Assembly: GCF_056746865.1 (NCBI RefSeq)
Contig: NZ_CM163382.1
DNA: 64,000 nt
Strand: one strand, 5' to 3'
Part shown: positions 1 through 64,000 of the stretch, in pieces
How the letters are laid out: the number at the start of each line of letters is the position of its first letter
Position numbering within the stretch: the stretch's first letter is position 1
Position numbers and translations under genes: made by a program
The notes under the pieces: generated by a model
Told to the model about the DNA's origin: nothing
The model's database searches: none
The model's input: the letters and a program-made list of their open reading frames with translations, nothing else

Positions 1-114
1 GCGTATACCGGTCGTGAAGTGCAGGATATTCCCGGTGTGCTGGCCGTGTTTGCTGAACGCCGTAAGGACAGTTTTGGCCCGTATGTCCGGCTGATGAGCG
101 TCACCCTGAACTGA
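1..114 (+). CDS. yeeT: YeeT-like island protein, 3' partial (5' end lies outside the window)
   Basis: Frame open from window start to TGA at 112-114; the translated tail ...AYTGREVQDIPGVLAVFAERRKDSFGPYVRLMSVTLN matches the C-terminus of the complete copy at 29067..29288; lies directly upstream of cbeA as in CP4-44-type islands. Confidence 0.6.
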   Translation, partial: AYTGREVQDIPGVLAVFAERRKDSFGPYVRLMSVTLN

Positions 115-193
115 GTCTGGAAGGGCATTCAGAAGAGCAGAATTATCGCCACCACCGGACCATTCTTAACCAATTTTCTGTGAGGATTTTATC

Positions 194-568
194 GTGCCAG
201 ACACTCTCCCCGGGACAACGCATCCCGACGATAACAACGACCGCCCCTGGTGGGGGCTACCCTGCACCGTGACGCCCTGTTTTGGGGCACGTCTGGTGCA
301 GGAGGGTAACCGGTTGCATTACCTTGCAGACCGCGCCGGTATCAGAGGCCGGTTCAGCGACGCGGATGCGTACCATCTGGACCAGGCCTTTCCGCTGCTG
401 ATGAAACAACTGGAACTCATGCTCACCAGCGGTGAACTGAATCCCCGCCATCAGCATACCGTCACGCTGTATGCAAAAGGGCTGACCTGCAAAGCCGATA
501 CCCTCAGCAGTTGTGGTTACGTTTATATGGCTGTTTATCCGACACTGGCACCCGCAACCACCTCATAA
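194..568 (+). CDS. cbeA: CbeA/YeeU-family antitoxin (cytoskeleton bundling-enhancing factor), GTG start
   Basis: 124-aa ORF; translation (MPDTLPGTTHPDDNNDRPWWGLPCTVTPCFGARLVQEGNRLHYLADRAGIRG...) recognised from memory as YeeU/CbeA; followed by cbtA. Confidence 0.85.
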   Translation: MPDTLPGTTHPDDNNDRPWWGLPCTVTPCFGARLVQEGNRLHYLADRAGIRGRFSDADAYHLDQAFPLLMKQLELMLTSGELNPRHQHTVTLYAKGLTCKADTLSSCGYVYMAVYPTLAPATTS

Positions 569-614
569 CCCCGAATATCTCACCTTTAGCACTACCAGTT
601 ACAGAGAACTTAAG

Positions 615-992
615 ATGAAAACATTACCTGACACACACGTACGGGAGGCATCGCGCTGCCCGTCTCCCGTCACCATCTGGCAGACACTGCTCACCCGACT
701 GTTGGACCAGCATTACGGCCTCACACTGAATGACACACCGTTCGCTGATGAACGTGTGATTGAGCAGCATATTGAGGCAGGCATTTCACTGTGCGATGCG
801 GTGAACTTTCTCGTTGAAAAATACGCACTGGTACGTACCGACCAGCCAGGATTCAGCGCCTGTACCCGTTCTCAGTTAATAAACAGTATTGATATCCTCC
901 GGGCCCGCCGGGCAACCGGCCTGATGGCCCGCGACAATTACAGAACGGTAAATAACATTACCCTGGGTAAACATCCGGGGGCGAAACAATGA
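615..992 (+). CDS. cbtA: CbtA/YeeV-family toxin
   Basis: ATG at 615 inside ORF 513..992; MKTLPDTHVREASRCPSPVTIWQTLLTRLLDQHYGLTLNDTPFADERVIEQHIEAGISLCDAVNFLVEKYALVRTDQPGFS... recognised as CbtA; paired with cbeA; 4-bp overlap with the next ORF. Confidence 0.85.
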   Translation: MKTLPDTHVREASRCPSPVTIWQTLLTRLLDQHYGLTLNDTPFADERVIEQHIEAGISLCDAVNFLVEKYALVRTDQPGFSACTRSQLINSIDILRARRATGLMARDNYRTVNNITLGKHPGAKQ

Positions 993-1480
993 AACTGGCC
1001 CTGACGCTGGAAGCCGACAGCATTAACGTGCAGGCACTGAACATGGGGCGCATTGTCGTTGACGTCGATGGTGTTACTCTCGCTGAACTGATTAACGTGG
1101 TCTGCGATAACGGTTACTCCCTTCGTGTTGTTGATGAATCTGACCGGACATCAGCAGAGCGCACGCCATCATCTGCGGCGGCCCTTACCGGCATACGCTG
1201 CAGTACCGCGCATATCACGGCAAAGGACAACGCCTGGCTGTACTCGCTGTCACATCAGACGAATGGCACCGGCGAATCAGAATGGATTCATTTCACAGGT
1301 AGCGGATATCTGTTACGTACCGATGCGTGGTCATACCCGGTTCTGCGGCTTAAGCGCCTGGGCCTGTCAAAAACGTTCCGTCGTCTGGTTGTCACACTTA
1401 CCCGACGTTATGGCGTCAGTCTCATTCATCTGGATGCCAGCGCTGAATGTCTGCCGGACCTGCCCACTTTCGACTGGTAA
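989..1480 (+). CDS. yeeW: YeeW-like island protein
   Basis: 163-aa ORF translationally coupled to cbtA (ATGA overlap); position and sequence consistent with yeeW of CP4-44. Confidence 0.6.
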   Translation: MKLALTLEADSINVQALNMGRIVVDVDGVTLAELINVVCDNGYSLRVVDESDRTSAERTPSSAAALTGIRCSTAHITAKDNAWLYSLSHQTNGTGESEWIHFTGSGYLLRTDAWSYPVLRLKRLGLSKTFRRLVVTLTRRYGVSLIHLDASAECLPDLPTFDW

Positions 1481-1491
1481 CCAGGAACAAC

Positions 1492-1689
1492 ATGAAATCA
1501 TTAACCACGGAAACCGCACTGGATATTCTGATTGCGTGGCTACAGGACAATATCGACTGCGAATCGGGAATTATCTTTGACAACGATGAGGATAGAACGG
1601 ATTCGGCAGCACTGTTGCCCTGTATCGAACAGGCCAGGGAGGATATCCGTATCCTGCGCCAGTTGCAGCTTCTGCAACAGAACCGGTGA
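1492..1689 (+). CDS. small conserved hypothetical protein downstream of yeeW
   Basis: ATG at 1492 inside ORF 1447..1689 (MKSLTTETALDILIAWLQDNIDCESGIIFDNDED...); the same sequence recurs in the second copy fused in frame to yeeW (30193..30816). Confidence 0.5.
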   Translation: MKSLTTETALDILIAWLQDNIDCESGIIFDNDEDRTDSAALLPCIEQAREDIRILRQLQLLQQNR

Positions 1690-1773
1690 GTCTTACTCAC
1701 CAGACTTCATTCCACTGACGCCAGCCTGAACAGGGCTGGCGTTTTCATTTATCTGCAAAAAGGAATATCGATT

Positions 1774-2640
1774 ATGTCTGAAATCACAGCCCCCCGTCCG
1801 GAAGTGGTCAACGGGCATACGGACGTTATCGGCTCAACCAGCATCCGCCACATTCTGGCTGTACGAAAGAGTGCGCTGCTGCAAATCGACACACTTATCC
1901 GGCAACTGGCAGAAATCTCGGTGCTGACGGAAAGCATCGGAGGTAAAACTGCACTGGACTGGGCCATGAAACAGGATTTTCGCTGCGGTTGCTGGCTGAT
2001 GGAAAAACCGGAAACCGCAATGAAAGCCATCACCCGCAACCTTGACCGCGAAATCTGGCGTGATCTGATGCAACGTTCAGGGATGCTGTCATTAATGGAT
2101 GCACAAGCCCGTGATACATGGTACCGGTCACTGGAGTACGATAATTTTCCGGAAATCAGCGAAGCAAATATCCTGAGCACGTTTGAACAACTGCACCAGA
2201 ACAAAGATGAAGTGTTTGAGCGAGGGGTGCTCAACGTTTTCAGAGGACTGAGCTGGAATTACAAAACCAATTCACCCTGCAAATTTGGCAGTAAAATTAT
2301 CGTCAACAATCTGGTGAGGTGGGACCGGTGGGGGTTTCATCTTATCACCGGACAACAGGCCGATCGACTTGCCGATCTGGAAAGAATGCTGCACCTGTTC
2401 AGCGGCAAACCGATCCCCGACAACCGGGAAAACATCACCATTCATCTGGATGATCACATCCAGTCTGTTCAGGGTAAAGAGGACTATGAAGATGAGATGT
2501 TCAGCATCAGATACTTTAAGAAGGGCTCCGCGCACATCACGTTCAGGAAACCAGAGCTGGTTGACAGGCTTAATGATATTATTGCCAGACACTACCCGGA
2601 AGCCCTGGCAAGCACAGTGAACAAAAGCCGCAAGGCATAA
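1774..2640 (+). CDS. conserved island protein, possibly DUF4942 family
   Basis: 288-aa ORF; a truncated paralog (N-terminal 79 aa) is present at 30916..31155. Confidence 0.55.
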   Translation: MSEITAPRPEVVNGHTDVIGSTSIRHILAVRKSALLQIDTLIRQLAEISVLTESIGGKTALDWAMKQDFRCGCWLMEKPETAMKAITRNLDREIWRDLMQRSGMLSLMDAQARDTWYRSLEYDNFPEISEANILSTFEQLHQNKDEVFERGVLNVFRGLSWNYKTNSPCKFGSKIIVNNLVRWDRWGFHLITGQQADRLADLERMLHLFSGKPIPDNRENITIHLDDHIQSVQGKEDYEDEMFSIRYFKKGSAHITFRKPELVDRLNDIIARHYPEALASTVNKSRKA

Positions 2641-2711
2641 AAGAGGTATTTTACAATTCGCGAATATTAACTATTATTAATTGATAGCAATCAATCGGCG
2701 AGAAAATAACC

Positions 2712-2975
2712 ATGCCTACCAGTGTATCCCTCAGTCCTTACTTTGAAACGTTTATCCGCGAACAAATAGAAAGTGGTCGGTACAACAATACAAGTGAAGT
2801 CATTCGTGCCGGACTTCGTGCTCTGGAAGAACGGGAACAGCAGATAAAGCTTGAATCACTCCAGAGCGCCGTGGCCGCAGGCATCAACAGCGGTGAAAGT
2901 AAAAGTGCTGAAGAGGTATTCGGGCGACTGACGCACAAATACAAAAAGATGGCAGAAGGTGAACAGCCAATATGA
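2712..2975 (+). CDS. parD: type II antitoxin, ParD/RHH family
   Basis: 87-aa ORF (…FETFIREQIESGRYNNTSEVIRAGLRALEERE…) typical of ParD antitoxins; 4-bp ATGA overlap with the following toxin ORF. Confidence 0.75.
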   Translation: MPTSVSLSPYFETFIREQIESGRYNNTSEVIRAGLRALEEREQQIKLESLQSAVAAGINSGESKSAEEVFGRLTHKYKKMAEGEQPI

Positions 2976-3298
2976 AACTGACTGTTTCACCATTAGCAGA
3001 ACACGATCTTGAAGCTATAGGTGACTGGATCGCTCAGGATAATCCTGTCCGTGCAATCAGTTTTACCGAAGAGCTTTACCAACAATGTCTGTTGATAGCC
3101 GAATCGCCAGTACTCTACAGAGAAAGACCCGAGTTAGGGGCTGGGATCAGAGGTTGTTCGTATGGTCGTTACCTTCTGCTGTTCAGGGTACTGGATACTG
3201 AAGTTCGTATCGAACGTATCGTTCATGGTTCCCGGGATATCAACAGGGTACTTGCAGAGCCAGACGACAAACCATCAGATCATTTCTGGCAGCCATAA
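2972..3298 (+). CDS. parE: type II toxin, ParE/RelE family
   Basis: 108-aa ORF coupled to the preceding RHH antitoxin; size and C-terminal region fit ParE/RelE. Confidence 0.7.
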   Translation: MKLTVSPLAEHDLEAIGDWIAQDNPVRAISFTEELYQQCLLIAESPVLYRERPELGAGIRGCSYGRYLLLFRVLDTEVRIERIVHGSRDINRVLAEPDDKPSDHFWQP

Positions 3299-3545
3299 AC
3301 AAAATCTGTGCGTTAACGCTCCCTAACACAGGTAGCCAGGTATTTTATAAATCTCTGTATTTTGTTGTCACTTCGATTCCGCGATTCAGCATATCGAACC
3401 AGACAAAATGATTACAACAAACCACAAGAAAGAGGGATTATAGCGTCAAAAGAATTCGAATTGCACATGGGGGCCTCATTGGTGGCCTCAAAAAGAACAA
3501 GGATAAAACAGTCGATACAAAACAATTGGTTATATAACCAGTTTC

Positions 3546-3564
3546 ATTCCGAGTCCGGGCACCA
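3546..3564 (+). repeat. 19-bp copy of the tRNA-Phe 3' end (ATTCCGAGTCCGGGCACCA): island att direct repeat, not a complete tRNA
   Basis: Exact match to the 3' terminal 19 nt of E. coli tRNA-Phe including CCA; upstream sequence does not match the rest of the tRNA; integrase gene begins about 200 bp downstream. Confidence 0.7.
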
Positions 3565-3576
3565 AATTCATATAAA

Positions 3577-3603
3577 CGGACCTCCACGGAGGTCCGTTTT
3601 TCG
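3577..3603 (+). terminator. rho-independent terminator-like hairpin after the tRNA-Phe repeat
   Basis: CGGACCTCC-ACGG-AGGTCCG stem-loop followed by a T-run. Confidence 0.5.
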
Positions 3604-3761
3604 TTTCAGGACGCCACGATTTAAGTGTCCTGCCGCCAAATCAATTCTACCGAACTCAACCAGACTCCCCCCACATCAACCCCATTGTGTGGGTATAATT
3701 GCGGGTATACCCCAGTTCGACAGAATTTGTACCCTCTTTAACGCATTCAGAAGGCTGAACT

Positions 3762-5027
3762 ATGGCACTGACTGACGCAAAAATCCGGGCTGCAAAGCAC
3801 ACTGACAAGGCTTATAAACTCACTGACGGGGCTGGCATGTTCCTGCTGGTACATCCTAATGGTTCCCGTTACTGGCGTCTCCGTTATCGCATTCTGGGTA
3901 AGGAGAAAACTCTGGCACTTGGTGTATACCCGGAGGTTTCTCTCTCCGAAGCTCGTACAAAACGGGATGAGGCCCGAAAACTGATTTCGGAGGGGATTGA
4001 CCCTTGCGAACAGAAAAGAGCTAAAAAAGTAGTCCCTGATTTACAACTCTCTTTTGAACATATCGCACGACGCTGGCATGCCAGTAATAAACAATGGGCA
4101 CAATCACACAGCGATAAGGTACTCAAAAGCCTCGAAACACACGTTTTCCCCTTTATCGGCAACCGGAACATCACAACACTCAATACCCCGGACCTGCTTA
4201 TCCCTGTTCGTGCTGCAGAAGCTAAACAAATTTATGAAATCGCCAGTCGTCTGCAGCAAAGAATATCTGCTGTAATGCGTTATGCCGTACAGTCTGGCAT
4301 CATCAGATATAATCCTGCTCTGGATATGGCTGGCGCATTGACCTCTGTAAAACGACAGCATCGCCCCGCTCTTGATCTTTCACGTCTGCCTGAACTTCTG
4401 TCGCGTATTAACAGTTATAAAGGTCAGCCTGTCACCCGGCTTGCTGTTATGCTGAATTTACTGGTTTTTATTCGCTCCAGTGAACTCAGATATGCCCGCT
4501 GGGCTGAAATTGATATTGACAATTCAATGTGGACTATTCCAGCCGAACGCAAACCTCTGCCAGGGGTAAAATTCTCACACCGGGGCTCCAAGATGCGAAC
4601 ACCACATCTTGTGCCACTCAGCAAACAGGCTGTAGCCATACTGACAGAACTTCAGACATGGGCTGGTGAAAATGGTCTGATCTTTACGGGAGCACATGAC
4701 CCGCGTAAACCAATCAGTGAAAATACCGTAAATAAGGCCCTCAGAGTGATGGGGTATGACACAACCAAGGAAGTCTGTGGCCATGGATTCCGGGCGATGG
4801 CGTGCAGTGCATTGATTGAATCCGGCTTATGGTCAAGAGATGCGGTTGAACGTCAGATGAGTCATCAGGAGCGCAACGGAGTACGTGCCGCGTATATTCA
4901 TAAAGCAGAACATCTGGAAGAACGTCGGCTTATGCTGCAATGGTGGGCAGATTTTCTGGATGCAAACAGGGAGGAGTGTATCAGTCCGTTTGAATATGCA
5001 AAAGTTAACAATCCACTGAAAAGGTGA
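3762..5027 (+). CDS. int: tyrosine recombinase / P4-type phage integrase
   Basis: 421-aa ORF; N-terminus MALTDAKIRAAKHTDKAYKLTDGAGMFLLVHPNGSRYWRLRYR... is the characteristic P4-integrase N-terminal domain; C-terminal catalytic region present (…HGFRAMA…); lies next to the tRNA-Phe att repeat. Confidence 0.9.
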   Translation: MALTDAKIRAAKHTDKAYKLTDGAGMFLLVHPNGSRYWRLRYRILGKEKTLALGVYPEVSLSEARTKRDEARKLISEGIDPCEQKRAKKVVPDLQLSFEHIARRWHASNKQWAQSHSDKVLKSLETHVFPFIGNRNITTLNTPDLLIPVRAAEAKQIYEIASRLQQRISAVMRYAVQSGIIRYNPALDMAGALTSVKRQHRPALDLSRLPELLSRINSYKGQPVTRLAVMLNLLVFIRSSELRYARWAEIDIDNSMWTIPAERKPLPGVKFSHRGSKMRTPHLVPLSKQAVAILTELQTWAGENGLIFTGAHDPRKPISENTVNKALRVMGYDTTKEVCGHGFRAMACSALIESGLWSRDAVERQMSHQERNGVRAAYIHKAEHLEERRLMLQWWADFLDANREECISPFEYAKVNNPLKR

Positions 5028-5282
5028 CTGAACGCCATTTACACACATGCTCTTCCTCTTAAGGGGAAGAGCACCCGCCTCAATCAATTTCTTTTTTATG
5101 CCGGCGGAACCATCAGCCAGGCTGAGGTTCTCATTCAATAACTCAACGTCTTACCACAGAACAGAATTCACTGTATTATCATGGGCAACGTTAATCCCGG
5201 ACAATAAAAGGACACCGATGCCAGGCATCACAATTTTTATAGCCTGCAGATTATGGTCCATCCTTTTTTACAGGTTCAGAAT

Positions 5283-6326
5283 ATGACTGGCAAATTACGC
5301 TTTGAAGTGAACGATAACCAGGGCTGTTTCATATTTCCGGAAACCTGGTTTGGCTCGTTGCTGGATGAGTTTGAAGAACTGATTGATGCATACGATGCGG
5401 ATGAAATCAGCGAAACAAGTTACATCAACAAACTCAGGCGCCTTGCCCGACAGGAGAATGACTTTATTGATGTACACGCTCACTTGGCATACGTATTTCT
5501 GGAGCAGAATGCCCCGCGTAAGGCGCTGAATGCTGCCCTTAAAGGGCTGGCAGTTGGCAATCGTCTTATCCCTGAAGGTTTCAGTGGCAGAATCATCTGG
5601 ATACATCCTGACAACCGACCTTTTCTTCGTGCCCTCTATGCGGCAATCCTGGCAAATGCACATTTACAGCGTCATCAGGATGCCATCATGCTCATTGAAA
5701 AAATACTGGATTACAATCCCGAAGATAATCATGGTGCACGCTGGCTACTGGGACCGGAACTGTTACGCACTGGCGCTCATGAACAGGCACGCCATATACT
5801 GCAGGAACATGCAGATGAATTTTCACCTTACTGGTATGAACTCGGCCTTCTGCATTTTCTTAATGGGGAACTGGTAAAAGCTGCAACTGCATTTCGTCGC
5901 GGCTTTGCGGCAAATACTTACATCGCAGAAATACTGTGCGGAAATCTGCATCCATTTCCACTTGCTGTATGGCATAACTTTTCAGGCGGTCCGGATACTG
6001 CCGAAGATTATTATGCCACATACCACCCGTTATGGGGGCAATATCCGGAAGCATTGCTGTTTGTAAACTGGCTCTATAATCATTCCTCTGTGCTGCATGA
6101 ACGGGCAGAAATCATTAAATGCGCCGAAATGCTGATGCAGGAAGATGATTTCGAAATATGCGAAAGTATTTTAAGACAGCAGGAGAAGTTGCGTGAAAGA
6201 ATTGATGAGACGCTTTCTGAGAAAATTGTACAGAAATGCAGAAATATGAATGGTGAATATGTCTGGCCCTGGATATTGCCGTTTTCAGCGGCAGGCATGA
6301 AACATACTGGCATACAGTATCAGTAG
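5283..6326 (+). CDS. hypothetical protein, helical/TPR-like, unknown function
   Basis: ORF 5253..6326 (357 aa), internal ATG at 5283; no recognisable catalytic motif; composition suggests alpha-helical repeats. Confidence 0.4.
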   Translation: MTGKLRFEVNDNQGCFIFPETWFGSLLDEFEELIDAYDADEISETSYINKLRRLARQENDFIDVHAHLAYVFLEQNAPRKALNAALKGLAVGNRLIPEGFSGRIIWIHPDNRPFLRALYAAILANAHLQRHQDAIMLIEKILDYNPEDNHGARWLLGPELLRTGAHEQARHILQEHADEFSPYWYELGLLHFLNGELVKAATAFRRGFAANTYIAEILCGNLHPFPLAVWHNFSGGPDTAEDYYATYHPLWGQYPEALLFVNWLYNHSSVLHERAEIIKCAEMLMQEDDFEICESILRQQEKLRERIDETLSEKIVQKCRNMNGEYVWPWILPFSAAGMKHTGIQYQ

Positions 6327-6695
6327 ATATTGCATTAGTGTATCCTGCACACAAGTAATAATTTATCCACCAATAATAACACTGTTAATGTCCCCTTCCC
6401 CTGGTTGTCAGCCAGGGGTTATCTTCTGAATATTTCTTTTGAAAAGGATAACACAGTAAATTATTTTTATGAATTATCCCATGGGCTCATTAACACCCTT
6501 TCATAATGCTTTATTGTCAAATACGTTATGGCTGACATCAAAAAAACCGGATTTCCTCTGCCAGCGGGTAATCACCTCCCCGGTGTTTTCGGTTGGTCTG
6601 GTTACTCCTGTCTGGTTATTAGCAAGATAATTGCTATAAACAGTGGAAAACTCATCGTACATAATCTGGTGATGAACATTACGCTTATTTTCCCT

Positions 6696-6779
6696 TAGAC
6701 TGGCCCCCTGAATCTCCAGACAACCAGTATCACTTAAATAAGTGATACTGGTTGTCTGGAGATTCAGGGGGCCAGTCTA
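6696..6779. repeat. 84-bp perfect palindrome (two 41-bp arms)
   Basis: TAGACTGGCCCCCTGAATCTCCAGACAACCAGTATCACTTAA|ATAAGTGATACTGGTTGTCTGGAGATTCAGGGGGCCAGTCTA reads identically on both strands; abuts the stop of the truncated transposase fragment. Confidence 0.6.
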
Positions 6780-7013
6780 CTGAGCTCTTTCAGTGATATT
6801 TTCTTTGTGAGGAGCCATGATTTTATTAGCAGAGACTTTATCGTTTGAAAAACAACTATAAGCTGCCTTTGTTTCACTCCAGGTACGGCAGGAAACAGGA
6901 ATACTTTCTTCTGGTGAACGACTGAGGCTATTGAGGATATGTTTTACTCTTTTATCAAGTCTTGAGTCCCCTATATCCAGTGATTTTAGCTCCTGAATAA
7001 CCCAGTTTTCCAT
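6777..7013 (-). pseudogene. IS4-family (Tn5/IS50-like) transposase, N-terminal fragment only
   Basis: 78-aa ORF; …DIGDSRLDKRVKHILNSLSRSPEESIPVSCRTWSETKAAYSCFSNDKVSANKIMAP… aligns in pattern with the N-terminal DNA-binding region of Tn5 transposase; a full transposase would be about 450 aa. Confidence 0.55.
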
Positions 7014-7349
7014 AACACCTCTGAAATAATCTCTGTCTTTTCAATATAATACTATTATTTCAACTTGTGGGTAAGGGTATGAGATGCGAAGTGATGATCG
7101 ATAGTGATGCGAATAAGTGTTCGATTCAGATGCGATTATGCAATATGATTTTATGTGTGTTGCTTAATTATCATATTTCTTGCCCGTTCCCCGCCGCGCA
7201 GATCCGGTTTCCGGCTGAAGTGGATACAGACCTGATTTGTTGCTGAGTATCGGTAAAAGTGCGGCTTATAAGCTATTCTGAAACATGGCAAGTGAATCTG
7301 GGCGGTATAATTCCGGCAAATGTCATCTGTATTTAAAGGACGTGTGAGT

Positions 7350-7802
7350 ATGAAATTTCTGGAATGTGCTGTCCGGGATGTGATTTATGGGACCAATGTC
7401 CGTATTGTCAAACCGGTCAACATTTATGAATGTGAACTCAGGGACAACGTGTTTGTCGGCCCCTTCGTTGAGATACAGAAAGGCTGTGTCATTGGTAGTG
7501 GAAGTCGAATACAGTCGCATACGTTTATTTGTGAGAACGTAACACTGGGAGAGAACTGCTTCATTGGTCATAACGTGACGTTCGCCAACGATCTGTTTCG
7601 TTCAGGAGCACCAGATCCGTCACCGGATAACTGGATCAGCATTATCCTGGGGGATTCGGTTACTGTTGGCAGTGGAGCCATTATTCTGTCTCCGTATATA
7701 TGCAGCGGAGCTGTTATCGGTGCGGGGGCTGTTGTAGTAAAACCGATTGAGAACAAAGGCATTTATGCAGGAAACCCGGCAAGACTGATCAGAATATTAT
7801 GA
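7350..7802 (+). CDS. hexapeptide-repeat (left-handed beta-helix) acyl/acetyltransferase
   Basis: ATG at 7350 in ORF 7320..7802; repeated [LIV]-G-x-x-x-x-I hexapeptide pattern (…VIGSGSRI…VTLGENCFIGHNVTF…ILGDSVTVGSGAIIL…VIGAGAVVV…). Confidence 0.7.
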   Translation: MKFLECAVRDVIYGTNVRIVKPVNIYECELRDNVFVGPFVEIQKGCVIGSGSRIQSHTFICENVTLGENCFIGHNVTFANDLFRSGAPDPSPDNWISIILGDSVTVGSGAIILSPYICSGAVIGAGAVVVKPIENKGIYAGNPARLIRIL

Positions 7803-7928
7803 AATCGGGATAGGAGCTGATCTCACGATCAGCTTCCTCCCACACCGTCAAAATTGCTGGTCGGACTCGACTTATTTAATTGTGTAAACAGGGCCTCTCA
7901 GCGAAAGACCCTTATGCATCACCTGACG

Positions 7929-8495
7929 TTAAAAGTCACTACACCCAAGATGACGTTCAATAGCACCATGCGATTCAATGTAAGCCCGGGCCGTCTGTTC
8001 CAGTACACCAGACTCAGCGTTGTATGTGTTAGCTGCATCAAATACCAACGACAACACTTCAGGATACACAACCAGATGTGTAATGGAGTTATCTTCACCC
8101 AATACTTTTCCCCACGCCTGCTCAATCAGATTTCTTAGAACCACCACCTCACGACTCTTACACCAGACATCGTTATTAAGTAGCAACACCATAAGATAAG
8201 GAGTGGTATCGTTAGCCACAGCTTCCCTACTCCAGAGATAATATAAAGGGGTGGGCTCAACAGATTTATCTTTACGTCTCTTGCACTGCAAATATTCAGA
8301 AATGAGTCTATGCAGTTCACCAGTAAAATCGGCCATCAGAGAGGGAATGGTCTTATTAATACCCTGCCCTGGTATTAATTTAAATTGTAATAATTTAATT
8401 TCAGGATGTGTAGCTGCAGCCCGATACAGAGTTGCAAGGACACACTTTTGCCAGAGGGCGTTACAGGAAAGCTTAACATTTGATTCTGTATACAT
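7929..8495 (-). CDS. YfjJ/YagK-like island protein (inovirus Gp2-type family)
   Basis: 188 aa; paralogous to 11200..11805 (shared …YLWSREAV…/…HYVWAREFG… regions); this family is typical of CP4-57/CP4-6-type islands. Confidence 0.55.
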   Translation of the reverse strand: MYTESNVKLSCNALWQKCVLATLYRAAATHPEIKLLQFKLIPGQGINKTIPSLMADFTGELHRLISEYLQCKRRKDKSVEPTPLYYLWSREAVANDTTPYLMVLLLNNDVWCKSREVVVLRNLIEQAWGKVLGEDNSITHLVVYPEVLSLVFDAANTYNAESGVLEQTARAYIESHGAIERHLGCSDF

Positions 8496-8522
8496 AATAA
8501 ATCACCTTACAGTTACAACAGG

Positions 8523-8765
8523 TCAAAAACCGCTGTAGCCAGAGTTACGCTGGCCTGATGCTTTAGTATCGGGCTTCGTCAGATAATCCAGACGTGCCAA
8601 TAAGCGCTGATACTGCTCAGGAAAATCAGGATCATGAATATCCAGGATGTAACGTCCATTAGCAGGGAAATGAACAATGCAGCCCCCTGGATTAACTATG
8701 CAGAAATCGTCCTGAGGCACTGATAAATACGGAGAGGACTCTCGCGTGTGGTTGGTTGACACCAC
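8523..8765 (-). pseudogene. C-terminal fragment of a further YfjJ/YagK-like gene
   Basis: 80-aa ORF ending …QRLLARLDYLTKPDTKASGQRNSGYSGF, matching the C-terminal region of the full copy at 11200..11805 (…QQVLERADYLAKESTKAYGTGERNFGCSRG). Confidence 0.4.
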
Positions 8766-8966
8766 AGTGCGGATTCGGCGAATCCTCGATCACGGTGCGA
8801 TTTCGTCCCACAGTACACAATCAATACCCCGGGTTTTATTCAGGTAAGCAGGACTGCGGATATCCGGTGTCGCGCCGTTGTGTCACGAACGGGGCAGGTG
8901 CGAAACACCGGATAAAATGCAGGTTGCGATACCTCTGAACGCCCTGCGCAGAGCGGCGATTTTGGA

Positions 8967-11033
<2,067 letters not shown>

Positions 11034-11199
11034 AGTATATGTTCCTCTGCGCCAGACGACACGCAGGCAACAGCCGTCCCGGTACGGGCAGCGTGGTCAA
11101 GTGTGAATGGCGGTTTTCAGTTCAGTCTCAGAAGGGAAAATCAGTGTGGTCGCTGTGAACACGTCATCACACTAAGGTCAGATAAGTCGTCTGTCGGGC

Positions 11200-11805
11200 T
11201 CAGCCACGACTGCAGCCAAAGTTGCGCTCACCGGTGCCGTAAGCTTTGGTACTCTCCTTCGCCAGATAGTCAGCACGCTCCAGCACCTGCTGAAAGCCGG
11301 TGTCATCATCGCGTTCCAGCCACACAGCCGGCCTGACCGGAAAATGCGCCAGCGTGGTATGATCTCCGGTATCCACTCCCAGGGCACTGCACCACGCCTG
11401 TTTAATCATCCCGGCCAGTGATCCCGGAGCGCGGTAATCACCGGCACGACACCAGGTATCCCGGTTGACCAGCAGCATCAGGTGATAGTGTTTTTTACCT
11501 TTGCACTCCCCAAACTCCCGGGCCCAGACGTAATGCAGGGTTGTGGGATGCACGCGTTTACCTTCCCGATGCTTACGTTTCTGGTAAGCGTCGATTCGGG
11601 CTTTCAGGGCATTAATGAAGCGGGATATCACAGCTGCGTCCGTTGCTGCCGGTACATCCGGGAAACGCAGGTCAACCCGCAATGCCGTCAGGCGGGGATG
11701 AACATTCAGTGCGTGCCGCACCGTCTCACGAATACGTTGCTGCCAGAAGGGGTTGTATTTGTAGGTCATGGTTAAATCTCCGTATGGTTCATACGGAATA
11801 GCCAC
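11200..11805 (-). CDS. YfjJ/YagK-like island protein (inovirus Gp2-type family)
   Basis: 201 aa; paralog of 7929..8495. Confidence 0.55.
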   Translation of the reverse strand: MAIPYEPYGDLTMTYKYNPFWQQRIRETVRHALNVHPRLTALRVDLRFPDVPAATDAAVISRFINALKARIDAYQKRKHREGKRVHPTTLHYVWAREFGECKGKKHYHLMLLVNRDTWCRAGDYRAPGSLAGMIKQAWCSALGVDTGDHTTLAHFPVRPAVWLERDDDTGFQQVLERADYLAKESTKAYGTGERNFGCSRG

Positions 11806-11964
11806 GTCGTAAAAAATACGCAGAGTCCCTGAAGTGACCTCCGGCAGGACACTGTCTCAGGCACTCTGTGATAACCCGAACGGTCGTCTCCGGACTGACG
11901 GTTGAATTTTCAGCGTCGTTTTTTAATGTAAAAAACCGGTTACGGGTAAGGCTGTGAGGAGGGA

Positions 11965-12165
11965 GTGATGGTGATACGCAAAAAGAAGTGCAGGGACTGT
12001 GGTAACGCGATTACTCATAATACAGTTTGTTGCCCGTATTGTGGCGCTGTCGACCCCTTCGGTTATTACCGGAAGACCGATCGTCTGCTCTGTTTACTGA
12101 CGTTACTGCTGGTGCTGATTCTGGTTACCGTTTCAGGCGTCAGTGTATTTGTACTGTTGCAGTAG
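11965..12165 (+). CDS. small hypothetical protein with zinc-ribbon motif and C-terminal hydrophobic helix
   Basis: 66 aa; C-x2-C…C-x2-C followed by LLCLLTLLLVLILVTVSGVSVFVLL; no homolog recognised. Confidence 0.3.
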   Translation: MMVIRKKKCRDCGNAITHNTVCCPYCGAVDPFGYYRKTDRLLCLLTLLLVLILVTVSGVSVFVLLQ

Positions 12166-12249
12166 GTTACAGGGGAGGGATTATCAGGAATCGGCGGGGC
12201 AGAGCGACCCGCTGCGTTTGTTGTGCCAGACAGTAACGCACCGGCTCCC

Positions 12250-12325
12250 TGCAAAATGGTACCTGAATCAATCACAGTCAGGTATTCCGCCAATCCGTGA
12301 TCGAATCGAGCGGAATACTCAGCCC
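12250..12325. repeat. miniature remnant matching both termini of the IS21-family element at 18514-21142
   Basis: GCAAAATGGTACCTGAATCAATC matches the IS left end (GCAAAATGGCATCTGAATCGATC) and CCAATCCGTGATCGAATCGAGCGGAATAC matches the IS right end (CCAATCCGTGATCGAATAGAGCGGAATAC). Confidence 0.45.
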
Positions 12326-12497
12326 CGACAAATACGAGTCCCCTTCAGAAGATACAGGCCGGTAATGCCTGAACGCCTGCCCCTCTGTACACCATTCCCT
12401 TTTGATTTCGAATTCTTTGTTGCCGTTATACTGCTTAATGTTCCCGATCTTCCGGTGCACAGATAACACCGGAGTCATCGTAGCGCGGATTCAAGAT

Positions 12498-12710
12498 TCA
12501 GGTGACATATTTCCAGACGGAAGCCGGCACGCGATCGTAAAGTTTGTTCATTGTCAGTTCTGCCAGCCGGTTGTCAACGGCAGAGTTAAAGGCTTCCAGC
12601 TCCGCAGGGGTAAGTTTATAACGTGTGTGGGAAATCACTTTTTCCAGCGTCTCCCGGGATGAACAACGACGGAACTGATACAGCCAGTCTTCTTTGGTTT
12701 TAACTTCCAT
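12498..12710 (-). CDS. small hypothetical protein
   Basis: 70-aa ORF with coding-like composition (MEVKTKEDWLYQFRRCSSRETLEKVISHTRYKLTPAELEAF…); function unknown. Confidence 0.4.
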   Translation of the reverse strand: MEVKTKEDWLYQFRRCSSRETLEKVISHTRYKLTPAELEAFNSAVDNRLAELTMNKLYDRVPASVWKYVT

Positions 12711-13434
12711 TAGCCTCTCATTACTTTATGCTGCGGTTAACAGGATGCTGTCAGCATACCGCACCAGCCTGGCATTCTGGTACCCTCCCCAAACTCATTA
12801 CTCCCGTGCCACCACTTAACCGGTCTCTCAGACTGTCACTCACCAGGTCGGATACGTTTACCGCTCAGACGGATGCTTAATGCACTCTGTTCACGTGTGT
12901 TGCAGGTACGTTTTATATACGCAGGTTATACGCCAGCTATCAGAGATAGCCCTGTGGGTACAACGCAATCTGCTGCTACTGCGTTCTCATGCCCACTGAT
13001 CGCACTCACAGTGTTTATTTCACATATATGAACTCATGTATTTGATCTCATGTGTTTGATCTCTCTTATATATTTATAATACCAATCAGACAGTCTTATC
13101 CCACCAGTGATAACTGTCGCCTGCCCACAGGTCACAGGCTGATATACCACAACCGCCTTCAAAAACAACTCTGCAATTATCAGAACGCTAGTTTTCCCCT
13201 TGTCTCACGAAAGTCCTCCCTCCTTTATCGCGTGCGCGTGCGGAAGCATCGTTTCGCAACAACCACCCGACATACCGGTACAGCTCAGCCACCGCAATCC
13301 CCCCGTTTATCTCCTGACGGTCACATTCCCGATTATTTTTTACGTTTCTCCCCGGTTGTTATGCCGGTGAAGGTGGTGCGTTGTTTTCATCACCAACGCC
13401 GGTTGAGATTAACAACATCCGGAGGAACATTCTC

Positions 13435-13641
13435 ATGACCCCCCCAGTTTCACTGATGGATGACCAGATGGTCGACATGGCGTTTATCACTCAACTGACT
13501 GGCCTGACCGATAAGTGGTTTTACAAACTCATCAGGGATGGGGCCTTTCCGGCCCCCATCAAGCTGGGCCGCAGTTCCCGCTGGCTGAAAAGTGAAGTGG
13601 AAGCCTGGCTGCAGGCGCGTATTGCACAGTCCCGTCCGTAA
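13435..13641 (+). CDS. alpA: AlpA-family prophage transcriptional regulator
   Basis: ATG at 13435 within ORF 13381..13641; …MAFITQLTGLTDKWFYKLIRDGAFPAPIKLGRSSRWLKSEVEAWL… is the characteristic AlpA/MerR-like HTH. Confidence 0.7.
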   Translation: MTPPVSLMDDQMVDMAFITQLTGLTDKWFYKLIRDGAFPAPIKLGRSSRWLKSEVEAWLQARIAQSRP

Positions 13642-13721
13642 TTTCTGACCGTTATCCGTTCACCCGCAGCAGACGTAATCCCCGGCCTGCCGGCGGCATT
13701 CTGCTGCCTGTTATATCCCCC

Positions 13722-14339
13722 GTGAGGAATATGAAAATGAAACAACAGTATCAGACCCGTTACGAACTGCTCCACGAAAGCTACCAGAAATGGCTGACCG
13801 GCTTCACCCGGCACGCCGTATCCTGGGGCGTGTGTCATCCGAATATCTACTACTTCCATAATCTGACGCCCGGGTGGGTGTCATTCAATGGTGAAAAACC
13901 GGAGATTGCCATCGTACCCCAGAGCCTGCACCGGCTGATTTATGGCCCTGACAAACGGGCCACGCCGCCCCTGGATGATGATCTGATAGTGAATTTATGC
14001 ACCAGTGAACATCTGCTGGTTCATCATCCGATGCTGGAAGGCATTCTCCTGTCTGAATGTGAACGTCTGAGGCAGCGTTCTCTGGCAAATAAACTGATTA
14101 GCCTCTTCCGTCAGTTTGGTGGCACGGAGTTGCGCCTCAAACTGGTCTGGCTTTGCTGGCTTGATTTAATGACCGGAAACAGCCTTGAAGACTGGAAAGA
14201 GAACCTGAAACGGAAATCAGAAAAAGAGCTGGAGGAATGGATCATCAACCGTCAGAGGCAGAGCGCAGCACTGACGGATCTGATGGATCAGTACGTGCTC
14301 CTGGCATACCGCACAACGGTTGACGATAGCCGCAACTGA
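13722..14339 (+). CDS. hypothetical protein
   Basis: 205-aa ORF immediately downstream of alpA; no family recognised. Confidence 0.45.
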   Translation: MRNMKMKQQYQTRYELLHESYQKWLTGFTRHAVSWGVCHPNIYYFHNLTPGWVSFNGEKPEIAIVPQSLHRLIYGPDKRATPPLDDDLIVNLCTSEHLLVHHPMLEGILLSECERLRQRSLANKLISLFRQFGGTELRLKLVWLCWLDLMTGNSLEDWKENLKRKSEKELEEWIINRQRQSAALTDLMDQYVLLAYRTTVDDSRN

Positions 14340-15541
14340 TGCCGGTTGCTTCCGGAAGGTGTGACAAAATACGGAAATGATGATGCTCCCGGCCCTGCAT
14401 GCTCACCTGCAGAGCGTGTTCGTCGTCATCATACTGAGCCATGACGGGCGTCTTAAGGGCATCCTGTCATTGCTGAGCAGGCAACACCACCAGAGGAGCC
14501 ACGGACAGGGATGTTCTTTACAGCCCGATACACGCCAGGTTCTCAGCAGACTGAATGTGCAGGTGCGGTTATTCACCAGAAATGGCATGCTGCGGTACAT
14601 ACCCATCCTGGTGACAATATGTACGTGGCGACAGCGATCCCGGCACTGTGGAAGAGACTCACTCAGCCTGCAGGATATTCTTTCCGGCATCCGGGAATGT
14701 CCGCCTGAATGCAAACAGGATGATATTTGAATCCGTAATACTGTTCTTTCATCATAAATAATTTATGCAGATACAGTTAACCGTTACAGTAGCAGGTTTG
14801 TTTTACCGGGAAATAATATCCGTCAGACTGATGCCGGAACATATCTGAAACACGTTATGATGTTTTGTTATCAGAAATGTTGTATATTCTTATCCGTGGC
14901 GACAGTTTAATGCCCTCTGGTATCACCTTGGATAATGCATATCCTGCGATGATTCGTTATATTTACGGGACACGCCTCTTTTCATTGTGCTCCTTTTCAG
15001 ACTTCATTTTCCGTAAGTGTTCCCCGGCATAAAGGAGGTACCTTTCTGGCGTTTATAACTCTCTTTATCGGTGACGCCGGTAATACAGGGAATACCACAC
15101 CGACAAACGAGGTATTAACAGACGATATTTCAGTGTCCATAATTTTTCTGTCCGGTTAAATAACGTCAGTCTGCTGCCCTCTGACTGTAATCATCAAAGC
15201 CGGAATGCATACCGGGTTACAACGTAAAAAAAGTGATGCTGGCCCCCGGTGCAGCTGGCGGGCGAAACATGTTTACCTTTCAATACCCCCTGTCTGCAGT
15301 CTCCACTCTTCCATCCTCTTAAGCTACGTCGGCCACATGAATGCACTTCCATGATAACAGGTATTCCTGTCAGCATAACGAAGCCGGTTACCTTCCCTTC
15401 CTCCTGCACTTCCTGTCATAATGACTATACAGCGCGCAGATTGCCTTTTTATTGACCACCTTAATATACCATTATAAACTTCTTTTTATCATGTTATTAT
15501 CACCTTGTTATGTTTAATTTTTAAGCAACCGGAGAAAGGGG

Positions 15542-16459
15542 ATGGTTCAGAAAATTTTGTCGGATAAGGTTATGAATGAAAGAACAAATGCGTATTACTC
15601 TTATTATCTTGGAGAGCGTAATATCTCCGTACTGCCCCTTAATGTTTATGATCCCCCGGAACGTTTTATCGCTTACATAAAAAAAAACAGAGAAAATCTG
15701 AACATCACACTTTCAGATTTTGAACTTGAACAAATAATTTCTGGTATGCGTCTGAAGGCACTGGCCTTCCTGGTCCCCCTGGAAAAAATATCCTGGATCG
15801 CGGGCAGTGAACGCGCATGCTTATTTTCCTGGTATCTGTTGATGCAGTTTATCCAGAATAACAGGGCAAAAATAAGTGCAGACTTGCTTCAAAAGAATAA
15901 ACTGTATCTTAAAGAAGAGTATTTAGAAGGGAATGCCTTCCCGTCGGACTCATCGACACAGTTCAGACAAATACTCAGAGTTCTCGATATTCTTTCTGAT
16001 AAGAATTTGCGGGATGAGTGGATAATCCAGACCAAAGACAGATGGATGCGGGCATTTAAATCAAAGAGCCCTTTCAGTTACCTCCTCCCGGAGAACGAAC
16101 ATGAATGCATATGGACATGGAATTATTTAAAGGAAAAAAATATTGCACTGGACAACCTGGCCAGTTTTCCTGGTTCTGCTGATATTTACCACGCAATTCA
16201 CCTTTCATTTGACATATGGGTTACCCATCCATCTGCCTCACCTGACGATATAAAAAATTTCAGGAACAGTTTCAATAAGGCCAAGGCACAGCGCAAGTAC
16301 AAAAAAATGCAGGAAGATAAAGTCAATGTACAGTTTTTTCTTGACGCAGAAACCAGGGCGCAGCTCAAAGAATTATCGAGGGCCAGAAGACTCAGTACTG
16401 GCGAAATGCTGCATGACCTGATTGTTGAAGAGTATAAAAGGTACCGACATTCCAGATAA
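15542..16459 (+). CDS. hypothetical protein, AT-rich gene with ribbon-helix-helix-like C-terminus
   Basis: 305-aa ORF with markedly lower GC than its neighbours; C-terminal …VQFFLDAETRAQLKELSRARRLSTGEMLHDLIVEEYKRY fits the beta-strand/helix/helix pattern of CopG/Arc-type RHH domains. Confidence 0.45.
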   Translation: MVQKILSDKVMNERTNAYYSYYLGERNISVLPLNVYDPPERFIAYIKKNRENLNITLSDFELEQIISGMRLKALAFLVPLEKISWIAGSERACLFSWYLLMQFIQNNRAKISADLLQKNKLYLKEEYLEGNAFPSDSSTQFRQILRVLDILSDKNLRDEWIIQTKDRWMRAFKSKSPFSYLLPENEHECIWTWNYLKEKNIALDNLASFPGSADIYHAIHLSFDIWVTHPSASPDDIKNFRNSFNKAKAQRKYKKMQEDKVNVQFFLDAETRAQLKELSRARRLSTGEMLHDLIVEEYKRYRHSR

Positions 16460-16542
16460 TTTCAGACATATATTATCTCCGTGAATCCCCCGCCACCTTT
16501 CCGGTGTGTGGGGTTTTGTCTTTTTTCACCGGGAATACATGT

Positions 16543-17415
16543 ATGAATCCGTCTGATGCCATTGAGGCAATTGAAAAACCGCTCTCCTCCCTGCCTTACT
16601 CACTTTCCCGTCACATCCTGGAACATCTGCGTAAACTCACCAGTCACGAACCCGTGATTGGCATTATGGGTAAAAGCGGGGCCGGTAAATCCTCACTCTG
16701 TAATACACTGTTTCAGGGGGAGGTCACCCCGGTCAGTGATGTTCACGCCGGCACCCGGGAAGTGCAGCGCTTCCGTCTGAGTGGCCATGGTCACAGCATG
16801 GTTATCACTGACCTGCCCGGGGTGGGCGAGAGTCGTGACAGGGATGCAGAGTATGAAGCCCTGTACCGTGACATTCTGCCTGAACTGGACCTGGTACTGT
16901 GGCTGATTAAAGCCGATGACCGGGCCCTGTCTGTGGATGAGTATTTCTGGCGACACATCCTGCACCGGGGACATCAGCAGGTGCTGTTTGTGGTGACGCA
17001 GGCCGACAAAACGGAGCCCTGCCATGAATGGGATATGGCCGGCATTCAGCCTTCTCCCGCACAGGCACAGAACATTCGCGAAAAAACGGAGGCGGTATTC
17101 CGTCTGTTCCGGCCCGTACATCCGGTTGTTGCCGTATCGGCCCGCACCGGCTGGGAACTGGATACGCTGGTCAGTGCGCTCATGACAGCGCTTCCCGACC
17201 ATGCCGCCAGTCCCCTGATGACCCGCCTGCAGGACGAGCTGCGCACGGAATCTGTCCGGGGTCAGGCCCGTGAACAGTTTACCGGTGCGGTGGACCGGAT
17301 ATTTGACACGGCGGAGAGCGTCTGTGTTGCCTCTGTTGCCCGTACGGTTCTGCGTGCCGTCCGTGACACGGTGGTCTCTGTTGCCCGCGCTGTATGGAAC
17401 TGGATTTTCTTCTGA
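16543..17415 (+). CDS. yeeP: YeeP/YfjP/YkfA-family GTPase
   Basis: ATG at 16543 in ORF 16504..17415; P-loop GIMGKSGAGKSS and downstream DLPGVGES motif; located just upstream of flu as yeeP is in CP4-44. Confidence 0.75.
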   Translation: MNPSDAIEAIEKPLSSLPYSLSRHILEHLRKLTSHEPVIGIMGKSGAGKSSLCNTLFQGEVTPVSDVHAGTREVQRFRLSGHGHSMVITDLPGVGESRDRDAEYEALYRDILPELDLVLWLIKADDRALSVDEYFWRHILHRGHQQVLFVVTQADKTEPCHEWDMAGIQPSPAQAQNIREKTEAVFRLFRPVHPVVAVSARTGWELDTLVSALMTALPDHAASPLMTRLQDELRTESVRGQAREQFTGAVDRIFDTAESVCVASVARTVLRAVRDTVVSVARAVWNWIFF

Positions 17416-17524
17416 ACAGTCTGCCAGGGAAATGCCTGATAACATTACGTTAACCAACTGAAAACATGACACAACCCCCTCATACTCCTCCTGTTTCTCT
17501 TGCGTGACTGCCTTGCTGTTAATA

Positions 17525-17575
17525 GAATATAACGATCGATAAAACAGATATCGATCGTTACTATCGATCGTTTAT
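17525..17575 (+). promoter_or_regulatory. flu (agn43) phase-variation switch: three GATC Dam sites within the OxyR-binding region
   Basis: CGATCGATAAAACAGATATCGATCGTTACTATCGATCG with GATC at 17534, 17553 and 17566, about 220 bp upstream of the flu start. Confidence 0.7.
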
Positions 17576-17721
17576 AGTGGTTAATGGTCTGCGAAAAGGC
17601 AGCTGAATCTCTTCATCATGCAGAACGGAATTGCACACAACGGACTGATACTTCTCTGGCGGATGAGAGAGGGGAAGCATTTATGTCCGGGAAAAACCAC
17701 TTTATCTGACCATGCTGTTTT

Positions 17722-17761
17722 GTACCTGCCGGTATCCACTTTTGTGGGTACCGGCTTTTTT
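17722..17761 (+). other. stem-loop plus T-run in the flu 5' leader (terminator-like; may close an IsrC-like small RNA or act as a leader structure)
   Basis: GTACCTGCCGGTATCCAC-TTTT-GTGGGTACCGGC followed by TTTTTT, ending about 25 nt before the flu ATG. Confidence 0.35.
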
Positions 17762-17786
17762 ATTCACCCTCTGTAAGGAAAAGCTG

Positions 17787-18515
17787 ATGAAACGACATCT
17801 GAACACCAGCTACAGGCTGGTATGGAATCACATTACGGGTACCCTGGTGGTGGCCTCCGAACTGGCCCGCTCACGGGGAAAACGCGCCGGTGTGGCGATT
17901 GCGCTGTCTCTTGCTGCTGTCACATCAGTCCCGGCACTGGCTGCTGACACGGTTGTACAGGCGGGAGAAACCGTGAGCGGCGGAACACTGACAAATCATG
18001 ACAACCAGATTGTATCCGGAACAGCTGATGGCGTGACTGTCAGTACCGGGCTTGAGCTGGGGCCGGACAGTGACGAAAACACCGGCGGGCAATGGATAAA
18101 AGCGGGTGGCACAGGCAGAAACACCACTGTCACCGCAAATGGTCGTCAGATTGTGCAGGCAGGAGGAACTGCCAGTGATACGGTTATTCGTGATGGCGGA
18201 GGGCAGAGCCTTAACGGACTGGCGGTGAACACCACGCTGGATAACAGAGGTGAGCAGTGGGTACACGGGGGAGGGAAAGCTGCCGGTACAATTATTAACC
18301 AGGATGGTTACCAGACCATAAAACATGGCGGACTGGCAACCGGAACCATCGTCAACACCGGTGCAGAAGGTGGTCCGGAGTCTGAAAATGTGTCCAGCGG
18401 TCAGATGGTCGGAGGGACGGCTGAATCCACCACCATCAACAAAAATGGCCGGCAGGTTATCTGGTCTTCGGGGATGGCACGGGACACCCTCATTTACGCC
18501 GGTGGTGACCAGACT
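17787..18515 (+). pseudogene. flu: antigen 43 (Ag43) autotransporter, 5' portion interrupted by an IS
   Basis: MKRHLNTSYRLVWNHITGTLVVASELARSRGKRAGVAIALSLAAVTSVPALAADTVVQ… matches the Ag43 signal peptide and passenger domain; identity ends at …YAGGDQT where IS sequence begins. Confidence 0.85.
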
Positions 18516-18716
18516 GCAAAATGGCATCTGAATCGATCGCAGTTTGGCATTCGAATCGATCATGATTTGGCATCCATCTCCGATCACAGTTTGGCATCAC
18601 AATCGATCACGATTTGGCATGCTTCCGATCATTGATTGGCATCCTGCCAGTCACTCCGGGAATTAACTCTTTTCACCACAGTCTCCATTGCCGTGTTTAA
18701 ACCAGTGGAGACGTCA

Positions 18717-20282
18717 ATGTCCAGAAAGAGAAAATCCAGGAGCACTATGGAAACCTGTTTTAAGATTCTTCAGCTCAAGTTCGACAAGAAGCTGACTAAC
18801 CGTTGTATCGGACTGACGTTACACATCAGCGCCTCAACCGTTTTTGAGGTTCTTGCCCGCTTCAAAGCCTCTTCTCTGTCATGGCCATTACCTGCTGATA
18901 TATCCCATGACACGCTGGAGAAACTCATTTTTCCGCCCAAAGACACCTTTGCATCAGAGCTTGTAATGCCTGACATGTTGTACCTCGATACGGAAATGAG
19001 AAAACCAGGTGTGACGCGGCAACTGTTGTGGATGGAATACAAGGCACAGGCGGGTAACAAAGCGATGGGATACTCGCACTTCTGCCGTTGCTACCGGGAG
19101 TGGAAAAAAACGCGACGTCTCTCCATGCGCCAGGAGCATCGTGCCGGCGAAAAGCTTTTTATCGACTTCTGTGGTCCTACGGTTCCTGTTATTAATCCGG
19201 ACACCGGTGAGATACGCCGCGTGGCAATCTTCGTGGCCGTAATGGGGGCGTCCAACTATACCTACGTTGAAGCGTGCGAAGGTCAGGACATGATGTCATG
19301 GTTAAATGCCCACAGCCGTTGCCTGACCTTCCTGGGCGGCGTACCGAAGCTGCTCATCCCCGATAACCTCAGAAGCGCAGTGAAAAAGGCCGATCGATAT
19401 GAGCCTGTCATCAACGACAGTTATCAGGCACTGGCTGAGCACTATGGCACGGTTATCATCCCGGCCCGACCACGCAAACCTAAAGATAAACCAAAAGCAG
19501 AAAACGGCGTCCTCATCGTCGAACGATGGCTTCTTGCCCGCATCCGTAATGAAACCTTCCACACGCTCAGGGCGCTGAATGCGCGCCTTAGGGAGTTACT
19601 GACAGACATGAATAACCGGCCAATGAAGGGGTACGGCAATCAAACCCGTGCAGAACGCTTCCGCATACTGGATGCGCCAGCACTCTCTCCGCTGCCTCTG
19701 GCACCTTATGAATACACGGAATACAAAGCTGTGAAGGTTGGCCCTGACTACCACGTTGAATATGCCCGTCACTGGTACTCCGTTCCACACGAACTGGTCG
19801 GTCAGCGTCTGTCACTGAAGGCGGGGCAGTCGGTGGTACAGCTCTGGCACAAGGGGCAGTGTGTGGCGCAACATCCGCGCAGCACACATGAATATAAACA
19901 CACAACCAATCCGCTTCACATGCCAGAGCGCCACCGGCAGCACGGGACATGGACACCGGAACGCCTGATCGAGCAGGGAAAACGTACGGGCCCGTCCACA
20001 GGCCGGGTGGTTGAATCCATGCTGAAGGCAAAACCCCATCCGGAACTGGCTTATCGTGCAGTTCTGGGGCTGCTGGCACTTCAGAAAAAATACGGCCCGG
20101 AACGGCTGGAAAAGGCCTGTTACGTTGCCCTGCACTATAACGCCCCTGACAGACGCTTTATCGACAATCTGCTGCGTCACCATCGGGAGAACCTGGAGCT
20201 TCCATTATCCCGCCAGGGCGAACAACATCCGGCATATGCTTCAGAGCATGAAAACCTGCGTGGTCCGGGCTACTACCACTGA
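18717..20282 (+). CDS. istA: IS21-family transposase IstA
   Basis: Large ORF 18636..20282 with integrase-core features (…LFIDFCGPTVPV…); the start codon is uncertain (18636, 18717 or 18747). Confidence 0.75.
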   Translation: MSRKRKSRSTMETCFKILQLKFDKKLTNRCIGLTLHISASTVFEVLARFKASSLSWPLPADISHDTLEKLIFPPKDTFASELVMPDMLYLDTEMRKPGVTRQLLWMEYKAQAGNKAMGYSHFCRCYREWKKTRRLSMRQEHRAGEKLFIDFCGPTVPVINPDTGEIRRVAIFVAVMGASNYTYVEACEGQDMMSWLNAHSRCLTFLGGVPKLLIPDNLRSAVKKADRYEPVINDSYQALAEHYGTVIIPARPRKPKDKPKAENGVLIVERWLLARIRNETFHTLRALNARLRELLTDMNNRPMKGYGNQTRAERFRILDAPALSPLPLAPYEYTEYKAVKVGPDYHVEYARHWYSVPHELVGQRLSLKAGQSVVQLWHKGQCVAQHPRSTHEYKHTTNPLHMPERHRQHGTWTPERLIEQGKRTGPSTGRVVESMLKAKPHPELAYRAVLGLLALQKKYGPERLEKACYVALHYNAPDRRFIDNLLRHHRENLELPLSRQGEQHPAYASEHENLRGPGYYH

Positions 20283-20298
20283 CAGAAGGAACAACAGT

Positions 20299-21054
20299 AT
20301 GAGTGATAACCTGTTAAACAAACTGACCCAACTGAAACTCCCGGCGATGGCCGGGAGCCTGATACGGCAGCGGGAAACGCCTCAGACCTACGACGAACTG
20401 TCGTTCGAGGAAAGGCTGACGCTGCTGGTTGATGACGAGCTTCTGAGCAGGGAAAACAGCCGTGTGGCACGGTTGAGAAAAAATGCCGGCCTGAAATACC
20501 AGGCAACACCGGAAGGGCTGCGCTATCCGGCCTCAAGAGGTCTGCGGGCTGAACAGATGAGAGAACTGCTGAACGGCCACTACATAACCCACAGGAAAAA
20601 CCTGCTGATAACCGGTCCGACAGGATGTGGCAAGAGCTGGATAGCCAATGCGCTGGGCGAACAGGCATGTCGACAGAAACACAGCGTCCGGTACTGTAGA
20701 ACCGGGCGATTACTGGAACAACTGGCTCAGGGACGTGTTGATGGCAGCTGGCTGAAATATCTGAAACAGTTGCAAAAAATACAGGTTCTAATCCTGGACG
20801 ATCTGGGGCTGGAACAGTTAAGTAACGCCCAGTGTAATGACCTTCTGGAGCTCATAGAGGATCGTTACGGACAAAGCAGCACGATAGTGGTAAGCCAGTT
20901 CCCGGTAGATAAATGGCATGGTCTGATGGAGAACCCAACAACAGCAGATGCCATCCTGGACAGACTGGTACATAACTCACACCGGGTGGTCCTTCAGGGA
21001 GAGTCACTGAGGAAAAATCCCCCGGTAGTGGAAAGCAGCGAAAAAACGCGTTAA
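20299..21054 (+). CDS. istB: IS21-family helper ATPase IstB
   Basis: 251 aa from the ATG at 20299; Walker A GPTGCGKSW and Walker B VLILDDLG. Confidence 0.85.
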   Translation: MSDNLLNKLTQLKLPAMAGSLIRQRETPQTYDELSFEERLTLLVDDELLSRENSRVARLRKNAGLKYQATPEGLRYPASRGLRAEQMRELLNGHYITHRKNLLITGPTGCGKSWIANALGEQACRQKHSVRYCRTGRLLEQLAQGRVDGSWLKYLKQLQKIQVLILDDLGLEQLSNAQCNDLLELIEDRYGQSSTIVVSQFPVDKWHGLMENPTTADAILDRLVHNSHRVVLQGESLRKNPPVVESSEKTR

Positions 21055-21144
21055 AAAGCGGTAGAAAAAGTTAAGTTCCCGGTTGATCGAATGGATGCGA
21101 ATCGCTGATCGGACTTCGATGCCAATCCGTGATCGAATAGAGCG

Positions 21145-23554
21145 GAATACGCACCAGACGGTACACGGAGAGGCACATAACACCCGACTGGAGGGGGGTA
21201 ACCAGTATGTACACAACGGTGGCACGGCAACAGAGACGCTGATAAACCGTGATGGCTGGCAGATGATTAAGGAAGGAGGAACTGCCGCGCATACCACCAT
21301 CAACCAGAAAGGAAAGCTGCAGGTGAATGCCGGCGGTAAAGCGTCTGATGTCACCCAGAACACGGGCGGTGCACTGGTTACCAGTACAGCTGCAACCGTC
21401 ACCGGCACAAACCGCCTGGGAGCATTCTCCGTTGTGGCGGGTAAGGCTGATAATGTCGTACTGGAAAATGGCGGACGTCTGGATGTGCTGAGCGGACACA
21501 CAGCCACTAATACCCGTGTGGATGATGGCGGAACGCTGGATGTCCGCAACGGTGGTGCCGCCACCACCGTATCCATGGGGAATGGCGGTGTACTGCTGGC
21601 CGATTCCGGTGCCGCTGTCAGTGGTACCCGGAGCGACGGAACGGCATTCCATATCGGAGGCGGTCAGGCGGATGCCCTGATGCTGGAAAAAGGCAGTTCA
21701 TTCACGCTGAACGCCGGTGATACGGCCACGGATACCACGGTAAATGGCGGATTGTTCACTGCCAGAGGGGGCTCGCTGGCGGGCACCACCACGCTGAATA
21801 ACGGTGCCACGCTTATCCTTTCCGGGAAAACGGTAAATAACGATACCCTGACCATCCGTGAAGGTGATGCACTCCTGCAGGGAGGCGCTCTTACCGGTAA
21901 CGGCAGGGTGGAAAAATCAGGAAGTGGCACACTCACTGTCAGCAACACCACACTCACCCAGAAAACCGTCAACCTGAATGAAGGCACGCTGACGCTGAAC
22001 AACAGTACCGTCACCACGGATGTCATCGCTCAGCGCGGCACGGCCCTGAAGCTGACCGGCAGCACAGTGCTGAACGGTGCCATTGACCCCACGAATGTCA
22101 TCCTGACATCCGGTGCCACCTGGAATATCCCCGATAACGCCACGGTTCAGTCGGTGGTGGATGACCTCAGCCATGCCGGACAGATTCATTTCACCTCCGC
22201 CCGCACAGGGAAGTTCGTTCCGACAACTCTGCAGGTGAAAAACCTGAACGGGCAGAATGGCACCATCAGCCTGCGTGTACGCCCGGATATGGCGCAGAAC
22301 AATGCTGACAGACTGGTCATTGACGGTGGCAGGGCAACCGGAAAAACCATCCTGAATCTGGTGAACGCCGGCAACAGTGGTACGGGGCTGGCGACCACCG
22401 GTAAGGGTATTCAGGTGGTTGAGGCCATTAACGGTGCCACCACGGAGGAAGGGGCTTTTGTCCAGGGGAATATGTTGCAGGCCGGGGCCTTTAACTACAC
22501 CCTCAACCGGGACAGTGATGAGAGCTGGTATCTGCGCAGTGAAGAACGTTATCGTGCTGAAGTCCCCCTGTACGCCTCCATGCTGACACAGGCAATGGAC
22601 TATGACCGGATTCTGGCAGGCTCCCGCAGCCATCAGACCGGTGTAAACGGTGAAAATAACAGCGTCCGTCTCAGCATTCAGGGCGGCCATCTCGGTCACG
22701 ATAACAACGGCGGTATTGCCCGTGGGGCCACGCCGGAAAGCAGCGGCAGCTATGGCTTCGTCCGTCTGGAGAGTGACCTGCTCAGAACAGAGGTCGCCGG
22801 TATGTCACTGACGACAGGAGTGTATGGTGCTGCAGGCCATTCTTCCGTTGATGTTAAGGATGATGACGGCTCCCGCGCCGGCACGGTCCGGGATGATGCC
22901 GGCAGCCTGGGCGGATATATGAACCTGACACACACCTCCTCCGGCCTGTGGGCTGACATTGTGGCACAGGGAACCCGCCACAGTATGAAAGCGTCATCGG
23001 GCAATAACGACTTCCGCGCACGGGGCTGGGGCTGGCTGGGCTCACTGGAAACCGGTCTGCCCTTCAGTATCACTGACAACCTGATGCTGGAGCCACGGCT
23101 GCAGTACACCTGGCAGGGGCTTTCGCTGGATGACGGTAAGGACAACGCCGGTTATGTGAAGTTCGGGCATGGCAGTGCACAACATGTGCGTGCCGGTTTC
23201 CGTCTGGGCAGCCACAACGATATGACCTTTGGTGAAGGCACCTCATCCCGTGCCCCCCTGCGTGACAGTGCAAAACACAGTGTGCGTGAACTGCCGGTGA
23301 ACTGGTGGGTACAGCCTTCCGTTATCCGCACCTTCAGCTCCCGGGGTGATATGCGTGTGGGGACCTCCACCGCAGGCAGCGGGATGACGTTCTCACCCTC
23401 ACAGAATGGCACTTCACTGGATCTGCAGGCAGGACTGGAAGCCCGTGTCCGGGAAAATATCACCCTGGGCGTTCAGGCCGGTTATGCCCACAGCGTCAGC
23501 GGCAGCAGCGCTGAAGGCTATAACGGTCAGGCCACGCTGAATGTGACCTTCTGA
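21145..23554 (+). pseudogene. flu: antigen 43 (Ag43) autotransporter, 3' portion (rest of passenger domain plus beta-barrel)
   Basis: Reading frame resumes with …HQTVHGEAHNTRLEGGNQYVHNGGTATE… and continues to the canonical autotransporter C-terminus …GYNGQATLNVTF. Confidence 0.85.
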
Positions 23555-23668
23555 CAGAACCATCGCCTCTTTGTGGTCCCGGTCATCATGATCGGGACCC
23601 GGACCGGCGCAACGGATATTCAACGCCACATTCGCTGGCATTAACAATAACATGATATTCATCACGGA

Positions 23669-25168
23669 GTGACTATGTTACAGATAGTCGGCGCGCTGAT
23701 CCTGCTGATAGCAGGATTTGCCATTCTTCGCCTTTTGTTCAGAGCATTAATCAGCACAGCTTCTGCGCTGGCAGGGCTTATATTGCTGTGTCTGTTCGGC
23801 CCGGCTTTACTGGCTGGCTATATCACTGAACGCATAACCCGGTTATTCCATATTCGCTGGCTGGCAGGCGTATTTCTGACAATTGCCGGAATGATCATCA
23901 GCTTCATGTGGGGACTTGATGGTAAACATATCACACTGGAGGCTCATACCTTTGACTCTGTAAAATTTATTCTGACCACCGCTCTCGCCGCTGGTCTGCT
24001 GGCTCTTCCCGTGCAGATAAGAACAATTCAGCAGAACGGGCTCACACCAGAAGATATCAGCAAGGAAATTAACGGGTATTACTGCTGTTTTTATACTGCT
24101 TTTTTCCTTATGGCGTGTTCTGCATACGCACCATTGATCGCATTGCCGTTCGATATTTCACCCTCACTGATGTGGTGGGGCGGGTTGTTGTACTGGCTGG
24201 CTGCATTAGTGACGCTGCTATGGGCGGCCAGCCAGATCCAGGCGCTGAAAAAACTGACCAGTGCCATCCGCCAGACACTGGAAGAACAACCGGTGCTCAA
24301 CAGTAAATCGTGGCTGAGCAGTTTGCAAAACGATTACAGCCTTCCTGAAACGTTGACGGAGCGCATCTGGCTCACGCTCATTTCACAACGGATTTCCCGG
24401 GGAGAACTGAGGGAATTTGAACTGGCAGACGGAAACTGGCTACTGGACAATGCCTGGTATGAAAGAAACATGGCGGGTTTCAACGAAAAGCTGAGAGAGA
24501 GCCTGTCATTTACCCCTGATGAACTGAAAACCCTCTTCCGGAACCGCCTGAATTTATCACCGGAAGCGAATGACGATTTTCTCGATCGTTGCCTGGACGG
24601 CGGTGACTGGTACCCCTTTTCAGAAGGCCGCCGTTTTGTATCATTCCACCACGTGGATGAGCTTCGTATCTGTGCCTCCTGCGGGCTGACAGAAGTACAT
24701 CATGCCCCGGAAAATCATAAGCCGGATCCGGAATGGTACTGCTCCTCTCTTTGTCGCGAAACAGAAACACTGTGTCAGGACATTTATGAACGTTCTTACA
24801 CCGGTTTTATTTCCGATGCAACGGCGAATGGTCTGATTCTCATGAAACTGCCGGAAACCTGGAGTACAAATGAGAAAATGTTTGCTTCCGGAGGGCAGGG
24901 ACATGGGTTTGCCGCTGAACGGGGAAACCATATTGTCGACAGAGTCCGTCTGAAAAACGCACGGATCCTCGGTGATAATAATGCCAAAAATGGAGCAGAC
25001 AGACTGGTCAGCGGAACAGAAATCCAGACGAAATATTGTTCAACTGCAGCCCGTAGCGTCGGTGCGGCATTCGACGGACAGAACGGACAGTATCGTTACA
25101 TGGGAAATCATGGTCCCATGCAACTGGAAGTCCCCGTGATCAGTATGCCGGCGCTGTGGAAACCATGA
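23669..25168 (+). CDS. yeeR: YeeR-like inner membrane protein
   Basis: 499 aa with several N-terminal hydrophobic helices; position downstream of flu as in CP4-44. Confidence 0.55.
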   Translation: MTMLQIVGALILLIAGFAILRLLFRALISTASALAGLILLCLFGPALLAGYITERITRLFHIRWLAGVFLTIAGMIISFMWGLDGKHITLEAHTFDSVKFILTTALAAGLLALPVQIRTIQQNGLTPEDISKEINGYYCCFYTAFFLMACSAYAPLIALPFDISPSLMWWGGLLYWLAALVTLLWAASQIQALKKLTSAIRQTLEEQPVLNSKSWLSSLQNDYSLPETLTERIWLTLISQRISRGELREFELADGNWLLDNAWYERNMAGFNEKLRESLSFTPDELKTLFRNRLNLSPEANDDFLDRCLDGGDWYPFSEGRRFVSFHHVDELRICASCGLTEVHHAPENHKPDPEWYCSSLCRETETLCQDIYERSYTGFISDATANGLILMKLPETWSTNEKMFASGGQGHGFAAERGNHIVDRVRLKNARILGDNNAKNGADRLVSGTEIQTKYCSTAARSVGAAFDGQNGQYRYMGNHGPMQLEVPVISMPALWKP

Positions 25169-26190
25169 AGAATAAGATCCGCGAAGGTAAAGTACCCGGT
25201 GTAACCGATCCCGAAGAAGCGTCCCGGCTGATTCGTCGGGGACATCTGACTTATACCCAGGCCCGTAATATCACCCGGTTCGGGACCATCGAATCGGTCA
25301 CTTATGATATTGCCGAGGGGTCGGTTGTCAGTCTGGCGGCCGGAGGGATCAGTTTTGCCCTGACGGCATCGGTCTTCTGGCTCAGCACCGGCGATCGCGA
25401 TGCTGCCCTGCAGACAGCTGCTGTCCAGGCAGGAAAAACCTTCACCCGCACACTGGCTGTCTACGTCACAACCCAGCAACTTCACCGGCTCAGTGTTGTT
25501 CAGGGTATGCTGAAGCATATTGATTTTTCGACGGCCAGCCCGACTGTCCGGCAGGCGCTTCAGAAGGGGACCGGTGCAGGAAATATCAGTGCCCTGAACA
25601 AAGTGATGAAGGGGTCGCTGGTGACATCTCTGGCACTGGTAGCTGTCACAACCGGCCCTGACATGATCAAAATGTTGCGGGGACGGATCTCCGGTGCGCA
25701 GTTCATCAGGAATCTTGCCGTGGCATCTTCCTGTGTGGCAGGTGGTGCTGTCGGGTCAGTGGCGGGCGGGATATTGTTCAGTCCACTGGGACCATTTGGT
25801 GCACTGACAGGGCGTGTGGTTGGCGGTGTTCTGGGGGGAATGATTGCCTCCGCTGTATCAGGAAAAATTGCCGGAGCGCTGGTTGAAGAAGATCGCGTCA
25901 AAATTCTGGCAATGATTCAGGAGCAGGTGACATGGCTTGCCGGCAGTTTCCTGCTGACCGGACATGAGATTGAAAATCTGAACGCGAATCTGGCCCGTGT
26001 TATCGATCAGAATGCTCTGGAGATCATTTTCGCCGCCGGTATACAACAACGGGCCGCGACCAACATGTTAATCAAACCACTGGTGGTCAGTATCATCAGG
26101 CAACGCCCCGTCATGGAATATGATGCATCCCATCTCGGCAATATGGTTAACCGACTGGAAGAAACATTACCCCCGGAGTTACCGGCATAA
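25156..26190 (+). CDS. hypothetical membrane protein (Gly/Ala-rich hydrophobic segments); may be a frameshifted continuation of the upstream gene
   Basis: 344-aa ORF beginning 13 nt before the upstream stop, in a different frame. Confidence 0.45.
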   Translation: METMKNKIREGKVPGVTDPEEASRLIRRGHLTYTQARNITRFGTIESVTYDIAEGSVVSLAAGGISFALTASVFWLSTGDRDAALQTAAVQAGKTFTRTLAVYVTTQQLHRLSVVQGMLKHIDFSTASPTVRQALQKGTGAGNISALNKVMKGSLVTSLALVAVTTGPDMIKMLRGRISGAQFIRNLAVASSCVAGGAVGSVAGGILFSPLGPFGALTGRVVGGVLGGMIASAVSGKIAGALVEEDRVKILAMIQEQVTWLAGSFLLTGHEIENLNANLARVIDQNALEIIFAAGIQQRAATNMLIKPLVVSIIRQRPVMEYDASHLGNMVNRLEETLPPELPA

Positions 26191-26265
26191 CGGCTATTCT
26201 GCGCCTTTTACGTTTTATCACCTGATTTGTCAGTGTCATCGTCATGACTCAGAGAGGTAAATACC

Positions 26266-26721
26266 ATGATTCACCTGTTCAAAACCTGCATGATTACCGC
26301 CTTCATTCTGGGGTTAACGTGGTCTGCCCCACTCCGGGCACAGGATCAACGTTACATCAGTATACGCAATACAGATACGATATGGCTCCCGGGAAATATT
26401 TGTGCTTACCAGTTCCGGCTGGATAATGGCGGAAACGATGAAGGATTTGGCCCCCTCACCATCACTCTGCAACTCAAAGACAAATATGGTCAGACGCTGG
26501 TGACCAGAAAAATGGAAACGGAAGCCTTTGGTGACAGTAATGCCACGCGAACCACAGACGCATTTCTGGAAACGGAGTGCGTGGAAAATGTCGCCACAAC
26601 CGAAATCATTAAAGCAACTGAAGAAAGTAACGGCCATCGTGTCAGTCTGCCGTTATCGGTTTTCGATCCCCAGGACTACCATCCACTGCTGATTACCGTT
26701 TCCGGAAAAAATGTTAACTGA
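26266..26721 (+). CDS. hypothetical secreted protein
   Basis: 151 aa with N-terminal signal-peptide-like segment (MIHLFKTCMITAFILGLTWSAPLRAQ). Confidence 0.5.
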   Translation: MIHLFKTCMITAFILGLTWSAPLRAQDQRYISIRNTDTIWLPGNICAYQFRLDNGGNDEGFGPLTITLQLKDKYGQTLVTRKMETEAFGDSNATRTTDAFLETECVENVATTEIIKATEESNGHRVSLPLSVFDPQDYHPLLITVSGKNVN

Positions 26722-27110
26722 TCCCTGAAGTCAGTTTCATGCTTCAGCCTCTGCCACAACGTATGGCAGAGGCTATTTATCAGGAGAAACCAGATATGCC
26801 GGGTTACACACAGAGTATGTCCTGGCTGAAGGATCTTTCTCATACGGGCAGGCGGTTGCTGTCATAACAGCTTACCGCAATGTGTTTACTGAAGATGACC
26901 AGGGAACATATTCCCGGCTGGTTATCCGTAATGCTGAAGGTCAGTTGCGCTGGTGATGCCGGAACACAGCTTAATACTCAGCTCGCCAGTTAAGGGCTTC
27001 TCAGACAATAAACGTCATTCATTTCATCTGTCAGGCCGCGTCTTCTCCGGGAGACGTGGCTTTTTCATTTATTACACCAGTAAATCTTAACCACCGATAA
27101 GGAGCAAATT

Positions 27111-27929
27111 ATGCGACTAGCCAGTCGTTTTGGTTATGCGAACCAGATACGCCGTGACCGTCCGCTGACACACGAAGAACTGATGCACCATGTACCGGGT
27201 ATTTTCGGTGAAGACCGGCATACCTCCCGCAGTGAACGCTATACGTACATCCCCACCATCACCGTACTGGAAAGCCTGCAGCGGGAAGGCTTTCAGCCAT
27301 TCTTCGCCTGCCAGACCCGCGTACGTGACCCGGACCGCCGGGAATACACCAAACACATGCTGCGTCTGCGGCGGGCCGGAGAGATAAACGGAGAACATGT
27401 CCCTGAAATTATTCTGCTCAACTCTCATGACGGTACCTCCAGCTACCAGATGCTGCCGGGTTACTTCAGGTTCGTCTGCCAGAACGGATGCGTCTGTGGT
27501 CAGTCTCTGGGGGAAGTGCGTGTTCCGCACCGGGGAAATGTGGTGGAGAAAGTTATTGAAGGGGCTTACGAGGTGGTGGGGGTTTTTGACCGGATTGAGG
27601 AAAAGCGTGATGCCATGCAGTCGCTGATTCTGCCGCCACCGGCACGCCAGGCGCTGGCACAGGCGGCACTGACTTACCGTTATGGTGACGAACATCAGCC
27701 CGTCACCACCGCCGACATTCTGACACCACGACGCCGGGAGGATTACGGTAAGGACCTGTGGAGTGCTTATCAGACCATTCAGGAGAATATGCTGAAAGGC
27801 GGAATTTCCGGTCGCAGTGCCAGAGGAAAACGTATCCATACCCGTGCCATTCACAGCATCGACACCGACATTAAGCTCAACCGCGCATTGTGGGTGATGG
27901 CTGAAACGCTGCTGGAGAGTATGCGCTGA
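27111..27929 (+). CDS. conserved island protein (YfjQ-like, possibly DUF932 family)
   Basis: 272-aa ORF; occupies the position of the yfjQ/ykfC-type gene in CP4-type islands. Confidence 0.55.
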   Translation: MRLASRFGYANQIRRDRPLTHEELMHHVPGIFGEDRHTSRSERYTYIPTITVLESLQREGFQPFFACQTRVRDPDRREYTKHMLRLRRAGEINGEHVPEIILLNSHDGTSSYQMLPGYFRFVCQNGCVCGQSLGEVRVPHRGNVVEKVIEGAYEVVGVFDRIEEKRDAMQSLILPPPARQALAQAALTYRYGDEHQPVTTADILTPRRREDYGKDLWSAYQTIQENMLKGGISGRSARGKRIHTRAIHSIDTDIKLNRALWVMAETLLESMR

Positions 27930-28020
27930 TGCCGTTTCCCTGAAAGCGCAGTTCTGACTCACGTCTGTCCCTTCCCCCGGGGTTTCTTCCATTCATTTAC
28001 TTTTTATAAGGAATAATCTC

Positions 28021-28506
28021 ATGACAACCGTCTTGCATAATTCCACCACTCCTTCTGTTTCCGTAACCGCTGCATCAGGGAATGACCAGCCTCAGCTGGT
28101 TGCCACCATAGTCCCTGATGAACAGCGCATCAGCTTCTGGCCGCAGCACTTTGGCCTCATTCCACAGTGGGTGACCCTGGAGCCCCGTGTCTTCGGCTGG
28201 ATGGACCGTCTGTGCGAAGACTACTGCGGTGGTATCTGGAATCTGTACACCCTGAACAACGGCGGGGCATTTATGGCACCCGAACCGGATGACGATGATG
28301 ACGAAAACTGGGTACTGTTCAATGCCATGAACGGTAACCGCGCTGAAATGAGCCCGGAAGCCGCCGGCATTGCCGCCTGTCTGATGACGTACAGTCATCA
28401 TGCCTGTCGTACGGAGTGTTATGCCATGACGATCCATTATTACCGGTTGCGGGATTACGCCCTGCAGCATCCGGAATGCAGCGCCATTATGCGCATCATC
28501 GACTGA
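28021..28506 (+). CDS. antirestriction protein (KlcA/ArdB-like; YfjX/YafX family)
   Basis: 161 aa; acidic patch PEPDDDDDENW and family-typical context directly upstream of radC. Confidence 0.65.
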   Translation: MTTVLHNSTTPSVSVTAASGNDQPQLVATIVPDEQRISFWPQHFGLIPQWVTLEPRVFGWMDRLCEDYCGGIWNLYTLNNGGAFMAPEPDDDDDENWVLFNAMNGNRAEMSPEAAGIAACLMTYSHHACRTECYAMTIHYYRLRDYALQHPECSAIMRIID

Positions 28507-28998
28507 ATGGAGAGAAGCACAATGCAACAACTTTCCTTTCTGCCCGGAGAGATGACGCCCGGCGAGCGCAGTCTCATTCTGCGGGCCCTGAAAACCCTGG
28601 ACCGCCATCTTCATGAACCCGGCGTGGCCTTCACCTCCACCCGTGCGGCACGGGAATGGCTGATTCTGAACATGGCGGGACTGGAGCGTGAAGAGTTCCG
28701 GGTACTGTATCTGAACAACCAGAATCAGCTGATTGCCGGTGAAACCCTCTTCACCGGCACCATCAACCGCACGGAAGTCCATCCCCGGGAAGTGATTAAA
28801 CGCGCCCTGTACCACAATGCCGCCGCCGTGGTACTGGCACACAATCACCCGTCCGGTGAAGTCACCCCCAGTAAGGCAGACCGCCTTATCACGGAACGTC
28901 TGGTACAGGCACTGGCCCTGGTGGATATCCGGGTACCGGACCATCTGATAGTTGGTGGCAGTCAGGTTTTCTCCTTTGCGGAACACGGTCTGCTTTAA
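28507..28998 (+). CDS. yeeS: RadC-like JAB-domain protein (YeeS/YfjY/YkfG family)
   Basis: 163 aa; JAMM-like motif HNHPSGEVTPSKAD. Confidence 0.8.
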   Translation: MERSTMQQLSFLPGEMTPGERSLILRALKTLDRHLHEPGVAFTSTRAAREWLILNMAGLEREEFRVLYLNNQNQLIAGETLFTGTINRTEVHPREVIKRALYHNAAAVVLAHNHPSGEVTPSKADRLITERLVQALALVDIRVPDHLIVGGSQVFSFAEHGLL

Positions 28999-29066
28999 CC
29001 CGTCACCGTCACAACCACATCACACCTGTTTTCACTTTTATCTTCTGTCTTCAGAGGTATCCCATT

Positions 29067-29288
29067 ATGAAAATCATCACCCGTGGTGAAGCCATGCGTA
29101 TTCACCAACAGCATCCTGCATCCCGTCTATTTCCGTTCTGCACCGGTAAGTACCGCTGGCACGGCAGTGCTGAGGCGTATACCGGTCGTGAAGTACAGGA
29201 TATTCCCGGTGTGCTGGCCGTGTTTGCTGAACGCCGTAAGGACAGTTTTGGCCCGTATGTCCGGCTGATGAGCGTCACCCTGAACTGA
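29067..29288 (+). CDS. yeeT: YeeT-like island protein
   Basis: 73 aa; complete copy of the partial gene at 1..114. Confidence 0.7.
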   Translation: MKIITRGEAMRIHQQHPASRLFPFCTGKYRWHGSAEAYTGREVQDIPGVLAVFAERRKDSFGPYVRLMSVTLN

Positions 29289-29361
29289 GTGGGAATTCTG
29301 ATGAGCAGAATTATCGCCAATACCGGAGCATTCTTAGCCGATTTTCTGTAGGGATTTTATC

Positions 29362-29730
29362 GTGTCAGACACACTCCCCGGGACAACACTTCCCGACGAC
29401 AATCACGACCGCCCCTGGTGGGGGCTGCCCTGCACCGTGACGCCCTGTTTCGGGGCACGTCTGGTGCAGGAGGGTAACCGGTTGCATTACCTTGCCGACC
29501 GCGCCGGTATCAGAGGCCTGTACAGCAATGCAGATGCGTACCACCTGGACCAGGCCTTTCCGCTGCTGATGAAACAACTGGAACTCATGCTCACCAGCGG
29601 TGAACTGAATCCCCGCCATCAGCATACCGTCACGCTGTATGCAAAAGGGCTGACCTGCAAAGCCGATACCCTCAGCAGTTGTGGTTACGTTTATCTGGCT
29701 GTTTATCCGACGCCCGAAATGAAAAATTAA
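29362..29730 (+). CDS. cbeA: CbeA/YeeU-family antitoxin, second copy (GTG start)
   Basis: 122 aa; MSDTLPGTTLPDDNHDRPWWGLPCTVTPCFGARLVQEGNRLHYLADRAGIRG…; near-identical to 194..568. Confidence 0.85.
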   Translation: MSDTLPGTTLPDDNHDRPWWGLPCTVTPCFGARLVQEGNRLHYLADRAGIRGLYSNADAYHLDQAFPLLMKQLELMLTSGELNPRHQHTVTLYAKGLTCKADTLSSCGYVYLAVYPTPEMKN

Positions 29731-29818
29731 CTCTCCAGAATAGCCTTCTGCTACGGCCTGGTGTTTTCACCACGCCACTTTCCCATTTTTATATCTGCAT
29801 ATCAGGAAAATCTTCAGT

Positions 29819-30196
29819 ATGAAAACATTACCTGTATTACCCGGGCAGGCGGCCAGTTCTCGCCCGTCTCCTGTTGAAATCTGGCAGATACTTCTGTCCC
29901 GACTGCTGGACCAGCACTACGGCCTCACACTGAATGACACACCGTTTGCCGATGAACGTGTGATCGAGCAGCATATTGAGGCAGGCATTTCACTGTGTGA
30001 TGCGGTGAACTTTCTCGTGGAAAAATACGCGCTGGTGCGTACCGACCAGCCGGGATTCAGCGCCTGTACCCGCTCTCAGTTAATAAACAGCATCGATATC
30101 CTCCGGGCTCGCAGGGCGACCGGCCTGATGACCCGCGACAATTACAGAACGGTAAATAATATTATCCTGGGTAAGCACCCGGAGGTGAAACAATGA
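29819..30196 (+). CDS. cbtA: CbtA/YeeV-family toxin, second copy
   Basis: 125 aa; near-identical to 615..992. Confidence 0.85.
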   Translation: MKTLPVLPGQAASSRPSPVEIWQILLSRLLDQHYGLTLNDTPFADERVIEQHIEAGISLCDAVNFLVEKYALVRTDQPGFSACTRSQLINSIDILRARRATGLMTRDNYRTVNNIILGKHPEVKQ

Positions 30197-30816
30197 AACT
30201 TTCCCTGACGCCGGAAGCCGACAGCGTTAACGTACAGGCACTGAATATGGGGCGCATTGTCGTTGACGTCGATGGTATTAATCTCGCTGAACTGATTAAC
30301 AAGGTCGCTGAAAACGGTTATTCACTCCGCGTGGTGGATGAATCTGACCAACAGTCAACCTGCACTCCACAACCGTTTACGACTCTTTCCGGCATACGCT
30401 GCAGTACCGCACATATCACGGAAAAGGACAACGCCTGGCTGTACTCGCTGTTACACCAGACCAGTGACTTTGGTGAATCAGAATGGATTCATTTTACCGG
30501 TACCGGTTATCTGTTACGTTCCGTCGTCTGGTCGTCACACTCATCCGGCGTTATGGTGTCAGTCTCATTCATCTGGATGCCAGTGCCAGATGTCTGCCAG
30601 GTTTACCCACTTTCGACTGGTAATCCGGAAATTCACAACATGAAATCATTAACCACGGAAACAGCGCTGGATATTCTGATTACGTGGCTGCAGGACAATA
30701 TCGACTGCGAATCGGGAATTATCTTCGACAACGATGAGGATAAAACAGATTCGGCAGCACTGTTGCCCTGTATCGAACAGGCCAGGGAGGGTATCCGTAC
30801 CCTGCGCCAACAGTAA
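30193..30816 (+). CDS. yeeW: YeeW-like protein fused in frame to the small downstream protein (deletion variant)
   Basis: 207-aa ORF; relative to copy 1 a stretch of about 58 bp is missing in the yeeW 3' region, placing yeeW and the MKSLTTETALDIL… ORF in one frame. Confidence 0.5.
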   Translation: MKLSLTPEADSVNVQALNMGRIVVDVDGINLAELINKVAENGYSLRVVDESDQQSTCTPQPFTTLSGIRCSTAHITEKDNAWLYSLLHQTSDFGESEWIHFTGTGYLLRSVVWSSHSSGVMVSVSFIWMPVPDVCQVYPLSTGNPEIHNMKSLTTETALDILITWLQDNIDCESGIIFDNDEDKTDSAALLPCIEQAREGIRTLRQQ

Positions 30817-30915
30817 CTTTTGCACCAGAACCAGTGAAGATCACTCACCCGATTTCACTTCCCTGACGTCAGCCTGAACACGGCTGGCGTTTTCATTTAT
30901 AAACAGAAAGGAAAA

Positions 30916-31155
30916 ATGATGATGTCAGATACCACACACTCCCGCCCGGAGGTGGTGAGCGGGCATACGGACGTTATCTATTCCACCTCAGTCTGCCACA
31001 TTCTGGCTGTACGAAAAAGTATACTGCTGCAAATCGACACACTTATCCGGCAACTGGCTGAAATCTCAGTTCTGACGGAAAGCATTGGAGGTAAAACCGG
31101 CCTGAACTGGTCGAGAAAGCAGGGTTTTCGCTGCGGTTGTTGGCTGATTGAGTAA
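30916..31155 (+). pseudogene. truncated copy of the DUF4942-like island gene (N-terminal 79 codons)
   Basis: Homology to 1774..2640 ends at about 31180, where the kpsS 3' end begins. Confidence 0.55.
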
Positions 31156-31177
31156 CCTGAAACGCCCATGAAAACCA

Positions 31178-32407
31178 TCATCTGCTACCGTTTAGGAATG
31201 CGGACCTTCTATTGCTTTTTGATTTTACACCATAATAAACAGCATTAATTTGCGTCTTCATCAATAAATATTCACGAAACTTCTTAAACAGTTTCATATC
31301 TGGTTTAAAATCGGCCTGCCAGAATTGGTGCAAATGCCCTTGATACGTCAACCCCTTGATGTCGTACAGAGCATTACCCATCACTTTGAGTGGTTTGTTA
31401 TGAATCAGTGCAGAGATCCCCACTGTACTGTTAATTGTCACAACCGCTTTTGCATGGCGTAATAATTCCGGCATTGGGAGATCGTGTACGTATATGACTC
31501 GCTCGCCTAAGCCATATTCCTTACTCAACCGCTTAATTAATGGTCGATAGAGTCTGTGACCGCGATCCATCGGATGGTGTTTGATCACCAAATAACTCTC
31601 TTTCGGTGCCTTATGCGAAAATGAATATACAACTTCGTTAATATAATCACGCACATCATTATAATTACTGTGATTACGAATTTGGCTATCATTATAAACT
31701 TGTAAAATAACAAGATAGTAACGTTGGTCCAGATCATTCACTAACCGAGCCAATACATTACGTTGCATTATTTTGTAAAATAGCTTACGCCAGTACGCAC
31801 GCCCCCAGCAACGAGCCTCATACCAAGGAGAAAATGATTTGTGATGACGGTAGCGAGTGAATTCATGTCGGTAATGCCATCCCATCAGGTAATACCACAT
31901 TGCATGACCAATACGTTTCATCGTCGAGGGTTTTAAGTTCTCAACATGTGGTGCAGGCATATCTGGTAATTTACGATAAAAGTCAGGATCGCGCGGCAGC
32001 GATGAATACGCGTTTACACCGTCCTCTTCAACAGTAATAAATTGCGGACGTAAATATCCTTCTTCAAATGCCAGAAAGCGGATCCCTTTAGACTTCGCCC
32101 AACGTTTTGCTTCTTTGTGCAATGGACGGCAGTCACCAAAACAGAGAATGGTATCAAAGTCAAATTGCCGGTGGATATCTCGTAACCAACCAGGAAATTC
32201 TTTCGGCGTTTGGTAATAAGCCAGATAGTGTCGATGACGGCAGTAAAAACGATCTCCTCCATTGAATACAACATTCACAGCGTTACGACCTAATGACTCT
32301 AACCACTCGGCAACATCATTGAAGAAAGGTCCCATCGGTCCCTGCAATAGCAGATATTTTTTACCAGATAATAAAATGCTCAGAGCATTATTTTTCATAA
32401 TAATCAA
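31178..32407 (-). CDS. kpsS: capsule polysaccharide biosynthesis protein KpsS
   Basis: 409 aa; …LLSGKKYLLLQGPMGPFF…LAFEEGYLRP… recognised as KpsS. Confidence 0.85.
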   Translation of the reverse strand: MIIMKNNALSILLSGKKYLLLQGPMGPFFNDVAEWLESLGRNAVNVVFNGGDRFYCRHRHYLAYYQTPKEFPGWLRDIHRQFDFDTILCFGDCRPLHKEAKRWAKSKGIRFLAFEEGYLRPQFITVEEDGVNAYSSLPRDPDFYRKLPDMPAPHVENLKPSTMKRIGHAMWYYLMGWHYRHEFTRYRHHKSFSPWYEARCWGRAYWRKLFYKIMQRNVLARLVNDLDQRYYLVILQVYNDSQIRNHSNYNDVRDYINEVVYSFSHKAPKESYLVIKHHPMDRGHRLYRPLIKRLSKEYGLGERVIYVHDLPMPELLRHAKAVVTINSTVGISALIHNKPLKVMGNALYDIKGLTYQGHLHQFWQADFKPDMKLFKKFREYLLMKTQINAVYYGVKSKSNRRSAFLNGSR

Positions 32408-33560
32408 GTAATAGTTGACAATAAAATTTATCAGTTCAGTAAAATTATAAGAATATAATTAATTTCCGTTAACAGCGTATAACTCGTTTCTTTTTTCTGA
32501 TAAAAAATCGAATTTGATTGATGTTTGAAGTAAATATTTCAAAGATTATCCAACCGCAATAGGCTCCAGCCGTATTGGGAGCATAAAATATTGGATAAGC
32601 ACAGATCGCATCTGCGAATCTTAATCTACGCCCGTGACGTGGGGAAAATGGTATACACCAACATTATATCTGTATTAAATTCTAGATTTTCAAGTGTCTG
32701 TCATTTCCTTTAAAAAAGAAAGCGTCGCCATAAACACTCTCTAAACAAAAAACCTATAAGAATAGAATTTATTATAGAACCAAGACGGTTTAGAAACACA
32801 TCTATTACCAAACACTGAACATAACTCTAAACAACATTGAATAAAAATTAATGACTTTTAATATATTTCATATAGTGTATCCTCTGGAGAGCAATATATT
32901 AATCGCTACAGAACGGTTATTAAAAAATATAGAACCAGTGATTGAATCAAAATGACCGATAAACAGTTCAGCAAAGTATAGCAACAGTGACATTTGTTAT
33001 AACAATGATTTTTACTACACGCAAAATATTAACATCACTAAAGTAATGAAAAAACATATTTATCTAAGCACAAAAATACAATATATAGCACATTATAAAA
33101 TAGAATTAAAACAAACCGTAACAACCATGATGCTATATTAATAGTTAAAATATTTTTAGTAAAAGATAAATTACCCCCATTAAAAATTCAAAACTGATGT
33201 TAGTTAACTCATAAGATCCTGCTAATTGATATAACTACGCCCCATGGGATAATGTTTTAATAACAGAACATTATCAGAAAACTGATCCCTCCAAATTTAA
33301 TTATTTTCTTGCTTATTTTATCAATAAAATAGAGTTCTGAAAAGTTATCTTATCTGAAAATATATTAGTGCCATATAGTAACAAAAAATATCAACCTTGC
33401 ATAATGATTTTAACTGTTCAAATAGTGCTCTACCCACATATCACGGGTGACATTTAATATATTTCCTTTGATACTCTACCAATAATAATTTATTGCTGAT
33501 TGTTTAATCACATAATCCCAAACTGCCCTGCAATAATATATTAACTCACAAAAAAAATCA

Positions 33561-35708
33561 TCAGGGTAAAAGTGAACGAAAAAGTCTCAAAGTTTGAGCA
33601 AAAGAAACTAACTTAATTCGCCAACGCTGCCACCACTTAACACCTGCCGTCGTAGCTTTTTTTTGAGTAGATAATAGATGAATTAATTGTTCAGGGCTGC
33701 ACCAAAGCCCTGACTTCCAATCTATATAACGCGGATATTTTACTAATGTAATATATGCTAATGCACTCAACGTTAATGTACGATGGCGTCTTTCTGATGG
33801 ATGCTTATCTTGTGTTAATCCCCAACCACTATAAAACGGCTGTCCCCATGTCGTAACCTTCACTCCTTGAACTAGTGCCTCAAATCCACTAAGCGAAGTC
33901 ATGGTATGTAACTCATTTATGTGTGGATATAGCGATTCCAGTCTAATATCAGATACTTGGCTATCAACACAGTGTGCTAAACAACGCGCCGAAATAGTAC
34001 CTTTTCGATTGCCAGATACCACATCCGGATGAGGTTTGAACAGAATATGTGCATTCGGTTTAGCTTCACGCACAGCCCACAACAACTGTTCATTGCTGCG
34101 GATAATCGGGCTACCACACAAAATGGATGCATCACCATCAACCTGACCAACCACTAGAATCAACTCACGTCCGTCGTTAGGGGGCTCATATTCTTGTGTA
34201 CTCCCCACATTGTATTTACTGACTCGTGATGATTGTAATTGCGCTAATAATGACTCTGCGCGTGCTTCTTCTTTCGCATCTAAAACGTACGTAGTGAGTA
34301 ACTGCTCAAGCTTACTCGGACGGCGGCTATCAAAATAGATTCCAACGGGGTCAATCGAGAGTGATGAAGGTCGACATAAATTAGACCCCAATCCGTTGGA
34401 GCGGATAAAACCATCTTCAATCCGGATCACTGATTGCAGTTCAGGATAACGGTTTCCCCACACCAACACCTGTTCATCATCTTTTAACTGTGAGGGCACA
34501 GTACGAACAAAACAAAGTTCATCTGCCAAATACGCACAAAATGTGCGTATAAAAGCACGCTTCCACAGAGAAAAACCAACGAGATAAAGACGACGCCAAG
34601 GTTTGGGCTCTACCTGCTGCTGAGCCAAAATCGCTACAACATCTTCTACCTCACAACGTTTTCCCAATATAGGATCTAAATAACGCGGATAACGGATCAA
34701 CGCCGCCGCAACTAAGCGGGGCAATGAAATAGATGAAACGCCTTCGGCTGACATTGCTTCTTCACGGCGTATACAACGTTTACTGTCATGCGTTAACCCC
34801 CACCCAGCATAAAATGGCATACCGAAGCAATATACAGGTTTGCCCAACAGCAACGCTTCAAAGCCAACCTGCGATGAAACTGTGTACACCGCATCCACCA
34901 TACGAATTATTCTATGCGGATGGCAAGGTTCACTCACCACCTCAACATCAGCCAGTCGAGGATCACGCCCCACTAAACGTGCTAACACGCCGCTTTTTTT
35001 GCTAAAGCGTGTATCTGGGTGTGTTCGCAACAATAGACGCGCATTAGGGTGATTACGGCGAGCCTCGACCACCATAGAAACAAAATCAGCTTCGCAAGCA
35101 AGAGCCCCAGAAATTGACAAGTCTCCCGCTACTTGATCCACAAGCAAAATACGCGGTCTTGGATCATCCAGTAAACGTGCTAAGTTTGAATGAGCCGTGA
35201 GGGTGAATAACTCAGGTTGTATATGTGTCGGTAAATCTAAAGAAGGCCCGTCAGTAGCACGGACAGAGCCATTAAATGTATGCTCAGTGCTATTGGTATA
35301 GCAGTTATACTTGGTGATTCCTAAACGCAAAATATCAGAGATCAGATGCTCAGCGCGCGCAAGTAAAGCCGTATCAACAGGTTCAATAATAAGCTGTTCT
35401 AATTGACTCGTCTGATGTGCATCATAATATATCCCCAGAGGGTCAGCAATAAGAGAAACCGCCTTTCCTCCTTTTGCTGGGTGCCCGATATAGCCAATAA
35501 AACCATCTTCAAGTTGCCAATAAGATATTCCTAACTCTTGAGCTTTCTGTTTAATCTGCTTAGTATTAGATTTTTTTCCCCAGCCAACTAAAACGTCATT
35601 TTTAGAAAAAGCCTCGTCTCCTTTCATATAAAGCAATGGGTGACCAAGCATAGGCTCAATATTATTTTTTCTGGCAAGAATCCCTTTCGATCCCGTATAT
35701 AAATACAT
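33561..35708 (-). CDS. kpsC: capsule polysaccharide biosynthesis protein KpsC (two-domain)
   Basis: 715 aa; duplicated-domain architecture with motifs …LEDGFIGY… and …IEDGFIRSNGLGS…, …PHPDV…GNRKG…, …HTMTSLSGFEAL…; exact start codon uncertain. Confidence 0.85.
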   Translation of the reverse strand: MYLYTGSKGILARKNNIEPMLGHPLLYMKGDEAFSKNDVLVGWGKKSNTKQIKQKAQELGISYWQLEDGFIGYIGHPAKGGKAVSLIADPLGIYYDAHQTSQLEQLIIEPVDTALLARAEHLISDILRLGITKYNCYTNSTEHTFNGSVRATDGPSLDLPTHIQPELFTLTAHSNLARLLDDPRPRILLVDQVAGDLSISGALACEADFVSMVVEARRNHPNARLLLRTHPDTRFSKKSGVLARLVGRDPRLADVEVVSEPCHPHRIIRMVDAVYTVSSQVGFEALLLGKPVYCFGMPFYAGWGLTHDSKRCIRREEAMSAEGVSSISLPRLVAAALIRYPRYLDPILGKRCEVEDVVAILAQQQVEPKPWRRLYLVGFSLWKRAFIRTFCAYLADELCFVRTVPSQLKDDEQVLVWGNRYPELQSVIRIEDGFIRSNGLGSNLCRPSSLSIDPVGIYFDSRRPSKLEQLLTTYVLDAKEEARAESLLAQLQSSRVSKYNVGSTQEYEPPNDGRELILVVGQVDGDASILCGSPIIRSNEQLLWAVREAKPNAHILFKPHPDVVSGNRKGTISARCLAHCVDSQVSDIRLESLYPHINELHTMTSLSGFEALVQGVKVTTWGQPFYSGWGLTQDKHPSERRHRTLTLSALAYITLVKYPRYIDWKSGLWCSPEQLIHLLSTQKKATTAGVKWWQRWRIKLVSFAQTLRLFRSLLP

Positions 35709-35757
35709 GTTGTCTCTGTGAACTGAAGATTCTCTACAATGGTGTATAAAGTGTGAT

Positions 35758-36309
35758 TTAGATGAACAGCTCTGCGCTCTCTAATGACTTTGCAATACTA
35801 TCTTTTGCTGAAGTGAGAATGTCCGCCTTTAACTCGGGCCACCTAATACCAATTGTAGGATCATTCCATGCAATGCCTCTATCACTGGCAGGGGCATAAT
35901 AATTAGTTGTTTTATACAAAAATTCGGCCGATTCAGTCAGTGTTACAAAACCATGGGCAAATCCTTCCGGAATCCATAACTGTCGTTTGTTTTCCCCTGA
36001 AAGATGAACGCCAACCCATTGTCCGAAGCTCGGTGAGCTTTTGCGAATATCTACCGCAACATCAAACACTTCACCGGCTACACAACGCACTAACTTGCCC
36101 TGGGCATGGGGAGGTAACTGATAGTGCAAGCCACGCAGTACCCCTTTAGAAGATTTTGAGTGATTATCCTGCACAAAGGTAACTGGATATCCTACAGCCT
36201 CTTCAAACAACTTGTGATTAAAACTCTCAAAGAAAAAACCACGCTCATCTCCAAATACTTTTGGCTCAAAAATAAGCACACCAGGAATTGCTGTCTTGAT
36301 TACATTCAT
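35758..36309 (-). CDS. rmlC: dTDP-4-dehydrorhamnose 3,5-epimerase
   Basis: 183 aa; …FGDERGFFFESFN…RGLHYQ… cupin motifs of RmlC. Confidence 0.9.
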   Translation of the reverse strand: MNVIKTAIPGVLIFEPKVFGDERGFFFESFNHKLFEEAVGYPVTFVQDNHSKSSKGVLRGLHYQLPPHAQGKLVRCVAGEVFDVAVDIRKSSPSFGQWVGVHLSGENKRQLWIPEGFAHGFVTLTESAEFLYKTTNYYAPASDRGIAWNDPTIGIRWPELKADILTSAKDSIAKSLESAELFI

Positions 36310-36374
36310 CTATATGCCCACATTTAATTAAATATTTTTAGGGGAAGCATATTCCCTCCCCCTTCTCAATTACA

Positions 36375-37253
36375 TCACGCCTTATCAATCATTTTTAATA
36401 AATATTGCCCATAGGCGTTTTTTGCCAACGGAGCAGCAAGCTCACGAACCTGGTCGGCACTAATAAACTTCTGGCGATAAGCAATCTCTTCCGGACAAGC
36501 CACTTTCAATCCCTGACGCGTCTCGATGGTCTGAATAAAGTTACTCGCTTCAATTAGGCTTTCGTGGGTACCGGTATCAAGCCAGGCATAACCACGCCCC
36601 ATCATTGCCACCGATAGATTGCCTTGCTCCAGGTAAATACGGTTCACATCGGTGATTTCCAACTCACCACGCGGCGATGGCTTGAGACCCTTGGCAACGT
36701 CCACAACGCTGTTGTCGTAGAAATAGAGGCCGGTGACTGCGTAGCTACTCTTAGGCTCCAGTGGTTTTTCTTCCAGTGAAATAGCGGTACCTTGATTATC
36801 AAATTCGACCACTCCATAACGTTCCGGGTCGTGCACATGATAGGCAAATACAGTAGCACCGGTCTCTTTGGCCGCGGCTGCCTCCAACTGTTTCTGTAGG
36901 TCATGACCGTAGAAGATGTTATCCCCCAGCACCAGTGCACACGGGGCTGAACCAATGAATTCTTCACCCAGAATAAAAGCTTGTGCCAACCCGTCTGGGC
37001 TTGGCTGAACCTCATATTGTAAATTCAGTCCCCAGTGGCTGCCATCACCCAGCAATCGCTGAAAGCGAGGAGTATCTTGTGGAGTGCTAATGATCAAAAT
37101 ATCGCGAATTCCAGCCAGCATCAGGGTGCTCAGCGGGTAGTAGATCATCGGCTTGTCATAGATGGGCAACAACTGCTTGCTCACCGCCATAGTAACCGGA
37201 TAGAGACGTGTACCAGATCCACCGGCCAGAATAATACCTTTACGTTTAGTCAT
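36375..37253 (-). CDS. rmlA: glucose-1-phosphate thymidylyltransferase
   Basis: 292 aa; [21 protein letters not shown]… signature. Confidence 0.9.
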
Positions 37254-37333
37254 GATGCTTGTTTCTTATTTTTAAATTACATAAGAATAAAGTGGCTTGA
37301 GCCGCGCCTTTCTGTTTTATCCTCACCTGTGGT

Positions 37334-38221
37334 TTACTTCCCCATGATCTCAGTCAACATCCGCTCAACACCGACTGACCAGTCCGGCAAAACCAGATCA
37401 AATGTACGCTGGAATTTTTTAGTATCAAGTCGGGAATTATGAGGGCGTTTCGCCGGGGTCGGAAAGGCGCCTGTCGGCACTGCATTAAGCTGTGTGACTG
37501 CCAGTTCAACTCCTGCGTCTCTGGCTTTGTCAAACACCAACCGGGCGTAGTCAAACCAAGTGGTAGTACCGGAGGCAGCCAAATGGTACAGCCCGGCAAC
37601 GTCGGGTTTGCTCTGTGCAACTCGGATTGCATGGGCGGTACAATCGGCCAGCAACTCAGCTCCAGTTGGAGCGCCAAACTGATCATTAATGACCGATATC
37701 TCGCGACGCTCTTTGCCAAGACGCAGCATAGTTTTGGCGAAGTTGGCACCGCGCGCAGCATAAACCCAACTGGTACGAAAGATAAGGTGACGTGAGCAGA
37801 GTGCCGCACCGTGTTCCCCTGCCAGCTTGGTTTCGCCATAGACGTTGAGCGGGGAAATCACATCGGTTTCCACCCAAGGACGTTCACCACTTCCATCGAA
37901 AACATAGTCGGTGGAATAATGTACTAGCCACGCACCTAATGCTTCAGCTTCTTTGGCAATAACCGCCACACTAGTTGCATTGAGTAACTCGGCAAATTCC
38001 CGCTCACTCTCCGCTTTGTCGACTGCAGTATGGGCCGCTGCGTTAACAATCACATCCGGCTTGACGAGACGTACCGTTTCAGCCACCCCTGCAGAATTGC
38101 TAAAATCACCGCAATAGTCGGTGGAGTCAAAATCAACGGCAGTGATGTGCCCCAGAGGCGCCAATGCACGCTGCAGCTCCCATCCTACCTGACCATTTTT
38201 GCCAAACAACAGAATATGCAT
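37334..38221 (-). CDS. rmlD: dTDP-4-dehydrorhamnose reductase
   Basis: 295 aa; [20 protein letters not shown]…; start overlaps the rmlB stop (ATGA). Confidence 0.9.
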   Translation of the reverse strand: MHILLFGKNGQVGWELQRALAPLGHITAVDFDSTDYCGDFSNSAGVAETVRLVKPDVIVNAAAHTAVDKAESEREFAELLNATSVAVIAKEAEALGAWLVHYSTDYVFDGSGERPWVETDVISPLNVYGETKLAGEHGAALCSRHLIFRTSWVYAARGANFAKTMLRLGKERREISVINDQFGAPTGAELLADCTAHAIRVAQSKPDVAGLYHLAASGTTTWFDYARLVFDKARDAGVELAVTQLNAVPTGAFPTPAKRPHNSRLDTKKFQRTFDLVLPDWSVGVERMLTEIMGK

Positions 38222-39306
38222 CAGGTACGCTCCCTATAGTTTTGTTCAATCCAGGATTGGTAGGCACCACTCTTGACGTTGTTAATCCATTGTTGATTAT
38301 CCAGATACCACTGCACGGTCTTGCGAATACCAGACTCAAAAGTCTCCTCTGGCTGCCAATCCAACGCAGCGCTCATCTTGCAAGCATCAATCGCATATCG
38401 GCGATCGTGTCCGGGGCGATCCGCCACATAAGTAATTTGATCGCGATAAGAGCCAGCTTTCGGTACCATCTCGTCAAGCAGATCACAAATAGTATGTACT
38501 ACATCCAGGTTCTGCTTCTCGTTGTGACCGCCTATGTTATAAGTCTCCCCGACCAAGCCAGTGGTCACTACCTTGTAGAGTGCTCGTGCATGATCTTCCA
38601 CATACAACCAGTCACGAATTTGGTCACCTTTACCATAAACCGGCAGCGGCTTGCCATCCAGCGCATTGAGGATCACTAGCGGGATCAGCTTCTCGGGAAA
38701 GTGGTAAGGGCCATAGTTGTTGGAGCAGTTAGTGACAATGGTTGGCAGGCCGTACGTACGGTACCAAGCACGCACCAGATGATCGCTGGAAGCCTTGGAG
38801 GCAGAATAGGGACTGCTAGGAGCGTAGGAGGTAGTTTCGGTAAAGAGCGGCAATGCCTCACCGGAGGCTACTTCATCCGGATGGGGCAGATCGCCATATA
38901 CTTCATCGGTAGAAATATGGTGGAAGCGAAAGGCCGCCTTGCTCAACTCGCCCAGACTGCTCCAATAGGCGCGAGCCGCTTCCAGCAATGTATAGGTGCC
39001 TACGATATTGGTTTCGATAAAGTCGGCTGGCCCTGTGATAGAACGATCAACATGGCTTTCAGCAGCCAGATGCATCACGGCATCTGGCTGGTGCAGAGCA
39101 AACACCCGATCCAACTCAGCACGATTACAGATATCAACTTGTTCAAACGAATAACGCTCACTTGACGATACACTGGCCAAAGATTCCAAATTGCCAGCAT
39201 AGGTGAGTTTATCCAGATTGATAACGGAGTCTCCAGTATCACTAATGATATGACGCACCACGGCAGAGCCGATAAAACCAGCACCGCCAGTAACGAGAAT
39301 CTTCAT
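38221..39306 (-). CDS. rmlB: dTDP-glucose 4,6-dehydratase
   Basis: 361 aa; [21 protein letters not shown]… Rossmann motif and SDR catalytic region. Confidence 0.9.
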
Positions 39307-40030
39307 ATATTTCGCTCTCTTATTTTACAATTAATAGCTATTAAAAATAAACTTGTTGACTCCGATATATTAGAAATATCGGGATACCGAACTAAATATT
39401 TTTATATGCTTTTGCCAAGCAGACTCTATATCCACCCTGTATCACTATGCTTTCTGGCATACAATATCCCATCATTGACACAATGATAAACATATAAATA
39501 AAGAAAATTTTAAATCATATAACCAAATTACTTTCACTTTATTATCAATAAGTATTTTGATAAGAATACCTATACCACAGGGAGCCCCCTGAAACATAAT
39601 ATTAGCGAAGAATGATAACTGATAGTTACCATCTTAGAGATAAAAACTTATTTGTGTGGCGGGCATGACATGCCAGAGAATAAAATAGACTCAAAAAAAA
39701 TCACTAAGGGAGTTATTTGCAGCAAGAGAATTTCTTAGTCACTTGATTCAAAACAATCAAATTAAAAAGCGTTTTGATTATTAGCCTTATTTTATATATT
39801 GTGTCGTTACAGATAAAGTAAAAAACACATAATGGCATTTTCGGTTGACATATGTATTAACATATATTGCTTTATCATATAACCATATTTCAATTCAACT
39901 TACACTCTCAAGTTAATTGAAGCAGGCAATGCCTAATATATTTTTGCATCATAACCTATGATTAATATTAAAACACCAATCAGTTCGATTTTTAAACATT
40001 CAATAGCACCAATTAAATAAAAATATCTTT

Positions 40031-41062
40031 TTACTCGACACCTACAATTTTACAAGCATATTTTTTAGCATTGAACGCCAACTCGCTACGTTTATGATCT
40101 GCACTAACAAGTAATGAAAGAGCTTTTATCCATATATGTGGGTCATTCTCCAGCAAGATTCCATTTACATTTTGTTCAATGAAGTCACTATATGGTACAC
40201 AATTACTATATAAACCTACAGCCCCCATTCTGACAAAATCATAAAATTTTACGGGGCCGCGAGCCGAATTAAAGTCAGAGTCAAGTAATGGTGCTAACCC
40301 GATATCCAGATGATGAGTCTTGGTATACGCAAGATAATTTTGCCAACTCATCGGATGCAGTACTGAAACTCTTGGTAGGTCACGATAATATTTATAAATA
40401 TCATGCTCGCCAAAAATTTCAAAGCTGGCACGGGGACATTCTCCCAATACCCCCTCTACGATTTGTCTCAACCAATATTTTTCTTCCCGATGAGAACTTG
40501 AGCCATGATAAGCGATTTTTACTGATCGATGTGTTTCAATGAGTGCCAGTGACGGTTTAGCAGAAACAATCTCCGGGTTAAGATGTGCATATTTATTAGC
40601 CAAATAGGCAGTTGAAACCCAAATGTTATCACAATATTGCGTAATCCATCGATGCTGAGCCGCCGACCTCCTTATTATCTTGGTACGATACTCTTTTGGT
40701 AACGTAGATAGTGCAGTCGGGTCAAACAGGTCGTCATCCATAAAATAAACAATTCGAGAAAACCTGTCGTTATATCTTTCTATGTGCTGTTGCCATTTTG
40801 GGGAGATGAATCTAATGACGACAAGGGCAGATCCTCTAGGAATAAATATATCAGTGGATGCTAATGTGTCGATAAAATGACATTCTGCATCAGGAAACCG
40901 ACTTATAATAGCCGATTCAAAATAGGCTAATGTAGGTGATTTTCCCTCATGTAATATAAACAATCGTTCAAAGTTAATCTCAGAGCTTTGCTGACTTCTA
41001 TAACTCTGTTTATTTAATTTACGATAAGGCTTAAATAGTTTCCTGCGAATTAATTCATCCAT
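40031..41062 (-). CDS. hypothetical protein, putative glycosyltransferase of the capsule serotype region
   Basis: 343-aa ORF, AT-rich, first gene after a 0.7-kb AT-rich spacer; no firm motif recognised. Confidence 0.4.
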   Translation of the reverse strand: MDELIRRKLFKPYRKLNKQSYRSQQSSEINFERLFILHEGKSPTLAYFESAIISRFPDAECHFIDTLASTDIFIPRGSALVVIRFISPKWQQHIERYNDRFSRIVYFMDDDLFDPTALSTLPKEYRTKIIRRSAAQHRWITQYCDNIWVSTAYLANKYAHLNPEIVSAKPSLALIETHRSVKIAYHGSSSHREEKYWLRQIVEGVLGECPRASFEIFGEHDIYKYYRDLPRVSVLHPMSWQNYLAYTKTHHLDIGLAPLLDSDFNSARGPVKFYDFVRMGAVGLYSNCVPYSDFIEQNVNGILLENDPHIWIKALSLLVSADHKRSELAFNAKKYACKIVGVE

Positions 41063-43071
41063 GGCAATACTATATTAGGAGCTCTACTTAAAGAGAAATC
41101 AGGACGTTCATAACTCAAATTTTGGTTGTAGGCTGGATCGTGTTTAAGTGCACATGCCCATCGTTTTTTCATATAGCGCAACTCAGATTTCGCTCGTATC
41201 TGCTGTTGTTTTGATACATCTTTACCACGGGAAATAGACTCATGATGATACAATTCAGCGAAGGGAGTCCAGATTACTCTCCAGCCAGCATCTCGAACTC
41301 TGAGACAATAATCTACGTCATTAAAAGCTATCGGCAAATTCGTTTCATCAAGTCCTCCGAGCGCCAGATATAACTCTTTATGAGTCAATAAACAAGCTGC
41401 AGTCACAGCTGACAGCTCTTGGGCACTAACAGCCCTACGCTGATATCCAGGATCGTTAGCTGACAAACCATTATGAAAATGATCTGCACAACCGCCAGGG
41501 CCGACAGCATCGCCTGCATGCTGAATCAAGCCATTTCCGTAATACAGCTTTGCTCCTACCACACCCACGCCGGGGCGTAATAAATGAGAAACCATTTCAT
41601 CCAGCCAGTCAATACTGATTACCTGAGTATCATTATTCAGCAAACATATCATATCTCCATGTGCGTTTCTCACTGCCAGATTGTTGATGGCTGAATAGTT
41701 AAACGGTTGATCATAAGAAATCACCCTAACGCCATAAACCTGTTCGATATGAGCAAGATAAGCAAGCGTCTCCTCCTCATCGCTCTGATTATCCATCACT
41801 ATGACTTCCATATTGGCATATTGCGTCTTTTGTATCAGGCTTTCGATACAAGGGCGTAAATGAGCAATACCATTTCTAGTAGGGATAATCACTGAAACCA
41901 ATGGCAATTGCGCTGGCAACGGCCAGCGCCAACGACATACACCATGAGGTGCTGCCTCAATGCTCACTCCTGATGGCAGTAAATCTTCTTTATCTTTCAG
42001 CGACTCAAAATCATCCGAAATCAACGCTCTTGCAGGCAAATGCATCATCAATGATGGAATATGGACTATCTGTTTCGGTTCACACATCTTTGCCAACTGT
42101 AGCCACCACTGATGACATGCCGCCGAATCAAAGGGAACACGGCCAGCACCATGTTCACGCCACAAACCACACCAACTAATATAGTTTTGGCTCTGTAGCA
42201 GCGTTTCATTCCAATCAGGTTTAAAGTTGGGAGAGTGACGTTCGCCTCTCTCGTCAAGCAGATCGTGATCACCGTATATCCATAAACAATCAGGATTCTG
42301 GCGTAACTGGTGGGCAACCCAAAATAAGGCGCCGGGCGAAACCACTGCCCCTACAGGCAACACCCACTGCCATTCGCCGCCTGACTGACTGGAGATTTCT
42401 GGATATGCACTATGCTCCTGCAGACTTATATTGCTTGCCGGATAACAGAGTGCCTGAATACTCTCCAGGGTCTTGTTGCGGCTCTGTTCATCCCCAACGC
42501 CAACAAGATGCAAACAGAAACGTGGTAATGTGCCCCAGCGAGCCAGCTGGCGCTTAATCAGCTTGTATTCGGCGGGTTCAAGGGTGTCGAAGTCTGCTAG
42601 CCACTCATCATAGCTATTGAGTGGCTTATCATCGCGAACTCTGCTGACAAGTTGGTAAGCCTGCTGCAAGTCCGTGAGCCACAAATGCCATGAAAGGCCT
42701 AACCTTTTGCGTCTGGACTTCGTTAAGCGTCGGTAAAAAGGCAAAACCCGGCGCAATCGACGCCAGAGACTCTCGGCGCGTGATACACAACAAAGCTGAG
42801 CAATCTCAACATTACACTCAGCGCCCTTAGTACTTGCCAGCAAAGACAAATGACTAGCTCCCGTGGGTAGATAAACCAGCTCCAGCAACGTGCCTCGACG
42901 AGTGACCGGCAACATCTGTTCATGCCATATTCCTTGTCCGCATTGCCAGCGCAGAAGAGTTTCACCTCGAGTTTGAGTCGTCGACACGCGCCCCCGAATC
43001 AGAAGCCAACCAGCATGAAGAGAAAACGAGTCTGGCAATGTCAGAGGCTGCCAATCGCGATAGCTACACAT
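41050..43071 (-). CDS. family 2 glycosyltransferase with N-terminal extension
   Basis: 673 aa; GT-A signature …VSVIIPTRNGIAHLRPCIESL…VIVMDNQSDEE…. Confidence 0.7.
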   Translation of the reverse strand: MCSYRDWQPLTLPDSFSLHAGWLLIRGRVSTTQTRGETLLRWQCGQGIWHEQMLPVTRRGTLLELVYLPTGASHLSLLASTKGAECNVEIAQLCCVSRAESLWRRLRRVLPFYRRLTKSRRKRLGLSWHLWLTDLQQAYQLVSRVRDDKPLNSYDEWLADFDTLEPAEYKLIKRQLARWGTLPRFCLHLVGVGDEQSRNKTLESIQALCYPASNISLQEHSAYPEISSQSGGEWQWVLPVGAVVSPGALFWVAHQLRQNPDCLWIYGDHDLLDERGERHSPNFKPDWNETLLQSQNYISWCGLWREHGAGRVPFDSAACHQWWLQLAKMCEPKQIVHIPSLMMHLPARALISDDFESLKDKEDLLPSGVSIEAAPHGVCRWRWPLPAQLPLVSVIIPTRNGIAHLRPCIESLIQKTQYANMEVIVMDNQSDEEETLAYLAHIEQVYGVRVISYDQPFNYSAINNLAVRNAHGDMICLLNNDTQVISIDWLDEMVSHLLRPGVGVVGAKLYYGNGLIQHAGDAVGPGGCADHFHNGLSANDPGYQRRAVSAQELSAVTAACLLTHKELYLALGGLDETNLPIAFNDVDYCLRVRDAGWRVIWTPFAELYHHESISRGKDVSKQQQIRAKSELRYMKKRWACALKHDPAYNQNLSYERPDFSLSRAPNIVLPWMN

Positions 43072-43174
43072 AATATAACTTACAGTCCAAAGTAACAGAT
43101 GGGGGATACAGATCCTTATTAGCAGGCCTGTAGATAAGAGCAGAAATAAACACCAAAGCGCTTGCTCAATATAT

Positions 43175-44143
43175 TCAAACCATCCATTTCTTCATTTTTT
43201 TTTTGAACCAAGAACCAGTAGGAATAGGTTCAACTGCTGATAACTCAGTCAACTTCACACTTAATCGTTCCATTTCAGCTTTTACTTGTCCTGAGAATGC
43301 GGCAGCGAGAAGGCACTCTTCATCATTACGATCATGTGCCTTGAAATAATCTTTATGCTTCACTCGATTAGCAGTAGCAGCACTACCACGCAGATGCTTG
43401 CCCAACAAGAATTCCTCAAGTGATTTAACTGCATAGTGATTTACCCTGACACCGCTCCAAATCACTTCAGCACTAACTCCTTTACCATGCCTCGGGTGCA
43501 GAATCAAATCACGACCTAACACATCAATATATCGACCATAACGCAAATCAGCATAATGCGGATTATGAAAGCGGTTAACTCGTTCTGGTTTGACCACACT
43601 TTTGAAGTTATGATGAACGTTAAAGGGTTGCGGGGCACGATAGGTAAAACGTTCAATAACCAACCCCTCTTCAGCAAACAGTTCACCACTAGAACCAAAA
43701 TTTGCCCAATTCAATGCAATAGCGCTGACACTCTCATCCTGAAACTTTTCAGAAAAAAAATCTGACAATTTGGTATCCGATTCAAGTGGCAATAAAAATT
43801 CATCAGCATCTATAAATGCAAGCAGGTCTATGTCTCTGGGACAGCTACGTAAAATATGTTCATATGCAGGTAATTGTGGCTTTTGATTCACCAAAATCGG
43901 TTGATCGAACATCTTCACAATACCTAAGCGAGCGAGGGACAATAGCAACTCTCGACTACCATCACGACTACCATTATCTGCAATAATAAACCCATCAACA
44001 CCTAATACTCGATGGTAAGCAATCCATTCAAGTAAACTTGAATACTCATCCTTGATAATAGCGGCTATATAGAGTTTCAAATTATCATCCAGCAAAAATG
44101 TATCAATGCCGATACTATCGGCATTGATACTCAATTTTATCAT
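43175..44143 (-). CDS. putative glycosyltransferase (GT-A-like), paralog of the N-terminal domain of 47216..48445
   Basis: 322 aa; …AAIIKDEYSSLLEWIAYHRVLGVDGFIIADNGSRDGS…AFIDADEFLLP… parallels …AILKNEYPFIVEWIAYHMALGINDIYIADNISSDGS…AFIDADEFISP…. Confidence 0.5.
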   Translation of the reverse strand: MIKLSINADSIGIDTFLLDDNLKLYIAAIIKDEYSSLLEWIAYHRVLGVDGFIIADNGSRDGSRELLLSLARLGIVKMFDQPILVNQKPQLPAYEHILRSCPRDIDLLAFIDADEFLLPLESDTKLSDFFSEKFQDESVSAIALNWANFGSSGELFAEEGLVIERFTYRAPQPFNVHHNFKSVVKPERVNRFHNPHYADLRYGRYIDVLGRDLILHPRHGKGVSAEVIWSGVRVNHYAVKSLEEFLLGKHLRGSAATANRVKHKDYFKAHDRNDEECLLAAAFSGQVKAEMERLSVKLTELSAVEPIPTGSWFKKKMKKWMV

Positions 44144-44586
44144 CAGGCAGGAGAAAAAAATAACCCGTCCAACCAGGTGATCACCCCATCTGATTCCAGC
44201 CCAATAATTATTTTGGTAGAAAATGGAATACTGATATCAAATCCGCACCGAAGTTTTTGATGTTTTTCAGGTGGTTGTTTTAGTATAGCTGAAATAACAT
44301 CAGGCCGCTTTGTATTGAAAGGAAAACTGTATGTCATATGATCAATTTTAACAGCAACATGGGAATCTGCTTCCCCTTCAGCCACTAACCACCCCCGAAG
44401 TACAATCCGGCCATTGACGATCTTTAGTGGTTGTTGTTCTGATGGCGAATCAATATTCCAATATAATTGACCGCCAGACTTGACGAGTGGCGATTTTGTG
44501 AGGGTATAAATAACAGCCATACGATTCCTTCTATTTGAAATATTGCTCAAATAACTCAGACTATCTCCAGATTGCCTTTCAAGCAA
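44143..44586 (-). CDS. small protein carrying the recurring ~100-aa region-2 module
   Basis: 147-aa ORF (start may be the internal MAVIYTL…); shares the G-W…RPDV…CGF pattern with the C-terminus of 47216..48445 and the N-terminus of 45929..47209. Confidence 0.4.
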   Translation of the reverse strand: MLERQSGDSLSYLSNISNRRNRMAVIYTLTKSPLVKSGGQLYWNIDSPSEQQPLKIVNGRIVLRGWLVAEGEADSHVAVKIDHMTYSFPFNTKRPDVISAILKQPPEKHQKLRCGFDISIPFSTKIIIGLESDGVITWLDGLFFSPA

Positions 44587-44713
44587 GATAATCCCAAGTT
44601 TTTATGGGATATACATAACTATGGATACAACCAAGAAAAATGATTTTGCCTCAATGGAAGAAATTACGGTAATAGAATTCCATTATCCCATTTACAATCC
44701 ACTGCTACGTTAT

Positions 44714-45910
44714 TTAATCAGCCCCAAAAAGATCTCTGGTATAAACCTTTTCGGCTACATCGACTAATTCAGCAGCCATGCGATTACAGAGAATAACATC
44801 GCTCAGCGCTTTAAACTCAGCCAGTTCCCGAATCACTCGGGAATTGAAGAATGTATCTTCATGAATAGTCGGTTCAAAGACCACTACCTCAATACCCTTG
44901 GCCTTAATACGCTTCATGACTCCCTGTATCGCAGAAGAGCGGAAATTATCTGAGCCAGCCTTCATCACCAAACGATGGATGCCCACCACCTTAGGTTTAC
45001 GACGCAATACGCTATCAGCAATAAAGTCTTTGCGAGTGCAATTAGCATCGACAATGGCGCGGATCAGATTGTTGGGTACCTTGTTGTAGTTGGCCAGCAA
45101 CTGCTTGGTGTCTTTGGGCAGGCAATAGCCACCATAACCAAATGAGGGGTTGTTATAATGGCTACCGATACGCGGATCCAAGCCAACCCCTTCGATAATC
45201 TGACGACTGTCCAAGTCATGCGACTGAGCATAGGTGTCCAACTCATTGAAATAGGCCACCCGCATTGCCAGATACGTATTAGCAAACAACTTGATGGCCT
45301 CCGCCTCGGTGCTGCCCGTTAGCAGTACCGGAATGTTCTGCTTGATCGCCCCTTCTTGCAACAATTCAGCAAATCGTTTGGCCCGCTCACTACGCTCACC
45401 CACCACAATACGGGAAGGGTATAGGTTGTCATACAGCGCCTTGCCCTCACGCAAGAACTCGGGAGAGAAGATCAGATTATCGGTGCCTAACTCACTACGC
45501 AGCCGCTCGGTAAAGCCTACCGGAATGGTAGACTTGATCACCATCACTGCATTAGGGTTGATACTGATCACATCGCGAATCACCCACTCGACTGAGTCGG
45601 TGTTAAAGTAGTTGGTCTCGGGATCATAATCGGTGGGGGTAGCAATAATCACAAATTCGGCCGCCTCATACGCCTCGAATTTATTCAGCGTCGCCTTAAG
45701 GTTCAGATGATTGTTGGCCAGATAGGCCTCCAGCTCTTTATCTGCAATGGGGGATTGACGGCGATTAATCAGTTCGACTTTCTCTGGTAATATATCCAGT
45801 GCAATTACCTGATGATGTTGAGCTAATAGCACTGCAATAGAAAGACCTACATAACCAGTTCCAGCTATAGCTATTTTCATGTTATAAAATACCTGCTCAA
45901 TTAAGTTCAC
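44714..45910 (-). CDS. ugd: UDP-glucose 6-dehydrogenase
   Basis: 398 aa; [21 protein letters not shown]… NAD-binding motif and catalytic …GGYCLPKD…. Confidence 0.85.
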
Positions 45911-45928
45911 ATATATTTTTTACAAGTA

Positions 45929-47209
45929 TTATGAGGGTGCAGATTCAGTATTATATAATTTACTCATTTTTTCATGATAAAATAAAAGCGAAGGGCAAGA
46001 ATTATACTCAAAATTATTAATCTTTTTCTTGTATATTTTTCTAACAATTTCAGAAGTAAAACAGAAATTGTTTTTAGGTGGCTTCACAATAAATCTAGAA
46101 GCGACCTGAATAATTATTTTTGATGGCTTTTCATGAGCCACCACATCAAGATCCACACTCGCACCAGAAAATACATGGATTACTCTTTTATATTTATTTA
46201 CAAAATATGGAAGCATATTTATAGAATAAGAATCACCAAAAAAAACCACGACACTATCATCTATTTTGCGATTATTTTCAAATACTCTCACCCATCCTCT
46301 ATTATTAACCCCGTTATCATAAACAATATAATTATCAATACCAGAGAAATCAGCCTTCAATATATCCTGCGAAATCGGAGGGGTTGTCTTAATTCCTAAA
46401 TCGCCATAACTCCTTTTAATGTAAAAAGGGAAAATAGAATTATCGAGGACCGTGTTGTTTTTATTTAAGATATTATCTATATATTTAGCCACCTGCAATG
46501 CAGCAAAATCAGACCAGTGCGTATCAACTTTAGAATATGAGCTATCACCGATATCTCTTAATATATCTAAAGGATAAACTATATCAGTACAAATGGAGAG
46601 TAACTGTTCAACTGGTGTCTCTGGCGATTTTTTAAACGGATAGTATGATGACAATACATTCTCTTTGGCTGGAGCCAAACAAAAAACATATTCAATCCGT
46701 TGATCATTCATATATTTCCGAATAAAATCTAGATAGTTCTTCCAAACAGAAATATCATCATTTGTAATTTTTTTAATTCCAATAAACTGCTCTTTACTCT
46801 GATTGGTATCATGATCCAAGAATAAATACCCATTGTGTCCAAAAAGCACTTTTTGAGGAGGAGTTATATCTACTCTCGCTATTACATAATCAACATTATT
46901 AATAGTTGTTCCAATACTAAACGACTCCAAACTAGTAATAGCATAACTAAAACCACACATAGTATCACTAACATTTCCATTGAAATGTCTTACTACGTCT
47001 AATCTGGGTGTATTATAGTCAAGAATTAATTTCTCTCCATTCTTAACTATATATATATTATTCTGACAACCTTTATAGAGTAGCCATCCCGATAAATGAA
47101 TCGCAGAGCAATTTGACTTAAAATAACTACATGTCCGAGGACTATCAATTGAAAACTTGAGCCCGGTAATATCTGGTCTTATAACAGATAGTTTGATATC
47201 ATATTTCAT
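45929..47209 (-). CDS. hypothetical protein with recurring N-terminal module and possible SGNH/GDSL-type esterase or O-acyltransferase region
   Basis: 426 aa, very AT-rich; …VVVFFGDSYSINM… resembles a GDS(L) block. Confidence 0.4.
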   Translation of the reverse strand: MKYDIKLSVIRPDITGLKFSIDSPRTCSYFKSNCSAIHLSGWLLYKGCQNNIYIVKNGEKLILDYNTPRLDVVRHFNGNVSDTMCGFSYAITSLESFSIGTTINNVDYVIARVDITPPQKVLFGHNGYLFLDHDTNQSKEQFIGIKKITNDDISVWKNYLDFIRKYMNDQRIEYVFCLAPAKENVLSSYYPFKKSPETPVEQLLSICTDIVYPLDILRDIGDSSYSKVDTHWSDFAALQVAKYIDNILNKNNTVLDNSIFPFYIKRSYGDLGIKTTPPISQDILKADFSGIDNYIVYDNGVNNRGWVRVFENNRKIDDSVVVFFGDSYSINMLPYFVNKYKRVIHVFSGASVDLDVVAHEKPSKIIIQVASRFIVKPPKNNFCFTSEIVRKIYKKKINNFEYNSCPSLLFYHEKMSKLYNTESAPS

Positions 47210-47215
47210 TAAATT

Positions 47216-48445
47216 TTAAACCAATTTTGAAACTAATTCTTCATTGAGTGGAAATTCTAAACTAACTAATCCAGCCTGATTTAAAGTATATATCTGAACG
47301 CTTGAGATAAGTTGTGTAGGAAGCGACAACGAACATATAAACCCGCACCCAATTCCATTACCAATCCCAGCTTTTTCTACATCAGGCCGATCATAAAATG
47401 ATAGTGAGTCTGGGCGTATTAAAAAAGAGTTATTTATAACCATTACAATACTACTACATGGTTTTTTATCATTATCTACTGCCCAACCTTTTAGAACTAT
47501 AGCACGTCCATCTTTTTTAATTGTATCAATAAATCCAACCCCCATACTTTTAGTAGTCTTATAAAGTGGTTCACTTCTGCTTTCTATGAGCGGCTGATAT
47601 CCACAATCAAGCAATTTCTCATTAATGGTTGCGATTTGACATTTTACTTTTCTCAGAAACCATAATGGAATATGTTGCTCAATATTATTCAAATCATGAT
47701 TTTTAAAAAATTGCAGATTTCTACCGAGACTATTTTTTAGTGTTGTAGCTCTACCTCGAGCGACCTTTTTATTCAAGAATTCAGCCTTTGACTTAATTAC
47801 ATAATGATTAAGTCTGATAACTGACCAGTCAATCACCTCACTTATTCCATCATAACTATGATGTTCTTCTCCACTTGGCATAACAAATTTCTTATCTGAA
47901 TTAATAATAAAAGCATGGGGTGTTGGTCCTGCTTTGATAACATCAGAAACACGAACTATTGACTTATAATGCCTATTAACAGGATGCAGATCAGCAGCTC
48001 TCTTAACGAATCGTTCTATAACAAGACCGTCATCAGGTAAAATTGAATGAGATGAGCCATATACAGCCCAGTTGAGTGATATTGCACCAATCGCCTGATC
48101 ATTTAATAGCGGCATCAGTTTGTTTAAACCATCTTCATAGTCATTTGGTGAAATAAATTCATCTGCATCAATAAATGCAACCCATCTATCTTTATCAAGC
48201 ATTGACAATATTTTATTGTACGCCCCCAATTGTGGGGGAATACCATCTTGTGTCGGATAGTCAATCCTTTTGATAATATTCGCTTTATCTAGAAAATATA
48301 AAAGCTCACTACTTCCATCACTACTAATATTGTCGGCAATATATATATCATTAATGCCAAGAGCCATATGGTAAGCAATCCACTCAACAATGAATGGGTA
48401 TTCATTTTTTAAAATTGCACCTATTGAAAGCATCGCTGTTATCAC
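47216..48445 (-). CDS. putative glycosyltransferase (GT-A-like) with C-terminal recurring module
   Basis: 409 aa; N-terminal domain paralogous to 43175..44143; C-terminal …IVLKGWAV…RPDV…CGF…. Confidence 0.5.
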   Translation of the reverse strand: MITAMLSIGAILKNEYPFIVEWIAYHMALGINDIYIADNISSDGSSELLYFLDKANIIKRIDYPTQDGIPPQLGAYNKILSMLDKDRWVAFIDADEFISPNDYEDGLNKLMPLLNDQAIGAISLNWAVYGSSHSILPDDGLVIERFVKRAADLHPVNRHYKSIVRVSDVIKAGPTPHAFIINSDKKFVMPSGEEHHSYDGISEVIDWSVIRLNHYVIKSKAEFLNKKVARGRATTLKNSLGRNLQFFKNHDLNNIEQHIPLWFLRKVKCQIATINEKLLDCGYQPLIESRSEPLYKTTKSMGVGFIDTIKKDGRAIVLKGWAVDNDKKPCSSIVMVINNSFLIRPDSLSFYDRPDVEKAGIGNGIGCGFICSLSLPTQLISSVQIYTLNQAGLVSLEFPLNEELVSKLV

Positions 48446-48456
48446 TCTACTTAAAA

Positions 48457-50874
48457 TTAAATGGAGAAGTCTTCTCTATCTTTAGATAGGTTTGGACTGT
48501 AGAAGGGATCGAGTTCGAGATGTTTACCCCATTTGCTTTTCATAAAGTTCACTTCCCTGGCAAATCTGGCTATTTTCTCCGGGGAATCTTCGGCACCTCG
48601 ACTAATTGATTCATAGTGGTAAAGCTCGGCATAAGGCGTCCAGAGATTACGGTACCCCGCTTCGCGTACTTTCAGACAGAAGTCCACATCATTAAAAGCA
48701 ACATGCAAATTCTCTTCATCCAACCCGGCAACTTCCTCATAAATATTTTTGCGAATAAGCAGGCAAGCAGCCGTGACGGCCGAGAGAGTTTGTGTCAACA
48801 ACAAACGGCTGAAATAACCCGGATGATGGCGAGGGTACTGTTTATGAGAGTGTCCCGCTACACCACCAATACCGAGAATAACTCCGCCATGTTGTAAAGT
48901 ATCATTACTGTAATAGAGCTTGGCCCCGACACAACCAATCTCTGGTCGCATGCAGTGACTCACCATCTCGGTCAGCCAATCCGGGTTGATTACCTCGACA
49001 TCATTATTGACCAAGCCGATAATGGCCCCCTTGGCGTGACGAACGCCAAAGTTGTTGATGGCCGAGTAGTTAAAGGGGTGGTCATAGCGCAATACTCTGA
49101 CCCGGCTGTCTTCCTGCTGGATCTGGGCAAAGAAATCGAGAGTCTCCTGCTCCACGCTGCCATTATCGAGAATCAGGATCTCGAAATGGGTATAGGTACT
49201 GCGATCGATGATGCTACGCACCGCAGTTTCGGTTAGAGCACGACGATCCCGAGTAGGAATAAGCAAACTAACCAGTGGGGCTGGTTCTGAAATAGGGTAA
49301 CGTACCCGATAGGTGTTGGGAACCAACCCCGCCTCAACCGTAACCTCAGGTTGCTGCTTAGAAAAATAGTCGCGTAGCGCTTTGATGCCAGCCTCCGTGG
49401 TGTAGCTCTTCTCGCCAGAAGCCAAAGCTGTAGAGCCCTCAATGGTACGCCAGTGGTAAAGCACACGGGGAATGTGAACTATCTGCTCTGCAGCTACATG
49501 AGGCAGACAACGCAGCAGCAGATCCTGATCCTGACTTCCTTCTACTCCCAAACGGAATCCCCCAATCTGTTGCAGCAGAGAGCGACGATAGACCCCGAGA
49601 TGCGAGACATAGTTTTGCGAAAAGAATAAATCTGGATTCCAATCGCTCTTGAAATGAGGATCAAAACGCTCACCGCGGGCATTAATTTTATCTTCGTCAC
49701 TGTAAAGGATCTGGGTATGAGGCTGCTCACAAATAGCCTGAGCCATAAATAGCATAGCATGCTCTGGCAACACATCATCATGATCCAACAGAGCTACGAA
49801 ATCCCCTTTTGCAATTTCGAGAGCACTGTTGGAAGCAGCCGAAATATGACCATTGTGCTTTCGGTAGACAACTTTGATTCGGCTATCCTTGGCCTCGTAT
49901 TCGCGCAGTACGCGTTGCACATGTTCTTTTGGCGAACGATCATCGGCAATACAGAGTTCCCAATGGGGATAGCTTTGAGCCAGGACAGAATCCAGACAGG
50001 CACGCAAGTAGATCTCCGCTGGATTATAAACAGGAATCACAATAGATATAACTGGAGGGTGAGTCATACTGGCAAGCATCAGACTCACCTCTTTGTTGCC
50101 AGGCAACGAAGGTAATTCCACCGTTTCTATCCATTCCTCATAACCGACAGAAAACGGGGTAACGCTGAACGTTTCGTTATAGAATGCCTGCAGGCGCTCT
50201 ATTGACATATCGCCATTGTCCATCAATATGGATTTTTTGATTTTTTCTAGCGGCATGTCACGATAGCTTTGGTGTTCTTTTTGAATGCGAGCCAATAGTG
50301 CAGACTCAACTACTTTCACATCAACAGCTGCTATTTCAAACTGATTAATTGCAAATGTTGCTGCCTGTTCTAATGGATCAAATCGTAATGCAACAAGAGG
50401 CGATTCCAGATAGAACAAACGACTGACGCTGACCGCTCGTTTATATGGCAACGTTACTGTTTCAAACTCATTGAACCCTTTACCTGTATCCAAATATAAC
50501 TTAGCTAATCCTTGCTTTGGTTGGCAATTAATAGAGATATTAAATTGATACCATCCCTTGCTAATATTTGAGAGCTGCTCCAAATCAATAATGAAAAATG
50601 GATCATTTCCCTCTGCAACCCAACTTTGTGAATTATCTATATCTATCGAGAGCTGATTTGTTGCCAGATAGGGCAGCACAACTGTATTTTGCATTTTACT
50701 CACTGCAGGAGAAACGTCCCATGCTTCGCATGGTTTCCTACCGAGTAACATCCCATAACGCTTAAAATGTTCTCTTGCTGACAACCCGGTCTGTTTCACA
50801 TCCAAATAGTTATGCAGATACCAATGTTCATCAAAGTGAGCTAGCAACTCGTCTTGGTGATTTTTAACCATCAC
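48457..50874 (-). CDS. two-domain family 2 glycosyltransferase
   Basis: 805 aa; two GT-A signatures (…ISIVIPVYNPAEIYLRACLDSV… and …VSLLIPTRDRRALTETAVRSI…); N-terminal FDEHWYLHNYLDV… motif shared with the C-terminus of the 909-aa protein. Confidence 0.7.
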   Translation of the reverse strand: MMVKNHQDELLAHFDEHWYLHNYLDVKQTGLSAREHFKRYGMLLGRKPCEAWDVSPAVSKMQNTVVLPYLATNQLSIDIDNSQSWVAEGNDPFFIIDLEQLSNISKGWYQFNISINCQPKQGLAKLYLDTGKGFNEFETVTLPYKRAVSVSRLFYLESPLVALRFDPLEQAATFAINQFEIAAVDVKVVESALLARIQKEHQSYRDMPLEKIKKSILMDNGDMSIERLQAFYNETFSVTPFSVGYEEWIETVELPSLPGNKEVSLMLASMTHPPVISIVIPVYNPAEIYLRACLDSVLAQSYPHWELCIADDRSPKEHVQRVLREYEAKDSRIKVVYRKHNGHISAASNSALEIAKGDFVALLDHDDVLPEHAMLFMAQAICEQPHTQILYSDEDKINARGERFDPHFKSDWNPDLFFSQNYVSHLGVYRRSLLQQIGGFRLGVEGSQDQDLLLRCLPHVAAEQIVHIPRVLYHWRTIEGSTALASGEKSYTTEAGIKALRDYFSKQQPEVTVEAGLVPNTYRVRYPISEPAPLVSLLIPTRDRRALTETAVRSIIDRSTYTHFEILILDNGSVEQETLDFFAQIQQEDSRVRVLRYDHPFNYSAINNFGVRHAKGAIIGLVNNDVEVINPDWLTEMVSHCMRPEIGCVGAKLYYSNDTLQHGGVILGIGGVAGHSHKQYPRHHPGYFSRLLLTQTLSAVTAACLLIRKNIYEEVAGLDEENLHVAFNDVDFCLKVREAGYRNLWTPYAELYHYESISRGAEDSPEKIARFAREVNFMKSKWGKHLELDPFYSPNLSKDREDFSI

Positions 50875-50876
50875 TT

Positions 50877-53606
50877 TTATTCTCCCTTATTGACAGGCAG
50901 GCAACTGCGCTGCTCAAACTTCCCATACATAATGTAATGAAGCAGCGGATTAATGCCTCCTTGGGCCACATCCGGATAGGCTTGCAAATACCAGCGAGTA
51001 TCAAACTGCTCACTAGGGCTATAACCTTTATCCGCCCCCACGCTAATAAAATGCTCAAGAGCTGAGAGCCCAGTGTCTGCAACCTCTGGGTAGCGATGTT
51101 GATACCAGAGTTCATCAAACAATCCTGAAGCGGCAATACGCTCCGCGGCACTCTCTGTAGCTGTTGTTCTGGATGGAGTCTCCTTAAATGTTCTGCCAAG
51201 AGCACGAACTGGGGCTGTAATCTTCCAAGAGACGGTTCTCTTCAAATTCTGAGCGCGTTCTTTTGCTCTATTCAATTGCCGCTCTTTTTGTTTTAACTCA
51301 CAGCTAAGCTGCTCCATATGCCGCGTCATGACTGCCAACTCCTGGAAACGCTCTGCAATATTAGCTTCCAACCTTCCGTTGAGTGTGGTTAGTTCTCTTA
51401 CCTGGTCTTGCAGTACAGACTGCTGGCTCTGCAGCAAGGTTTGTTCCCGGATTAAGGCCTCCTTCTCTTCTTTCCAGGCTTGCTGCTGAGCTCTATATGT
51501 TTCATTGGTCTGTTGTTGTTCACTTGCTGCGCTAAGGAGTGCCTGATCACGTTCTTCCAGCCAACGGGTTAAGGTTGCAATCTCGCTGTACCGCTCATTG
51601 AGCACCGATTCCAACTCATCAAGTTGATGTTGCTTTTCTTTTGCTGCTGAGAGCAATGCAGACTGGGCCTGCTGAAGCGACTCTTGCTCAGCCCTTAACT
51701 GCTGCTCTACGCCAGACAACTTGGTGGTAATCAATTGTTTTTCAATCTCTAGTTCAGTGATAATCTGCTTGTGCTCTTCTAATAGACGTGTTAGAGCTAC
51801 CGTTTCACTAAAACGCTCGGCTAATGCCAAGTCCCGTTCGCTAATCTGTTGCTGATGTGTGGTCTGTTCAACTGCCAGTTGTTGTTGTAATGCTGATAGC
51901 GCCTCTGTGAGTTGCTTATACTCTGCTTGTTGAGCAGCCATTACGTCGCTTTGTGACGCAATATTAGACTCGCGCACTGCTATTAGTTGAGTCAGTTCAT
52001 CACATTGTTTAGAAGCCGCAGCCAAAGCAAGAGTTTGCTCATCTATGCTTTGCTGCAATGTTTGTTGCACAAGTTGCCCTTCTTCCAACTGTTGCTGTAG
52101 ATTTGCACTTACCTTTTTCAGTGCATCATATTCCAAGCCTAACGTATCGTGCTGTGCTTCCAGTAATCCATAAGCATGCTGCAACTGGTTTTTAGTTTGC
52201 TGCTCACCGTCAAGCTGCTGCTGCAATGCATTAGCCTGCTGTTGCAACAAGTTCACCATATTGTCTCGCTCGGCCAGTGTACGAACCTGTGTATCCTGGA
52301 CATGTAGCGCTTGTTCCAACTGAAGCTGTAATTCGGTAATTTGCCGCGAATGTTCGCTCAATGCTCTGTTACTCTTGCTGAGCGCGAGAGTAAGGTGAGA
52401 TGCACGCTGTGTTTCTTCACTCAATTGTAACGTCAGGGTATTGACCTGTTGCTCCAGTTGATGGCGAGCTTGCTCCTGGCTCGTGATGCGACTCTGTTGC
52501 TGCTCTAGTTGATGCAGAGCTGTATGCAACTCATCGTTGGCTTGTATTCGCTCCTGCGACCATACACTCAAGTTTGTTTGGGCCTCATTGAGCTGTTCTT
52601 GCAATAATGCCACCTCAGATGTCAGCGAATTGATATGTTGCTGGGCAAAAGATAGCTCATCAGATTGCACTTGAGCATGTGCAAGCTGCTTTTCCATTTC
52701 TAATATGCTGTTATGTTGTGCAGTAATGCGCTCGGCAAGACGCCCTCTTTCCAATGCCTGCTGTTCTACCAATAGCTGCCGTTCAGCCTGAATGTCATCT
52801 TGTTGTGTAGACAACTGACGTTTTAACAGGGAATTCTCCCAACTCTCGCTACAAGATTTCCCCAAACGACAAAAGATGTCTTGGACTTGTTTGGTTACAC
52901 GAGCATTTTCTGAGATTTTATACAAATTATTAAGTTCTGGAGATTGTTCACACCCCACACCAACTATCCCTAGTCCATGCCCATGAGCGAACTCAAAGTG
53001 TGGATATTGTCGTTTTAATTCATCCAAAAGCTGAAATACGCCAAAACCACGTTCCCTAACATTGGTATCATGCATAATGACCACAGCCCTTTCAGAAAGC
53101 TTTGGCAACCAGCTTTCAAAATCATGGCGTACCGCTTCGAACGTATGCAAACCATCAATATGAAGCAGATCAATGCTACCTTGTGAAAAATGCTCTAACG
53201 CTTGGTCAAATGTACTGCGAATGAGAGTAGAAAAACCTGAATAGTGCTGTTGATTATATTCTGATACTTGCCTGTAAACTTCTTCGCCATACAGCCCCGC
53301 ATGTTCATCTCCCCCCCAGGTATCAACGGCAAAGCAGCATGTTTCTAAATCTAGTTTAGAGACTGCCTGGCAGAATGAGAAATAAGAACTTCCATAATGA
53401 GTTCCCAGCTCAACAATATTTCTTGGCCGCAGTGTGTCAACTAACCAGAAAGCAAAAGGAATATGTTCTAGCCAAGCAGATTGTGCAAGATATGTAGGAC
53501 GCCAAAAAAGAGATGATTTGAAAATGAAATTCAATTCCCCGCCAATATCAGTGATGGGATATAACTCACGATTTTCTACTAACTGACTAATTTTTTGACT
53601 ATCCAT
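50877..53606 (-). CDS. methyltransferase-domain protein with ~550-aa coiled coil and C-terminal repeat motif
   Basis: 909 aa; N-terminal …IVELGTHYGSSYFSF…IDLLHIDGLHTFEAVRHDFESWLPKLSERAVVIMHDT… resembles class I SAM-dependent (Methyltransf_24-like) methyltransferases; residues ~250-800 are Q/E/L-rich heptad-like sequence; C-terminus has two FD..WY…YPDV… repeats. Confidence 0.6.
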   Translation of the reverse strand: MDSQKISQLVENRELYPITDIGGELNFIFKSSLFWRPTYLAQSAWLEHIPFAFWLVDTLRPRNIVELGTHYGSSYFSFCQAVSKLDLETCCFAVDTWGGDEHAGLYGEEVYRQVSEYNQQHYSGFSTLIRSTFDQALEHFSQGSIDLLHIDGLHTFEAVRHDFESWLPKLSERAVVIMHDTNVRERGFGVFQLLDELKRQYPHFEFAHGHGLGIVGVGCEQSPELNNLYKISENARVTKQVQDIFCRLGKSCSESWENSLLKRQLSTQQDDIQAERQLLVEQQALERGRLAERITAQHNSILEMEKQLAHAQVQSDELSFAQQHINSLTSEVALLQEQLNEAQTNLSVWSQERIQANDELHTALHQLEQQQSRITSQEQARHQLEQQVNTLTLQLSEETQRASHLTLALSKSNRALSEHSRQITELQLQLEQALHVQDTQVRTLAERDNMVNLLQQQANALQQQLDGEQQTKNQLQHAYGLLEAQHDTLGLEYDALKKVSANLQQQLEEGQLVQQTLQQSIDEQTLALAAASKQCDELTQLIAVRESNIASQSDVMAAQQAEYKQLTEALSALQQQLAVEQTTHQQQISERDLALAERFSETVALTRLLEEHKQIITELEIEKQLITTKLSGVEQQLRAEQESLQQAQSALLSAAKEKQHQLDELESVLNERYSEIATLTRWLEERDQALLSAASEQQQTNETYRAQQQAWKEEKEALIREQTLLQSQQSVLQDQVRELTTLNGRLEANIAERFQELAVMTRHMEQLSCELKQKERQLNRAKERAQNLKRTVSWKITAPVRALGRTFKETPSRTTATESAAERIAASGLFDELWYQHRYPEVADTGLSALEHFISVGADKGYSPSEQFDTRWYLQAYPDVAQGGINPLLHYIMYGKFEQRSCLPVNKGE

Positions 53607-53746
53607 TGAGGAAAACTCACATGTATTTATAGAATTAAATCAAGAAACCTGAAAATACCTATAGTGCGGTAACTTATTAACTAACATTAAAATATTAACA
53701 ATACACTTGGAAATATTAGTTAAAAATAAATCATTATGATTTCTCA

Positions 53747-54949
53747 TCAATCCTGGTGCTCACGCAAAGTTGCCAGCCCCATAATAATAAGACCATAGAA
53801 CAAGCAAAGTAATACACCCACAGTCGCAAGATTATAGAATCGCCGTGGATATTCGGCATCTTCCGCTAAAGTTGGTTGGGTAATAACCAATAGGTGCTTA
53901 AGTTTACGATATGCCTCAACCCGCGTCTGCTCTAAGCTGATAAGGCCAGTTTTGTAGAGATCCGCTGCCAAGGTTGCCTGCGTTTGCACATCCATGTAAC
54001 CGGCGGTGATTTCATTCATGGCATCGTTATCTTGACCAGTCAGCTTAGCACGCTCCTGTTCAAGCTGCTTGGTTAGGGCGTCAACTCGGCTCTGTAATGA
54101 GACTACGGCCGGTGCGGTTTCCTTCATATAGCTGCGCAGTTGTTTTAGCTCCGCCTGTTGACGCACCAGCTCTCCTTCAATCTGGCTGACCACTCCTAAG
54201 CGTGCGCTGCTGGTAGATTCAGGGCTGAGAAGTTGGTGGCTATTCTGAAATGCTAATACTTTAGCTTTTTCATCCTGTAAGCGTTGATATGCTCTATTTA
54301 CTTCTTTTTCAACAAAGGCCAATTGTTCGAGCGCAACCTGATGACCTAATTTGTTAATAAAACGCTCCGATTCTTTGAGCATTAACTCAACAACTCGCTG
54401 ACCGTATTGGGGATCAAATGTCTGCAACTCAACGGTAAGTACTCCTGATAATTCATCAAGATGTAACGTCAAATGTTTGCGGTAATAATCAAGAAAATCC
54501 TCCCTACTGACTCCCTTATGCAACCGCGAGAAATAATCTGCACTATCACTCTGGAAATGTGCTTTAAGTGCAAGTTCTTTGTCCAACTTGGCCAGCATAT
54601 CCCATGACTTCATATAATCCTGAACGAGTAATATATCCTGATGATTACTACCACCGATCCCTAACATTGATAACGCATCAGGCAACATTTTAACTTGATC
54701 GGCTTGTTTAATCATTAATTCAGCCCGGCTCACATAACGATCGGAAGCAATGAAGCCAAAATAGAGCACTGCGATAGAAAAGCAGATAACTACCCAAAGA
54801 AAACTGCCTAGCTGTAAACTTTTCTTCCACGAGCGGTGTACAATTTGATATCCTCTCGAATCAATCAAAAATAGTTTTGGATTATTGCTCAGTTTTCTTA
54901 ACTTTCGCGCAAGGCGAGATATTGAGGATGAAGAATTCGGAGATGTCAT
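53747..54949 (-). CDS. kpsE: capsule export inner-membrane protein KpsE
   Basis: ORF 53747..55006; start at MTSPN (54949) avoids overlap with kpsT; N-terminal TM segment then long periplasmic helical region and C-terminal hydrophobic segment. Confidence 0.7.
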   Translation of the reverse strand: MTSPNSSSSISRLARKLRKLSNNPKLFLIDSRGYQIVHRSWKKSLQLGSFLWVVICFSIAVLYFGFIASDRYVSRAELMIKQADQVKMLPDALSMLGIGGSNHQDILLVQDYMKSWDMLAKLDKELALKAHFQSDSADYFSRLHKGVSREDFLDYYRKHLTLHLDELSGVLTVELQTFDPQYGQRVVELMLKESERFINKLGHQVALEQLAFVEKEVNRAYQRLQDEKAKVLAFQNSHQLLSPESTSSARLGVVSQIEGELVRQQAELKQLRSYMKETAPAVVSLQSRVDALTKQLEQERAKLTGQDNDAMNEITAGYMDVQTQATLAADLYKTGLISLEQTRVEAYRKLKHLLVITQPTLAEDAEYPRRFYNLATVGVLLCLFYGLIIMGLATLREHQD

Positions 54950-54962
54950 AATCAGTTGCTGC

Positions 54963-55613
54963 TCAAAGTGACTGGTAAATTTTGATGGCATCATCAATAT
55001 TATCAAAAACTTCTAATTTACCATCACGTAACAAGATGCCCATATCGCATTGTTGTCGTAGATTTTTCATATCATGTGAAACCATAATCAAACTAGCTGT
55101 TTCTCGCTTTTTGTTAAATACATCAATACATTTTTGTTTAAAACGTGCATCACCTACTGAGGTAATTTCATCGGTAAGATATATATCAAAATCAAAAGCC
55201 ATACTAACAGCAAAAGAAAATTTTGATTTCATGCCGCTAGAGTATGTTTTAATAGGCAACTCATAATGTTGTCCAATTTCAGAAAACTCTTTAACCCACT
55301 CTTCTACGGTGCTTGTATCGCGTACACCATGAATGCGGCAAACAAATCGCGTGTTTTCACGACCAGTCATACTACCTTGAAATCCCCCACCTAGTGCTAG
55401 AGGCCAAGATACTCGGCAGAGACGAGTTACTTTCCCCCTGTTAGGCGTATCCATCCCTCCTAACAAACGTAACAAAGTAGATTTTCCTGCTCCATTGATA
55501 CCTAGAATACCTATATTACGGTCCCTTGGTAGCTCAATATTTACATTCCTCAGGACATAATTTCGTCCAAATTTAGTCGGATAATATTTTGATACATTAT
55601 CAAGAATAATCAT
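54963..55613 (-). CDS. kpsT: capsule ABC transporter ATP-binding protein KpsT
   Basis: 216 aa; Walker A GINGAGKST, ABC signature YSSGMKSKF, Walker B IYLTDE. Confidence 0.9.
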   Translation of the reverse strand: MIILDNVSKYYPTKFGRNYVLRNVNIELPRDRNIGILGINGAGKSTLLRLLGGMDTPNRGKVTRLCRVSWPLALGGGFQGSMTGRENTRFVCRIHGVRDTSTVEEWVKEFSEIGQHYELPIKTYSSGMKSKFSFAVSMAFDFDIYLTDEITSVGDARFKQKCIDVFNKKRETASLIMVSHDMKNLRQQCDMGILLRDGKLEVFDNIDDAIKIYQSL

Positions 55614-55624
55614 TTTTCTTAACG

Positions 55625-56425
55625 CTAACTAGCAATCAATTGGCGATGCCGTAATCGGTAACAACTCATAGCAAAAGTGAGCAATAATAAGGTGACAACC
55701 GACAGATACGCCCAACTTACATCAGGACTACGATAACCAGATATCCATGCCCTTCGGATTAGTTCTACAGCATGCACAAGTGGATTCCATAAAAACCAAT
55801 GCTGATATTGAGGGGGAATAGTAGCAAGAGGAAACATAACACAAGAGATAAACATCAAAGGCATCATTAACAAGCTAAGAAATTTATCTGCCTCTTTCGC
55901 TAAGTTACAAATAACACAAAATACAATACCAAGAGAAAAAGAAAACAGCATCAGAAGAGAATAACCAAGGATCACTTGCAATGGATCCGCAGGTATTGCA
56001 TCAAAGCCAAACCACAATAATCCTAGTACTAGGATGATACCGACAATCATGCCCACCATTGTTTCTAGCATAAAACGTGCTATAAAAGTTGCAAAAGGAG
56101 TCACTTGTCTATAACAAAAAAGTCCCATATTAGCATTGACAGCAGATTTCAACTGAGTCACAACTTTATTGAAAAACATGAAAGGTAAATAACCAGCAGT
56201 AATAAAAACCTGGGCTGGGACACCACCAAAGCCACTTTGGCTTCTCATCCCAAATACTACACTGAACAGGCTAATCATTAATAATGGGTCAAGTAATGCC
56301 CAAGCATAACCTAGTCGGTAATTACCAAATCTTGTTTTTAGCTCACGAATTAATAAGCCAAATACTACATCACGTAATACTTGCAAAGAAGTGCGTGGAG
56401 TTTGACTAATAATGGGTTTGTCCAT
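55625..56425 (-). CDS. kpsM: capsule ABC transporter permease KpsM
   Basis: 266 aa; ABC-2 type permease with six predicted TM segments; immediately upstream of kpsT. Confidence 0.9.
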   Translation of the reverse strand: MDKPIISQTPRTSLQVLRDVVFGLLIRELKTRFGNYRLGYAWALLDPLLMISLFSVVFGMRSQSGFGGVPAQVFITAGYLPFMFFNKVVTQLKSAVNANMGLFCYRQVTPFATFIARFMLETMVGMIVGIILVLGLLWFGFDAIPADPLQVILGYSLLMLFSFSLGIVFCVICNLAKEADKFLSLLMMPLMFISCVMFPLATIPPQYQHWFLWNPLVHAVELIRRAWISGYRSPDVSWAYLSVVTLLLLTFAMSCYRLRHRQLIAS

Positions 56426-56491
56426 TAATACTTACCCAAATAATCGGCTCATTATAGCAACGAGCCTCCGATTAAAATTTAAAACACTCAA

Positions 56492-58237
56492 TCATTTAAT
56501 AGCAACGTTAGCAGCTACAGCGATTTGATAAATAATTTGTGTGATATCTTTAAATGATTGCATGGTTTTGCTATCAACCTGAGGTAGAACCAATATCTGA
56601 TCCCCCGGTTGTACTTTACCTTGCCCTTTAAATTCTACAAGACCATTTGCATGTACAATAGCAATTCGCTTGTCGTTAGCTCGCTCAGTAAAACCTCCGG
56701 CCCATGCAACATAATCATCCAAATTAGCATCGGCATTATATACTACTGCTTGTGGCATCAACACTTCACCACCCACTTGAATAAGATCAGTCTTATTTGG
56801 AATAACTATTTGATCGCCTTGTTCTAATTGGATATTGGCAATAACACCTTTATCTGCAACTACTACTTTACCAAGCGGTTGAACTTTACGAGCCTTTTCA
56901 ACAAACTGCATCACTAACTCTGCTTCTTTAGCACGTATATTCGCCTCACCATCAGATCGCGCGGGTGTGGTAAATACACTACGTTCCAAGCGGTTTAGAG
57001 ATTCATCCAGCATCTCTTTTTGTCTTGCAGCCACACTCTTTCGTATCAGATAAATTGATTGATAATCCGCAAGCTCTGGGTCAATAGGGATATAGTTCAA
57101 TAAATCATGCAATTTAGTTTGCTTACGAACCGTGAAATATGACGGTCCCATATAACTGCCTGATACTTGTATATCATATACTTGTGCATGCATGTCATCA
57201 TTAAAAAGTACTTTGTCACCGTCTTTAAGTTGAAGACGTGTAAAATCTTTATACGGCAAGTAGACGGAAAACGGGCCGCTTTCCCTGTCGCCAATCACAC
57301 CGACATGACTGACTTTTGCGAGAGGAAGTGCATAATTCACCAATTCAGAGCCTAATGCATTGCGCTGGGTAAGCTCAAATCGGAATGGGTTTCGAACCTT
57401 TCCCGCAACATTGATCATTGGACCTTGTTGCTCAACTAAAATCACATCTTGATCTTTTAATGCCAGCTTCGGGAGTTTCCCATACCGTATGAAATCATAA
57501 AGATCAATTTGCTGTATTACTCTATTTTGTCGTAACACCTTAATTTTTCGATAACTTCCACGGTCAGAATCTATTCCACCGGCACGTTTTAAAAAATACA
57601 ATATACTATCAGAAGATTGTCCTGCATACTGCCCAGGACGAATTACAGGCCCCGTAACGAATACACTTACAGGGGTTGCAGTCAAAAGATTTACGTAAGT
57701 ATTTACATTATTGGTAAATACATCACCGATCTTACTTGCCACCAACTGATTAACTTGGCTTGCAGGAACATTTTTTACATTTATTGGACCTACATCAGGT
57801 ATGAAAATATTTCCTTGATTATCTACCGTAACCACATTAGAGAAATTGACCGCTCCCCAAATCCAGATATTTAACTTATCCCCAGGAGCAATCAAATAAT
57901 TATCGCTTAAGCCGTCACTCCTTTCTGTTTCATAGCCTCCGGCAAATAAATTAGCACCATACGGAGGAGGTAAGCCTGCTTCAGATTGCGGCAGTAATTT
58001 TCGTACATCTGACTCTCCTGGAAGCAACATCCCATTACGATTCTGTTGTGTGAAGCTTCCTGTTGTGGAGGTTGTATTAGGCTGTCCAGTGATGTCTGCT
58101 AGCATTTTCCGAGACTCTCCTGTCGAGGCAGCAAGATCATAATCTAAATGTGAACCATTAGATTGATTTTGCTCTATTGCGGCGAATGCTGATGCAGAAA
58201 TAAGAAAGAGAAGAGTGCTAAGTTGCGAAATTTTCAT
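56492..58237 (-). CDS. kpsD: capsule polysaccharide export protein KpsD (Wza-like)
   Basis: 581 aa with signal peptide (MKISQLSTLLFLISASAFA); polysaccharide-export family regions; first recognisable kps gene of a kpsD-M-T-E block. Confidence 0.8.
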   Translation of the reverse strand: MKISQLSTLLFLISASAFAAIEQNQSNGSHLDYDLAASTGESRKMLADITGQPNTTSTTGSFTQQNRNGMLLPGESDVRKLLPQSEAGLPPPYGANLFAGGYETERSDGLSDNYLIAPGDKLNIWIWGAVNFSNVVTVDNQGNIFIPDVGPINVKNVPASQVNQLVASKIGDVFTNNVNTYVNLLTATPVSVFVTGPVIRPGQYAGQSSDSILYFLKRAGGIDSDRGSYRKIKVLRQNRVIQQIDLYDFIRYGKLPKLALKDQDVILVEQQGPMINVAGKVRNPFRFELTQRNALGSELVNYALPLAKVSHVGVIGDRESGPFSVYLPYKDFTRLQLKDGDKVLFNDDMHAQVYDIQVSGSYMGPSYFTVRKQTKLHDLLNYIPIDPELADYQSIYLIRKSVAARQKEMLDESLNRLERSVFTTPARSDGEANIRAKEAELVMQFVEKARKVQPLGKVVVADKGVIANIQLEQGDQIVIPNKTDLIQVGGEVLMPQAVVYNADANLDDYVAWAGGFTERANDKRIAIVHANGLVEFKGQGKVQPGDQILVLPQVDSKTMQSFKDITQIIYQIAVAANVAIK

Positions 58238-58263
58238 TATTTTCTAACCGTCTACCTTCAACT

Positions 58264-58635
58264 TTATTCTTCAATAAGCAAAGTGCTAACTGATGTTTGT
58301 TCCAACTGAGGTACTTGATACCACTTGTTATTCTCTTTACATACAACACTTCGCTTTGAATAATTTTTATTCATCGCATAACTTAACTTTATGCATTGAG
58401 AACCTAAAGCCGATATATACCTTTCCTCAATAGTATAAATTACGCCATTTTTGTTGAATGTCGTGCCTTGATCTTGGTTATTTAATGGTGCCTGCAAATC
58501 TTCAGGAATAAGAGAATAAGAAGAATTAATCGCTGTTACCAATGGACGAGAGGCTTCAACTTGTTTTGGATCATGTGCGCAGGCCGTTATAAAAAAGATT
58601 AGTGAAAATAATAAAATACGATGTGCAAGGTGCAT
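58264..58635 (-). CDS. putative small lipoprotein
   Basis: 123 aa; signal peptide with lipobox-like FITAC; directly upstream of and co-directional with kpsD. Confidence 0.45.
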   Translation of the reverse strand: MHLAHRILLFSLIFFITACAHDPKQVEASRPLVTAINSSYSLIPEDLQAPLNNQDQGTTFNKNGVIYTIEERYISALGSQCIKLSYAMNKNYSKRSVVCKENNKWYQVPQLEQTSVSTLLIEE

Positions 58636-59565
58636 TTTAAAACGTTATCCAAAAGTTGATAGTATGTAAAACAATTACCTTCTATTATTGATACTCTGAC
58701 AGATATCAATAATAGCCCATAAATATAAGATATTTAAAATTATAACCACACAAATTAATCATAGATGTTGCTAGTATAAGATTGACTTTAGTCAACTGGT
58801 GTTTACATCATCTGTTTATAACTAATTACGAATATATCCTTTATCTTTTGGATATGTACTACATATGCAACACACATCCCTAAAAATATTATTTTTATGG
58901 CCCCGTATATTGCTATCTTTTTTTTATAAAATTTAATAATAACAACCATATGGAAGAGAAAATCCCTCTTATACATAAAGAGGGATCAATTAAATAAATT
59001 TGTTTTGTAATGACTCAGTAAGGCATAGACGTTTTCATAAATTCTTAAATTACTATCCCCAAAAATCTAAGTCCTGAAAAACTTTAACACTCTAATATTT
59101 TCATGAGCCGTTCAGCACACCCTCAACTTCGATAAAAAATGCTAACTAGTAAATAATTGTCGCAATAATAATAGTCGTACTTTATCAATAACAGATAAAC
59201 AAAAATAATAAAAAAGAGGGGAGATACACTTGCGATAGAATGGCGGCTTCTTGCCCCCCTTTGCCCGGTCCTGACTAGCATGGCTGGAGTCAGTGTCAGG
59301 CCACGACCATGCTCATCATGGAAGCAGCTTTTGTAGTACACTTCGCAGCTTATTTTCCTGGAACGAAATGTCTGGCATCGTGGTGCATAACATAACCCCC
59401 AATGCCCAGCAGATGCACAGAAGGTTCTAGAATCGCCCACTGATATCCCATACAAAATTTACCAAAACGTGTTCGTATTTCTCGTATAAATAATGTCTCT
59501 ATGGTGACGTTCTAGACTTCAAACCCACTTTTTGAATTTGATGATGTGCTCCTAATCTCTTCAGG

Positions 59566-59577
59566 AATGCTACCGCC
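59566..59577 (-). promoter_or_regulatory. ops-like element (GGCGGTAGCATT on the minus strand) in the kps leader; candidate RfaH recruitment site
   Basis: Reverse complement of 59566-59577 reads GGCGGTAGCATT, matching the ops core GGCGGTAG; lies about 930 bp upstream of the first ORF of the kpsD-M-T-E block. Confidence 0.4.
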
Positions 59578-60062
59578 CCTGGCTTTACAGCTACCAATAC
59601 ACTGGAGGTATACTTATCTGCAACTGGATGAACTAGATATACTTGAGCAAACATTTCATAAGCTCGACGAACAGTTTTCGTAGAAATTATTTTCCTTATT
59701 TAAAATTCACTTATTGATTATCTCTAGGAATTTTACTAATTTCCAAGTCACATAAAATACAGATCACACAAGAATTATCCTATATGCTTTAACCTATCAA
59801 TTATTACTCAATGATTCATTACAACTATTAATAATCATAATGCGTCAAAACACTTAAGCAACTTTACAGTCTGAGAAAGGTGTCGATTCACAAGGACTGC
59901 ATAGTGAAAAACGAATTCCTACAGTATTATCGAACATTCCGTGGTGGTCTGGAGGGAGATAACCCTTGCTACATCGGAACTCAGCCCGGTGAGCGGGTTT
60001 GACAGTTCCGCACTCACCTTTGGGCTAAGGTTATCAGGTGGGGTTTAAGGGGATGGCAATAC

Positions 60063-60599
60063 TTACCCCCGTCCAAACTCCAGCCGCTGCACGTTCACCA
60101 TTCCAGCCTTTTCATCTGCACTGACATCAATTTGTGTCACCCGCAGCGCATACTTTTCATCCAGCGCGTTTAACCAGTTCAGCAGATCATTAAATACCAC
60201 AGGATCTATCCAGACCTGGATATTCTCCCCGCGCTCGGCTATCCGCTTAATGACCACTGAATGCGCCGAAGCACTGTCACTGATGACCCGCGATACCTGC
60301 GCAGGCGTTGTTGTGGCAGATTTTCGCGCTGCAATAATATCCGGCGCGGCGTTCTTCAGTCGGGTGTTCATCGCCACCAGCTGCTGCAATATTGTCTCCT
60401 GTTGCTCAATCCGTTCGCTCAACGGCTGCCAGATGAGGACGTAATATCCGACGCTAAACAGGAACACCACCGCTGCCAGTAACATGCCCTTTTCACGCGG
60501 AGAACGCCCCGCCAGGTGTTGTGCCAGCCAGTGTTCGCCACGGCTTAACTGGCGTTCACGCCATTGCTGAAAATAGTGAATAAATTTATCGCGTAACAT
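60063..60599 (-). CDS. gspM: type II secretion system protein GspM (YghD-like)
   Basis: 178 aa; single N-terminal TM helix; last gene of the gspH-to-M run. Confidence 0.8.
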   Translation of the reverse strand: MLRDKFIHYFQQWRERQLSRGEHWLAQHLAGRSPREKGMLLAAVVFLFSVGYYVLIWQPLSERIEQQETILQQLVAMNTRLKNAAPDIIAARKSATTTPAQVSRVISDSASAHSVVIKRIAERGENIQVWIDPVVFNDLLNWLNALDEKYALRVTQIDVSADEKAGMVNVQRLEFGRG

Positions 60600-60600
60600 G

Positions 60601-61779
60601 TTATTTCCTCCGCAACGTTACGCCGCCGGAAACCGCATCACCCTCTTTCTGTAACGCGTCCTGTTGCACAACATAATCTGCCGCCAGTGCGCTACGCAGT
60701 TTGTCGAAGCTGGCAAAGTTCGCAGCCCGTAGCTGAAGGTGAAGCGTCTGGCGTTTTTGATCAAAGTTGAAACCACGCATTTCGATGTCGGAAAGTGACG
60801 CTGATTTCAGGGCACTGGCGATCGCTGACAATTCTGCGAGCAGCCGGGTATCGTCGGCCTGTGGGCGATATTTTTTCAGCGCCATCGTCACCTGAGAGCG
60901 TAAATTCACAATCCGCTTCTGCTCCGGGAATAGCGTTAAGAACTGTTTCTCCGCCTGGGTGCGGCTTTGCGCCACCTGTTCGCTGACGCTCCATAACGTC
61001 ACGCCCCGTTCCACTACCAGCGCAACCAGAATCAGCAATACCGGCAGAATCATCACCCGCCAGCGCGCCCACTGTTTTCGGTAGCTGACACGAGGCTGCC
61101 ACGGCCCTGTTAGCAGGTTCCCTTTCGGTTCGCCATAAGTGGTAATGGCGGGCAGAGCCGTAACGGTCAGGCGTTCGGCGTCCGCACCAGCCCATGCAGA
61201 CAGTTCTTCCGGTGCAATGCCGACCACAGTTAGTGAAATCGGTAAATCCTGCTCATTGAGCTGTGCGCGGAACATGGCCGGAGCCAGCGCCCGCCCGGCG
61301 CTCCATCCCCGGCATTCATCGATGCGGCAGATAACCCGTTGCGCATCGCCAGCCATAAACCCACAAGGAATAGACATCCAGTCCGGCGCGACGGTAGCGC
61401 GGGTGATGCCGTTTGCCTGCAACCATTGCGCAATGTTGCGCATATGCTGCTGGTGAATCACAGCTACGGTTGCCAGTTGCTGGTCGATTTTCAACGGGGC
61501 GAAATGCAGTTCATCGATATCCTGGTTCAGCTCTTCTTCCAGCAAGGCGGGCAGAATCGTCGGTATCTGCTTGCGGGGCACATCAGGCAGTTCAACCTGC
61601 CAGACGCTGATCCATTCGCCGGGAATGTAGAGTCGAATCGCATCAGTTTGCAGCCATTGCTGGAGACGTTCGTCAGCAACGTCAGGCCAGATACCGTGCT
61701 CCACGTCGGGTGTATGGCGCTGCCAACGGATGGGATCAGCGGCGCAAAGCGGGAAAAAAATCTCAAGCATGGAACTCAC
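60601..61779 (-). CDS. gspL: type II secretion system protein GspL (YghE-like)
   Basis: 392 aa; position between gspK and gspM; central TM segment (…WRVMILPVLLILVALVV…). Confidence 0.8.
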   Translation of the reverse strand: MSSMLEIFFPLCAADPIRWQRHTPDVEHGIWPDVADERLQQWLQTDAIRLYIPGEWISVWQVELPDVPRKQIPTILPALLEEELNQDIDELHFAPLKIDQQLATVAVIHQQHMRNIAQWLQANGITRATVAPDWMSIPCGFMAGDAQRVICRIDECRGWSAGRALAPAMFRAQLNEQDLPISLTVVGIAPEELSAWAGADAERLTVTALPAITTYGEPKGNLLTGPWQPRVSYRKQWARWRVMILPVLLILVALVVERGVTLWSVSEQVAQSRTQAEKQFLTLFPEQKRIVNLRSQVTMALKKYRPQADDTRLLAELSAIASALKSASLSDIEMRGFNFDQKRQTLHLQLRAANFASFDKLRSALAADYVVQQDALQKEGDAVSGGVTLRRK

Positions 61780-61784
61780 TCACT

Positions 61785-62753
61785 TTATCCTGTCTGATGC
61801 CAGAGAACAGAAAAGTGTTGTGGGCCCATGCGGACAATTAACGAATTCATCGTCAGTTCAATCTCATTCACGGTGATATCTGAACGCAGCCAGAAGTAAT
61901 TGCTGTCCACGCTCAGGACGGTTTTTAGCTGTTTTTTAGTACGCTCATCGACGTCTGCAAGTAGCGGCTGAGCAAGAAATTGATCGACATCTTCCCAGCC
62001 CTTCGCCGGACGTTGTTGTAATAACGCCCGCGCCTGAACAGGGCTTAACCACGGGTCAAACAGCGCCTCAAGAATCACACTTTGCGTGACATCTAATGTA
62101 TTGATGTTGATTTGCTGGCGGGCCATCGGCAGCGCACAGACCAACGGTTTCAGTTTTTGATAAAGCCCGGCGTCCATTCCCTGTACCACGCGCATTTCGC
62201 TGATATCCGCCAGCGGTTGATTAGTGGCGTAGAACGGCACCGAGCGGGCGAGATACTCGCTGTCTTCACGACCCAGTCGCGTCTGCACGCTGCGGTCTTC
62301 GTCAATAAACTCCCACAGGCTTTCGGCTATCAGTTCGGCCCGATAAGCAGGCACATCAAGGCGCGAGATCAGGGCAATCAGTTGTTGTACCGCGAGCGGA
62401 CGCGACGCCGTCGTCGGCTGAGCGAGGGCATTCAGGTTAAAGCAGGCCTGTGCGTCACGCAGAGTGACGGCAATTTGCCCCTGCGGCAGTGGGAAAAAAC
62501 GCGGGCCAGAAGCCCACGGTTGTGCCAGATGCACACGCTTTTCATTTTTCAGGCTCAGACTGAGCGCGCTCAGCGCCAGGCTTTCTGCACTGGCGCTGTA
62601 CCACAGCGCCTGCTGGTACTCCTGCTGGCTGCGCGTTCGCCCAAGTTGCTGCTGCATCCGACTGGAAAGCGTGATGGTCACCAGCATCATAACCGCCAGC
62701 AATACCAGCACCACGACCAGTGCCATTCCGCGTTTTGGTGGTGAGGTGATCAT
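61785..62753 (-). CDS. gspK: type II secretion minor pseudopilin GspK
   Basis: 322 aa; N-terminal hydrophobic segment MALVVVLVLLAVMMLVTI; gene order. Confidence 0.8.
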   Translation of the reverse strand: MITSPPKRGMALVVVLVLLAVMMLVTITLSSRMQQQLGRTRSQQEYQQALWYSASAESLALSALSLSLKNEKRVHLAQPWASGPRFFPLPQGQIAVTLRDAQACFNLNALAQPTTASRPLAVQQLIALISRLDVPAYRAELIAESLWEFIDEDRSVQTRLGREDSEYLARSVPFYATNQPLADISEMRVVQGMDAGLYQKLKPLVCALPMARQQININTLDVTQSVILEALFDPWLSPVQARALLQQRPAKGWEDVDQFLAQPLLADVDERTKKQLKTVLSVDSNYFWLRSDITVNEIELTMNSLIVRMGPQHFSVLWHQTG

Positions 62754-63355
62754 GATAATTGCGGCCCACGTAACAACCAGATGCGTTCAATCTCGCCCCA
62801 TTGCGGCGAATGCAGAGTCATGCGCACCGCCACAGGGATCGCCTGCCCTGACGACCAACTCGCCTGCCAGCGCGTGCCGTCGTAGAACTGCAAACGGAGC
62901 GAATCCGCCGGAATTAATTTTTGCGTTGTTGGCTTCACGCTGCCCGCTGCATCGGTCAGCGGCCAGGCTAACCGTTCAAGGTAACCGTCATGAATGCGGT
63001 AACCGACAGTGAGCAGATTACTGCGCGGCAGGCGCATCAACGGATTAACCACGCCGCCACGCACAAAGCGCATCCCTTCACTCTCAGACGCCAGCACGCC
63101 AGCGCCCGCCAGTAACGCTGGTTCACGCTGGCCCTGATCGCCTCTTACCGGACGCGGCATCATTTGTGTCAGATCGTGGTTCAAAAAACTCATCGTTTGC
63201 TGCATGAGGTTTAGTTTTTGATCGTGTCCGGCGACGGCGCTATTCACGCGTGTAACGCCGTTTGTCACCTGCTGCGCCATCAGTGCCAGTGAGGCAAAAA
63301 TGGCTATCGCCACCAGCATTTCCAGTAACGTGAAACCAGTGCGAGCCCTTCTCAC
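62750..63355 (-). CDS. gspJ: type II secretion minor pseudopilin GspJ
   Basis: 201 aa; prepilin motif RTGFTLLEMLVAIAIF. Confidence 0.8.
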   Translation of the reverse strand: MRRARTGFTLLEMLVAIAIFASLALMAQQVTNGVTRVNSAVAGHDQKLNLMQQTMSFLNHDLTQMMPRPVRGDQGQREPALLAGAGVLASESEGMRFVRGGVVNPLMRLPRSNLLTVGYRIHDGYLERLAWPLTDAAGSVKPTTQKLIPADSLRLQFYDGTRWQASWSSGQAIPVAVRMTLHSPQWGEIERIWLLRGPQLS

Positions 63356-63723
63356 TGTTGGCCTCCCACGGCGCTAAACCAGGCGCGTCGTGACTGAATC
63401 ACTGGCGAAAAGTCGTCATGAAGACTGACTTCAATATCCACCGCCTGGAGCAGCACGTTACCGGTATTCAGAGGGATCGTTCGCCAGTACCAGCGGCTTC
63501 CTGCCATATCACTCTCGCCCTGGTGCCTGACCGCTCGTTGTTCACGGGTCATCAGGTAAAGCAGCGCAGTCTGGTTTTCAGCTACCCAGCCCGCTACCGT
63601 TTTCTCCTCAAGAACCTGCTGATTGTTTAGCGCGCCGCTGGCGATCTGTAATACCGCCGTGGCAGCCAGCGCAAAAATCGCCAGTGCGATCATCACTTCC
63701 AGCAAGGTAAATCCGCGCTTCAT
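63352..63723 (-). CDS. gspI: type II secretion minor pseudopilin GspI
   Basis: 123 aa; prepilin motif KRGFTLLEVMIALAIF. Confidence 0.8.
   Translation of the reverse strand: MKRGFTLLEVMIALAIFALAATAVLQIASGALNNQQVLEEKTVAGWVAENQTALLYLMTREQRAVRHQGESDMAGSRWYWRTIPLNTGNVLLQAVDIEVSLHDDFSPVIQSRRAWFSAVGGQQ

Positions 63724-64000: not shown

Follow-up and report, generated by a model that had tools for sequence, protein, structure and literature searches.

Does the capsule locus in this stretch of DNA specify an unrecognised K antigen, or one that is already catalogued? The stretch (64,000 nucleotides of contig NZ_CM163382.1, assembly GCF_056746865.1; hereafter the window) contains, in its list of open reading frames, an unbroken minus-strand gene array running from 58635 down to 31178, and every feature described below lies on that strand. 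As an earlier note on this DNA had claimed, the layout is that of group 3, with kpsD-M-T-E followed by nine serotype genes, rmlBDAC, kpsC and kpsS, all in intact frames, and each gene that it named is supported by the list of reading frames together with profile or structure matches. The locus reaches past the end given in that note (58635), since a kpsM remnant and, at 59566-59604, a JUMPstart element also belong to it, and its GC content drops to 0.31-0.33 at 46000-47999 compared to 0.53-0.58 in the chromosomal flanks. The sequence comparisons presented here indicate that this is very probably a K98-type kps locus of group 3A on an Escherichia coli chromosome, intact and equivalent to cluster TBA_6 and to KL98.

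The conserved genes frame the serotype region on both sides. At one end, kpsD (56492-58237) encodes a periplasmic/outer-membrane polysaccharide export protein that matches NCBIfam polysaccharide export families and is one residue apart (99.8% identity) from WP_023154148.1 of PF9285 and LR-27, a protein annotated as 'polysaccharide biosynthesis/export family protein'. The ABC transporter permease gene kpsM (55625-56425) matches NF050053 with an E value of 1.3e-46, below the curated cut-off, and kpsT (54963-55613) encodes a 216-residue ATPase in which ABC ATPase families cover residues 1-214; judged by its length and these matches, KpsT is a nucleotide-binding domain alone, without a C-terminal carbohydrate-binding module. 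For KpsE (53747-54949), an inner-membrane export protein of polysaccharide co-polymerase-like type, the TIGR01010 (BexC/CtrB/KpsE) score is 497 bits, with a cut-off of 437.5. At the other end, rmlB (38221-39306), rmlD (37334-38221), rmlA (36375-37253) and rmlC (35758-36309) all score above NCBIfam equivalog or subfamily cut-offs, and the products of this segment (35758-39306) jointly make dTDP-L-rhamnose. The beta-Kdo transferase KpsS (31178-32398; NF050054, E 1.3e-118, below the curated cut-off) initiates the linker on its lipid acceptor and has the same sequence (100% identity) as WP_000794251.1 of PF9285 and LR-27. The dual-module beta-Kdo transferase KpsC (33561-35708), which extends the lipid-linked Kdo linker, matches 6mgd (E 1.4e-64) and 6mgb (E 1.5e-52), two KpsC chains of solved structure.

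Upstream of kpsD, orf123 (58264-58635), found in the list of reading frames, encodes a small protein, conserved and lipoprotein-like at its N-terminus, that is 100% identical in PF9285 and had no match in an NCBIfam search; in the sibling K96 locus, the capsule survives deletion of the region containing its counterpart (PMC13410964). A fragment at 59422-59544, detected by tblastn with KpsM as the query (39% identity over 41 residues, E 6e-8), is a kpsM pseudogene, a leftover of a group 2-type region 3, and at the same position in relatives PGAP calls a frameshifted partial ABC transporter permease. The start codon of kpsD is preceded, at a distance of 1.33 kb, by the JUMPstart RNA element, which Rfam RF01707 detects with 54.4 bits (gathering score 35; E 1.1e-9). 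Within this element is the ops sequence GGCGGTAG (59570-59577), which occurs only once in the window. JUMPstart/ops is the site where RfaH loads for the long operon: the K96 sibling needs an equivalent element and RfaH, and the involvement of RfaH, OxyR and a distant promoter has been demonstrated there (PMC13410964).

These features bear on whether the cluster might be silent, with missense changes or failed expression leaving a genotype without a capsule. Acapsular mutants of the K96 sibling frequently arise spontaneously, disabling mutations occur in at least 12% of surveyed genomes, and function is not readable from sequence alone. However, all 20 proteins have full-length reading frames, none truncated, and match their PF9285 counterparts at 98.4-100% identity; the kpsC and kpsS products are 100% identical to the proteins of other carriers; and the JUMPstart element is intact within a leader that lacks the IS5 present in those of PF9285 and AR_0372. 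We therefore regard a silent cluster as unlikely.

The earlier note had taken the serotype region to be unrecognised, not seeing in it a known K-antigen cluster, and here it was wrong: 39307-53746 is found at full length and 99.7-99.8% identity in five complete E. coli genomes, a high-identity match to a catalogued type. The region is 99.8% identical to that of PF9285 (CP038791), the larger interval 29308-59278 is 99.72% identical to PF9285 throughout, and DNA identity to CP038791 is given overall as 99.7%, with a few amino acid substitutions. CP038791 is listed as cluster TBA_6 in Hong et al. (2023); in their TBA_6 prototype, LR134240, wsaE is described as interrupted by an insertion sequence, whereas wsaE of the window is intact.

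The type itself was read from a fingerprint. When the window was compared with the K149 reference, AP027506, the per-gene identities reproduced the K149-versus-K98 table of kTYPr (2026). Three values agree exactly (31.818%, 36.655% and 42.094%, the first two type-specific), and those for ugd (95.619% versus 95.63), K98_11 (88.800% versus 88.889) and rfbB (99.446% versus 99.448) would also be exact if, as we infer, kTYPr counted one extra matched position per protein; the remaining values are off by one to four residues. The kTYPr entry for K98_7 (405 residues, PF13704 at 9-96, E 1.2e-13) agrees with the window, both clusters measure 26.93 kb, and the K98 reference has the same gene order, gene lengths and cassette of a 405-residue glycosyltransferase and a 426-residue AlgX-like protein. 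The seven other G3A catalogue types were ruled out by gene content. The assignment to K98, which is KL98 in the Kaptive-style database, and has NZ_QYZN01000023.1:34187-61117 as its reference cluster (reference strain assembly GCA_977947765), is thus indirect, by fingerprint through the K149 reference and by elimination.

A distinct, unnamed K type near K98, such as KL173, could share this gene order and yet specify an antigenically different polymer. In the Gladstone tree KL173 and KL98 are close sisters with little distance between them, the departures of one to four residues from the K98 reference in identity to K149 affect seven window proteins, and Hong et al. (2023) gave TBA_6 no serotype assignment. 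That non-assignment, however, dates from before the kTYPr study sequenced the K98 reference strain; the type-specific gene returns the published K98 identities exactly, at the same length and Pfam coordinates, and there is no gene gain or loss, with protein identity to other carriers of at least 98.4%. A separate type is therefore distinctly improbable, and we retain the assignment to K98. Because the serotype region is already catalogued as K98, the cluster itself is ordinary; only a few of its components are still putative, namely K98_5, K98_8 and an orphan beta-sandwich domain.

The K98 polysaccharide is reported to consist of a poly-rhamnose backbone with glucuronic acid side branches (10.1101/2025.01.29.635457), in agreement with the polymer of rhamnose and glucuronic acid that had been predicted from the genes; as further predicted, it may also be O-acetylated and methyl-capped. 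Where four or five glycosyltransferases had been counted, there are five such proteins, one of them with two GT2 modules. This is K98_6 (wckN-like; 48457-50871), 804 residues long here and in kTYPr, with two PF00535 regions, matches to GT2 enzymes in the PDB (e.g. chondroitin synthase, 1.2e-24) and weak matches to the TIGR01556 rhamnosyltransferases; its homologue K153_6 has a PANTHER WbbL rhamnosyltransferase match in the kTYPr listing. We propose K98_6 as the candidate polymerase of the poly-rhamnose backbone. Three further transferases form a conserved block: the GT92-like K98_12 (43175-44143; PF01697), which is 37.7% identical to K98_7 and 95.3% to K149_10; the 673-residue K98_13 (wsaE-like; 41050-43071), with GT2 families over residues 376-632 and 34% identity to K98_6 over 707 residues; and the 343-residue K98_14 (wckE-like; 40031-41062), a putative GT-B-type transferase with a weak TuaH match, whose homologue K10_13 is assigned to Gene3D 3.40.50.2000 (kTYPr Supplementary Table 3). 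The K96 capsule requires wsaE (PMC13410964).

The type-specific part spans only 2.6 kb (45857-48457; GC 31-33%) and encodes two proteins, one a GT92-like transferase and the other of the AlgX/PatB O-acetyltransferase fold. The foreign origin suggested for the AT-rich genes gains support from a syntenic Aeromonas caviae locus with the same cassette, which is AT-rich there too. K98_7 (47216-48433), a GT92-like/GT-A transferase of 405 residues with PF13704 at residues 9-95 (1.1e-13), PF01697 (1.1e-9) and a beta-sandwich-like C-terminal domain, is missing from K149, K145 and K3, and we propose it as the candidate transferase for the glucuronic acid side branch. K98_8 (45929-47209; 426 residues), previously noted as a possible SGNH-type O-acyl enzyme, has an AlgX/AlgJ/PatB SGNH-like O-acetyltransferase fold, although its sequence similarity to that family is barely detectable (Pfam E 0.029). 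Unlike the solved relatives, it has no signal peptide and the locus contains no AlgI/PatA-type MBOAT partner, and it carries an additional N-terminal beta-sandwich; it is probably a cytoplasmic AlgX-like enzyme of predicted activity. The next gene, ugd (44714-45880), was correctly named: its product, a UDP-glucose 6-dehydrogenase supplying UDP-GlcA, scores 705 bits with NF011631 and 331 bits with TIGR03026, above the cut-off of the latter. K98_11 (44143-44520) is an orphan of 125 residues, conserved in related group 3 loci, that had no match in Pfam, NCBIfam or PDB sequence searches and whose homologues are confined to E. coli, Aeromonas veronii and Plesiomonas. It weakly resembles the N-terminal part of K98_8 and the C-terminal part of K98_7. 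A putative orphan beta-sandwich domain is common to three proteins.

The methyltransferase-coiled-coil protein of the earlier note is K98_5 (wckM-like; 50877-53606), an O-methyltransferase (PF13578 at residues 65-181, E 5e-25) followed by a coiled coil of ~550 residues and a pair of C-terminal motifs. For residues 1-270, an AF2 model (pLDDT 88.9) finds its closest Foldseek relatives in MeT1 and cation-dependent O-methyltransferases. Residues 272-793 match SMC-type profiles, and the composition of residues ~250-800, nearly proline-free and 56-68% Q/E/L/A/R/K, supports the coiled coil. The C-terminal motif, of ~35 residues, also occurs in K98_6, and K98_5 and K98_6 may dock through it. By analogy with the coiled-coil terminator model (PMC11231755), we propose K98_5 as a putative chain terminator and length ruler; we found no report of a terminal methyl group on K98 in the part of the literature that was accessible.

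That the methyltransferase-coiled-coil protein, dual-GT2 enzyme and rmlBDAC form an ABC-transporter-type O-antigen module making O-polysaccharide, as the Klebsiella O7 enzyme ORF6 with its methyltransferase, coiled coil and rhamnose-chain GT2 modules might suggest, is extremely improbable, given that the genes sit beside yghD/gsp, where capsule loci lie, with kpsDMTE on one side, kpsCS on the other and a kps leader in front, that the locus has neither a wzm/wzt pair nor a CBM-bearing Wzt, that K98 is defined serologically as a K antigen, and that its reference strain has the conserved kps genes and was included in a test for DMB-labelled capsular polysaccharide, in which only K3 was reported to fail.

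A pathway can be proposed for this K98 capsule locus. Gene identities, synteny, protein folds and the catalogue match are shown in this analysis, and the literature supplies the composition of K98 and the dependence of K96 on RfaH; each transferase assignment we infer, along with acetylation, capping and the ruler role. Transcription would start at a distant promoter beside yghD and pass JUMPstart/ops, and RfaH would therefore carry it for ~28 kb. KpsS and KpsC would make the beta-Kdo linker on the lipid acceptor, to which the K98_12 to K98_14 block would add a short rhamnose-containing adaptor. K98_6 would then polymerise the L-rhamnose backbone using dTDP-rhamnose from RmlBDAC, K98_7 would attach glucuronic acid branches using UDP-GlcA from Ugd, and K98_8 would O-acetylate the polymer. 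K98_5 would cap the growing end and set chain length in a WbdD-like manner, and export would be by KpsMT-KpsE-KpsD.

The WbdD-WbdA system of E. coli O8/O9a and ORF6 of Klebsiella O7 likewise have an N-terminal methyltransferase followed by a long coiled coil, and the adjacent gene is likewise a multi-module GT2 polymerase building rhamnose chains. K98_5 differs from these polymerase-terminator systems in its methyltransferase subfamily (PF13578, MeT1/CCoAOMT type), in its far longer coiled coil and in that no kinase domain was found. In WbdD-type systems, the cap is read by the carbohydrate-binding module of the ATPase; KpsT here is without a Wzt-type module, which counts against WbdD-like cap reading.

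Among catalogued loci, K149 (TBA_5; AP027506, CP027134) and K145 (TBA_2; CP023142) have kpsDMTE, K98_5 and K98_6 (96-99.5% DNA identity) in common with the window, as well as ugd, the gene for the 125-residue orphan, rmlBDAC, kpsCS and the block of three transferases. Both have a different transferase in place of 45857-48457, K145 adds an epimerase, and a 527-bp spacer of the window is occupied in K149 by a gene for an alpha/beta hydrolase. In K3 (TBA_4, e.g. the O4:H5 strain CU532-9), the kps genes, rmlBDAC, K98_5, K98_6 and the block of three transferases recur at 98.6-98.9% DNA identity, and its poly-rhamnose backbone is reported to be that of K98 (10.1101/2025.01.29.635457). Instead of ugd, K98_7 and K98_8, K3 encodes a NeuB-family synthase, a cytidylyltransferase, a CatB-type acetyltransferase and a phosphatase, consistent with its hexulosonic acid branch.

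When the serotype region (39307-53746) was compared by megablast with 5,426 complete genomes of E. coli, five of these, from cattle, sheep and a human, matched over 100% of the query at 99.7-99.8% identity; about 110 others reached a coverage of 76-82% or lower. From 29308 to 59278 the window is 99.72% identical to strain PF9285, and 20 of the 20 proteins compared with that strain match at full length (98.4-100% identical). The PF9285 sequence, CP038791, is the group 3A cluster "TBA_6" of Hong et al. 2023 (PMC10433991, Table S2). The loci for K3 and K98 were still unassigned when that survey appeared (PMC10433991); the kTYPr study (2026) sequenced K-antigen reference strains and defined the K98 cluster as NZ_QYZN01000023.1:34187-61117, lineage G3A (PMC13171606).

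We made the K98 assignment by fingerprint, comparing the window proteins with the K149 reference (AP027506) by blastp and setting the results beside the kTYPr table of K149-vs-K98 protein identities. The type-specific transferase is 31.818% identical to K149_7 and 36.655% identical to K149_10, and the polymerase (K98_6, 48457-50871, minus strand) is 42.094% identical to K149_11; the kTYPr values for K98 are the same in each case. For ugd, the orphan protein (K98_11) and rfbB, the window gives 95.619%, 88.800% and 99.446% and kTYPr gives 95.63%, 88.889% and 99.448%, figures that, to judge from the numbers themselves, would agree exactly if the kTYPr percentages count one extra matched position per protein. 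The other proteins in the comparison fall 1-4 residues off the published values. K98_7, the GT92-like type-specific transferase (47216-48433, minus strand), has 405 residues with PF13704 at 9-95 (E 1.1e-13) in the window and 405 residues with PF13704 at 9-96 (E 1.2e-13) in kTYPr, and K98_6 has 804 residues in both. Together with the AlgX-like protein K98_8 (45929-47209, minus strand), K98_7 sits between K98_6 and ugd in the window, and the cluster length is 26.93 kb in the window and in kTYPr K98 alike when taken with the kTYPr coordinate convention, as deduced on K149.

Among other types, K96/K54, which also combines glucuronic acid and rhamnose, was rejected: region 2 is different there, with K96_5 and K96_6 unrelated or distantly related, and the K96 genomes of Hong et al. 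2023 form a set of their own (PMC10433991). In K149, K145 and K3 the type-specific cassette is different in each case, and gene content rules out each of the seven remaining G3A types that kTYPr lists (K3, K10, K96, K114, K145, K149 and K158). By fingerprint and elimination, the serotype region is assigned at the sequence level to the already known K98 type. An earlier note had called this region unrecognised, a description refuted by the five full-coverage matches and by the K98 fingerprint. The database of Gladstone et al. also holds KL98 = K98, in ST69 and in O7:H6 ST362 (PMC13171598 supplements). Identical copies of the AlgX-like protein turn up in 929 blocks of a public assembly collection; the locus is widespread, yet rare among complete genomes. 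With its structure published in 1991, its genotype catalogued in 2023-2026 and the type recognised by current typing tools, the K98 serotype region is not new.

The ORF list shows a single uninterrupted gene array on the minus strand from 58635 to 31178, in the transcription order 123-aa ORF, kpsD, kpsM, kpsT, kpsE, nine serotype genes, rmlB, rmlD, rmlA, rmlC, kpsC, a 1.16-kb AT-rich spacer and kpsS. Region 1 is thus kpsD-kpsM-kpsT-kpsE, in this order on a single strand by ORF list and profile search, and region 3, kpsC-kpsS, lies 3' of the serotype genes. Profile searches placed KpsE (497 bits, TIGR01010), Ugd (331 bits, TIGR03026) and each of RmlB, RmlD, RmlA and RmlC over the curated cut-offs; KpsT has matches in ABC ATPase families and KpsD in polysaccharide export families, and a PDB search with KpsC hit two solved chains of that protein, 6mgd (E 1.4e-64) and 6mgb (E 1.5e-52). 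The NCBIfam matches of KpsM (E 1.3e-46) and KpsS (NF050054, E 1.3e-118) are under the curated cut-offs, as expected because the group 3 alleles are divergent. In the interval from yghD to the toxin-antitoxin genes, all coding-strand ORFs that reach 100 aa are accounted for, and no kpsF or kpsU was found among them. The group 3 layout lacking kpsF and kpsU that had been proposed is therefore borne out by ORF order and by the profile and structure matches. The genes yghD, gspL and gspK adjoin the locus at 60063-62753, an arrangement also seen in five annotated relatives; the locus occupies the chromosomal kps site beside the yghD/gsp type II secretion genes, in the serA-linked region (serA itself lies beyond the window). 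As a group 3 polymer, the product would be expected on a lyso-phosphatidylglycerol-poly-Kdo anchor, with expression at every growth temperature.

Several smaller features accompany these genes. The spacer between kpsC and kpsS (32399-33560) is 1.16 kb long, has a GC content of about 0.33 and contains no ORF that reaches 100 aa; it is kept in all five related loci compared. A second spacer, of 527 bp (39503-40029), stands between rmlB and K98_14, the last of a block of three transferase genes, where K149- and K158-type loci have an alpha/beta hydrolase gene. Neither spacer showed a coding remnant when KpsS, KpsC and the K149 hydrolase were used as tblastn queries. Directly upstream of kpsD, the conserved 123-aa ORF (58264-58635, minus strand) has a lipoprotein-like N-terminus (…LIFFITAC…) and no protein family match.

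Upstream of the array, a JUMPstart element was found at 59566-59604 on the strand of the operon (minus; RF01707, 54.4 bits against an Rfam gathering score of 35). It contains the only ops octamer of the window, although such an octamer alone is not significant (it was present in 62 of 100 shuffles) and the Rfam covariance score is decisive. A kpsM remnant, a pseudogene fragment at 59422-59544 (minus strand), follows, and both elements lie within the 1.8-kb leader between yghD and kpsD. Experiments on the K96 locus have shown that its promoter lies some 1.6 kb ahead of kpsD, with an ops element and with RfaH and OxyR dependence, and have found the kpsM' fragment and the small ORF dispensable; capsule persisted on deletion of the region with the K96 counterpart of the 123-aa ORF (PMC13410964). 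By analogy, the JUMPstart and ops elements suggest an RfaH-dependent leader here, the dependence itself having been demonstrated for K96 only. Taken together, the JUMPstart, kpsM' and the K96 promoter data imply that the functional unit reaches about 59.7 kb, past the end at 58635 in the earlier note. PF9285 and AR_0372 carry an IS5 in the operon leader, at the equivalent of window position ~59278; there is none in the window or in LR-27. The left flank (1-2041 and 21153-31226) is CP4-like island DNA. In strain A_5 this flank holds the toxin-antitoxin genes cbtA/cbeA along with radC, an antirestriction gene, DUF932 and the region of an Ag43-type autotransporter. The window start has a second segment, which shows 85-94% identity to the cbtA/cbeA-type region. 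Rfam matches in this flank are the Hfq-binding sRNA isrC (9472-9594, plus strand, 150 bits) and IS102 RNA (17532-17768, plus strand, 71 bits).

According to the reference-strain preprint, K3 and K98 have an identical neutral poly-rhamnose backbone, and their negative charge is carried by the branches, which are of hexulosonic acid in K3 and of glucuronic acid in K98 (10.1101/2025.01.29.635457). The presence of rmlBDAC and ugd fits a rhamnose backbone with glucuronic acid branches, and the polymer of rhamnose and glucuronic acid that had been predicted for the locus agrees with the reported K98 composition (10.1101/2025.01.29.635457). The gene contents run parallel: K3 loci (TBA_4; e.g. that of the O4:H5 strain CU532-9) have in common with the window the methyltransferase-coiled-coil gene, the dual-GT2 gene, the three-transferase block (K98_12 to K98_14, 40031-44143) and rmlBDAC, and the sole difference is in the middle, where K3 codes for NeuB-family synthase, cytidylyltransferase, acetyltransferase and phosphatase enzymes and the window has K98_7, K98_8 and ugd. 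Papers citing Hahne et al. credit them with solving the K98 polymer in 1991; the full repeat unit, including O-acetylation, was not found in EK3D, the BMC Genomics survey or the DMB preprint supplement. O-acetylation and a methyl cap are thus predictions for this polymer.

The only segment without a match to K149, K145 and K3 is a 2.6-kb cassette at 45857-48457, with one edge at the polymerase gene's 3' end and the other at the 5' end of ugd; Hong et al. inferred recombination junctions at these two places (PMC10433991). It is also the AT-rich part of the locus, with a GC content of 0.31-0.33 at 46000-47999 compared to 0.53-0.58 in the flanking gsp genes. An Aeromonas caviae contig (JBKARL010000053.1, 1-21266) has a syntenic group-3-like region 2 that includes the K98-type cassette, with protein identities of 83% (K98_7), 77.5% (K98_8), 88% (Ugd), 74% (K98_6 polymerase), 54% (the methyltransferase-coiled-coil protein K98_5) and 91% (RmlB). 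That contig has three extra genes, for a TPR protein, a 468-aa protein and a Methyltransf_11 protein. The cassette GC content in Aeromonas is 0.31-0.37, most neighbouring genes there being at 0.51-0.59; the cassette is AT-rich in both hosts and is therefore foreign to both, so that the foreign origin earlier proposed for the AT-rich serotype genes is supported and narrowed to these 2.6 kb. Its presence in A. caviae also indicates that the donor pool extends beyond Enterobacteriaceae. The comparison shows the route by which group 3 serotypes arise, namely the swap of a 2.6-kb AT-rich cassette at the site flanked by the polymerase gene's 3' end and the 5' end of ugd.

Three proteins of the locus have a further domain in common. 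K98_11 (44143-44520, minus strand; 125 aa) has no match in Pfam, NCBIfam or PDB, and its homologues were seen in no taxa but E. coli, Aeromonas veronii and Plesiomonas. Weak similarity links it to the beta-sandwich at the K98_8 N-terminus (E 0.003) and to the C-terminal end of K98_7 (E 0.023); an orphan beta-sandwich-like domain occurs free-standing as K98_11 and fused in K98_8 (46892-47161) and K98_7 (47306-47512), all on the minus strand. Our guess is that K98_11 recruits substrate.

K98_8 itself gave a weak Pfam ALGX match (E 0.029) and no match to PDB sequences; its AlgX/AlgJ/PatB SGNH-like fold was resolved by fold search alone, and not by sequence searches, from an AlphaFold model of moderate quality built with nine homologues (pLDDT 69.8, pTM 0.59). 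D229-T-H231-W and G325-D-S327 are invariant among homologues down to 31% identity, and the model thus appears to combine an SGNH-like fold with a D-x-H ... S arrangement, the order of these residues presumably being that of the catalytic residues of AlgX. The AlgX/AlgJ/PatB O-acetyltransferases are extracytoplasmic and have an MBOAT partner for acetyl relay, whereas the K98_8 N-terminus, MKYDIKLSVIRPDITG, has no hydrophobic signal sequence and no gene for an MBOAT or other membrane acyltransferase was found in the capsule locus. The pathway is otherwise well understood; its uncharacterised parts include the orphan domain and this apparently cytoplasmic AlgX-like enzyme.

K98_5 (50877-53606, minus strand) has PF13578 over residues 65-181, and residues 1-270 gave a confident model (pLDDT 88.9) whose best fold matches are MeT1 of Mycobacterium hassiacum, which methylates polysaccharide, and cation-dependent O-methyltransferases. 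Residues about 250-800 are almost proline-free, consist to 56-68% of Q/E/L/A/R/K and give SMC-type profile matches; from sequence features, then, K98_5 is predicted to be a terminating-type catalytic domain at the end of a long coiled coil. A motif of ~35 aa (FDxxWYxxxYPDV…G…P…H) is present in two copies in its last 80 residues (830-900; 50877-51120, minus strand) and once at the N-terminus of K98_6 (residues 12-53; 50713-50838, minus strand; 51% identical over 41 aa, E 2.9e-7), and may be a candidate docking motif of the two proteins. In terminators of the WbdD type, the C-terminal region recruits the polymerase and binds the membrane; such an enzyme would leave a methyl or methyl-phosphate group on the polymer's non-reducing end, and chain length would follow that of the coiled coil. 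We know of no terminator established for group 3 capsule pathways, and the methyltransferase-coiled-coil protein makes a testable candidate for the control of capsule chain length. According to the kTYPr authors, who do not analyse them further, many group 3 clusters hold such "putative methyltransferase genes" with coiled coils that vary in length (PMC13171606).

It is conceivable, if rather doubtful, that the known K98 locus works in a way new among kps capsules, by a capping ruler, docking, domain targeting and cytoplasmic acetylation jointly. A WbdD-like K98_5 with a coiled coil of ~550 residues could act as both capping enzyme and length ruler of the chain where no CBM-bearing transporter reads the cap, and the common ~35-aa motif could be its means of docking to the dual-GT2 polymerase; the orphan domain could target the branch-adding (K98_7) and acetylating (K98_8) enzymes to the rhamnose backbone; and K98_8, with its AlgX/PatB fold, could be active in the cytoplasm with no MBOAT partner. 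The remaining mechanistic questions concern the whole group 3 locus family and not this window in particular.

Unlike in polymerase-terminator systems, no kinase domain was found here. KpsT, at 216 aa, has ATPase profiles over residues 1-214 and no CBM, whereas in WbdD-type systems the CBM of the ATPase reads the terminal cap. The layout of the K98_5 and K98_6 pair resembles that known from ABC-transporter-dependent O antigens with a polymerase-terminator system, in which the terminating enzyme is carried on a coiled-coil ruler whose far end recruits the polymerase (PMC11231755).

Follow-up and report, generated by a model that had tools for sequence, protein, structure and literature searches.

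The group 3A capsule locus and its kpsC-kpsS gap

The window analysed here is a stretch of 64,000 nucleotides of contig NZ_CM163382.1 (NCBI RefSeq assembly GCF_056746865.1), and its minus strand carries the whole of an E. coli group 3A capsule (kps) locus. Loci of the K96/K54 type match it, among them that of the strain studied in PMC13410964, whose capsule mutants are among the 100%-identical matches to the gap described below. The main features of the locus are listed in operon order.

59570-59577, minus strand: ops element GGCGGTAG, upstream of kpsD, found by pattern search
58237-53747, minus strand: kpsD, kpsM, kpsT and kpsE, downstream of ops in operon order
39306-35758, minus strand: rmlB-rmlD-rmlA-rmlC, the end of the serotype-specific region, before kpsC
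33561-35708, minus strand: kpsC of group 3A type, intact, 715 aa, with Pfam PF05159 in two stretches
32399-33560: the gap between kpsC and kpsS
31178-32398, minus strand: kpsS of group-2 type, intact, 406 aa, assigned by identity to group-2 KpsS

Both proteins that flank the gap are Capsule_synth (PF05159) proteins, with a KpsC of 715 aa and a KpsS of 406–409 aa. Taking the RefSeq ATG at 32398 as the start of kpsS, the gap measures 1,162 bp; an earlier sequence-only reading of the same DNA had placed its boundary at 32408, at an in-frame TTG upstream of the kpsS ATG. That reading had described a very AT-rich interval with no ORF of 60 aa or more on either strand, and this description holds. 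At 28.1% GC the gap lies below the window as a whole (46.9%), every one of its six frames contains 19–35 stops with a longest stop-free run of 64 codons, and the longest ORF with a start codon encodes 41 aa. The lack of ORFs follows from the 28% GC composition, and thus what is non-trivial is the gap itself and its composition. Two further details of the local sequence can be recorded here. The kpsC gene ends in a tandem stop, TGA TGA (33558-33563), of which the second TGA is also found in the Plesiomonas sequence, and a second ORF-free gap of about 720 bp with 26–31% GC is present at 39307-40030, between rmlB and a 343-aa gene without Pfam match.

The gap and this type of kpsC occur together, one copy each, in 101 of 5,426 complete E. 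coli genomes and in none of the others. Across the 101 genomes the gap is 98.1–100% identical and is never annotated, so it is a fixed feature of the lineage and not a peculiarity of one strain. In strain 2016C-3878 the gap and kpsC are identical or nearly so to those of the window (one base differs in kpsC), and the ORFs of the window at 42000-53606 (909, 805, 409, 426, 398, and 322 aa) differ from the annotated gene set of that strain. The same region 3 thus stands beside different serotype-specific genes and is common to different K-loci. The sequence-only reading was also right that kpsC and kpsS are normally adjacent, as they lie 4–90 bp apart in every relative examined: 34 bp in a group-2 locus, about 89 bp in the 3B plasmids, 7–13 bp in Aeromonas, 15 bp in Plesiomonas, and 37 bp in K15-type E. 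coli. It had further considered that other group 3 loci might share the spacer with nothing inside it. All 3A loci do share the spacer; it is not empty, since the relics of pseudogenes lie inside.

Mosaic flanks and gene relics

The two genes that border the gap have different closest relatives. The KpsC of the window is 79% identical to that of Plesiomonas shigelloides, 71% to the K15-type protein, 67–70% to Aeromonas, and 65–68% to 3B/Leclercia, and it is only 36.8% identical to group-2 KpsC. The KpsS of the window is 92.8% identical to group-2 KpsS, 58–59% to 3B, 37–41% to Aeromonas, and 37% to K15-type E. coli. These neighbours so have different histories, which places a recombination junction between them. 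A 2A-lineage ancestry of the 3A kpsS has been reported (PMC13171606), and the mosaic flanks, as judged from protein identities, agree with this published group-2 (2A) origin. From the same comparisons, Plesiomonas and Aeromonas-like bacteria emerge as the nearest known relatives of the 3A kpsC-kpsS module. The parts of the gap that lie between these two genes are given below, from the kpsC side to the kpsS side.

33546-33560, minus strand: spacer of 15 nt from the kpsC stop to the former kpsS start, a base-for-base match to the 15-nt Plesiomonas spacer
33479-33545, minus strand: 5' fragment of the kpsS pseudogene, placed by DNA alignment to Plesiomonas
33462-33478, minus strand: junction of an internal deletion of about 490 bp with about codons 24-190 lost, placed by a jump in the alignment
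33096-33461, minus strand: middle fragment of the kpsS pseudogene, about codons 190-314, placed by hmmsearch, hhalign, tblastn and DNA alignments
32663-33095, no strand assigned: AT-rich residue of about 430 bp, about 26% GC, no homologue detected
32707-32742, minus strand: weak terminator-like hairpin with U-tract, 10 pairs, 3 of them G-C
32436-32662, minus strand: kpsC relic (kpsC') carrying a frameshift and deletions of 12 bp and 6 bp; the equivalent of the stop is at 32438-32436
32444-32472, minus strand: sigma-70 promoter-like site TTAACG-17-TATAAT, 10 of 12 consensus positions, from a consensus scan, inside the kpsC' relic
32399-32435, minus strand: former group-2 kpsC-kpsS spacer, aligning to the 34-bp spacer of a group-2-type locus (L002)

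The kpsC-proximal part, 33096-33545, is by its alignments recognizable as a decayed resident kpsS of the Plesiomonas/Aeromonas/K15 type. A protein search had brought up these closer relatives of the 3A KpsC. The DNA alignment to Plesiomonas passes over the stop of kpsC, continues along the 15-nt spacer and reaches about 70 nt into kpsS, and the former ATG is now GTT (33545-33543). Over gap nucleotides 1-82 this alignment scores 23 versus 11.0 ± 1.5 in shuffled sequence, a score reached by none of 400 shuffles, and in a restricted profile test none of 1000 shuffles reached the observed score. The translation of the fragment reads VNILLQGSLGLCD*TISNKL versus MNILLLQGPLGPFYQTLSQHL. The alignment then jumps, with gap nucleotide 82 corresponding to position 85 of the Plesiomonas slice and gap nucleotide 100 to position 589, and the profile chain skips from column 11 to column 188 at the same deletion.

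The middle fragment was found with a profile of the KpsS proteins of Aeromonas, Leclercia and 3B loci, searched on the operon-strand translation. It gave 15.9 bits in hmmsearch (i-E 1.6e-6; 0 of 1000 dinucleotide shuffles above 8.3) and a probability of 82% in hhalign (E 1.1e-5), the latter match reaching the TINST motif region. A frameshift-aware profile alignment scored 42.4 versus 17.2 ± 2.3 in shuffled sequence (0/400), and in this test both the reverse strand and the other AT-rich gap of the window (39307-40030) scored at background. The resulting chain is collinear and runs through columns 4-11 (ILLQGSLG), 188-220, 226-246 (FQIR...), 254-271 (NVLLLKHYPMGRSY) and 293-305, so that the fragment spans the regions of the FQIR, KHHPMDRG and TINST motifs, interrupted by frameshifts and in-frame stops. 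At the DNA level, gap nucleotides 100-394 align by Smith-Waterman with nucleotides ~574-875 of the Plesiomonas kpsS (58.5 versus 16.6 ± 2.0, 0/300), and the middle fragment aligns with the K15-type kpsS (43.5 versus 17.4 ± 2.1, 0/200). The remnant is closest to the Aeromonas-type KpsS, with 13 of 32 residues identical and a BLOSUM score of 76, against 8 of 32 and 43 for group-2 KpsS and scores of 34–46 for 3B. The frame is disabled throughout, with the GTT start, the in-frame stops, at least three frame changes, the deletion of about 490 bp, and no recognizable 3' third. Generic Pfam models found no match in any of the six gap frames with stops masked, and close relatives and custom profiles were needed. 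A decayed kpsS of 3B type had been our first idea; it was given up, as 3B or group-2 KpsS reached only E ~0.2 and the remnant is of the Plesiomonas/Aeromonas/K15 type.

On the other side of the gap, 32436-32662 is, on the homology described here, the last 95 or so codons of kpsC from a group-2-type locus, and it is contiguous with the present kpsS. A blastn search with the gap matched the 3' end of group-2-type kpsC in 89 E. coli genomes at 70.7% identity, and when kpsS was added to the query the homology ran unbroken from 31230 to 32601 in 1,646 group-2 genomes. A local alignment of the DNA with the 3' end of kpsC from locus L002 extends it to 32662, and a tblastn search with residues 579-669 of KpsC gave a frameshifted match reaching 32672. 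In the frameshift-aware profile alignment the kpsC' relic scored 53.7 versus 14.8 ± 1.9 in shuffled sequence (0/200). The relic is 71.8% identical to group-2 kpsC, which equals the identity at third codon positions of the adjoining kpsS (71.8%); the stub has therefore drifted neutrally since its arrival with kpsS. Its substitutions comprise 37 GC-to-AT and 21 AT-to-GC changes.

The translated search for pseudogene remnants that the sequence-only reading had proposed was thus productive, since tblastn located them both with KpsS (E 3.2e-6 and 1.6e-5) and with KpsC (E 2.7e-4). Its suggestion that the gap might hold the decayed remains of an inserted gene is correct as far as decay is concerned, and not as to insertion: the decayed genes are those of a resident kpsS and of a group-2 kpsC stub.

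Between the two relics, the stretch 32663-33095 matched nothing in tblastx, blastn, Smith-Waterman, frameshift-aware profile, and Pfam searches. Its scores stayed at shuffle level against the KpsS C-terminus, residues 1-585 of group-2 KpsC, the sequence that follows kpsS in K15 and Plesiomonas, all compared loci, and the rest of the window, and part of the gap could consequently have another origin. One such origin would be a foreign gene or mobile element, of which the gap, or at least these 430 bp, would be the remains. Apart from the missing homologue, the 26% GC of the stretch, which resembles serotype-specific region-2 DNA, would fit such an insertion. However, the six gap frames contain no transposase or other Pfam signal, the gap lacks terminal inverted repeats apart from short AT-rich pairs attributable to chance, and among E. 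coli genomes and plasmids no extra copy was found, the gap being confined to one place per genome. The flanking parts of the gap are in addition explained without any insertion, and we therefore regard an inserted element as improbable. The stretch may instead be the fully decayed 3' third of the resident kpsS (about 375 bp) together with its downstream flank, a combination that fits the length of 430 bp.

Several observations outside the gap also concern the mosaic nature of these loci. In strain HMDUC-17, kpsS differs from the window (31227-32419) at 148 sites (12%), the adjoining 32663-33560 is 99% identical, and the divergent tract begins near 32419, immediately past the promoter-like site. 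The kpsS of this strain has apparently been replaced again by another group-2 allele, with the shared sequence serving as a recombination handle. Its kpsC differs from that of the window at 37 positions, all of them within one 140-bp patch (34329-34466) that looks like a short imported recombination tract. The gene order rmlB-rmlD-rmlA-(rmlC)-kpsC is also seen in Aeromonas simiae, A. australiensis, A. veronii, Enterobacter cancerogenus, and Leclercia, and the rml block and kpsC may have travelled together. In K15-type E. coli, an intact kpsC-kpsS pair (KpsC 71% identical to 3A) is followed by a transposase, past which the other strand carries a shortened Capsule_synth gene of 482 aa and then kpsU and kpsD. 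Judged by this arrangement, the K15-type locus is another group-2/group-3-like mosaic with a truncated kpsC.

Diversity, RNA and transcription signals

A comparison of sequence diversity was made on five haplotypes, and recombination may inflate the figures. Among four close 3A haplotypes, pairwise differences amount to 10–30 per kb in the gap, which also carries indels, versus 0–2.3 per kb in kpsC. The AT-rich part at 32663-33560, that is the pseudogene and the unmatched stretch, shows 10–15.6 per kb, and the kpsC' relic, which reaches up to 45.5 per kb against HMDUC-17, is the most variable part of the region with 42–68 variable sites per kb. The gap is thus several times as diverse as the flanking genes and equals or surpasses their silent sites, so that it looks mostly unconstrained.

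This has a direct bearing on the suggestion, made in the sequence-only reading, that the interval could hold a non-coding RNA. The idea, for a small RNA as for a cis-regulatory leader of kpsS, draws on a long, ORF-free interval that keeps its position in all 3A loci, and it found no support. A permissive Rfam scan of the gap and its flanks gave best scores of 18–21.2 bits versus gathering scores of 37–80, with E values of about 1–5 and a gathering score of 50 for the match at 21.2 bits, and folding shows no excess of RNA structure over shuffled sequence, with z-scores of +0.29 for 32663-33095 and +0.09 for the kpsS leader. Considering also the indels and the diversity above the silent sites of the neighbouring genes, and that pseudogene remains explain over half of the gap, an RNA gene here is in our judgement extremely unlikely.

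A second possibility, which takes up the internal promoter or regulatory region offered by the sequence-only reading, is that the scar has been co-opted, so that a putative promoter within kpsC' drives kpsS, the hairpin ends the kpsC transcript, and kpsS is uncoupled from the rest of the operon. Such a function would be compatible with the pseudogene origin of the DNA. In its favour, only 46 bp separate the sigma-70 promoter-like site from the kpsS ATG downstream of it, the spacing of its TATAAT arose by the 6-bp deletion relative to group-2 kpsC, and both hexamers are identical in five 3A haplotypes, including HMDUC-17 with its breakpoint just downstream. The terminator-like hairpin stands upstream of this site, about 50 nt past the projected end of the old kpsS, roughly where the old operon may have ended. 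A promoter-like match preceded by such a hairpin would fit an independently transcribed kpsS. Yet promoter-like matches are not enriched in the region (6 found versus 8.6 ± 3.0 in shuffles), and the kpsC' relic that contains the site is the very part that varies most. The terminator scan returned one site versus 0.5 expected, and the hairpin, at −13.2 kcal/mol with a z-score of −1.9 and only three G-C pairs, is weak. It has also been reported that the K96 capsule of strain M12 depends on RfaH and on a promoter and an ops element situated about 1.5 kb ahead of kpsD (PMC13410964), although that requirement does not separate kpsS from the other genes. Taken together, co-option of the scar is conceivable but doubtful. 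Its most specific form, in which the promoter born from the deletion and the terminator of the old operon would make kpsS a transcription unit of its own and set the Kdo-linker step apart from the RfaH/OxyR-driven operon, is in our opinion unlikely.

The published work on K96 describes the locus as what appears to be a single operon and tested the region upstream of kpsD only (PMC13410964). The ops element of the window is the sole match to its pattern, with none in the gap; one match is the chance expectation for a window of this size, and thus the meaning of ops rests on its position and on the K96 study (PMC13410964). In the same study, deletion of the untranslated stretch upstream of kpsD that bears kpsM' left the K96 capsule intact. 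In the RefSeq twin of the present DNA the region of about 58238-60062 holds the pseudogene of a partial ABC permease with a frameshift (kpsM') as well as a hypothetical ORF of 123 aa, and this region corresponds to the long 5' untranslated region that was described from strain M12. As to polarity, the transcript of the gap would contain 11.8% C and 16.4% G and has no windows in which C exceeds G. By this argument from composition the gap offers little for Rho loading, and nothing points to strong Rho polarity.

An AT-rich block of this kind might also have been kept as a binding or nucleation site for H-NS that modulates the distal operon and makes kpsS dependent on counter-silencing by RfaH. 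A GC content of 26–28% over more than 1 kb would fit such a site, RfaH is reported to counter the inhibition of elongation by H-NS/StpA in pathogenic E. coli (PMC9765446), and the K96 capsule needs RfaH (PMC13410964). Nothing, however, indicates selection on the gap, which evolves faster than silent sites, and a pseudogene that decays is expected to end up AT-rich, in line with the surplus of GC-to-AT changes in the kpsC' relic. We consider retention of the block for H-NS binding to be quite unlikely.

Origin of the gap and comparison with known loci

In light of these results, we propose with good confidence that a swap of kpsS in a group 3A locus left the gap behind as a compound pseudogene scar, and that it would now be an untranslated spacer of the operon. 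The history of swap and decay is shown by homology. In the ancestor, kpsC was followed 15 nt later by its own kpsS, and Plesiomonas, Aeromonas, K15-type and 3B loci still keep their own kpsS at this place. Group-2 DNA reaching from about codon 579 of kpsC through kpsS then recombined in downstream, and the imported kpsS took over and made the resident copy redundant. Afterwards the start codon of the resident kpsS, about 490 bp of its inner part and its frame were lost, AT-biased mutation brought it down to about 27% GC, and the imported kpsC stub decayed likewise. Today the gap would be a passive untranslated spacer within the long kps operon, read through by a polymerase that probably carries RfaH loaded at ops upstream of kpsD; initiation at the promoter-like site in the kpsC stub could possibly assist. 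Nothing observed here points to a function of the gap's own; that it has none is our inference, as are its transcription by read-through and the part that RfaH would play there.

The gap is an ordinary recombination scar, and pseudogene scars of gene replacement are a well-known kind. The two relics and the nearest relatives of the displaced gene are nevertheless undescribed in the group 3 literature examined (Clarke et al., 1999, on the K10 locus, and Hong et al., 2019, are outside its scope), and within that literature, which includes PMC13410964 and PMC13171606, the published accounts call region 3 “kpsCS” without mention of a gap. The compound-scar reading explains a conserved and unannotated kilobase in every group 3A capsule locus, and it offers physical evidence of the route by which the 3A kpsS acquired its group-2 origin, since the stub from the donor and the resident gene that was displaced can both be recognized today. 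Its main use is in the annotation and the evolutionary history of group 3 capsules: annotation and K-typing pipelines could label the region as a kpsS pseudogene and kpsC' instead of leaving it blank. For the expression and engineering of group 3 capsules, it would also matter that kpsS sits behind 1.16 kb of untranslated and probably H-NS-prone DNA.

The scar can be set against four known arrangements. At the group-2 junction of CFT073, ST131 and strain N3, the last ~230 bp of kpsC, a spacer of about 35 bp, and kpsS are collinear with 32662-31230 of the window, and the two kpsS genes are 88% identical in DNA and 93% in protein. In contrast to the group-2 locus, only a degenerate 3' stub of kpsC (72%) is found here, and the rest of region 1 (kpsFEDU) is absent. 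The plasmid-borne, Leclercia-like group 3B loci have the same layout of region 3, with kpsC last but one and a KpsC that is 65–68% identical; they differ in keeping their own kpsS about 89 bp after kpsC, with neither the 1.1-kb gap nor any group-2 sequence. The kpsC-kpsS pairs of Plesiomonas shigelloides, Aeromonas and K15 type encode a KpsC that is 67–79% identical over its full length, and it is to the 5' end and middle of their kpsS that the gap aligns. The 15-nt spacer after the kpsC stop is common to Plesiomonas and the 3A gap. In those loci kpsS is intact (394–444 aa), whereas here it is startless, deleted, frameshifted and of about 27% GC. Finally, the kpsM' fragment in the long 5' untranslated region of the K96 locus (PMC13410964) is likewise a dead kps fragment in transcribed untranslated DNA; it lies at the opposite end of the locus from the relics described here, and the kpsC-kpsS gap is not discussed in that study.

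Follow-up and report, generated by a model that had tools for sequence, protein, structure and literature searches.

Alignment and profile comparisons confirmed that three proteins encoded in an E. coli capsule locus carry homologous copies of one mobile domain. For this module of ~100 residues, with the signature D…GW…RxDV…G[F/Y], structure models predict an Ig-like beta-sandwich of E-set type that contains a helical insert. Sequence comparison relates the capsule modules, via intermediate sequences, to the Big_7-labelled repeats of Firmicutes peptidoglycan hydrolases. We see about an even chance that the module is a non-catalytic domain that binds or positions the acceptor polymer. The finding is useful but not surprising: a module most likely serving in polymer binding or docking, unannotated in the capsule proteins, joins Ig-like relatives already known in Gram-positive cell-wall-cutting enzymes.

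Three proteins of the kps locus share a mobile domain

The window, a stretch of 64,000 nucleotides of NZ_CM163382.1 (GCF_056746865.1), represents an E. coli group 3 capsule cluster of subgroup 3B (TBA_3-like kps locus). A sequence-only reading of this DNA had proposed that a ~100-residue segment recurs in a stand-alone ORF (copy A), at the N-terminus of an SGNH-like protein (B), and at the C-terminus of a glycosyltransferase (C). All three segments were found at the positions given there, on the minus strand, and the signature residues were located in each (Table 1). The stand-alone ORF was placed correctly, but its length of 147 aa was that of the maximal ORF starting at TTG; the conserved ATG at 44520 yields 125 aa, in agreement with RefSeq, where the product is a 'hypothetical protein', and with the Aeromonas homologues. 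The proposed motif (R/T)-P-(D/R)-x-D-V was set slightly off register; its invariant core is R-x-D-V.

Table 1. Positions of the module copies and neighbouring features in the window. Signature residues of copy A are numbered along the 125-aa protein.
Feature	Position	Strand	Details	Basis
Gene D, GT92-like without module, WckU-type	43175..44143	-	First gene of the conserved 3-GT block	Pfam
Gene A, stand-alone module	44143..44520	-	125 aa; ATG 44520, AAGGA ribosome-binding site	
Gene A domain envelope	about 44182-44472	-		
Gene A signature	GW 44389-44394, RPDV 44296-44307, CGF 44239-44247	-	GW 43-44, RPDV 72-75, CGF 92-94	
ugd/udg, UDP-glucose dehydrogenase-like	44714..45910	-	No module; between B and A	Pfam + annotation
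Catalytic part of B, AlgX-related, SGNH-like, putative polysaccharide O-acetyltransferase	45929..46861	-		
Module copy B	46862..47170	-	Residues 14-116 of 426-aa protein 45929..47209	
Copy B signature	GW 47084-47089, RLDV 46994-47005, CGF 46949-46957	-	GW 41-42, RLDV 69-72, CGF 85-87	
Module copy C	47219..47575	-	Residues 291-409 of 409-aa protein 47216..48445	
Copy C signature	GW 47483-47488, RPDV 47378-47389, CGF 47339-47347	-	GW 320-321, RPDV 353-356, CGF 367-369	
Catalytic part of C, GT-A glycosyltransferase, Glyco_tranf_2_4 / GT92-like	47576..48445	-		Pfam

The copies are only ~20-25% identical, and their pairwise similarity in alignments is weak yet above chance. Smith-Waterman z-scores against 2000 shuffles were 7.0 (A-B), 6.3 (A-C), and 4.0 (B-C); the real score was reached by 0/2000 shuffles for A-B and A-C and by 11/2000 for B-C. 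The corresponding BLASTP E-values were 3e-4, 1e-3, and 0.37. The weak B-C pair and the lack of a match to any curated family would fit a resemblance that arose by chance or as a low-complexity artefact, with no homology, an explanation that we regard as hardly credible. When the 476 stop-to-stop ORFs of the window were searched, two independent profiles picked out precisely A, B, and C and no further ORF. An HMM built from 107 C-terminal regions of C homologues matched A at 1.2e-8 and B at 1e-5 (next ORF, 0.44), and an HMM built from Firmicutes repeats only matched B at 8e-11, A at 4.5e-10, and C at 7e-10 (next ORF, 0.22). In an alignment of 57 diverse modules, G43, W44, R72, D74, and G93 were invariant, and D24 and F94 were at least 90% conserved. 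The same five columns were invariant in 922 unrelated repeats, where the signature columns were 99-100% conserved except for D (73%) and F (66%; F or Y 97%). An hhalign comparison of the capsule-type alignment with the Firmicutes repeat alignment gave a probability of 99.5% and an E-value of 1.5e-22. On these profile matches, invariant columns, and hhalign result, we dropped the chance-similarity reading.

The module has a predicted Ig-like fold and relatives among Firmicutes repeats

The AF2 model of the gene A product is a beta-sandwich (pLDDT 85.2, pTM 0.78). Its structural neighbours are mostly Ig/FN3 domains; Foldseek against PDB and BFVD gave no match at E<1e-3, with best TM-scores of ~0.4-0.5. 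None of the modules had a significant match in Pfam, NCBIfam, or PHROGs. Big_7 (PF17957, bacterial Ig domain; gathering threshold 24.1 bits) matched none of A, B, and C at E<=1; with the limit relaxed to E<=10, neither Big_7 nor PF14524 (Wzt C-terminal domain) hit any module of the capsule-type set of 57. A search for solved structures covering the capsule copies found none. The earlier reading had assigned no family; this stands as far as curated models are concerned, and the Ig-like link to Big_7-labelled repeats has now been made.

An exhaustive profile search collected 7,057 protein clusters (representatives at E<=1e-3), and the best 150 of these representatives carried 4-10 tandem module copies; among those with a name are an amidase of Vagococcus lutrae and proteins of Clostridium MAGs. 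Most of nine tandem proteins scanned with Pfam had Amidase_3, Glucosaminidase, GH25, NlpC/P60-CHAP, or CAP domains, and one had a GT2 domain. Big_7 matches the Firmicutes repeats on the same residues as the module: in one protein with seven module stretches (P0149, E 9e-48), it covered 554-636, and the module stretch 550-644.

The Firmicutes repeats and the capsule modules have the same signature, length (about 100-110 aa), and predicted fold. The repeats are extracellular and stand in arrays of 4-10 beside amidase, lysozyme, or NlpC/P60 domains, whereas the capsule copies are single, cytoplasmic, and attached to biosynthetic enzymes. Because the signature is invariant in both extracellular and cytoplasmic settings, we argue that its residues are structural, and therefore they do not point to a binding site. 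Probably the invariant residues determine the fold, and specificity lies in the variable loops.

The only PDB-deposited sequence matched was the C-terminal domain (residues about 186-324; deposit 8C4D) of EfAmi1, an N-acetylmuramoyl-L-alanine amidase of an Enterococcus faecium prophage. E-values were 2.8e-4 with the capsule profile and 5e-7 with the repeat profile, and GW, RPDV, and GF aligned. As in the capsule enzymes, a single copy is attached to an enzyme acting on a glycan polymer, but EfAmi1 is a lysin that attacks the cell wall from outside. This domain was predicted to be a new carbohydrate-binding module and was lost by proteolysis, so that it is absent from the crystal (PMC10167349). 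The domain named and bounded here was hitherto 'hypothetical' or unannotated in polysaccharide loci of E. coli, Aeromonas, Comamonas, Pseudomonas, and Rhizobium, and the name also applies to a class of enterococcal lysin domains so far listed as 'unknown cell-wall-binding domain'.

The module is joined to different polysaccharide enzymes

Protein C matched PF13704 (52.8 bits, 5.8e-14) and PF01697 (39.2 bits, 7.8e-10), both above the cut-off. Most of its 535 homologues are ~405-420 aa long and carry the module; many GT92-like homologues of ~290-315 aa are without it. Among 93 full-length C homologues, G320, W321, R353, D355, and G368 were invariant. Mean pairwise identity was 26% in the module and 47% in the catalytic part; by this sequence measure, the module diverges at roughly double the rate, as expected of an accessory domain that adapts its specificity. 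Full-length C was modelled by AF2 with pLDDT 93.1 and pTM 0.91 (linker pLDDT 86-94), and the pTM value by itself suggests that the module extends the catalytic domain as a rigidly docked part and is not tethered. Searched against PDB sequences, the C-family profile gave only a marginal match, to GmaR.

Protein B, named 'alginate O-acetyltransferase AlgX-related' in RefSeq, scored 16.1 bits (E 0.009) against Pfam ALGX, below the 26.5-bit cut-off. A Rhizobium homologue 31% identical to B (P0027) scored 33.5 bits (4.4e-8) and also has the N-terminal module; in a distant homologue (P0028), a hydrophobic N-terminus stands in its place. B contains the motifs 'VDTHWSD' and 'FFGDSYS', and DTHW was present in every homologue aligned; by comparison with AlgX/AlgJ, we take DTHW (Asp-x-His) and GDS (Ser) to be the catalytic motifs. 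No hydrophobic N-terminus that could serve as a periplasmic signal was detected in B (maximum Kyte-Doolittle value over 19 residues 1.13, vs 2.54 for a KpsM-like control), hydropathy analysis revealed no transmembrane or signal segment in any of A-D, and a PDB sequence search with B had no match. The ugd/udg product has the N-terminal, central, and C-terminal UDPG_MGDP_dh domains in Pfam.

In other loci, we found a GT92-module-FkbM methyltransferase fusion in some homologues, N-terminal modules on a 328-aa protein from a wzm/wzt locus and on a 385-aa protein of Pseudomonas fulva, and a GT92-plus-module gene in a Comamonas kps-like locus. Judged from these sequences, the module has been recruited independently, N- or C-terminally, to at least four enzyme types. 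The earlier idea that the module has been shuffled among enzymes of a single pathway is supported by its GT92-like, AlgX-like, FkbM-linked, and stand-alone contexts.

The stand-alone module gene is coupled to a GT92-like transferase gene

The stop codon of gene A (TGA, 44143-44145) overlaps the ATG of gene D (TGATG), and gene A is translationally coupled to gene D. Gene A belongs to a conserved module–GT92–GT2–GT–rml block, and the A-D order is kept in four loci from other E. coli K types and Aeromonas veronii (L002, L007, L012, L013). In group 3 capsules, the conserved linker block appears to hold a fourth gene, the small module gene. Homologues of 124-138 aa occur in E. coli, Aeromonas, and Plesiomonas; a word-indexed homologue search with gene A alone retrieved close relatives only. 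Gene A is under purifying selection (dN/dS 0.22-0.23). A frameshift and a stop make the stand-alone gene a pseudogene in strain RS571, the only allele of this type that was examined.

Gene D (PF13704 51.6 bits, PF01697 51.1 bits, both above the cut-off) lacks the module and is by sequence a paralogue of C's catalytic part, with 38% identity to C across 281 aa (E 1e-50). Its C-terminal tail is basic-aromatic (WFKKKMKKWMV). A and D are not a simple split of a C-type gene, because the module lies upstream of D but is C-terminal in C. A general rule that module-less GT92-like genes always stand beside a stand-alone module also failed: two short contigs (L005, L006) carry such genes with no adjoining stand-alone module. 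In a further locus (L003), it is a different protein, of 328 aa, that carries the module. Published descriptions of group 3 loci refer to the small gene only as a hypothetical, related one (PMC10433991). The K96 TnSeq paper, consulted for functional data on the small gene, describes the locus without such a gene.

Candidate roles of the module

Both roles raised by the earlier reading, substrate binding and scaffold, still fit the sequence data. Family context favours polymer binding, since relatives form tandem arrays in peptidoglycan hydrolases and one lies C-terminally in a prophage lysin. We infer glycan binding from this context and from the precedent of AlgX. AlgX is a periplasmic enzyme whose carbohydrate-binding module, a C-terminal beta-sandwich, binds the polymer substrate. 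AlgX is an SGNH-like polysaccharide acetyltransferase with an appended beta-sandwich and B a putative one, but the module of B is N-terminal and B has no signal peptide; the AlgX module, at the C-terminus, comes from another family, and a sequence relation between the accessory domains was not found. A cytoplasmic precedent is the C-terminal domain of Wzt (PF14524), a beta-sandwich that recognises the finished glycan in the ABC-transporter-dependent O-antigen pathway. It demonstrates that such pathways do use glycan-binding modules in the cytoplasm, although it sits on a transporter ATPase and the capsule modules on biosynthetic enzymes. The modules have pI values of 6.2-8.4, with no net positive charge to suit an acidic, GlcA-containing polymer.

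In this locus, the module accompanies three cytoplasmic enzymes acting on the growing polysaccharide: it is fused C-terminally to the serotype-specific GT92-like transferase C and N-terminally to the AlgX-like, putative O-acetyltransferase B, and the gene A product is a separate small protein coupled in translation to the GT92-like transferase D. If the module binds polymer, it would dock rigidly on the catalytic part it serves, within the same chain in B and C (in cis) and, for A, on the separate protein D (in trans); the latter is proposed because the paralogue C has the module fused. The docked module would widen the surface holding the acceptor polymer, so that each enzyme could recognise and stay on the nascent lipid-linked glycan.

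The main rival is that the module is a docking or oligomerisation domain that binds protein, not glycan, which we consider possible but rather unlikely. The same domain occurs on three enzymes of one pathway, its stand-alone copy is translationally coupled to the partner enzyme, and its structural neighbours are mainly Ig/FN3 domains; in the teichoic-acid transferase TarS, Ig-like domains at the C-terminus reportedly mediate trimerisation. The compact full-length model of C implies that the module makes protein-protein contacts at least in cis. On the other hand, given the low identity between the copies, they are unlikely to share a protein partner unless that partner touches the invariant signature, the Firmicutes arrays on secreted wall hydrolases and the position at the prophage lysin C-terminus typify wall-targeting repeats, and no partner is singled out by the data. 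Candidate partners would be the module itself, a 909-aa methyltransferase/coiled-coil protein, and the KpsC/S/M/T machinery, with transferase, acetyltransferase, and linker-building enzymes joined in a membrane-associated capsule assembly complex.

An inert Ig-like spacer or stabilising cap, spread by domain shuffling and devoid of a ligand, with gene A as a dispensable remnant, seems improbable to us. Tandem Ig-like domains often serve as stalks, and an apparently fold-determining signature, the RS571 pseudogene, and the many module-less GT92-like homologues agree with it. It fits poorly with the purifying selection on gene A (dN/dS 0.22), with the retention of this gene immediately before the GT92 gene in different K loci and in two genera, and with independent recruitment to at least four enzyme types, which is unlikely for an inert piece.

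Should polymer binding be true, it would explain how soluble cytoplasmic enzymes locate the lipid-linked chain and would supply glyco-engineering or lysin design with a portable recognition domain; a module that only docks or stabilises would amount to routine domain annotation. In a more speculative and rather unlikely reading, the GW-RxDV-GF domain would be a very widespread unrecognised glycopolymer-binding family (in effect a new CBM family) acting outside and inside the cell, with the stand-alone copy as a detachable subunit through which the GT92-like transferase, the one that starts the linker, recognises its acceptor. In that wider reading, the outside members would be those of wall hydrolases and phage lysins and the inside members those of ABC-transporter-dependent capsule and O-antigen enzymes, and the stand-alone copy would be the fourth, overlooked component of the '3-GT block' for the rhamnose-containing linker.

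Homology of the three module copies

The sequence-only reading had proposed that three capsule proteins have a segment of ~100 amino acids in common, and this was borne out, decisively by profile search. The module stands alone in A (a separate gene product) and forms the N-terminal part of B (an AlgX-related SGNH-like protein), and the C-terminal part of C (a GT92-like transferase). Similarity between the copies was weak in BLASTP (A–B, E 3e-4; A–C, 1e-3; B–C, 0.37), and Smith-Waterman z scores from 2000 shuffles were 7.0, 6.3, and 4.0, respectively. The C-terminal regions of 107 C homologues were made into an HMM; among the 476 stop-to-stop ORFs in the window, it retrieved A (1.2e-8) and B (1e-5), with the next ORF at 0.44. 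A profile built only from Firmicutes repeats retrieved B (8e-11), A (4.5e-10), and C (7e-10), and nothing else below 0.2; neither profile found a fourth copy in the window. Chance similarity among the three copies was excluded. The alignment of 57 modules from the three families contained five invariant columns (G43, W44, R72, D74, and G93 in the numbering of A) and two near-invariant ones (D24 and F94). The stand-alone ORF of 147 aa described earlier exists as the longest possible ORF, but conservation places the start at ATG 44520, which is preceded by an AAGGA site and gives a protein of 125 aa.

Family assignment and predicted fold

None of the Pfam, NCBIfam, and PHROGs models recognized any capsule-type copy. 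When 1.84 billion cluster representatives were searched exhaustively by HMMER with the module profile, 7,057 proteins matched at E<=1e-3, including 2,181 at E<=1e-10. The best 150 of the 7,057 were long proteins, all with 4–10 head-to-tail copies at a period of ~110 residues; among those named were a Vagococcus lutrae N-acetylmuramoyl-L-alanine amidase and Clostridium MAG proteins. Nine of the 150 were scanned with Pfam, and most carried Amidase_3, Glucosaminidase, GH25, NlpC/P60-CHAP, or CAP domains, while one had a GT2 domain; the repeats themselves were labeled Big_7, 'bacterial Ig domain'. Across 922 repeats, GW, R-x-D, and G were invariant at 99–100%, F/Y was conserved at 97%, and the V following R-x-D at 89%. 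Alignment of the capsule-type and Firmicutes-repeat families by hhalign gave a probability of 99.5% (E 1.5e-22). The only sequence match deposited in the PDB was the C-terminal domain of EfAmi1, an Enterococcus faecium prophage amidase (8C4D; E 2.8e-4 and 5e-7). This domain was degraded and is missing from the crystal, and its carbohydrate-binding role is a prediction of the authors only (PMC10167349). Many such 'unknown cell-wall-binding domains' were found in a survey of enterococcal phage lysins (PMC10630273).

The earlier statement that no family could be assigned holds for curated models, but homology places the module with the GW-RxDV-GF repeats, which Pfam in part captures as Big_7. Because the Pfam model itself does not match the capsule copies, we file them as a divergent and unannotated subfamily of this known superfamily rather than as Big_7 members. 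The capsule module does not belong to the AlgX CBM family or to the Wzt C-terminal domain family. The definition of the domain is applicable to many regions now called 'hypothetical'.

AlphaFold2 predicted A, from the 57-sequence alignment, as a confident beta-sandwich (pLDDT 85.2, pTM 0.78) of eight strands, with two short helices starting at the RPDV motif. Foldseek searches against PDB and BFVD gave no significant match. These two results place the family in the common Ig-like architecture, without a solved representative. Judging from strand periodicity, the Trp of I-x-L-x-G-W would face away from the main hydrophobic face and probably pack beneath the helical insert together with the RxDV valine and the GF phenylalanine; such packing would make the signature structural.

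Organization of the capsule locus

The window is 99.9% identical to E. coli chromosomes (e.g. strain PF9285), and among 5,426 complete E. coli genomes only 5 have the whole 5.3-kb stretch. It belongs to a capsule locus of group 3 adjoining the gsp/yghD genes and transcribed from the minus strand in the order kpsD-M-T-E, region 2, kpsC-S.

Features of region 2, in transcription order, and of associated sequence elements
Feature	Position	Strand	Description
Gene 1			SAM methyltransferase, 909 aa, long coiled coil
Gene 2	48457-50874	-	Double GT2, 805 aa
Gene 3 (C)	47216..48445	-	GT92-like transferase with C-terminal module, 409 aa
Gene 4 (B)	45929..47209	-	AlgX-related SGNH-like protein with N-terminal module, 426 aa
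Gene 5			UDP-glucose dehydrogenase
Gene 6 (A)	44143..44520	-	Stand-alone module
Gene 7 (D)	43175..44143	-	GT92-like transferase, 322 aa
Genes 8-9	41050-43071 (GT2)	- (GT2)	GT2 of 673 aa; transferase of 343 aa
End of region 2			rfbBDAC
FDxxWYxxxYxDVxxxGxxxxxHFxxxG motif sites	50907-51119, 50713-50838	-	BLASTP E 3e-8, 3e-4
Basic-aromatic tail of D	43175-43210	-	WFKKKMKKWMV
Low-G+C segment	46000-47999		G+C 31-33%

This organization fits the chromosomal subgroup 3B cluster 'TBA_3', for which udg, a hypothetical gene, wckU-V-W, and rmlBDAC have been described, with wckU-V-W forming the '3-GT block' proposed to build a linker (PMC10433991); PF9285 is a strain of the TBA_3 type. The locus contains two pairs of paralogous enzymes, namely the 805-aa and 673-aa GT2 proteins (34% identity over ~700 aa, E 2e-111) and the GT92-like C and D (38% identity of D with the catalytic part of C, E 1e-50). 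Genes of the variable part run GT2-GT92(+module), and those of the conserved block run module-GT92-GT2. Low G+C marks the B and C genes, compared with 39–51% in the neighboring kilobases, and gene B is absent from the related locus of E. coli RS571. Both observations suggest that B and C are a serotype cassette acquired separately.

D has no module, and A lies directly upstream of it with overlapping stop and start codons (TGATG). The A–D order recurs in E. coli GN25, 203740, and CU532-9, which have different serotype genes, and in Aeromonas veronii; A is under purifying selection (dN/dS 0.22–0.23). We conclude from this recurrence and selection that A is part of the conserved block, not of the serotype-specific part. 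With it, the linker block conserved in group 3 appears to have a small fourth gene. A is carried by 57 E. coli genomes. In RS571, its counterpart (L011 14001-14377) is interrupted by a 1-nt deletion near codon 38 and an in-frame TAA, and the annotation gives a 61-aa fragment; the RS571 locus also has an IS5 between the last transferase gene and rfbB. Two more genomes in the listed sample gave the same 377-nt match to A at 88.9% identity.

Module-bearing enzymes and their homologues

C consists of a GT92-like/Glyco_tranf_2_4 GT-A domain (residues 1–290) and the module (291–409). The module was present in all but eight of 120 listed homologues (535 in all), most of which were ~405–420 aa and came from Aeromonas, E. 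coli, Burkholderia, Pseudomonas, Comamonas, Azotobacter, and Rhizobium; in Comamonas, the GT92-plus-module gene is within a kps-like locus. A minority of ~290–315 aa had no module, and in some homologues the chain went on to a further domain, either an FkbM methyltransferase or a different one of 200 aa. The module diverges faster than the catalytic part (mean pairwise identity 26% vs 47%). The full-length model of C (pLDDT 93.1, pTM 0.91), in which the inter-domain linker was confident (pLDDT 86–94), suggests that the module packs on the catalytic domain without a flexible tether.

In B, the module precedes an AlgX-related SGNH-like domain, which has the motifs DTHW and GDS. A Rhizobium homologue of B keeps the module; in a more distant homologue, a hydrophobic N-terminus takes its place. 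Neither a signal peptide nor a transmembrane segment was found in A, B, C, or D, which agrees with pathways dependent on an ABC transporter, where the entire polymer is made on the cytoplasmic side (PMC10433991). B has no signal peptide or membrane anchor, and the annotated genes of the locus include no MBOAT-type acetyl carrier; B would therefore be a cytoplasmic enzyme of an acetyltransferase type that is normally periplasmic. Single-copy architectures were drawn from homologue lists and eleven fetched loci besides the window's own match, and among them a 328-aa protein of a wzm/wzt locus and a 385-aa protein of Pseudomonas fulva begin with the module.

Putative role of the module

We favor the reading that the module is a non-catalytic accessory domain that helps the enzyme hold or position its acceptor polymer. 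It would dock on its enzyme, in cis in B and in C, with A docking in trans on D, and putatively acts as accessory beta-sandwich domains do in carbohydrate-active enzymes. This role is suggested by the occurrence of the family on enzymes acting on glycan polymers in very different settings, including tandem arrays on secreted hydrolases and a lysin C-terminus, which are classic wall-targeting sites; by the fact that transferases, an acetyltransferase, and methyltransferase fusions each acquired it independently; by its faster evolution; and by the fusion/fission relation between C and A plus D. AlgX, an SGNH-like acetyltransferase carrying its own carbohydrate-binding module, provides a precedent.

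Counting against polymer holding, the structural neighbors are Ig/FN3 as much as CBM domains, the modules have no charge signature, and A is broken in RS571. The main rival is a protein–protein docking or oligomerization domain that assembles the capsule machinery. The compact model of C, the A–D translational coupling, and the sharing of the domain by three enzymes of a single pathway fit this rival equally well; the low identity among the three copies makes a single common protein partner less likely. The purifying selection and the repeated recruitment make an inert spacer unlikely.

Additional sequence features

The last 40 residues of D (pI 9.9, net charge +4) end in a basic-aromatic tail, a type of tail missing from its module-bearing paralogue C; it could be an amphipathic membrane-association segment. 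Two copies of the ~35-residue FDxxWY-type motif listed in the table lie in the C-terminal end (residues 830–900) of the 909-aa methyltransferase/coiled-coil protein, and a single copy lies at the N-terminus of the adjoining double GT2 (residues 13–54); the motif may be a contact between a terminator/ruler protein and the polymerase. In Rhizobium sp. RAS22 (L008 1-11260), a B homologue with the module and AlgX-like domain directly follows genes for prophage tail proteins, namely a tape measure, an NlpC/P60, and a 1114-aa GpJ-like protein; this homologue could be an enzyme carried by a phage to modify surface polysaccharide.

Follow-up and report, generated by a model that had tools for sequence, protein, structure and literature searches.

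Coiled-coil proteins that terminate polysaccharide chains either recruit polymerases or are fused to them (PMC11231755). In the WbdD-WbdA system of Escherichia coli O9a and Klebsiella pneumoniae O3, WbdD has an N-terminal methyltransferase followed by an extended coiled coil acting as a ruler, and its C-terminal region recruits the separately encoded multi-glycosyltransferase (multi-GT) polymerase in an ABC transporter-dependent pathway (PMC11231755; PMC3482155). K. pneumoniae O7 ORF6 and O12 WbbB are covalent fusions, in which the terminating enzyme, a coiled coil, and two GT modules (GT2 in O7 ORF6) follow one another (PMC11231755).

The window analyzed here, i.e., the whole stretch of 64,000 nucleotides, contains what is, judging from its gene order and family matches, an E. 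coli group 3 kps capsule cluster. The order described for this group (PMC10433991) is present: kpsD-M-T-E is followed by the serotype-specific region 2 and kpsC-S, with the gsp/serA region adjoining. The export genes gave an NCBIfam BexC/CtrB/KpsE match with an E-value of 3e-149 plus polysaccharide-export matches, in agreement with the RefSeq annotation, and a 99.8%-identical, RefSeq-annotated locus is found in strain PF9285. The first region 2 gene after kpsE encodes a 909-aa methyltransferase protein, and the adjacent gene encodes an 805-aa protein with two GT2 modules. An earlier note on this DNA had placed both open reading frames on the minus strand and had assigned these domains, correctly in both respects. 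The features of the two genes and their surroundings are as follows.

53747..58237, minus strand: export genes kpsE, kpsT, kpsM, and kpsD (region 1), directly upstream of the methyltransferase gene.
50877..53606, minus strand: the 909-aa protein, consisting of a methyltransferase, about 530 aa of coiled coil, and two repeat units (open reading frame; class I SAM-dependent methyltransferase in RefSeq).
52821..53606, minus strand: catalytic part of the methyltransferase, roughly aa 1-262 (Methyltransf_24 of Pfam covers aa 65-181 with E 5e-25).
51231..52820, minus strand: coiled-coil region, about aa 263-792 (composition heuristic and partial NCBIfam SMC matches).
51204..51230, minus strand: SWKITAPVR motif (SW[RK]xTxPxR), from aa 793, between the coiled coil and the repeats.
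51012..51125, minus strand: first repeat unit of the methyltransferase protein, aa 828-865, GLFDELWYQHRYPEVADTGLSALEHFISVGADKGYSPS (HMM independent E-value 1.9e-15; AlphaFold2 pLDDT >93).
50898..51011, minus strand: second repeat unit of the methyltransferase protein, aa 866-903, EQFDTRWYLQAYPDVAQGGINPLLHYIMYGKFEQRSCL (HMM independent E-value 1.7e-18; AlphaFold2 pLDDT >93).
50869..50888, minus strand: gene junction, with a Shine-Dalgarno-like AAGGGAG in the last codons of the methyltransferase gene, TAA, and GTG and ATG starts 2 and 5 nt on.
48457..50874, minus strand: the 805-aa protein (804 aa from the ATG), consisting of a repeat unit, an N-terminal domain, and two GT2 modules (open reading frame; Pfam Glycos_transf_2 twice, E 3.7e-48).
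50728..50841, minus strand: repeat unit of the GT protein, aa 12-49 in the 805-aa numbering, AHFDEHWYLHNYLDVKQTGLSAREHFKRYGMLLGRKPC (HMM independent E-value 1.1e-12; AlphaFold2 pLDDT 87-90).
50080..50724, minus strand: N-terminal domain of the GT protein, aa 51-265, assigned to no family (58-62% identity between lineages).
48460..50079, minus strand: GT2 catalytic modules, the first at about aa 266-520 and the second at about aa 521-805 (Pfam, NCBIfam, and solved relatives).

The 909-aa protein, a putative molecular ruler or terminator of capsule chains, has the layout of a WbdD-type terminator, i.e., a catalytic domain with putative terminator activity at the membrane-distal end, an extended coiled coil, and a C-terminal region. 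The composition heuristic assigned aa 253-792 to coiled-coil segments, SMC-like partial matches in NCBIfam extend over aa 272-793, and a published description of these group 3 genes also mentions a coiled coil (PMC13171606). While the order of methyltransferase and coiled coil is that of WbdD, the methyltransferase domain shows no sequence similarity to it, judged against a set of solved chains that includes the WbdD N-terminal region, in none of which a relative was detected at E<=0.01. Among the further differences, WbdD also has a kinase, and a membrane-binding amphipathic helix lies in its C-terminal region. WbdD acts on an undecaprenyl-linked O-antigen whose transporter component, Wzt, carries a carbohydrate-binding module, whereas the present pathway is that of a kps capsule with a KpsT of 216 aa, the size of the nucleotide-binding domain alone; judged by this length, KpsT has no room for a C-terminal carbohydrate-binding module that would read the terminal cap.

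The 805-aa protein is a putative capsule polymerase. Like KfoC, the chondroitin polymerase of E. coli K4, and the Pasteurella heparosan synthase, it carries two GT2 modules on one polypeptide, with Glycos_transf_2 or Glyco_tranf_2_3 stretches at aa 277-437 and 533-755. Among solved proteins, it is closest to the K4 chondroitin synthase (2z86/2z87, E 1.2e-24), with a further match to heparosan synthase B, but these alignments cover the GT2 modules only (query aa 261-477), and its N-terminal repeat unit and the domain at aa 51-265 have no counterpart in those solved dual-GT2 structures. The latter domain had no match in Pfam or NCBIfam and only weak matches to segments of two repeat-family proteins (P0079 and P0131).

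What links the two proteins is a motif found twice in tandem at the C-terminus of the methyltransferase protein and once at the N-terminus of the GT protein. Exactly these three copies were found in the window by a loose regular expression applied to all six frames, and a profile HMM trained on 116 diverse units recovered the same three, so that the sharing of a motif claimed by the earlier note is confirmed by both methods. The pattern given there, FD..WY...YPDV, is real and is part of a longer element: the full unit covers 38 residues with the consensus PLFDxxWYLxxYPDVAxxGxNPLxHYLxxGxxEGRxP and forms three short helices. The two units of the methyltransferase protein are spaced by exactly 38 residues, the period of the family. 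The GT unit is 50% identical to the first of them at the protein level, and these two units are 35% identical to each other. At the DNA level, identity among the three copies is 46-54%, and at third codon positions it is 32-39%; thus, recent duplication or gene conversion of the units is ruled out, and the copies must be old, with their likeness maintained at the protein level.

The motif belongs, as a single unit, to a widespread and previously undescribed helical repeat of 38 residues. The repeat matches at least 23,327 protein clusters (clustered at 50% identity; threshold E<=1e-3), in tandem arrays of up to 24 copies, and 1,027 successive pairs show a period of exactly 38 aa. Positions F3, Y8, H25, and G30 are conserved at 90-99%, and the AlphaFold2 model of the methyltransferase pair reached a pLDDT of 97.6 and a pTM of 0.84. 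In Pfam-A 2025 and NCBIfam 2026, no family scored above its gathering score over the units, whether the E. coli proteins, many-repeat proteins, or a consensus array was used as query; the best curated match, to DUF7669, scored 15-20 bits, below the cut-off of 23. No solved chain in the Protein Data Bank was matched by the repeat profile or found to resemble it structurally, and a literature search for the motif strings returned nothing relevant. TPR, Sel1, and Armadillo/HEAT repeats are likewise short helical units occurring in tandem, in variable copy number, in many proteins and compartments, and such arrays typically serve as binding scaffolds. The present unit differs from them in having 38 aa with three short helices, and membership in the TPR, Sel1, or Arm families was rejected, with Arm and TPR_2 matches being only sub-threshold or sporadic. 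The net charge is -5 for the methyltransferase pair, +2 for the GT unit, and -1.5 on average for the family; since the units carry a net acidic charge, they are unlikely to serve as a membrane-binding tag.

The enzymes associated with the repeat include GT1/4, GT2, GT61, RgpF, WsaF, and pyruvyl- and sulfotransferases. It also stands at the end of secreted RTX proteins, of M10 and S8 proteases, and of one CAP-domain protein, which points to a more generic function; RTX proteins are calcium-binding and secreted by the type I pathway. In other genomes, a single carrier was found within 10 kb on each side in 47 of 57 non-RTX loci, located with a consensus-pair scan whose sample is biased toward alphaproteobacteria, and three of the four coiled-coil/repeat proteins with usable flanks were sole carriers within the same distance. 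Since most carriers are solitary, pairing of repeats between proteins cannot be the family-wide role. In some proteins (for example, P0138 and P0118), the units occur as discrete pairs with linkers between them.

The position of the repeat relative to other modules is strict. Among the top 150 repeat proteins, a coiled coil precedes the repeats in 47 and follows them in one, GT805-like GT2 modules follow the repeats in 65 and precede them in one, and both orders are combined in 21. Ten of the 150 also have the SW[RK]xTxPxR motif, about 35-55 aa ahead of their first repeat. Two proteins (P0053 and P0102) combine methyltransferase, coiled coil, repeats, GT2, and GT2 in one polypeptide; three others (P0133, P0054, and L015) have a methyltransferase domain, repeats, and GT2 modules, with the coiled coil not detected or not checked. 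The order in P0053 and P0102 matches that in O7 ORF6 and WbbB, as does that in P0133 and L015 apart from the undetected or unchecked coiled coil, while the E. coli pair is split. Because the same modules are fused elsewhere, the E. coli pair looks like a fused protein of the order methyltransferase, coiled coil, repeats, GT2, GT2 that was split within the repeat array. Split junctions like that of E. coli were seen again in three loci (L027, L090, and L089), and in a further one (L014) a sulfotransferase/coiled-coil/repeat protein lies between two multi-GT proteins with N-terminal arrays. In E. coli, the two genes are also, as far as the junction sequence indicates, translationally coupled.

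Variation among E. coli loci concerns the same seam. In all nine variants taken from E. coli genome records, the methyltransferase protein carries two C-terminal units, and the enzyme encoded next carries one or two N-terminal ones; in two of the nine, the latter enzyme is of an unrelated type, WbsX/RgpF, and has two. A WbsX-type pair is present in ATCC 43886, and in strain 98232 (NZ_CP173446.1) an IS26 element interrupts the matched region, which makes this strain a natural variant. The lone GT unit, which is type-1-like, occupies aa ~10-50 in 113 of 113 full-length homologs of the GT protein. The alternative named in the earlier note, a common low-complexity pattern lacking positional conservation, is contradicted: the motif is not of low complexity, and its positions are constant. 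The methyltransferase catalytic domain tracks the lineage (75-77% identity across lineages), whereas the repeat pair on the same protein tracks the partner, being 80-83% identical between proteins with the same partner in different lineages and 54-58% identical between those with different partners in one lineage. Judged from these identities, the pair is inherited together with the downstream enzyme and not with the methyltransferase lineage. Between lineages, the methyltransferase units are 76-89% identical and the catalytic domain 76-77%, compared with 38-40% and 53-73 gaps for the coiled coil, which varies in sequence and length among the locus variants; conservation of the GT unit is somewhat below that of its own GT2 modules. 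Residues specific to the subfamily, EHFKRYG and LLGRKPC, are conserved at positions variable across the wider family. Two E. coli loci harbor extra carriers with one unit near the C-terminus (L007 8021-9550 and L006 20766-22307). As for the joint inheritance of repeats and partner, it could reflect mere adjacency on the DNA, and binding of the polymer product would fit it equally well.

Because the repeat sits where ruler and polymerase are fused elsewhere, it probably helps the two proteins to act as one machine. Our main reading, to which we give a probability of roughly 0.45, is that the repeat units tether the polymerase to the base of the ruler by packing, rebuilding a fused terminator-polymerase with capping by methylation. 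In the relatives, the array lies between an upstream coiled-coil ruler with its terminating enzyme and the downstream polymerizing GT modules; in E. coli group 3 loci, this design is divided within the array, so that the methyltransferase protein keeps two units and the enzyme following it has one or two. The units of both proteins would pack together, or onto a partner, so that the polymerase is held non-covalently at the base of the ruler. The fused terminator-polymerase would thus be rebuilt, and methylation would cap a chain only if it is long enough to reach across the coiled coil; we know of no report of methylation capping of group 3 capsule chains. The role proposed for the repeat is that of the WbdD C-terminal region toward WbdA. 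Direct docking of the methyltransferase and GT proteins through their repeats is plausible. In mode, the arrangement resembles PKS/NRPS docking domains and dockerin-cohesin pairs, which are also short modules located at a C-terminus and the next N-terminus and exchanged with the partner, but there is no homology, and here both partners carry the same type of unit instead of complementary folds.

Docking was modeled with an AlphaFold2 chimera of aa 828-909 of the methyltransferase protein and aa 1-50 of the GT protein. A block-wise alignment served as input; MAFFT alignments were discarded because in them the GT unit was matched with the second member of natural pairs, which would have produced false coupling. 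The parts folded at a pLDDT of 87-96, while the junction reached 63-79 and the pTM was 0.58, compared with 0.84 for the methyltransferase pair alone; the GT unit was not rigidly or confidently placed against the pair. The co-assembly of the two enzymes proposed in the earlier note is therefore to be taken in parts: fusions with the repeats at the seam, translational coupling, and inheritance of the methyltransferase repeats with the downstream enzyme support it well, if indirectly, whereas the motif as a contact surface is a conjecture that, as a general rule, is weakened by the many solitary carriers, the occurrence in RTX proteins, and this chimera. None of the analyses connected the motif with the membrane or with the export apparatus, the two sites named in that note.

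The frequency of solitary carriers also speaks for a different, rather unlikely explanation, in which each repeat module separately binds the same third component, such as the nascent polysaccharide, the lipid-linked acceptor of the latter, or one of the Kps proteins for export or assembly, and the carriers are co-localized without repeat-to-repeat contact; an RTX module would then anchor to surface polysaccharide. It would account for the presence of the repeat both in cytoplasmic glycan enzymes and in secreted RTX, M10, S8, and CAP proteins, for the many classes of partner enzymes, and for the further single-unit C-terminal carriers in the two E. coli loci, and the fact that the methyltransferase repeats follow the partner enzyme means that they follow the polymer type too. 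The conserved W/Y7, Y8, H25, and Y26 could stack on sugars, but they could equally well form the hydrophobic core of a small helical unit, and the repeat matched no known carbohydrate-binding fold. Moreover, the consensus is near-constant across phyla with very different glycans, and units with a mean charge of -1.5 are unfavorable towards acidic capsules or anionic membranes. Solitary carriers would fit self-association as well, with the repeats homo-oligomerizing each carrier, as a bundle at the end of the coiled coil or as a GT dimer, and making no link between the two proteins; the linker-separated unit pairs mentioned above and a lone type-1-like GT unit that could pair with its own second copy agree with it. 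We regard this as very improbable: it leaves unexplained the strict order of coiled coil, repeats, and GT modules and the exchange of the methyltransferase pair together with the downstream enzyme, and oligomerization is already supplied by the coiled coil.

The units might instead be the scar of a gene split in a linker array, or a passive spacer, providing rigid length or flexibility between domains with no specific binding. Arrays of 2 to 24 units, variable in number, between coiled coil and GT modules are what a spacer would look like, and the chimera without confident docking agrees. However, the units are conserved at least as well as the catalytic domains and far better than the coiled coil, the single GT unit is kept in every homolog, and the subfamily-specific residues are constant where the wider family varies. 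Near-random third codon positions combined with a kept protein pattern indicate purifying selection, which counts against a spacer, and we consider this explanation decidedly unlikely. A broader proposal, which as a whole is unlikely but extends tethering of the polymerase to the family, is that the repeat is a new alpha-helical fold used by bacterial glycan assembly lines as a portable, partner-matched coupling module, in which long arrays extend the ruler and the RTX versions bind finished polysaccharide or other carriers at the cell surface.

To our knowledge, recruitment of polymerases by coiled-coil terminators is understood in outline for a few O-antigen systems only, and the setting of chain length in ABC transporter-dependent capsules is largely open. 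With the present finding, the terminator-polymerase junction of a clinically relevant E. coli capsule type (K54/K96-like group 3) gains a concrete element that can be mutated and that occurs naturally in two versions matched to their partners, one of the GT805 type and one of the WbsX type. It also draws attention to a repeat family that is very abundant, with at least 23,000 clusters, and has no Pfam or NCBIfam entry or structural relative; a single crystal structure together with work on binding would provide annotation for tens of thousands of proteins. If the repeat is indeed a coupling module, a mode of control undescribed for capsules would be at work, and group 3 capsules would set their chain length by termination.

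Two open reading frames lie on the minus strand of the window, where the earlier note had placed them:

50877-53606, minus strand, 909-aa protein (MT), a putative capsule chain terminator or ruler
48457-50874, minus strand, 805-aa protein (GT), a putative capsule polymerase

MT consists of a methyltransferase region (aa 1-262; Pfam Methyltransf_24 at aa 65-181, E 5e-25), a ~530-aa coiled coil, an SWKITAPVR motif and two copies of a short motif at its end. GT starts with one copy, followed by a ~215-aa domain without family assignment and two GT2 modules (Pfam). Pattern and profile searches agree on this sharing of the motif, which the earlier note had claimed: a loose pattern search of all six reading frames in the window gave three matches and no others, and a profile of 116 diverse motif copies gave the three units independent E-values of 1.9e-15, 1.7e-18 and 1.1e-12, with no further unit in the window. 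The copies are 46-54% identical in DNA, with third codon positions near random, so they are old copies maintained at the protein level. GT belongs among the dual-GT2 polymerases; of the solved proteins, K4 chondroitin polymerase is closest to it (E 1.2e-24), in keeping with a role in polymerising a disaccharide repeat. The gene junction reads AAG GGA GAA TAA AA GTG ATG, with a Shine-Dalgarno-like AAGGGAG within the last MT codons, and the genes show translational coupling.

Some further features of these proteins were observed. The SW[RK]xTxPxR motif of MT (aa 793-801, immediately behind the coiled coil; window 51204-51230, minus strand) recurs in 10 proteins among the top 150 with repeats, ~35-55 aa ahead of the first unit, and in several of these a hydrophobic stretch comes next, which might serve in membrane association. 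In each of the four E. coli protein types, the last unit closes with a cysteine at position 36-38 of the unit (tails QRSC, GRKPC, GRQCR and GRVCK; window 50898-50906 and 50728-50733, and the equivalents in loci L002 and L094), a residue found there in only 4.8% of 1,535 units of the wider family. In P0003, a protein from a public read-archive assembly, the MT C-terminus is frameshifted, through natural variation or a mistake in the assembly: after 'YPDVAQ' the sequence passes into a 113-aa alternative-frame ORF (window 50864-51205, minus strand), and unit 2 is destroyed.

The window comes from an E. coli chromosome. Strain PF9285 has the region at 99.8% identity, and 53 of 5,426 complete genomes match it. 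The kps capsule locus is of group 3, in the order kpsD-M-T-E, region 2, rmlBDAC, kpsC and kpsS, adjoining gspM-L-K. An O4:H5 strain among the matches (99.1%) and the rml and ugd genes at the locus are compatible with a K54/K96 type (PMC10433991; PMC13171606). In strain 98232 (NZ_CP173446.1), IS26 lies inside the MT/GT region (window 48457-53606), which is matched in two pieces; this may be a natural knockout, and the strain would then be useful for chain-length phenotyping. Complete group 3 kps loci with a pair of MT and partner are also found on plasmids (L094, on pGN25-mcr10.1; L005-L007; L095), in one case with the colistin-resistance gene mcr-10.1 ~6 kb away. Between gspM and the small ORF after kpsD, window 58636-60062 is low in GC (~36%) and has no large ORF; in related strains, a frameshifted remnant of an ABC permease and IS elements occupy the equivalent spot. 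A second small domain, with the pattern 'L.GW ... RPDV' and no Pfam family match, is common to three region-2 proteins (window 44143-44586, 45929-47209 and 47216-48445, all minus strand): aa 41-129 of a 147-aa ORF resemble the N-terminus of a 426-aa AlgX-like protein (aa 17-93, E 6e-4) and the C-terminus of a 409-aa glycosyltransferase (aa 314-382, E 1e-2).

The shared motif is the unit of a 38-residue tandem repeat, and a real structural one. AlphaFold2 models each unit of the MT pair as three short helices (pLDDT 97.6, pTM 0.84). Of 1.84 billion representative proteins searched with a five-sequence profile, at least 23,327 match at E<=1e-3, and 2,609 match at E<=1e-30; a single protein can hold as many as 24 units, and the spacing of successive units is exactly 38 residues in 1,027 cases. 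The consensus of 1,535 units is PLFDtaWYLeqYPDVAaaGiNPLvHYLxxGaaEGRdPh, in which F3 (98%), Y8 (99%), H25 (90%) and G30 (90%) are conserved. The repeat matches no curated family and no solved fold, and the published passage on the 909-aa type of protein makes no mention of it. Two hypothetical proteins of ~510 aa without Pfam match have a single unit near the C-terminus (L007 8021-9550, unit at aa 447-483; L006 20766-22307, unit at aa 454-490); region 2 contains one of them, and the other is next to IS elements immediately outside the kps cluster.

Around the repeats, module ordering is strongly one-directional. Among the 150 best repeat proteins, a coiled coil is upstream of the repeats in 47 and downstream in 1, a GT2 module homologous to GT is downstream in 65 and upstream in 1, and 21 proteins have both coiled coil upstream and GT2 downstream; the repeat lies at the seam between coiled coil and polymerase. 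Methyltransferase, coiled coil, repeats and two GT2 modules are fully fused in one chain in P0053 and P0102, and P0133, P0054 and L015 join a methyltransferase domain, repeats and GT2 modules, the coiled coil being not detected or not checked. Others end after the repeats like MT (P0010, P0081, P0118, P0138) or consist of repeats and two GT2 modules like GT (P0083, P0085, P0089, P0093). The E. coli pair thus looks like two halves of a design fused elsewhere, cut inside the repeat array, which, as a gene-fusion ("Rosetta stone") argument, speaks for joint action of the two proteins. Unrelated genomes have junctions of this C-terminal-to-N-terminal kind too: in L027, a different methyltransferase family with four units precedes a WbsX-GT2-GT4-GT1 protein with three, and L090 and L089 have similar junctions. 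In L014, a multi-GT protein that starts with a repeat array lies on each side of a sulfotransferase/coiled-coil/eight-unit protein.

Strong constraint acts on the units, and they are inherited together with the partner enzyme. A unit at aa ~10-50 is present in every one of 113 full-length GT homologs (66-100% identical; Escherichia, Aeromonas, Leclercia, Citrobacter, Kluyvera and Enterobacter), 112 of them having exactly one and P0360, a 1,260-aa relative, three. Between two E. coli locus lineages, identity is 76-77% in the MT catalytic domain, 38-40% with 53-73 gaps in its coiled coil, 76-89% in its units, 76-82% in the GT unit and 58-62% in GT aa 51-265. In the ATCC 43886 and mcr-10.1 plasmid loci, the downstream enzyme differs, being of WbsX/RgpF type with two N-terminal units. 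When lineage and partner type (GT or WbsX) were compared two by two, the MT catalytic domain tracked lineage (93-96% within, 75-77% between), whereas the repeat pair tracked the partner enzyme: across lineages it is 80-83% identical with GT-type partners and 67% with WbsX partners, and only 54-58% between partner types within one lineage. Substitutions in this MT gene cluster in its last 263 bp (Hong et al., PMC10433991), which are the repeat region.

In ABC-transporter-dependent O-antigen assembly, a coiled-coil terminator recruits the polymerase, as in WbdD-WbdA, or is fused to it, as in K. pneumoniae O7 ORF6 and O12 WbbB (PMC11231755). The repeat-seam layout matches this logic, and by analogy the MT/GT pair may work like WbdD-WbdA. 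However, the transporter ATPase here is 216 aa and lacks a cap-reading module, and what is assembled is a capsule rather than an O-antigen. MT is not a WbdD homolog, its methyltransferase domain having no detectable sequence relation to WbdD. The units would tether GT to the base of the coiled-coil ruler, and chains would be methyl-capped only once they reach the distal methyltransferase. Direct docking through the units is a tentative reading, with a probability of about 0.45. Opposite net charges (MT pair -5, GT unit +2, family mean -1.5) favour it as a small hint. The earlier note's proposal that the motif could mediate co-assembly is partly supported, in that the fused relatives speak for the two proteins acting together; solitary carriers, secreted carriers and a chimera model speak against simple repeat-to-repeat docking. 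In the chimera (MT aa 828-909 plus GT aa 1-50), whose alignment deepens each block without coupling them, both parts fold (pLDDT 93-96 and 87-90), and a pTM of 0.58 with junction pLDDT 63-79 gives no confident docking; as a test it is weak, being made on a single chain with unpaired alignment and no coordinates. A survey of 79 loci from named genomes, 10 kb each side, found one carrier in 61, two in 11 and three in 7; with RTX-type proteins left out, the carrier is solitary in 47 of 57. Three of four coiled-coil/repeat proteins with usable flanks have no repeat-carrying neighbour, a fifth being on a short contig.

Cytoplasmic enzymes are not the only carriers of the repeat. The 69 carriers scanned, a sample that the consensus query biases, include 19 with RTX calcium-binding repeats, 9 with an M10 protease domain, 3 with a subtilase domain and 1 with a CAP domain; the 38-residue repeats usually lie at the C-terminus. 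Secreted-type proteins that end in the repeat occur in Rhizobium, Methylobacterium and Sphingobium (L069 8438-10357, L064 9275-10399 and L061 8798-10714), among them RTX-only proteins, a CAP-domain protein and a serralysin-like M10 protease that has RTX repeats; the census also holds subtilases and Ig-like proteins. Binding of each repeat module to a common third component, the main rival, is rather unlikely; its most attractive candidate, the nascent polymer, would in addition account for the secreted carriers and for the association with partner type. Improbable is a passive spacer or fission scar, which fits the conservation of the units poorly, and slightly more so a self-association module, which leaves unexplained both the module polarity and the cassette-like exchange with the partner. 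The analysis brings to light a large repeat family without annotation, and offers a specific element through which polymerase recruitment and the control of chain length in group 3 capsules can be tested.
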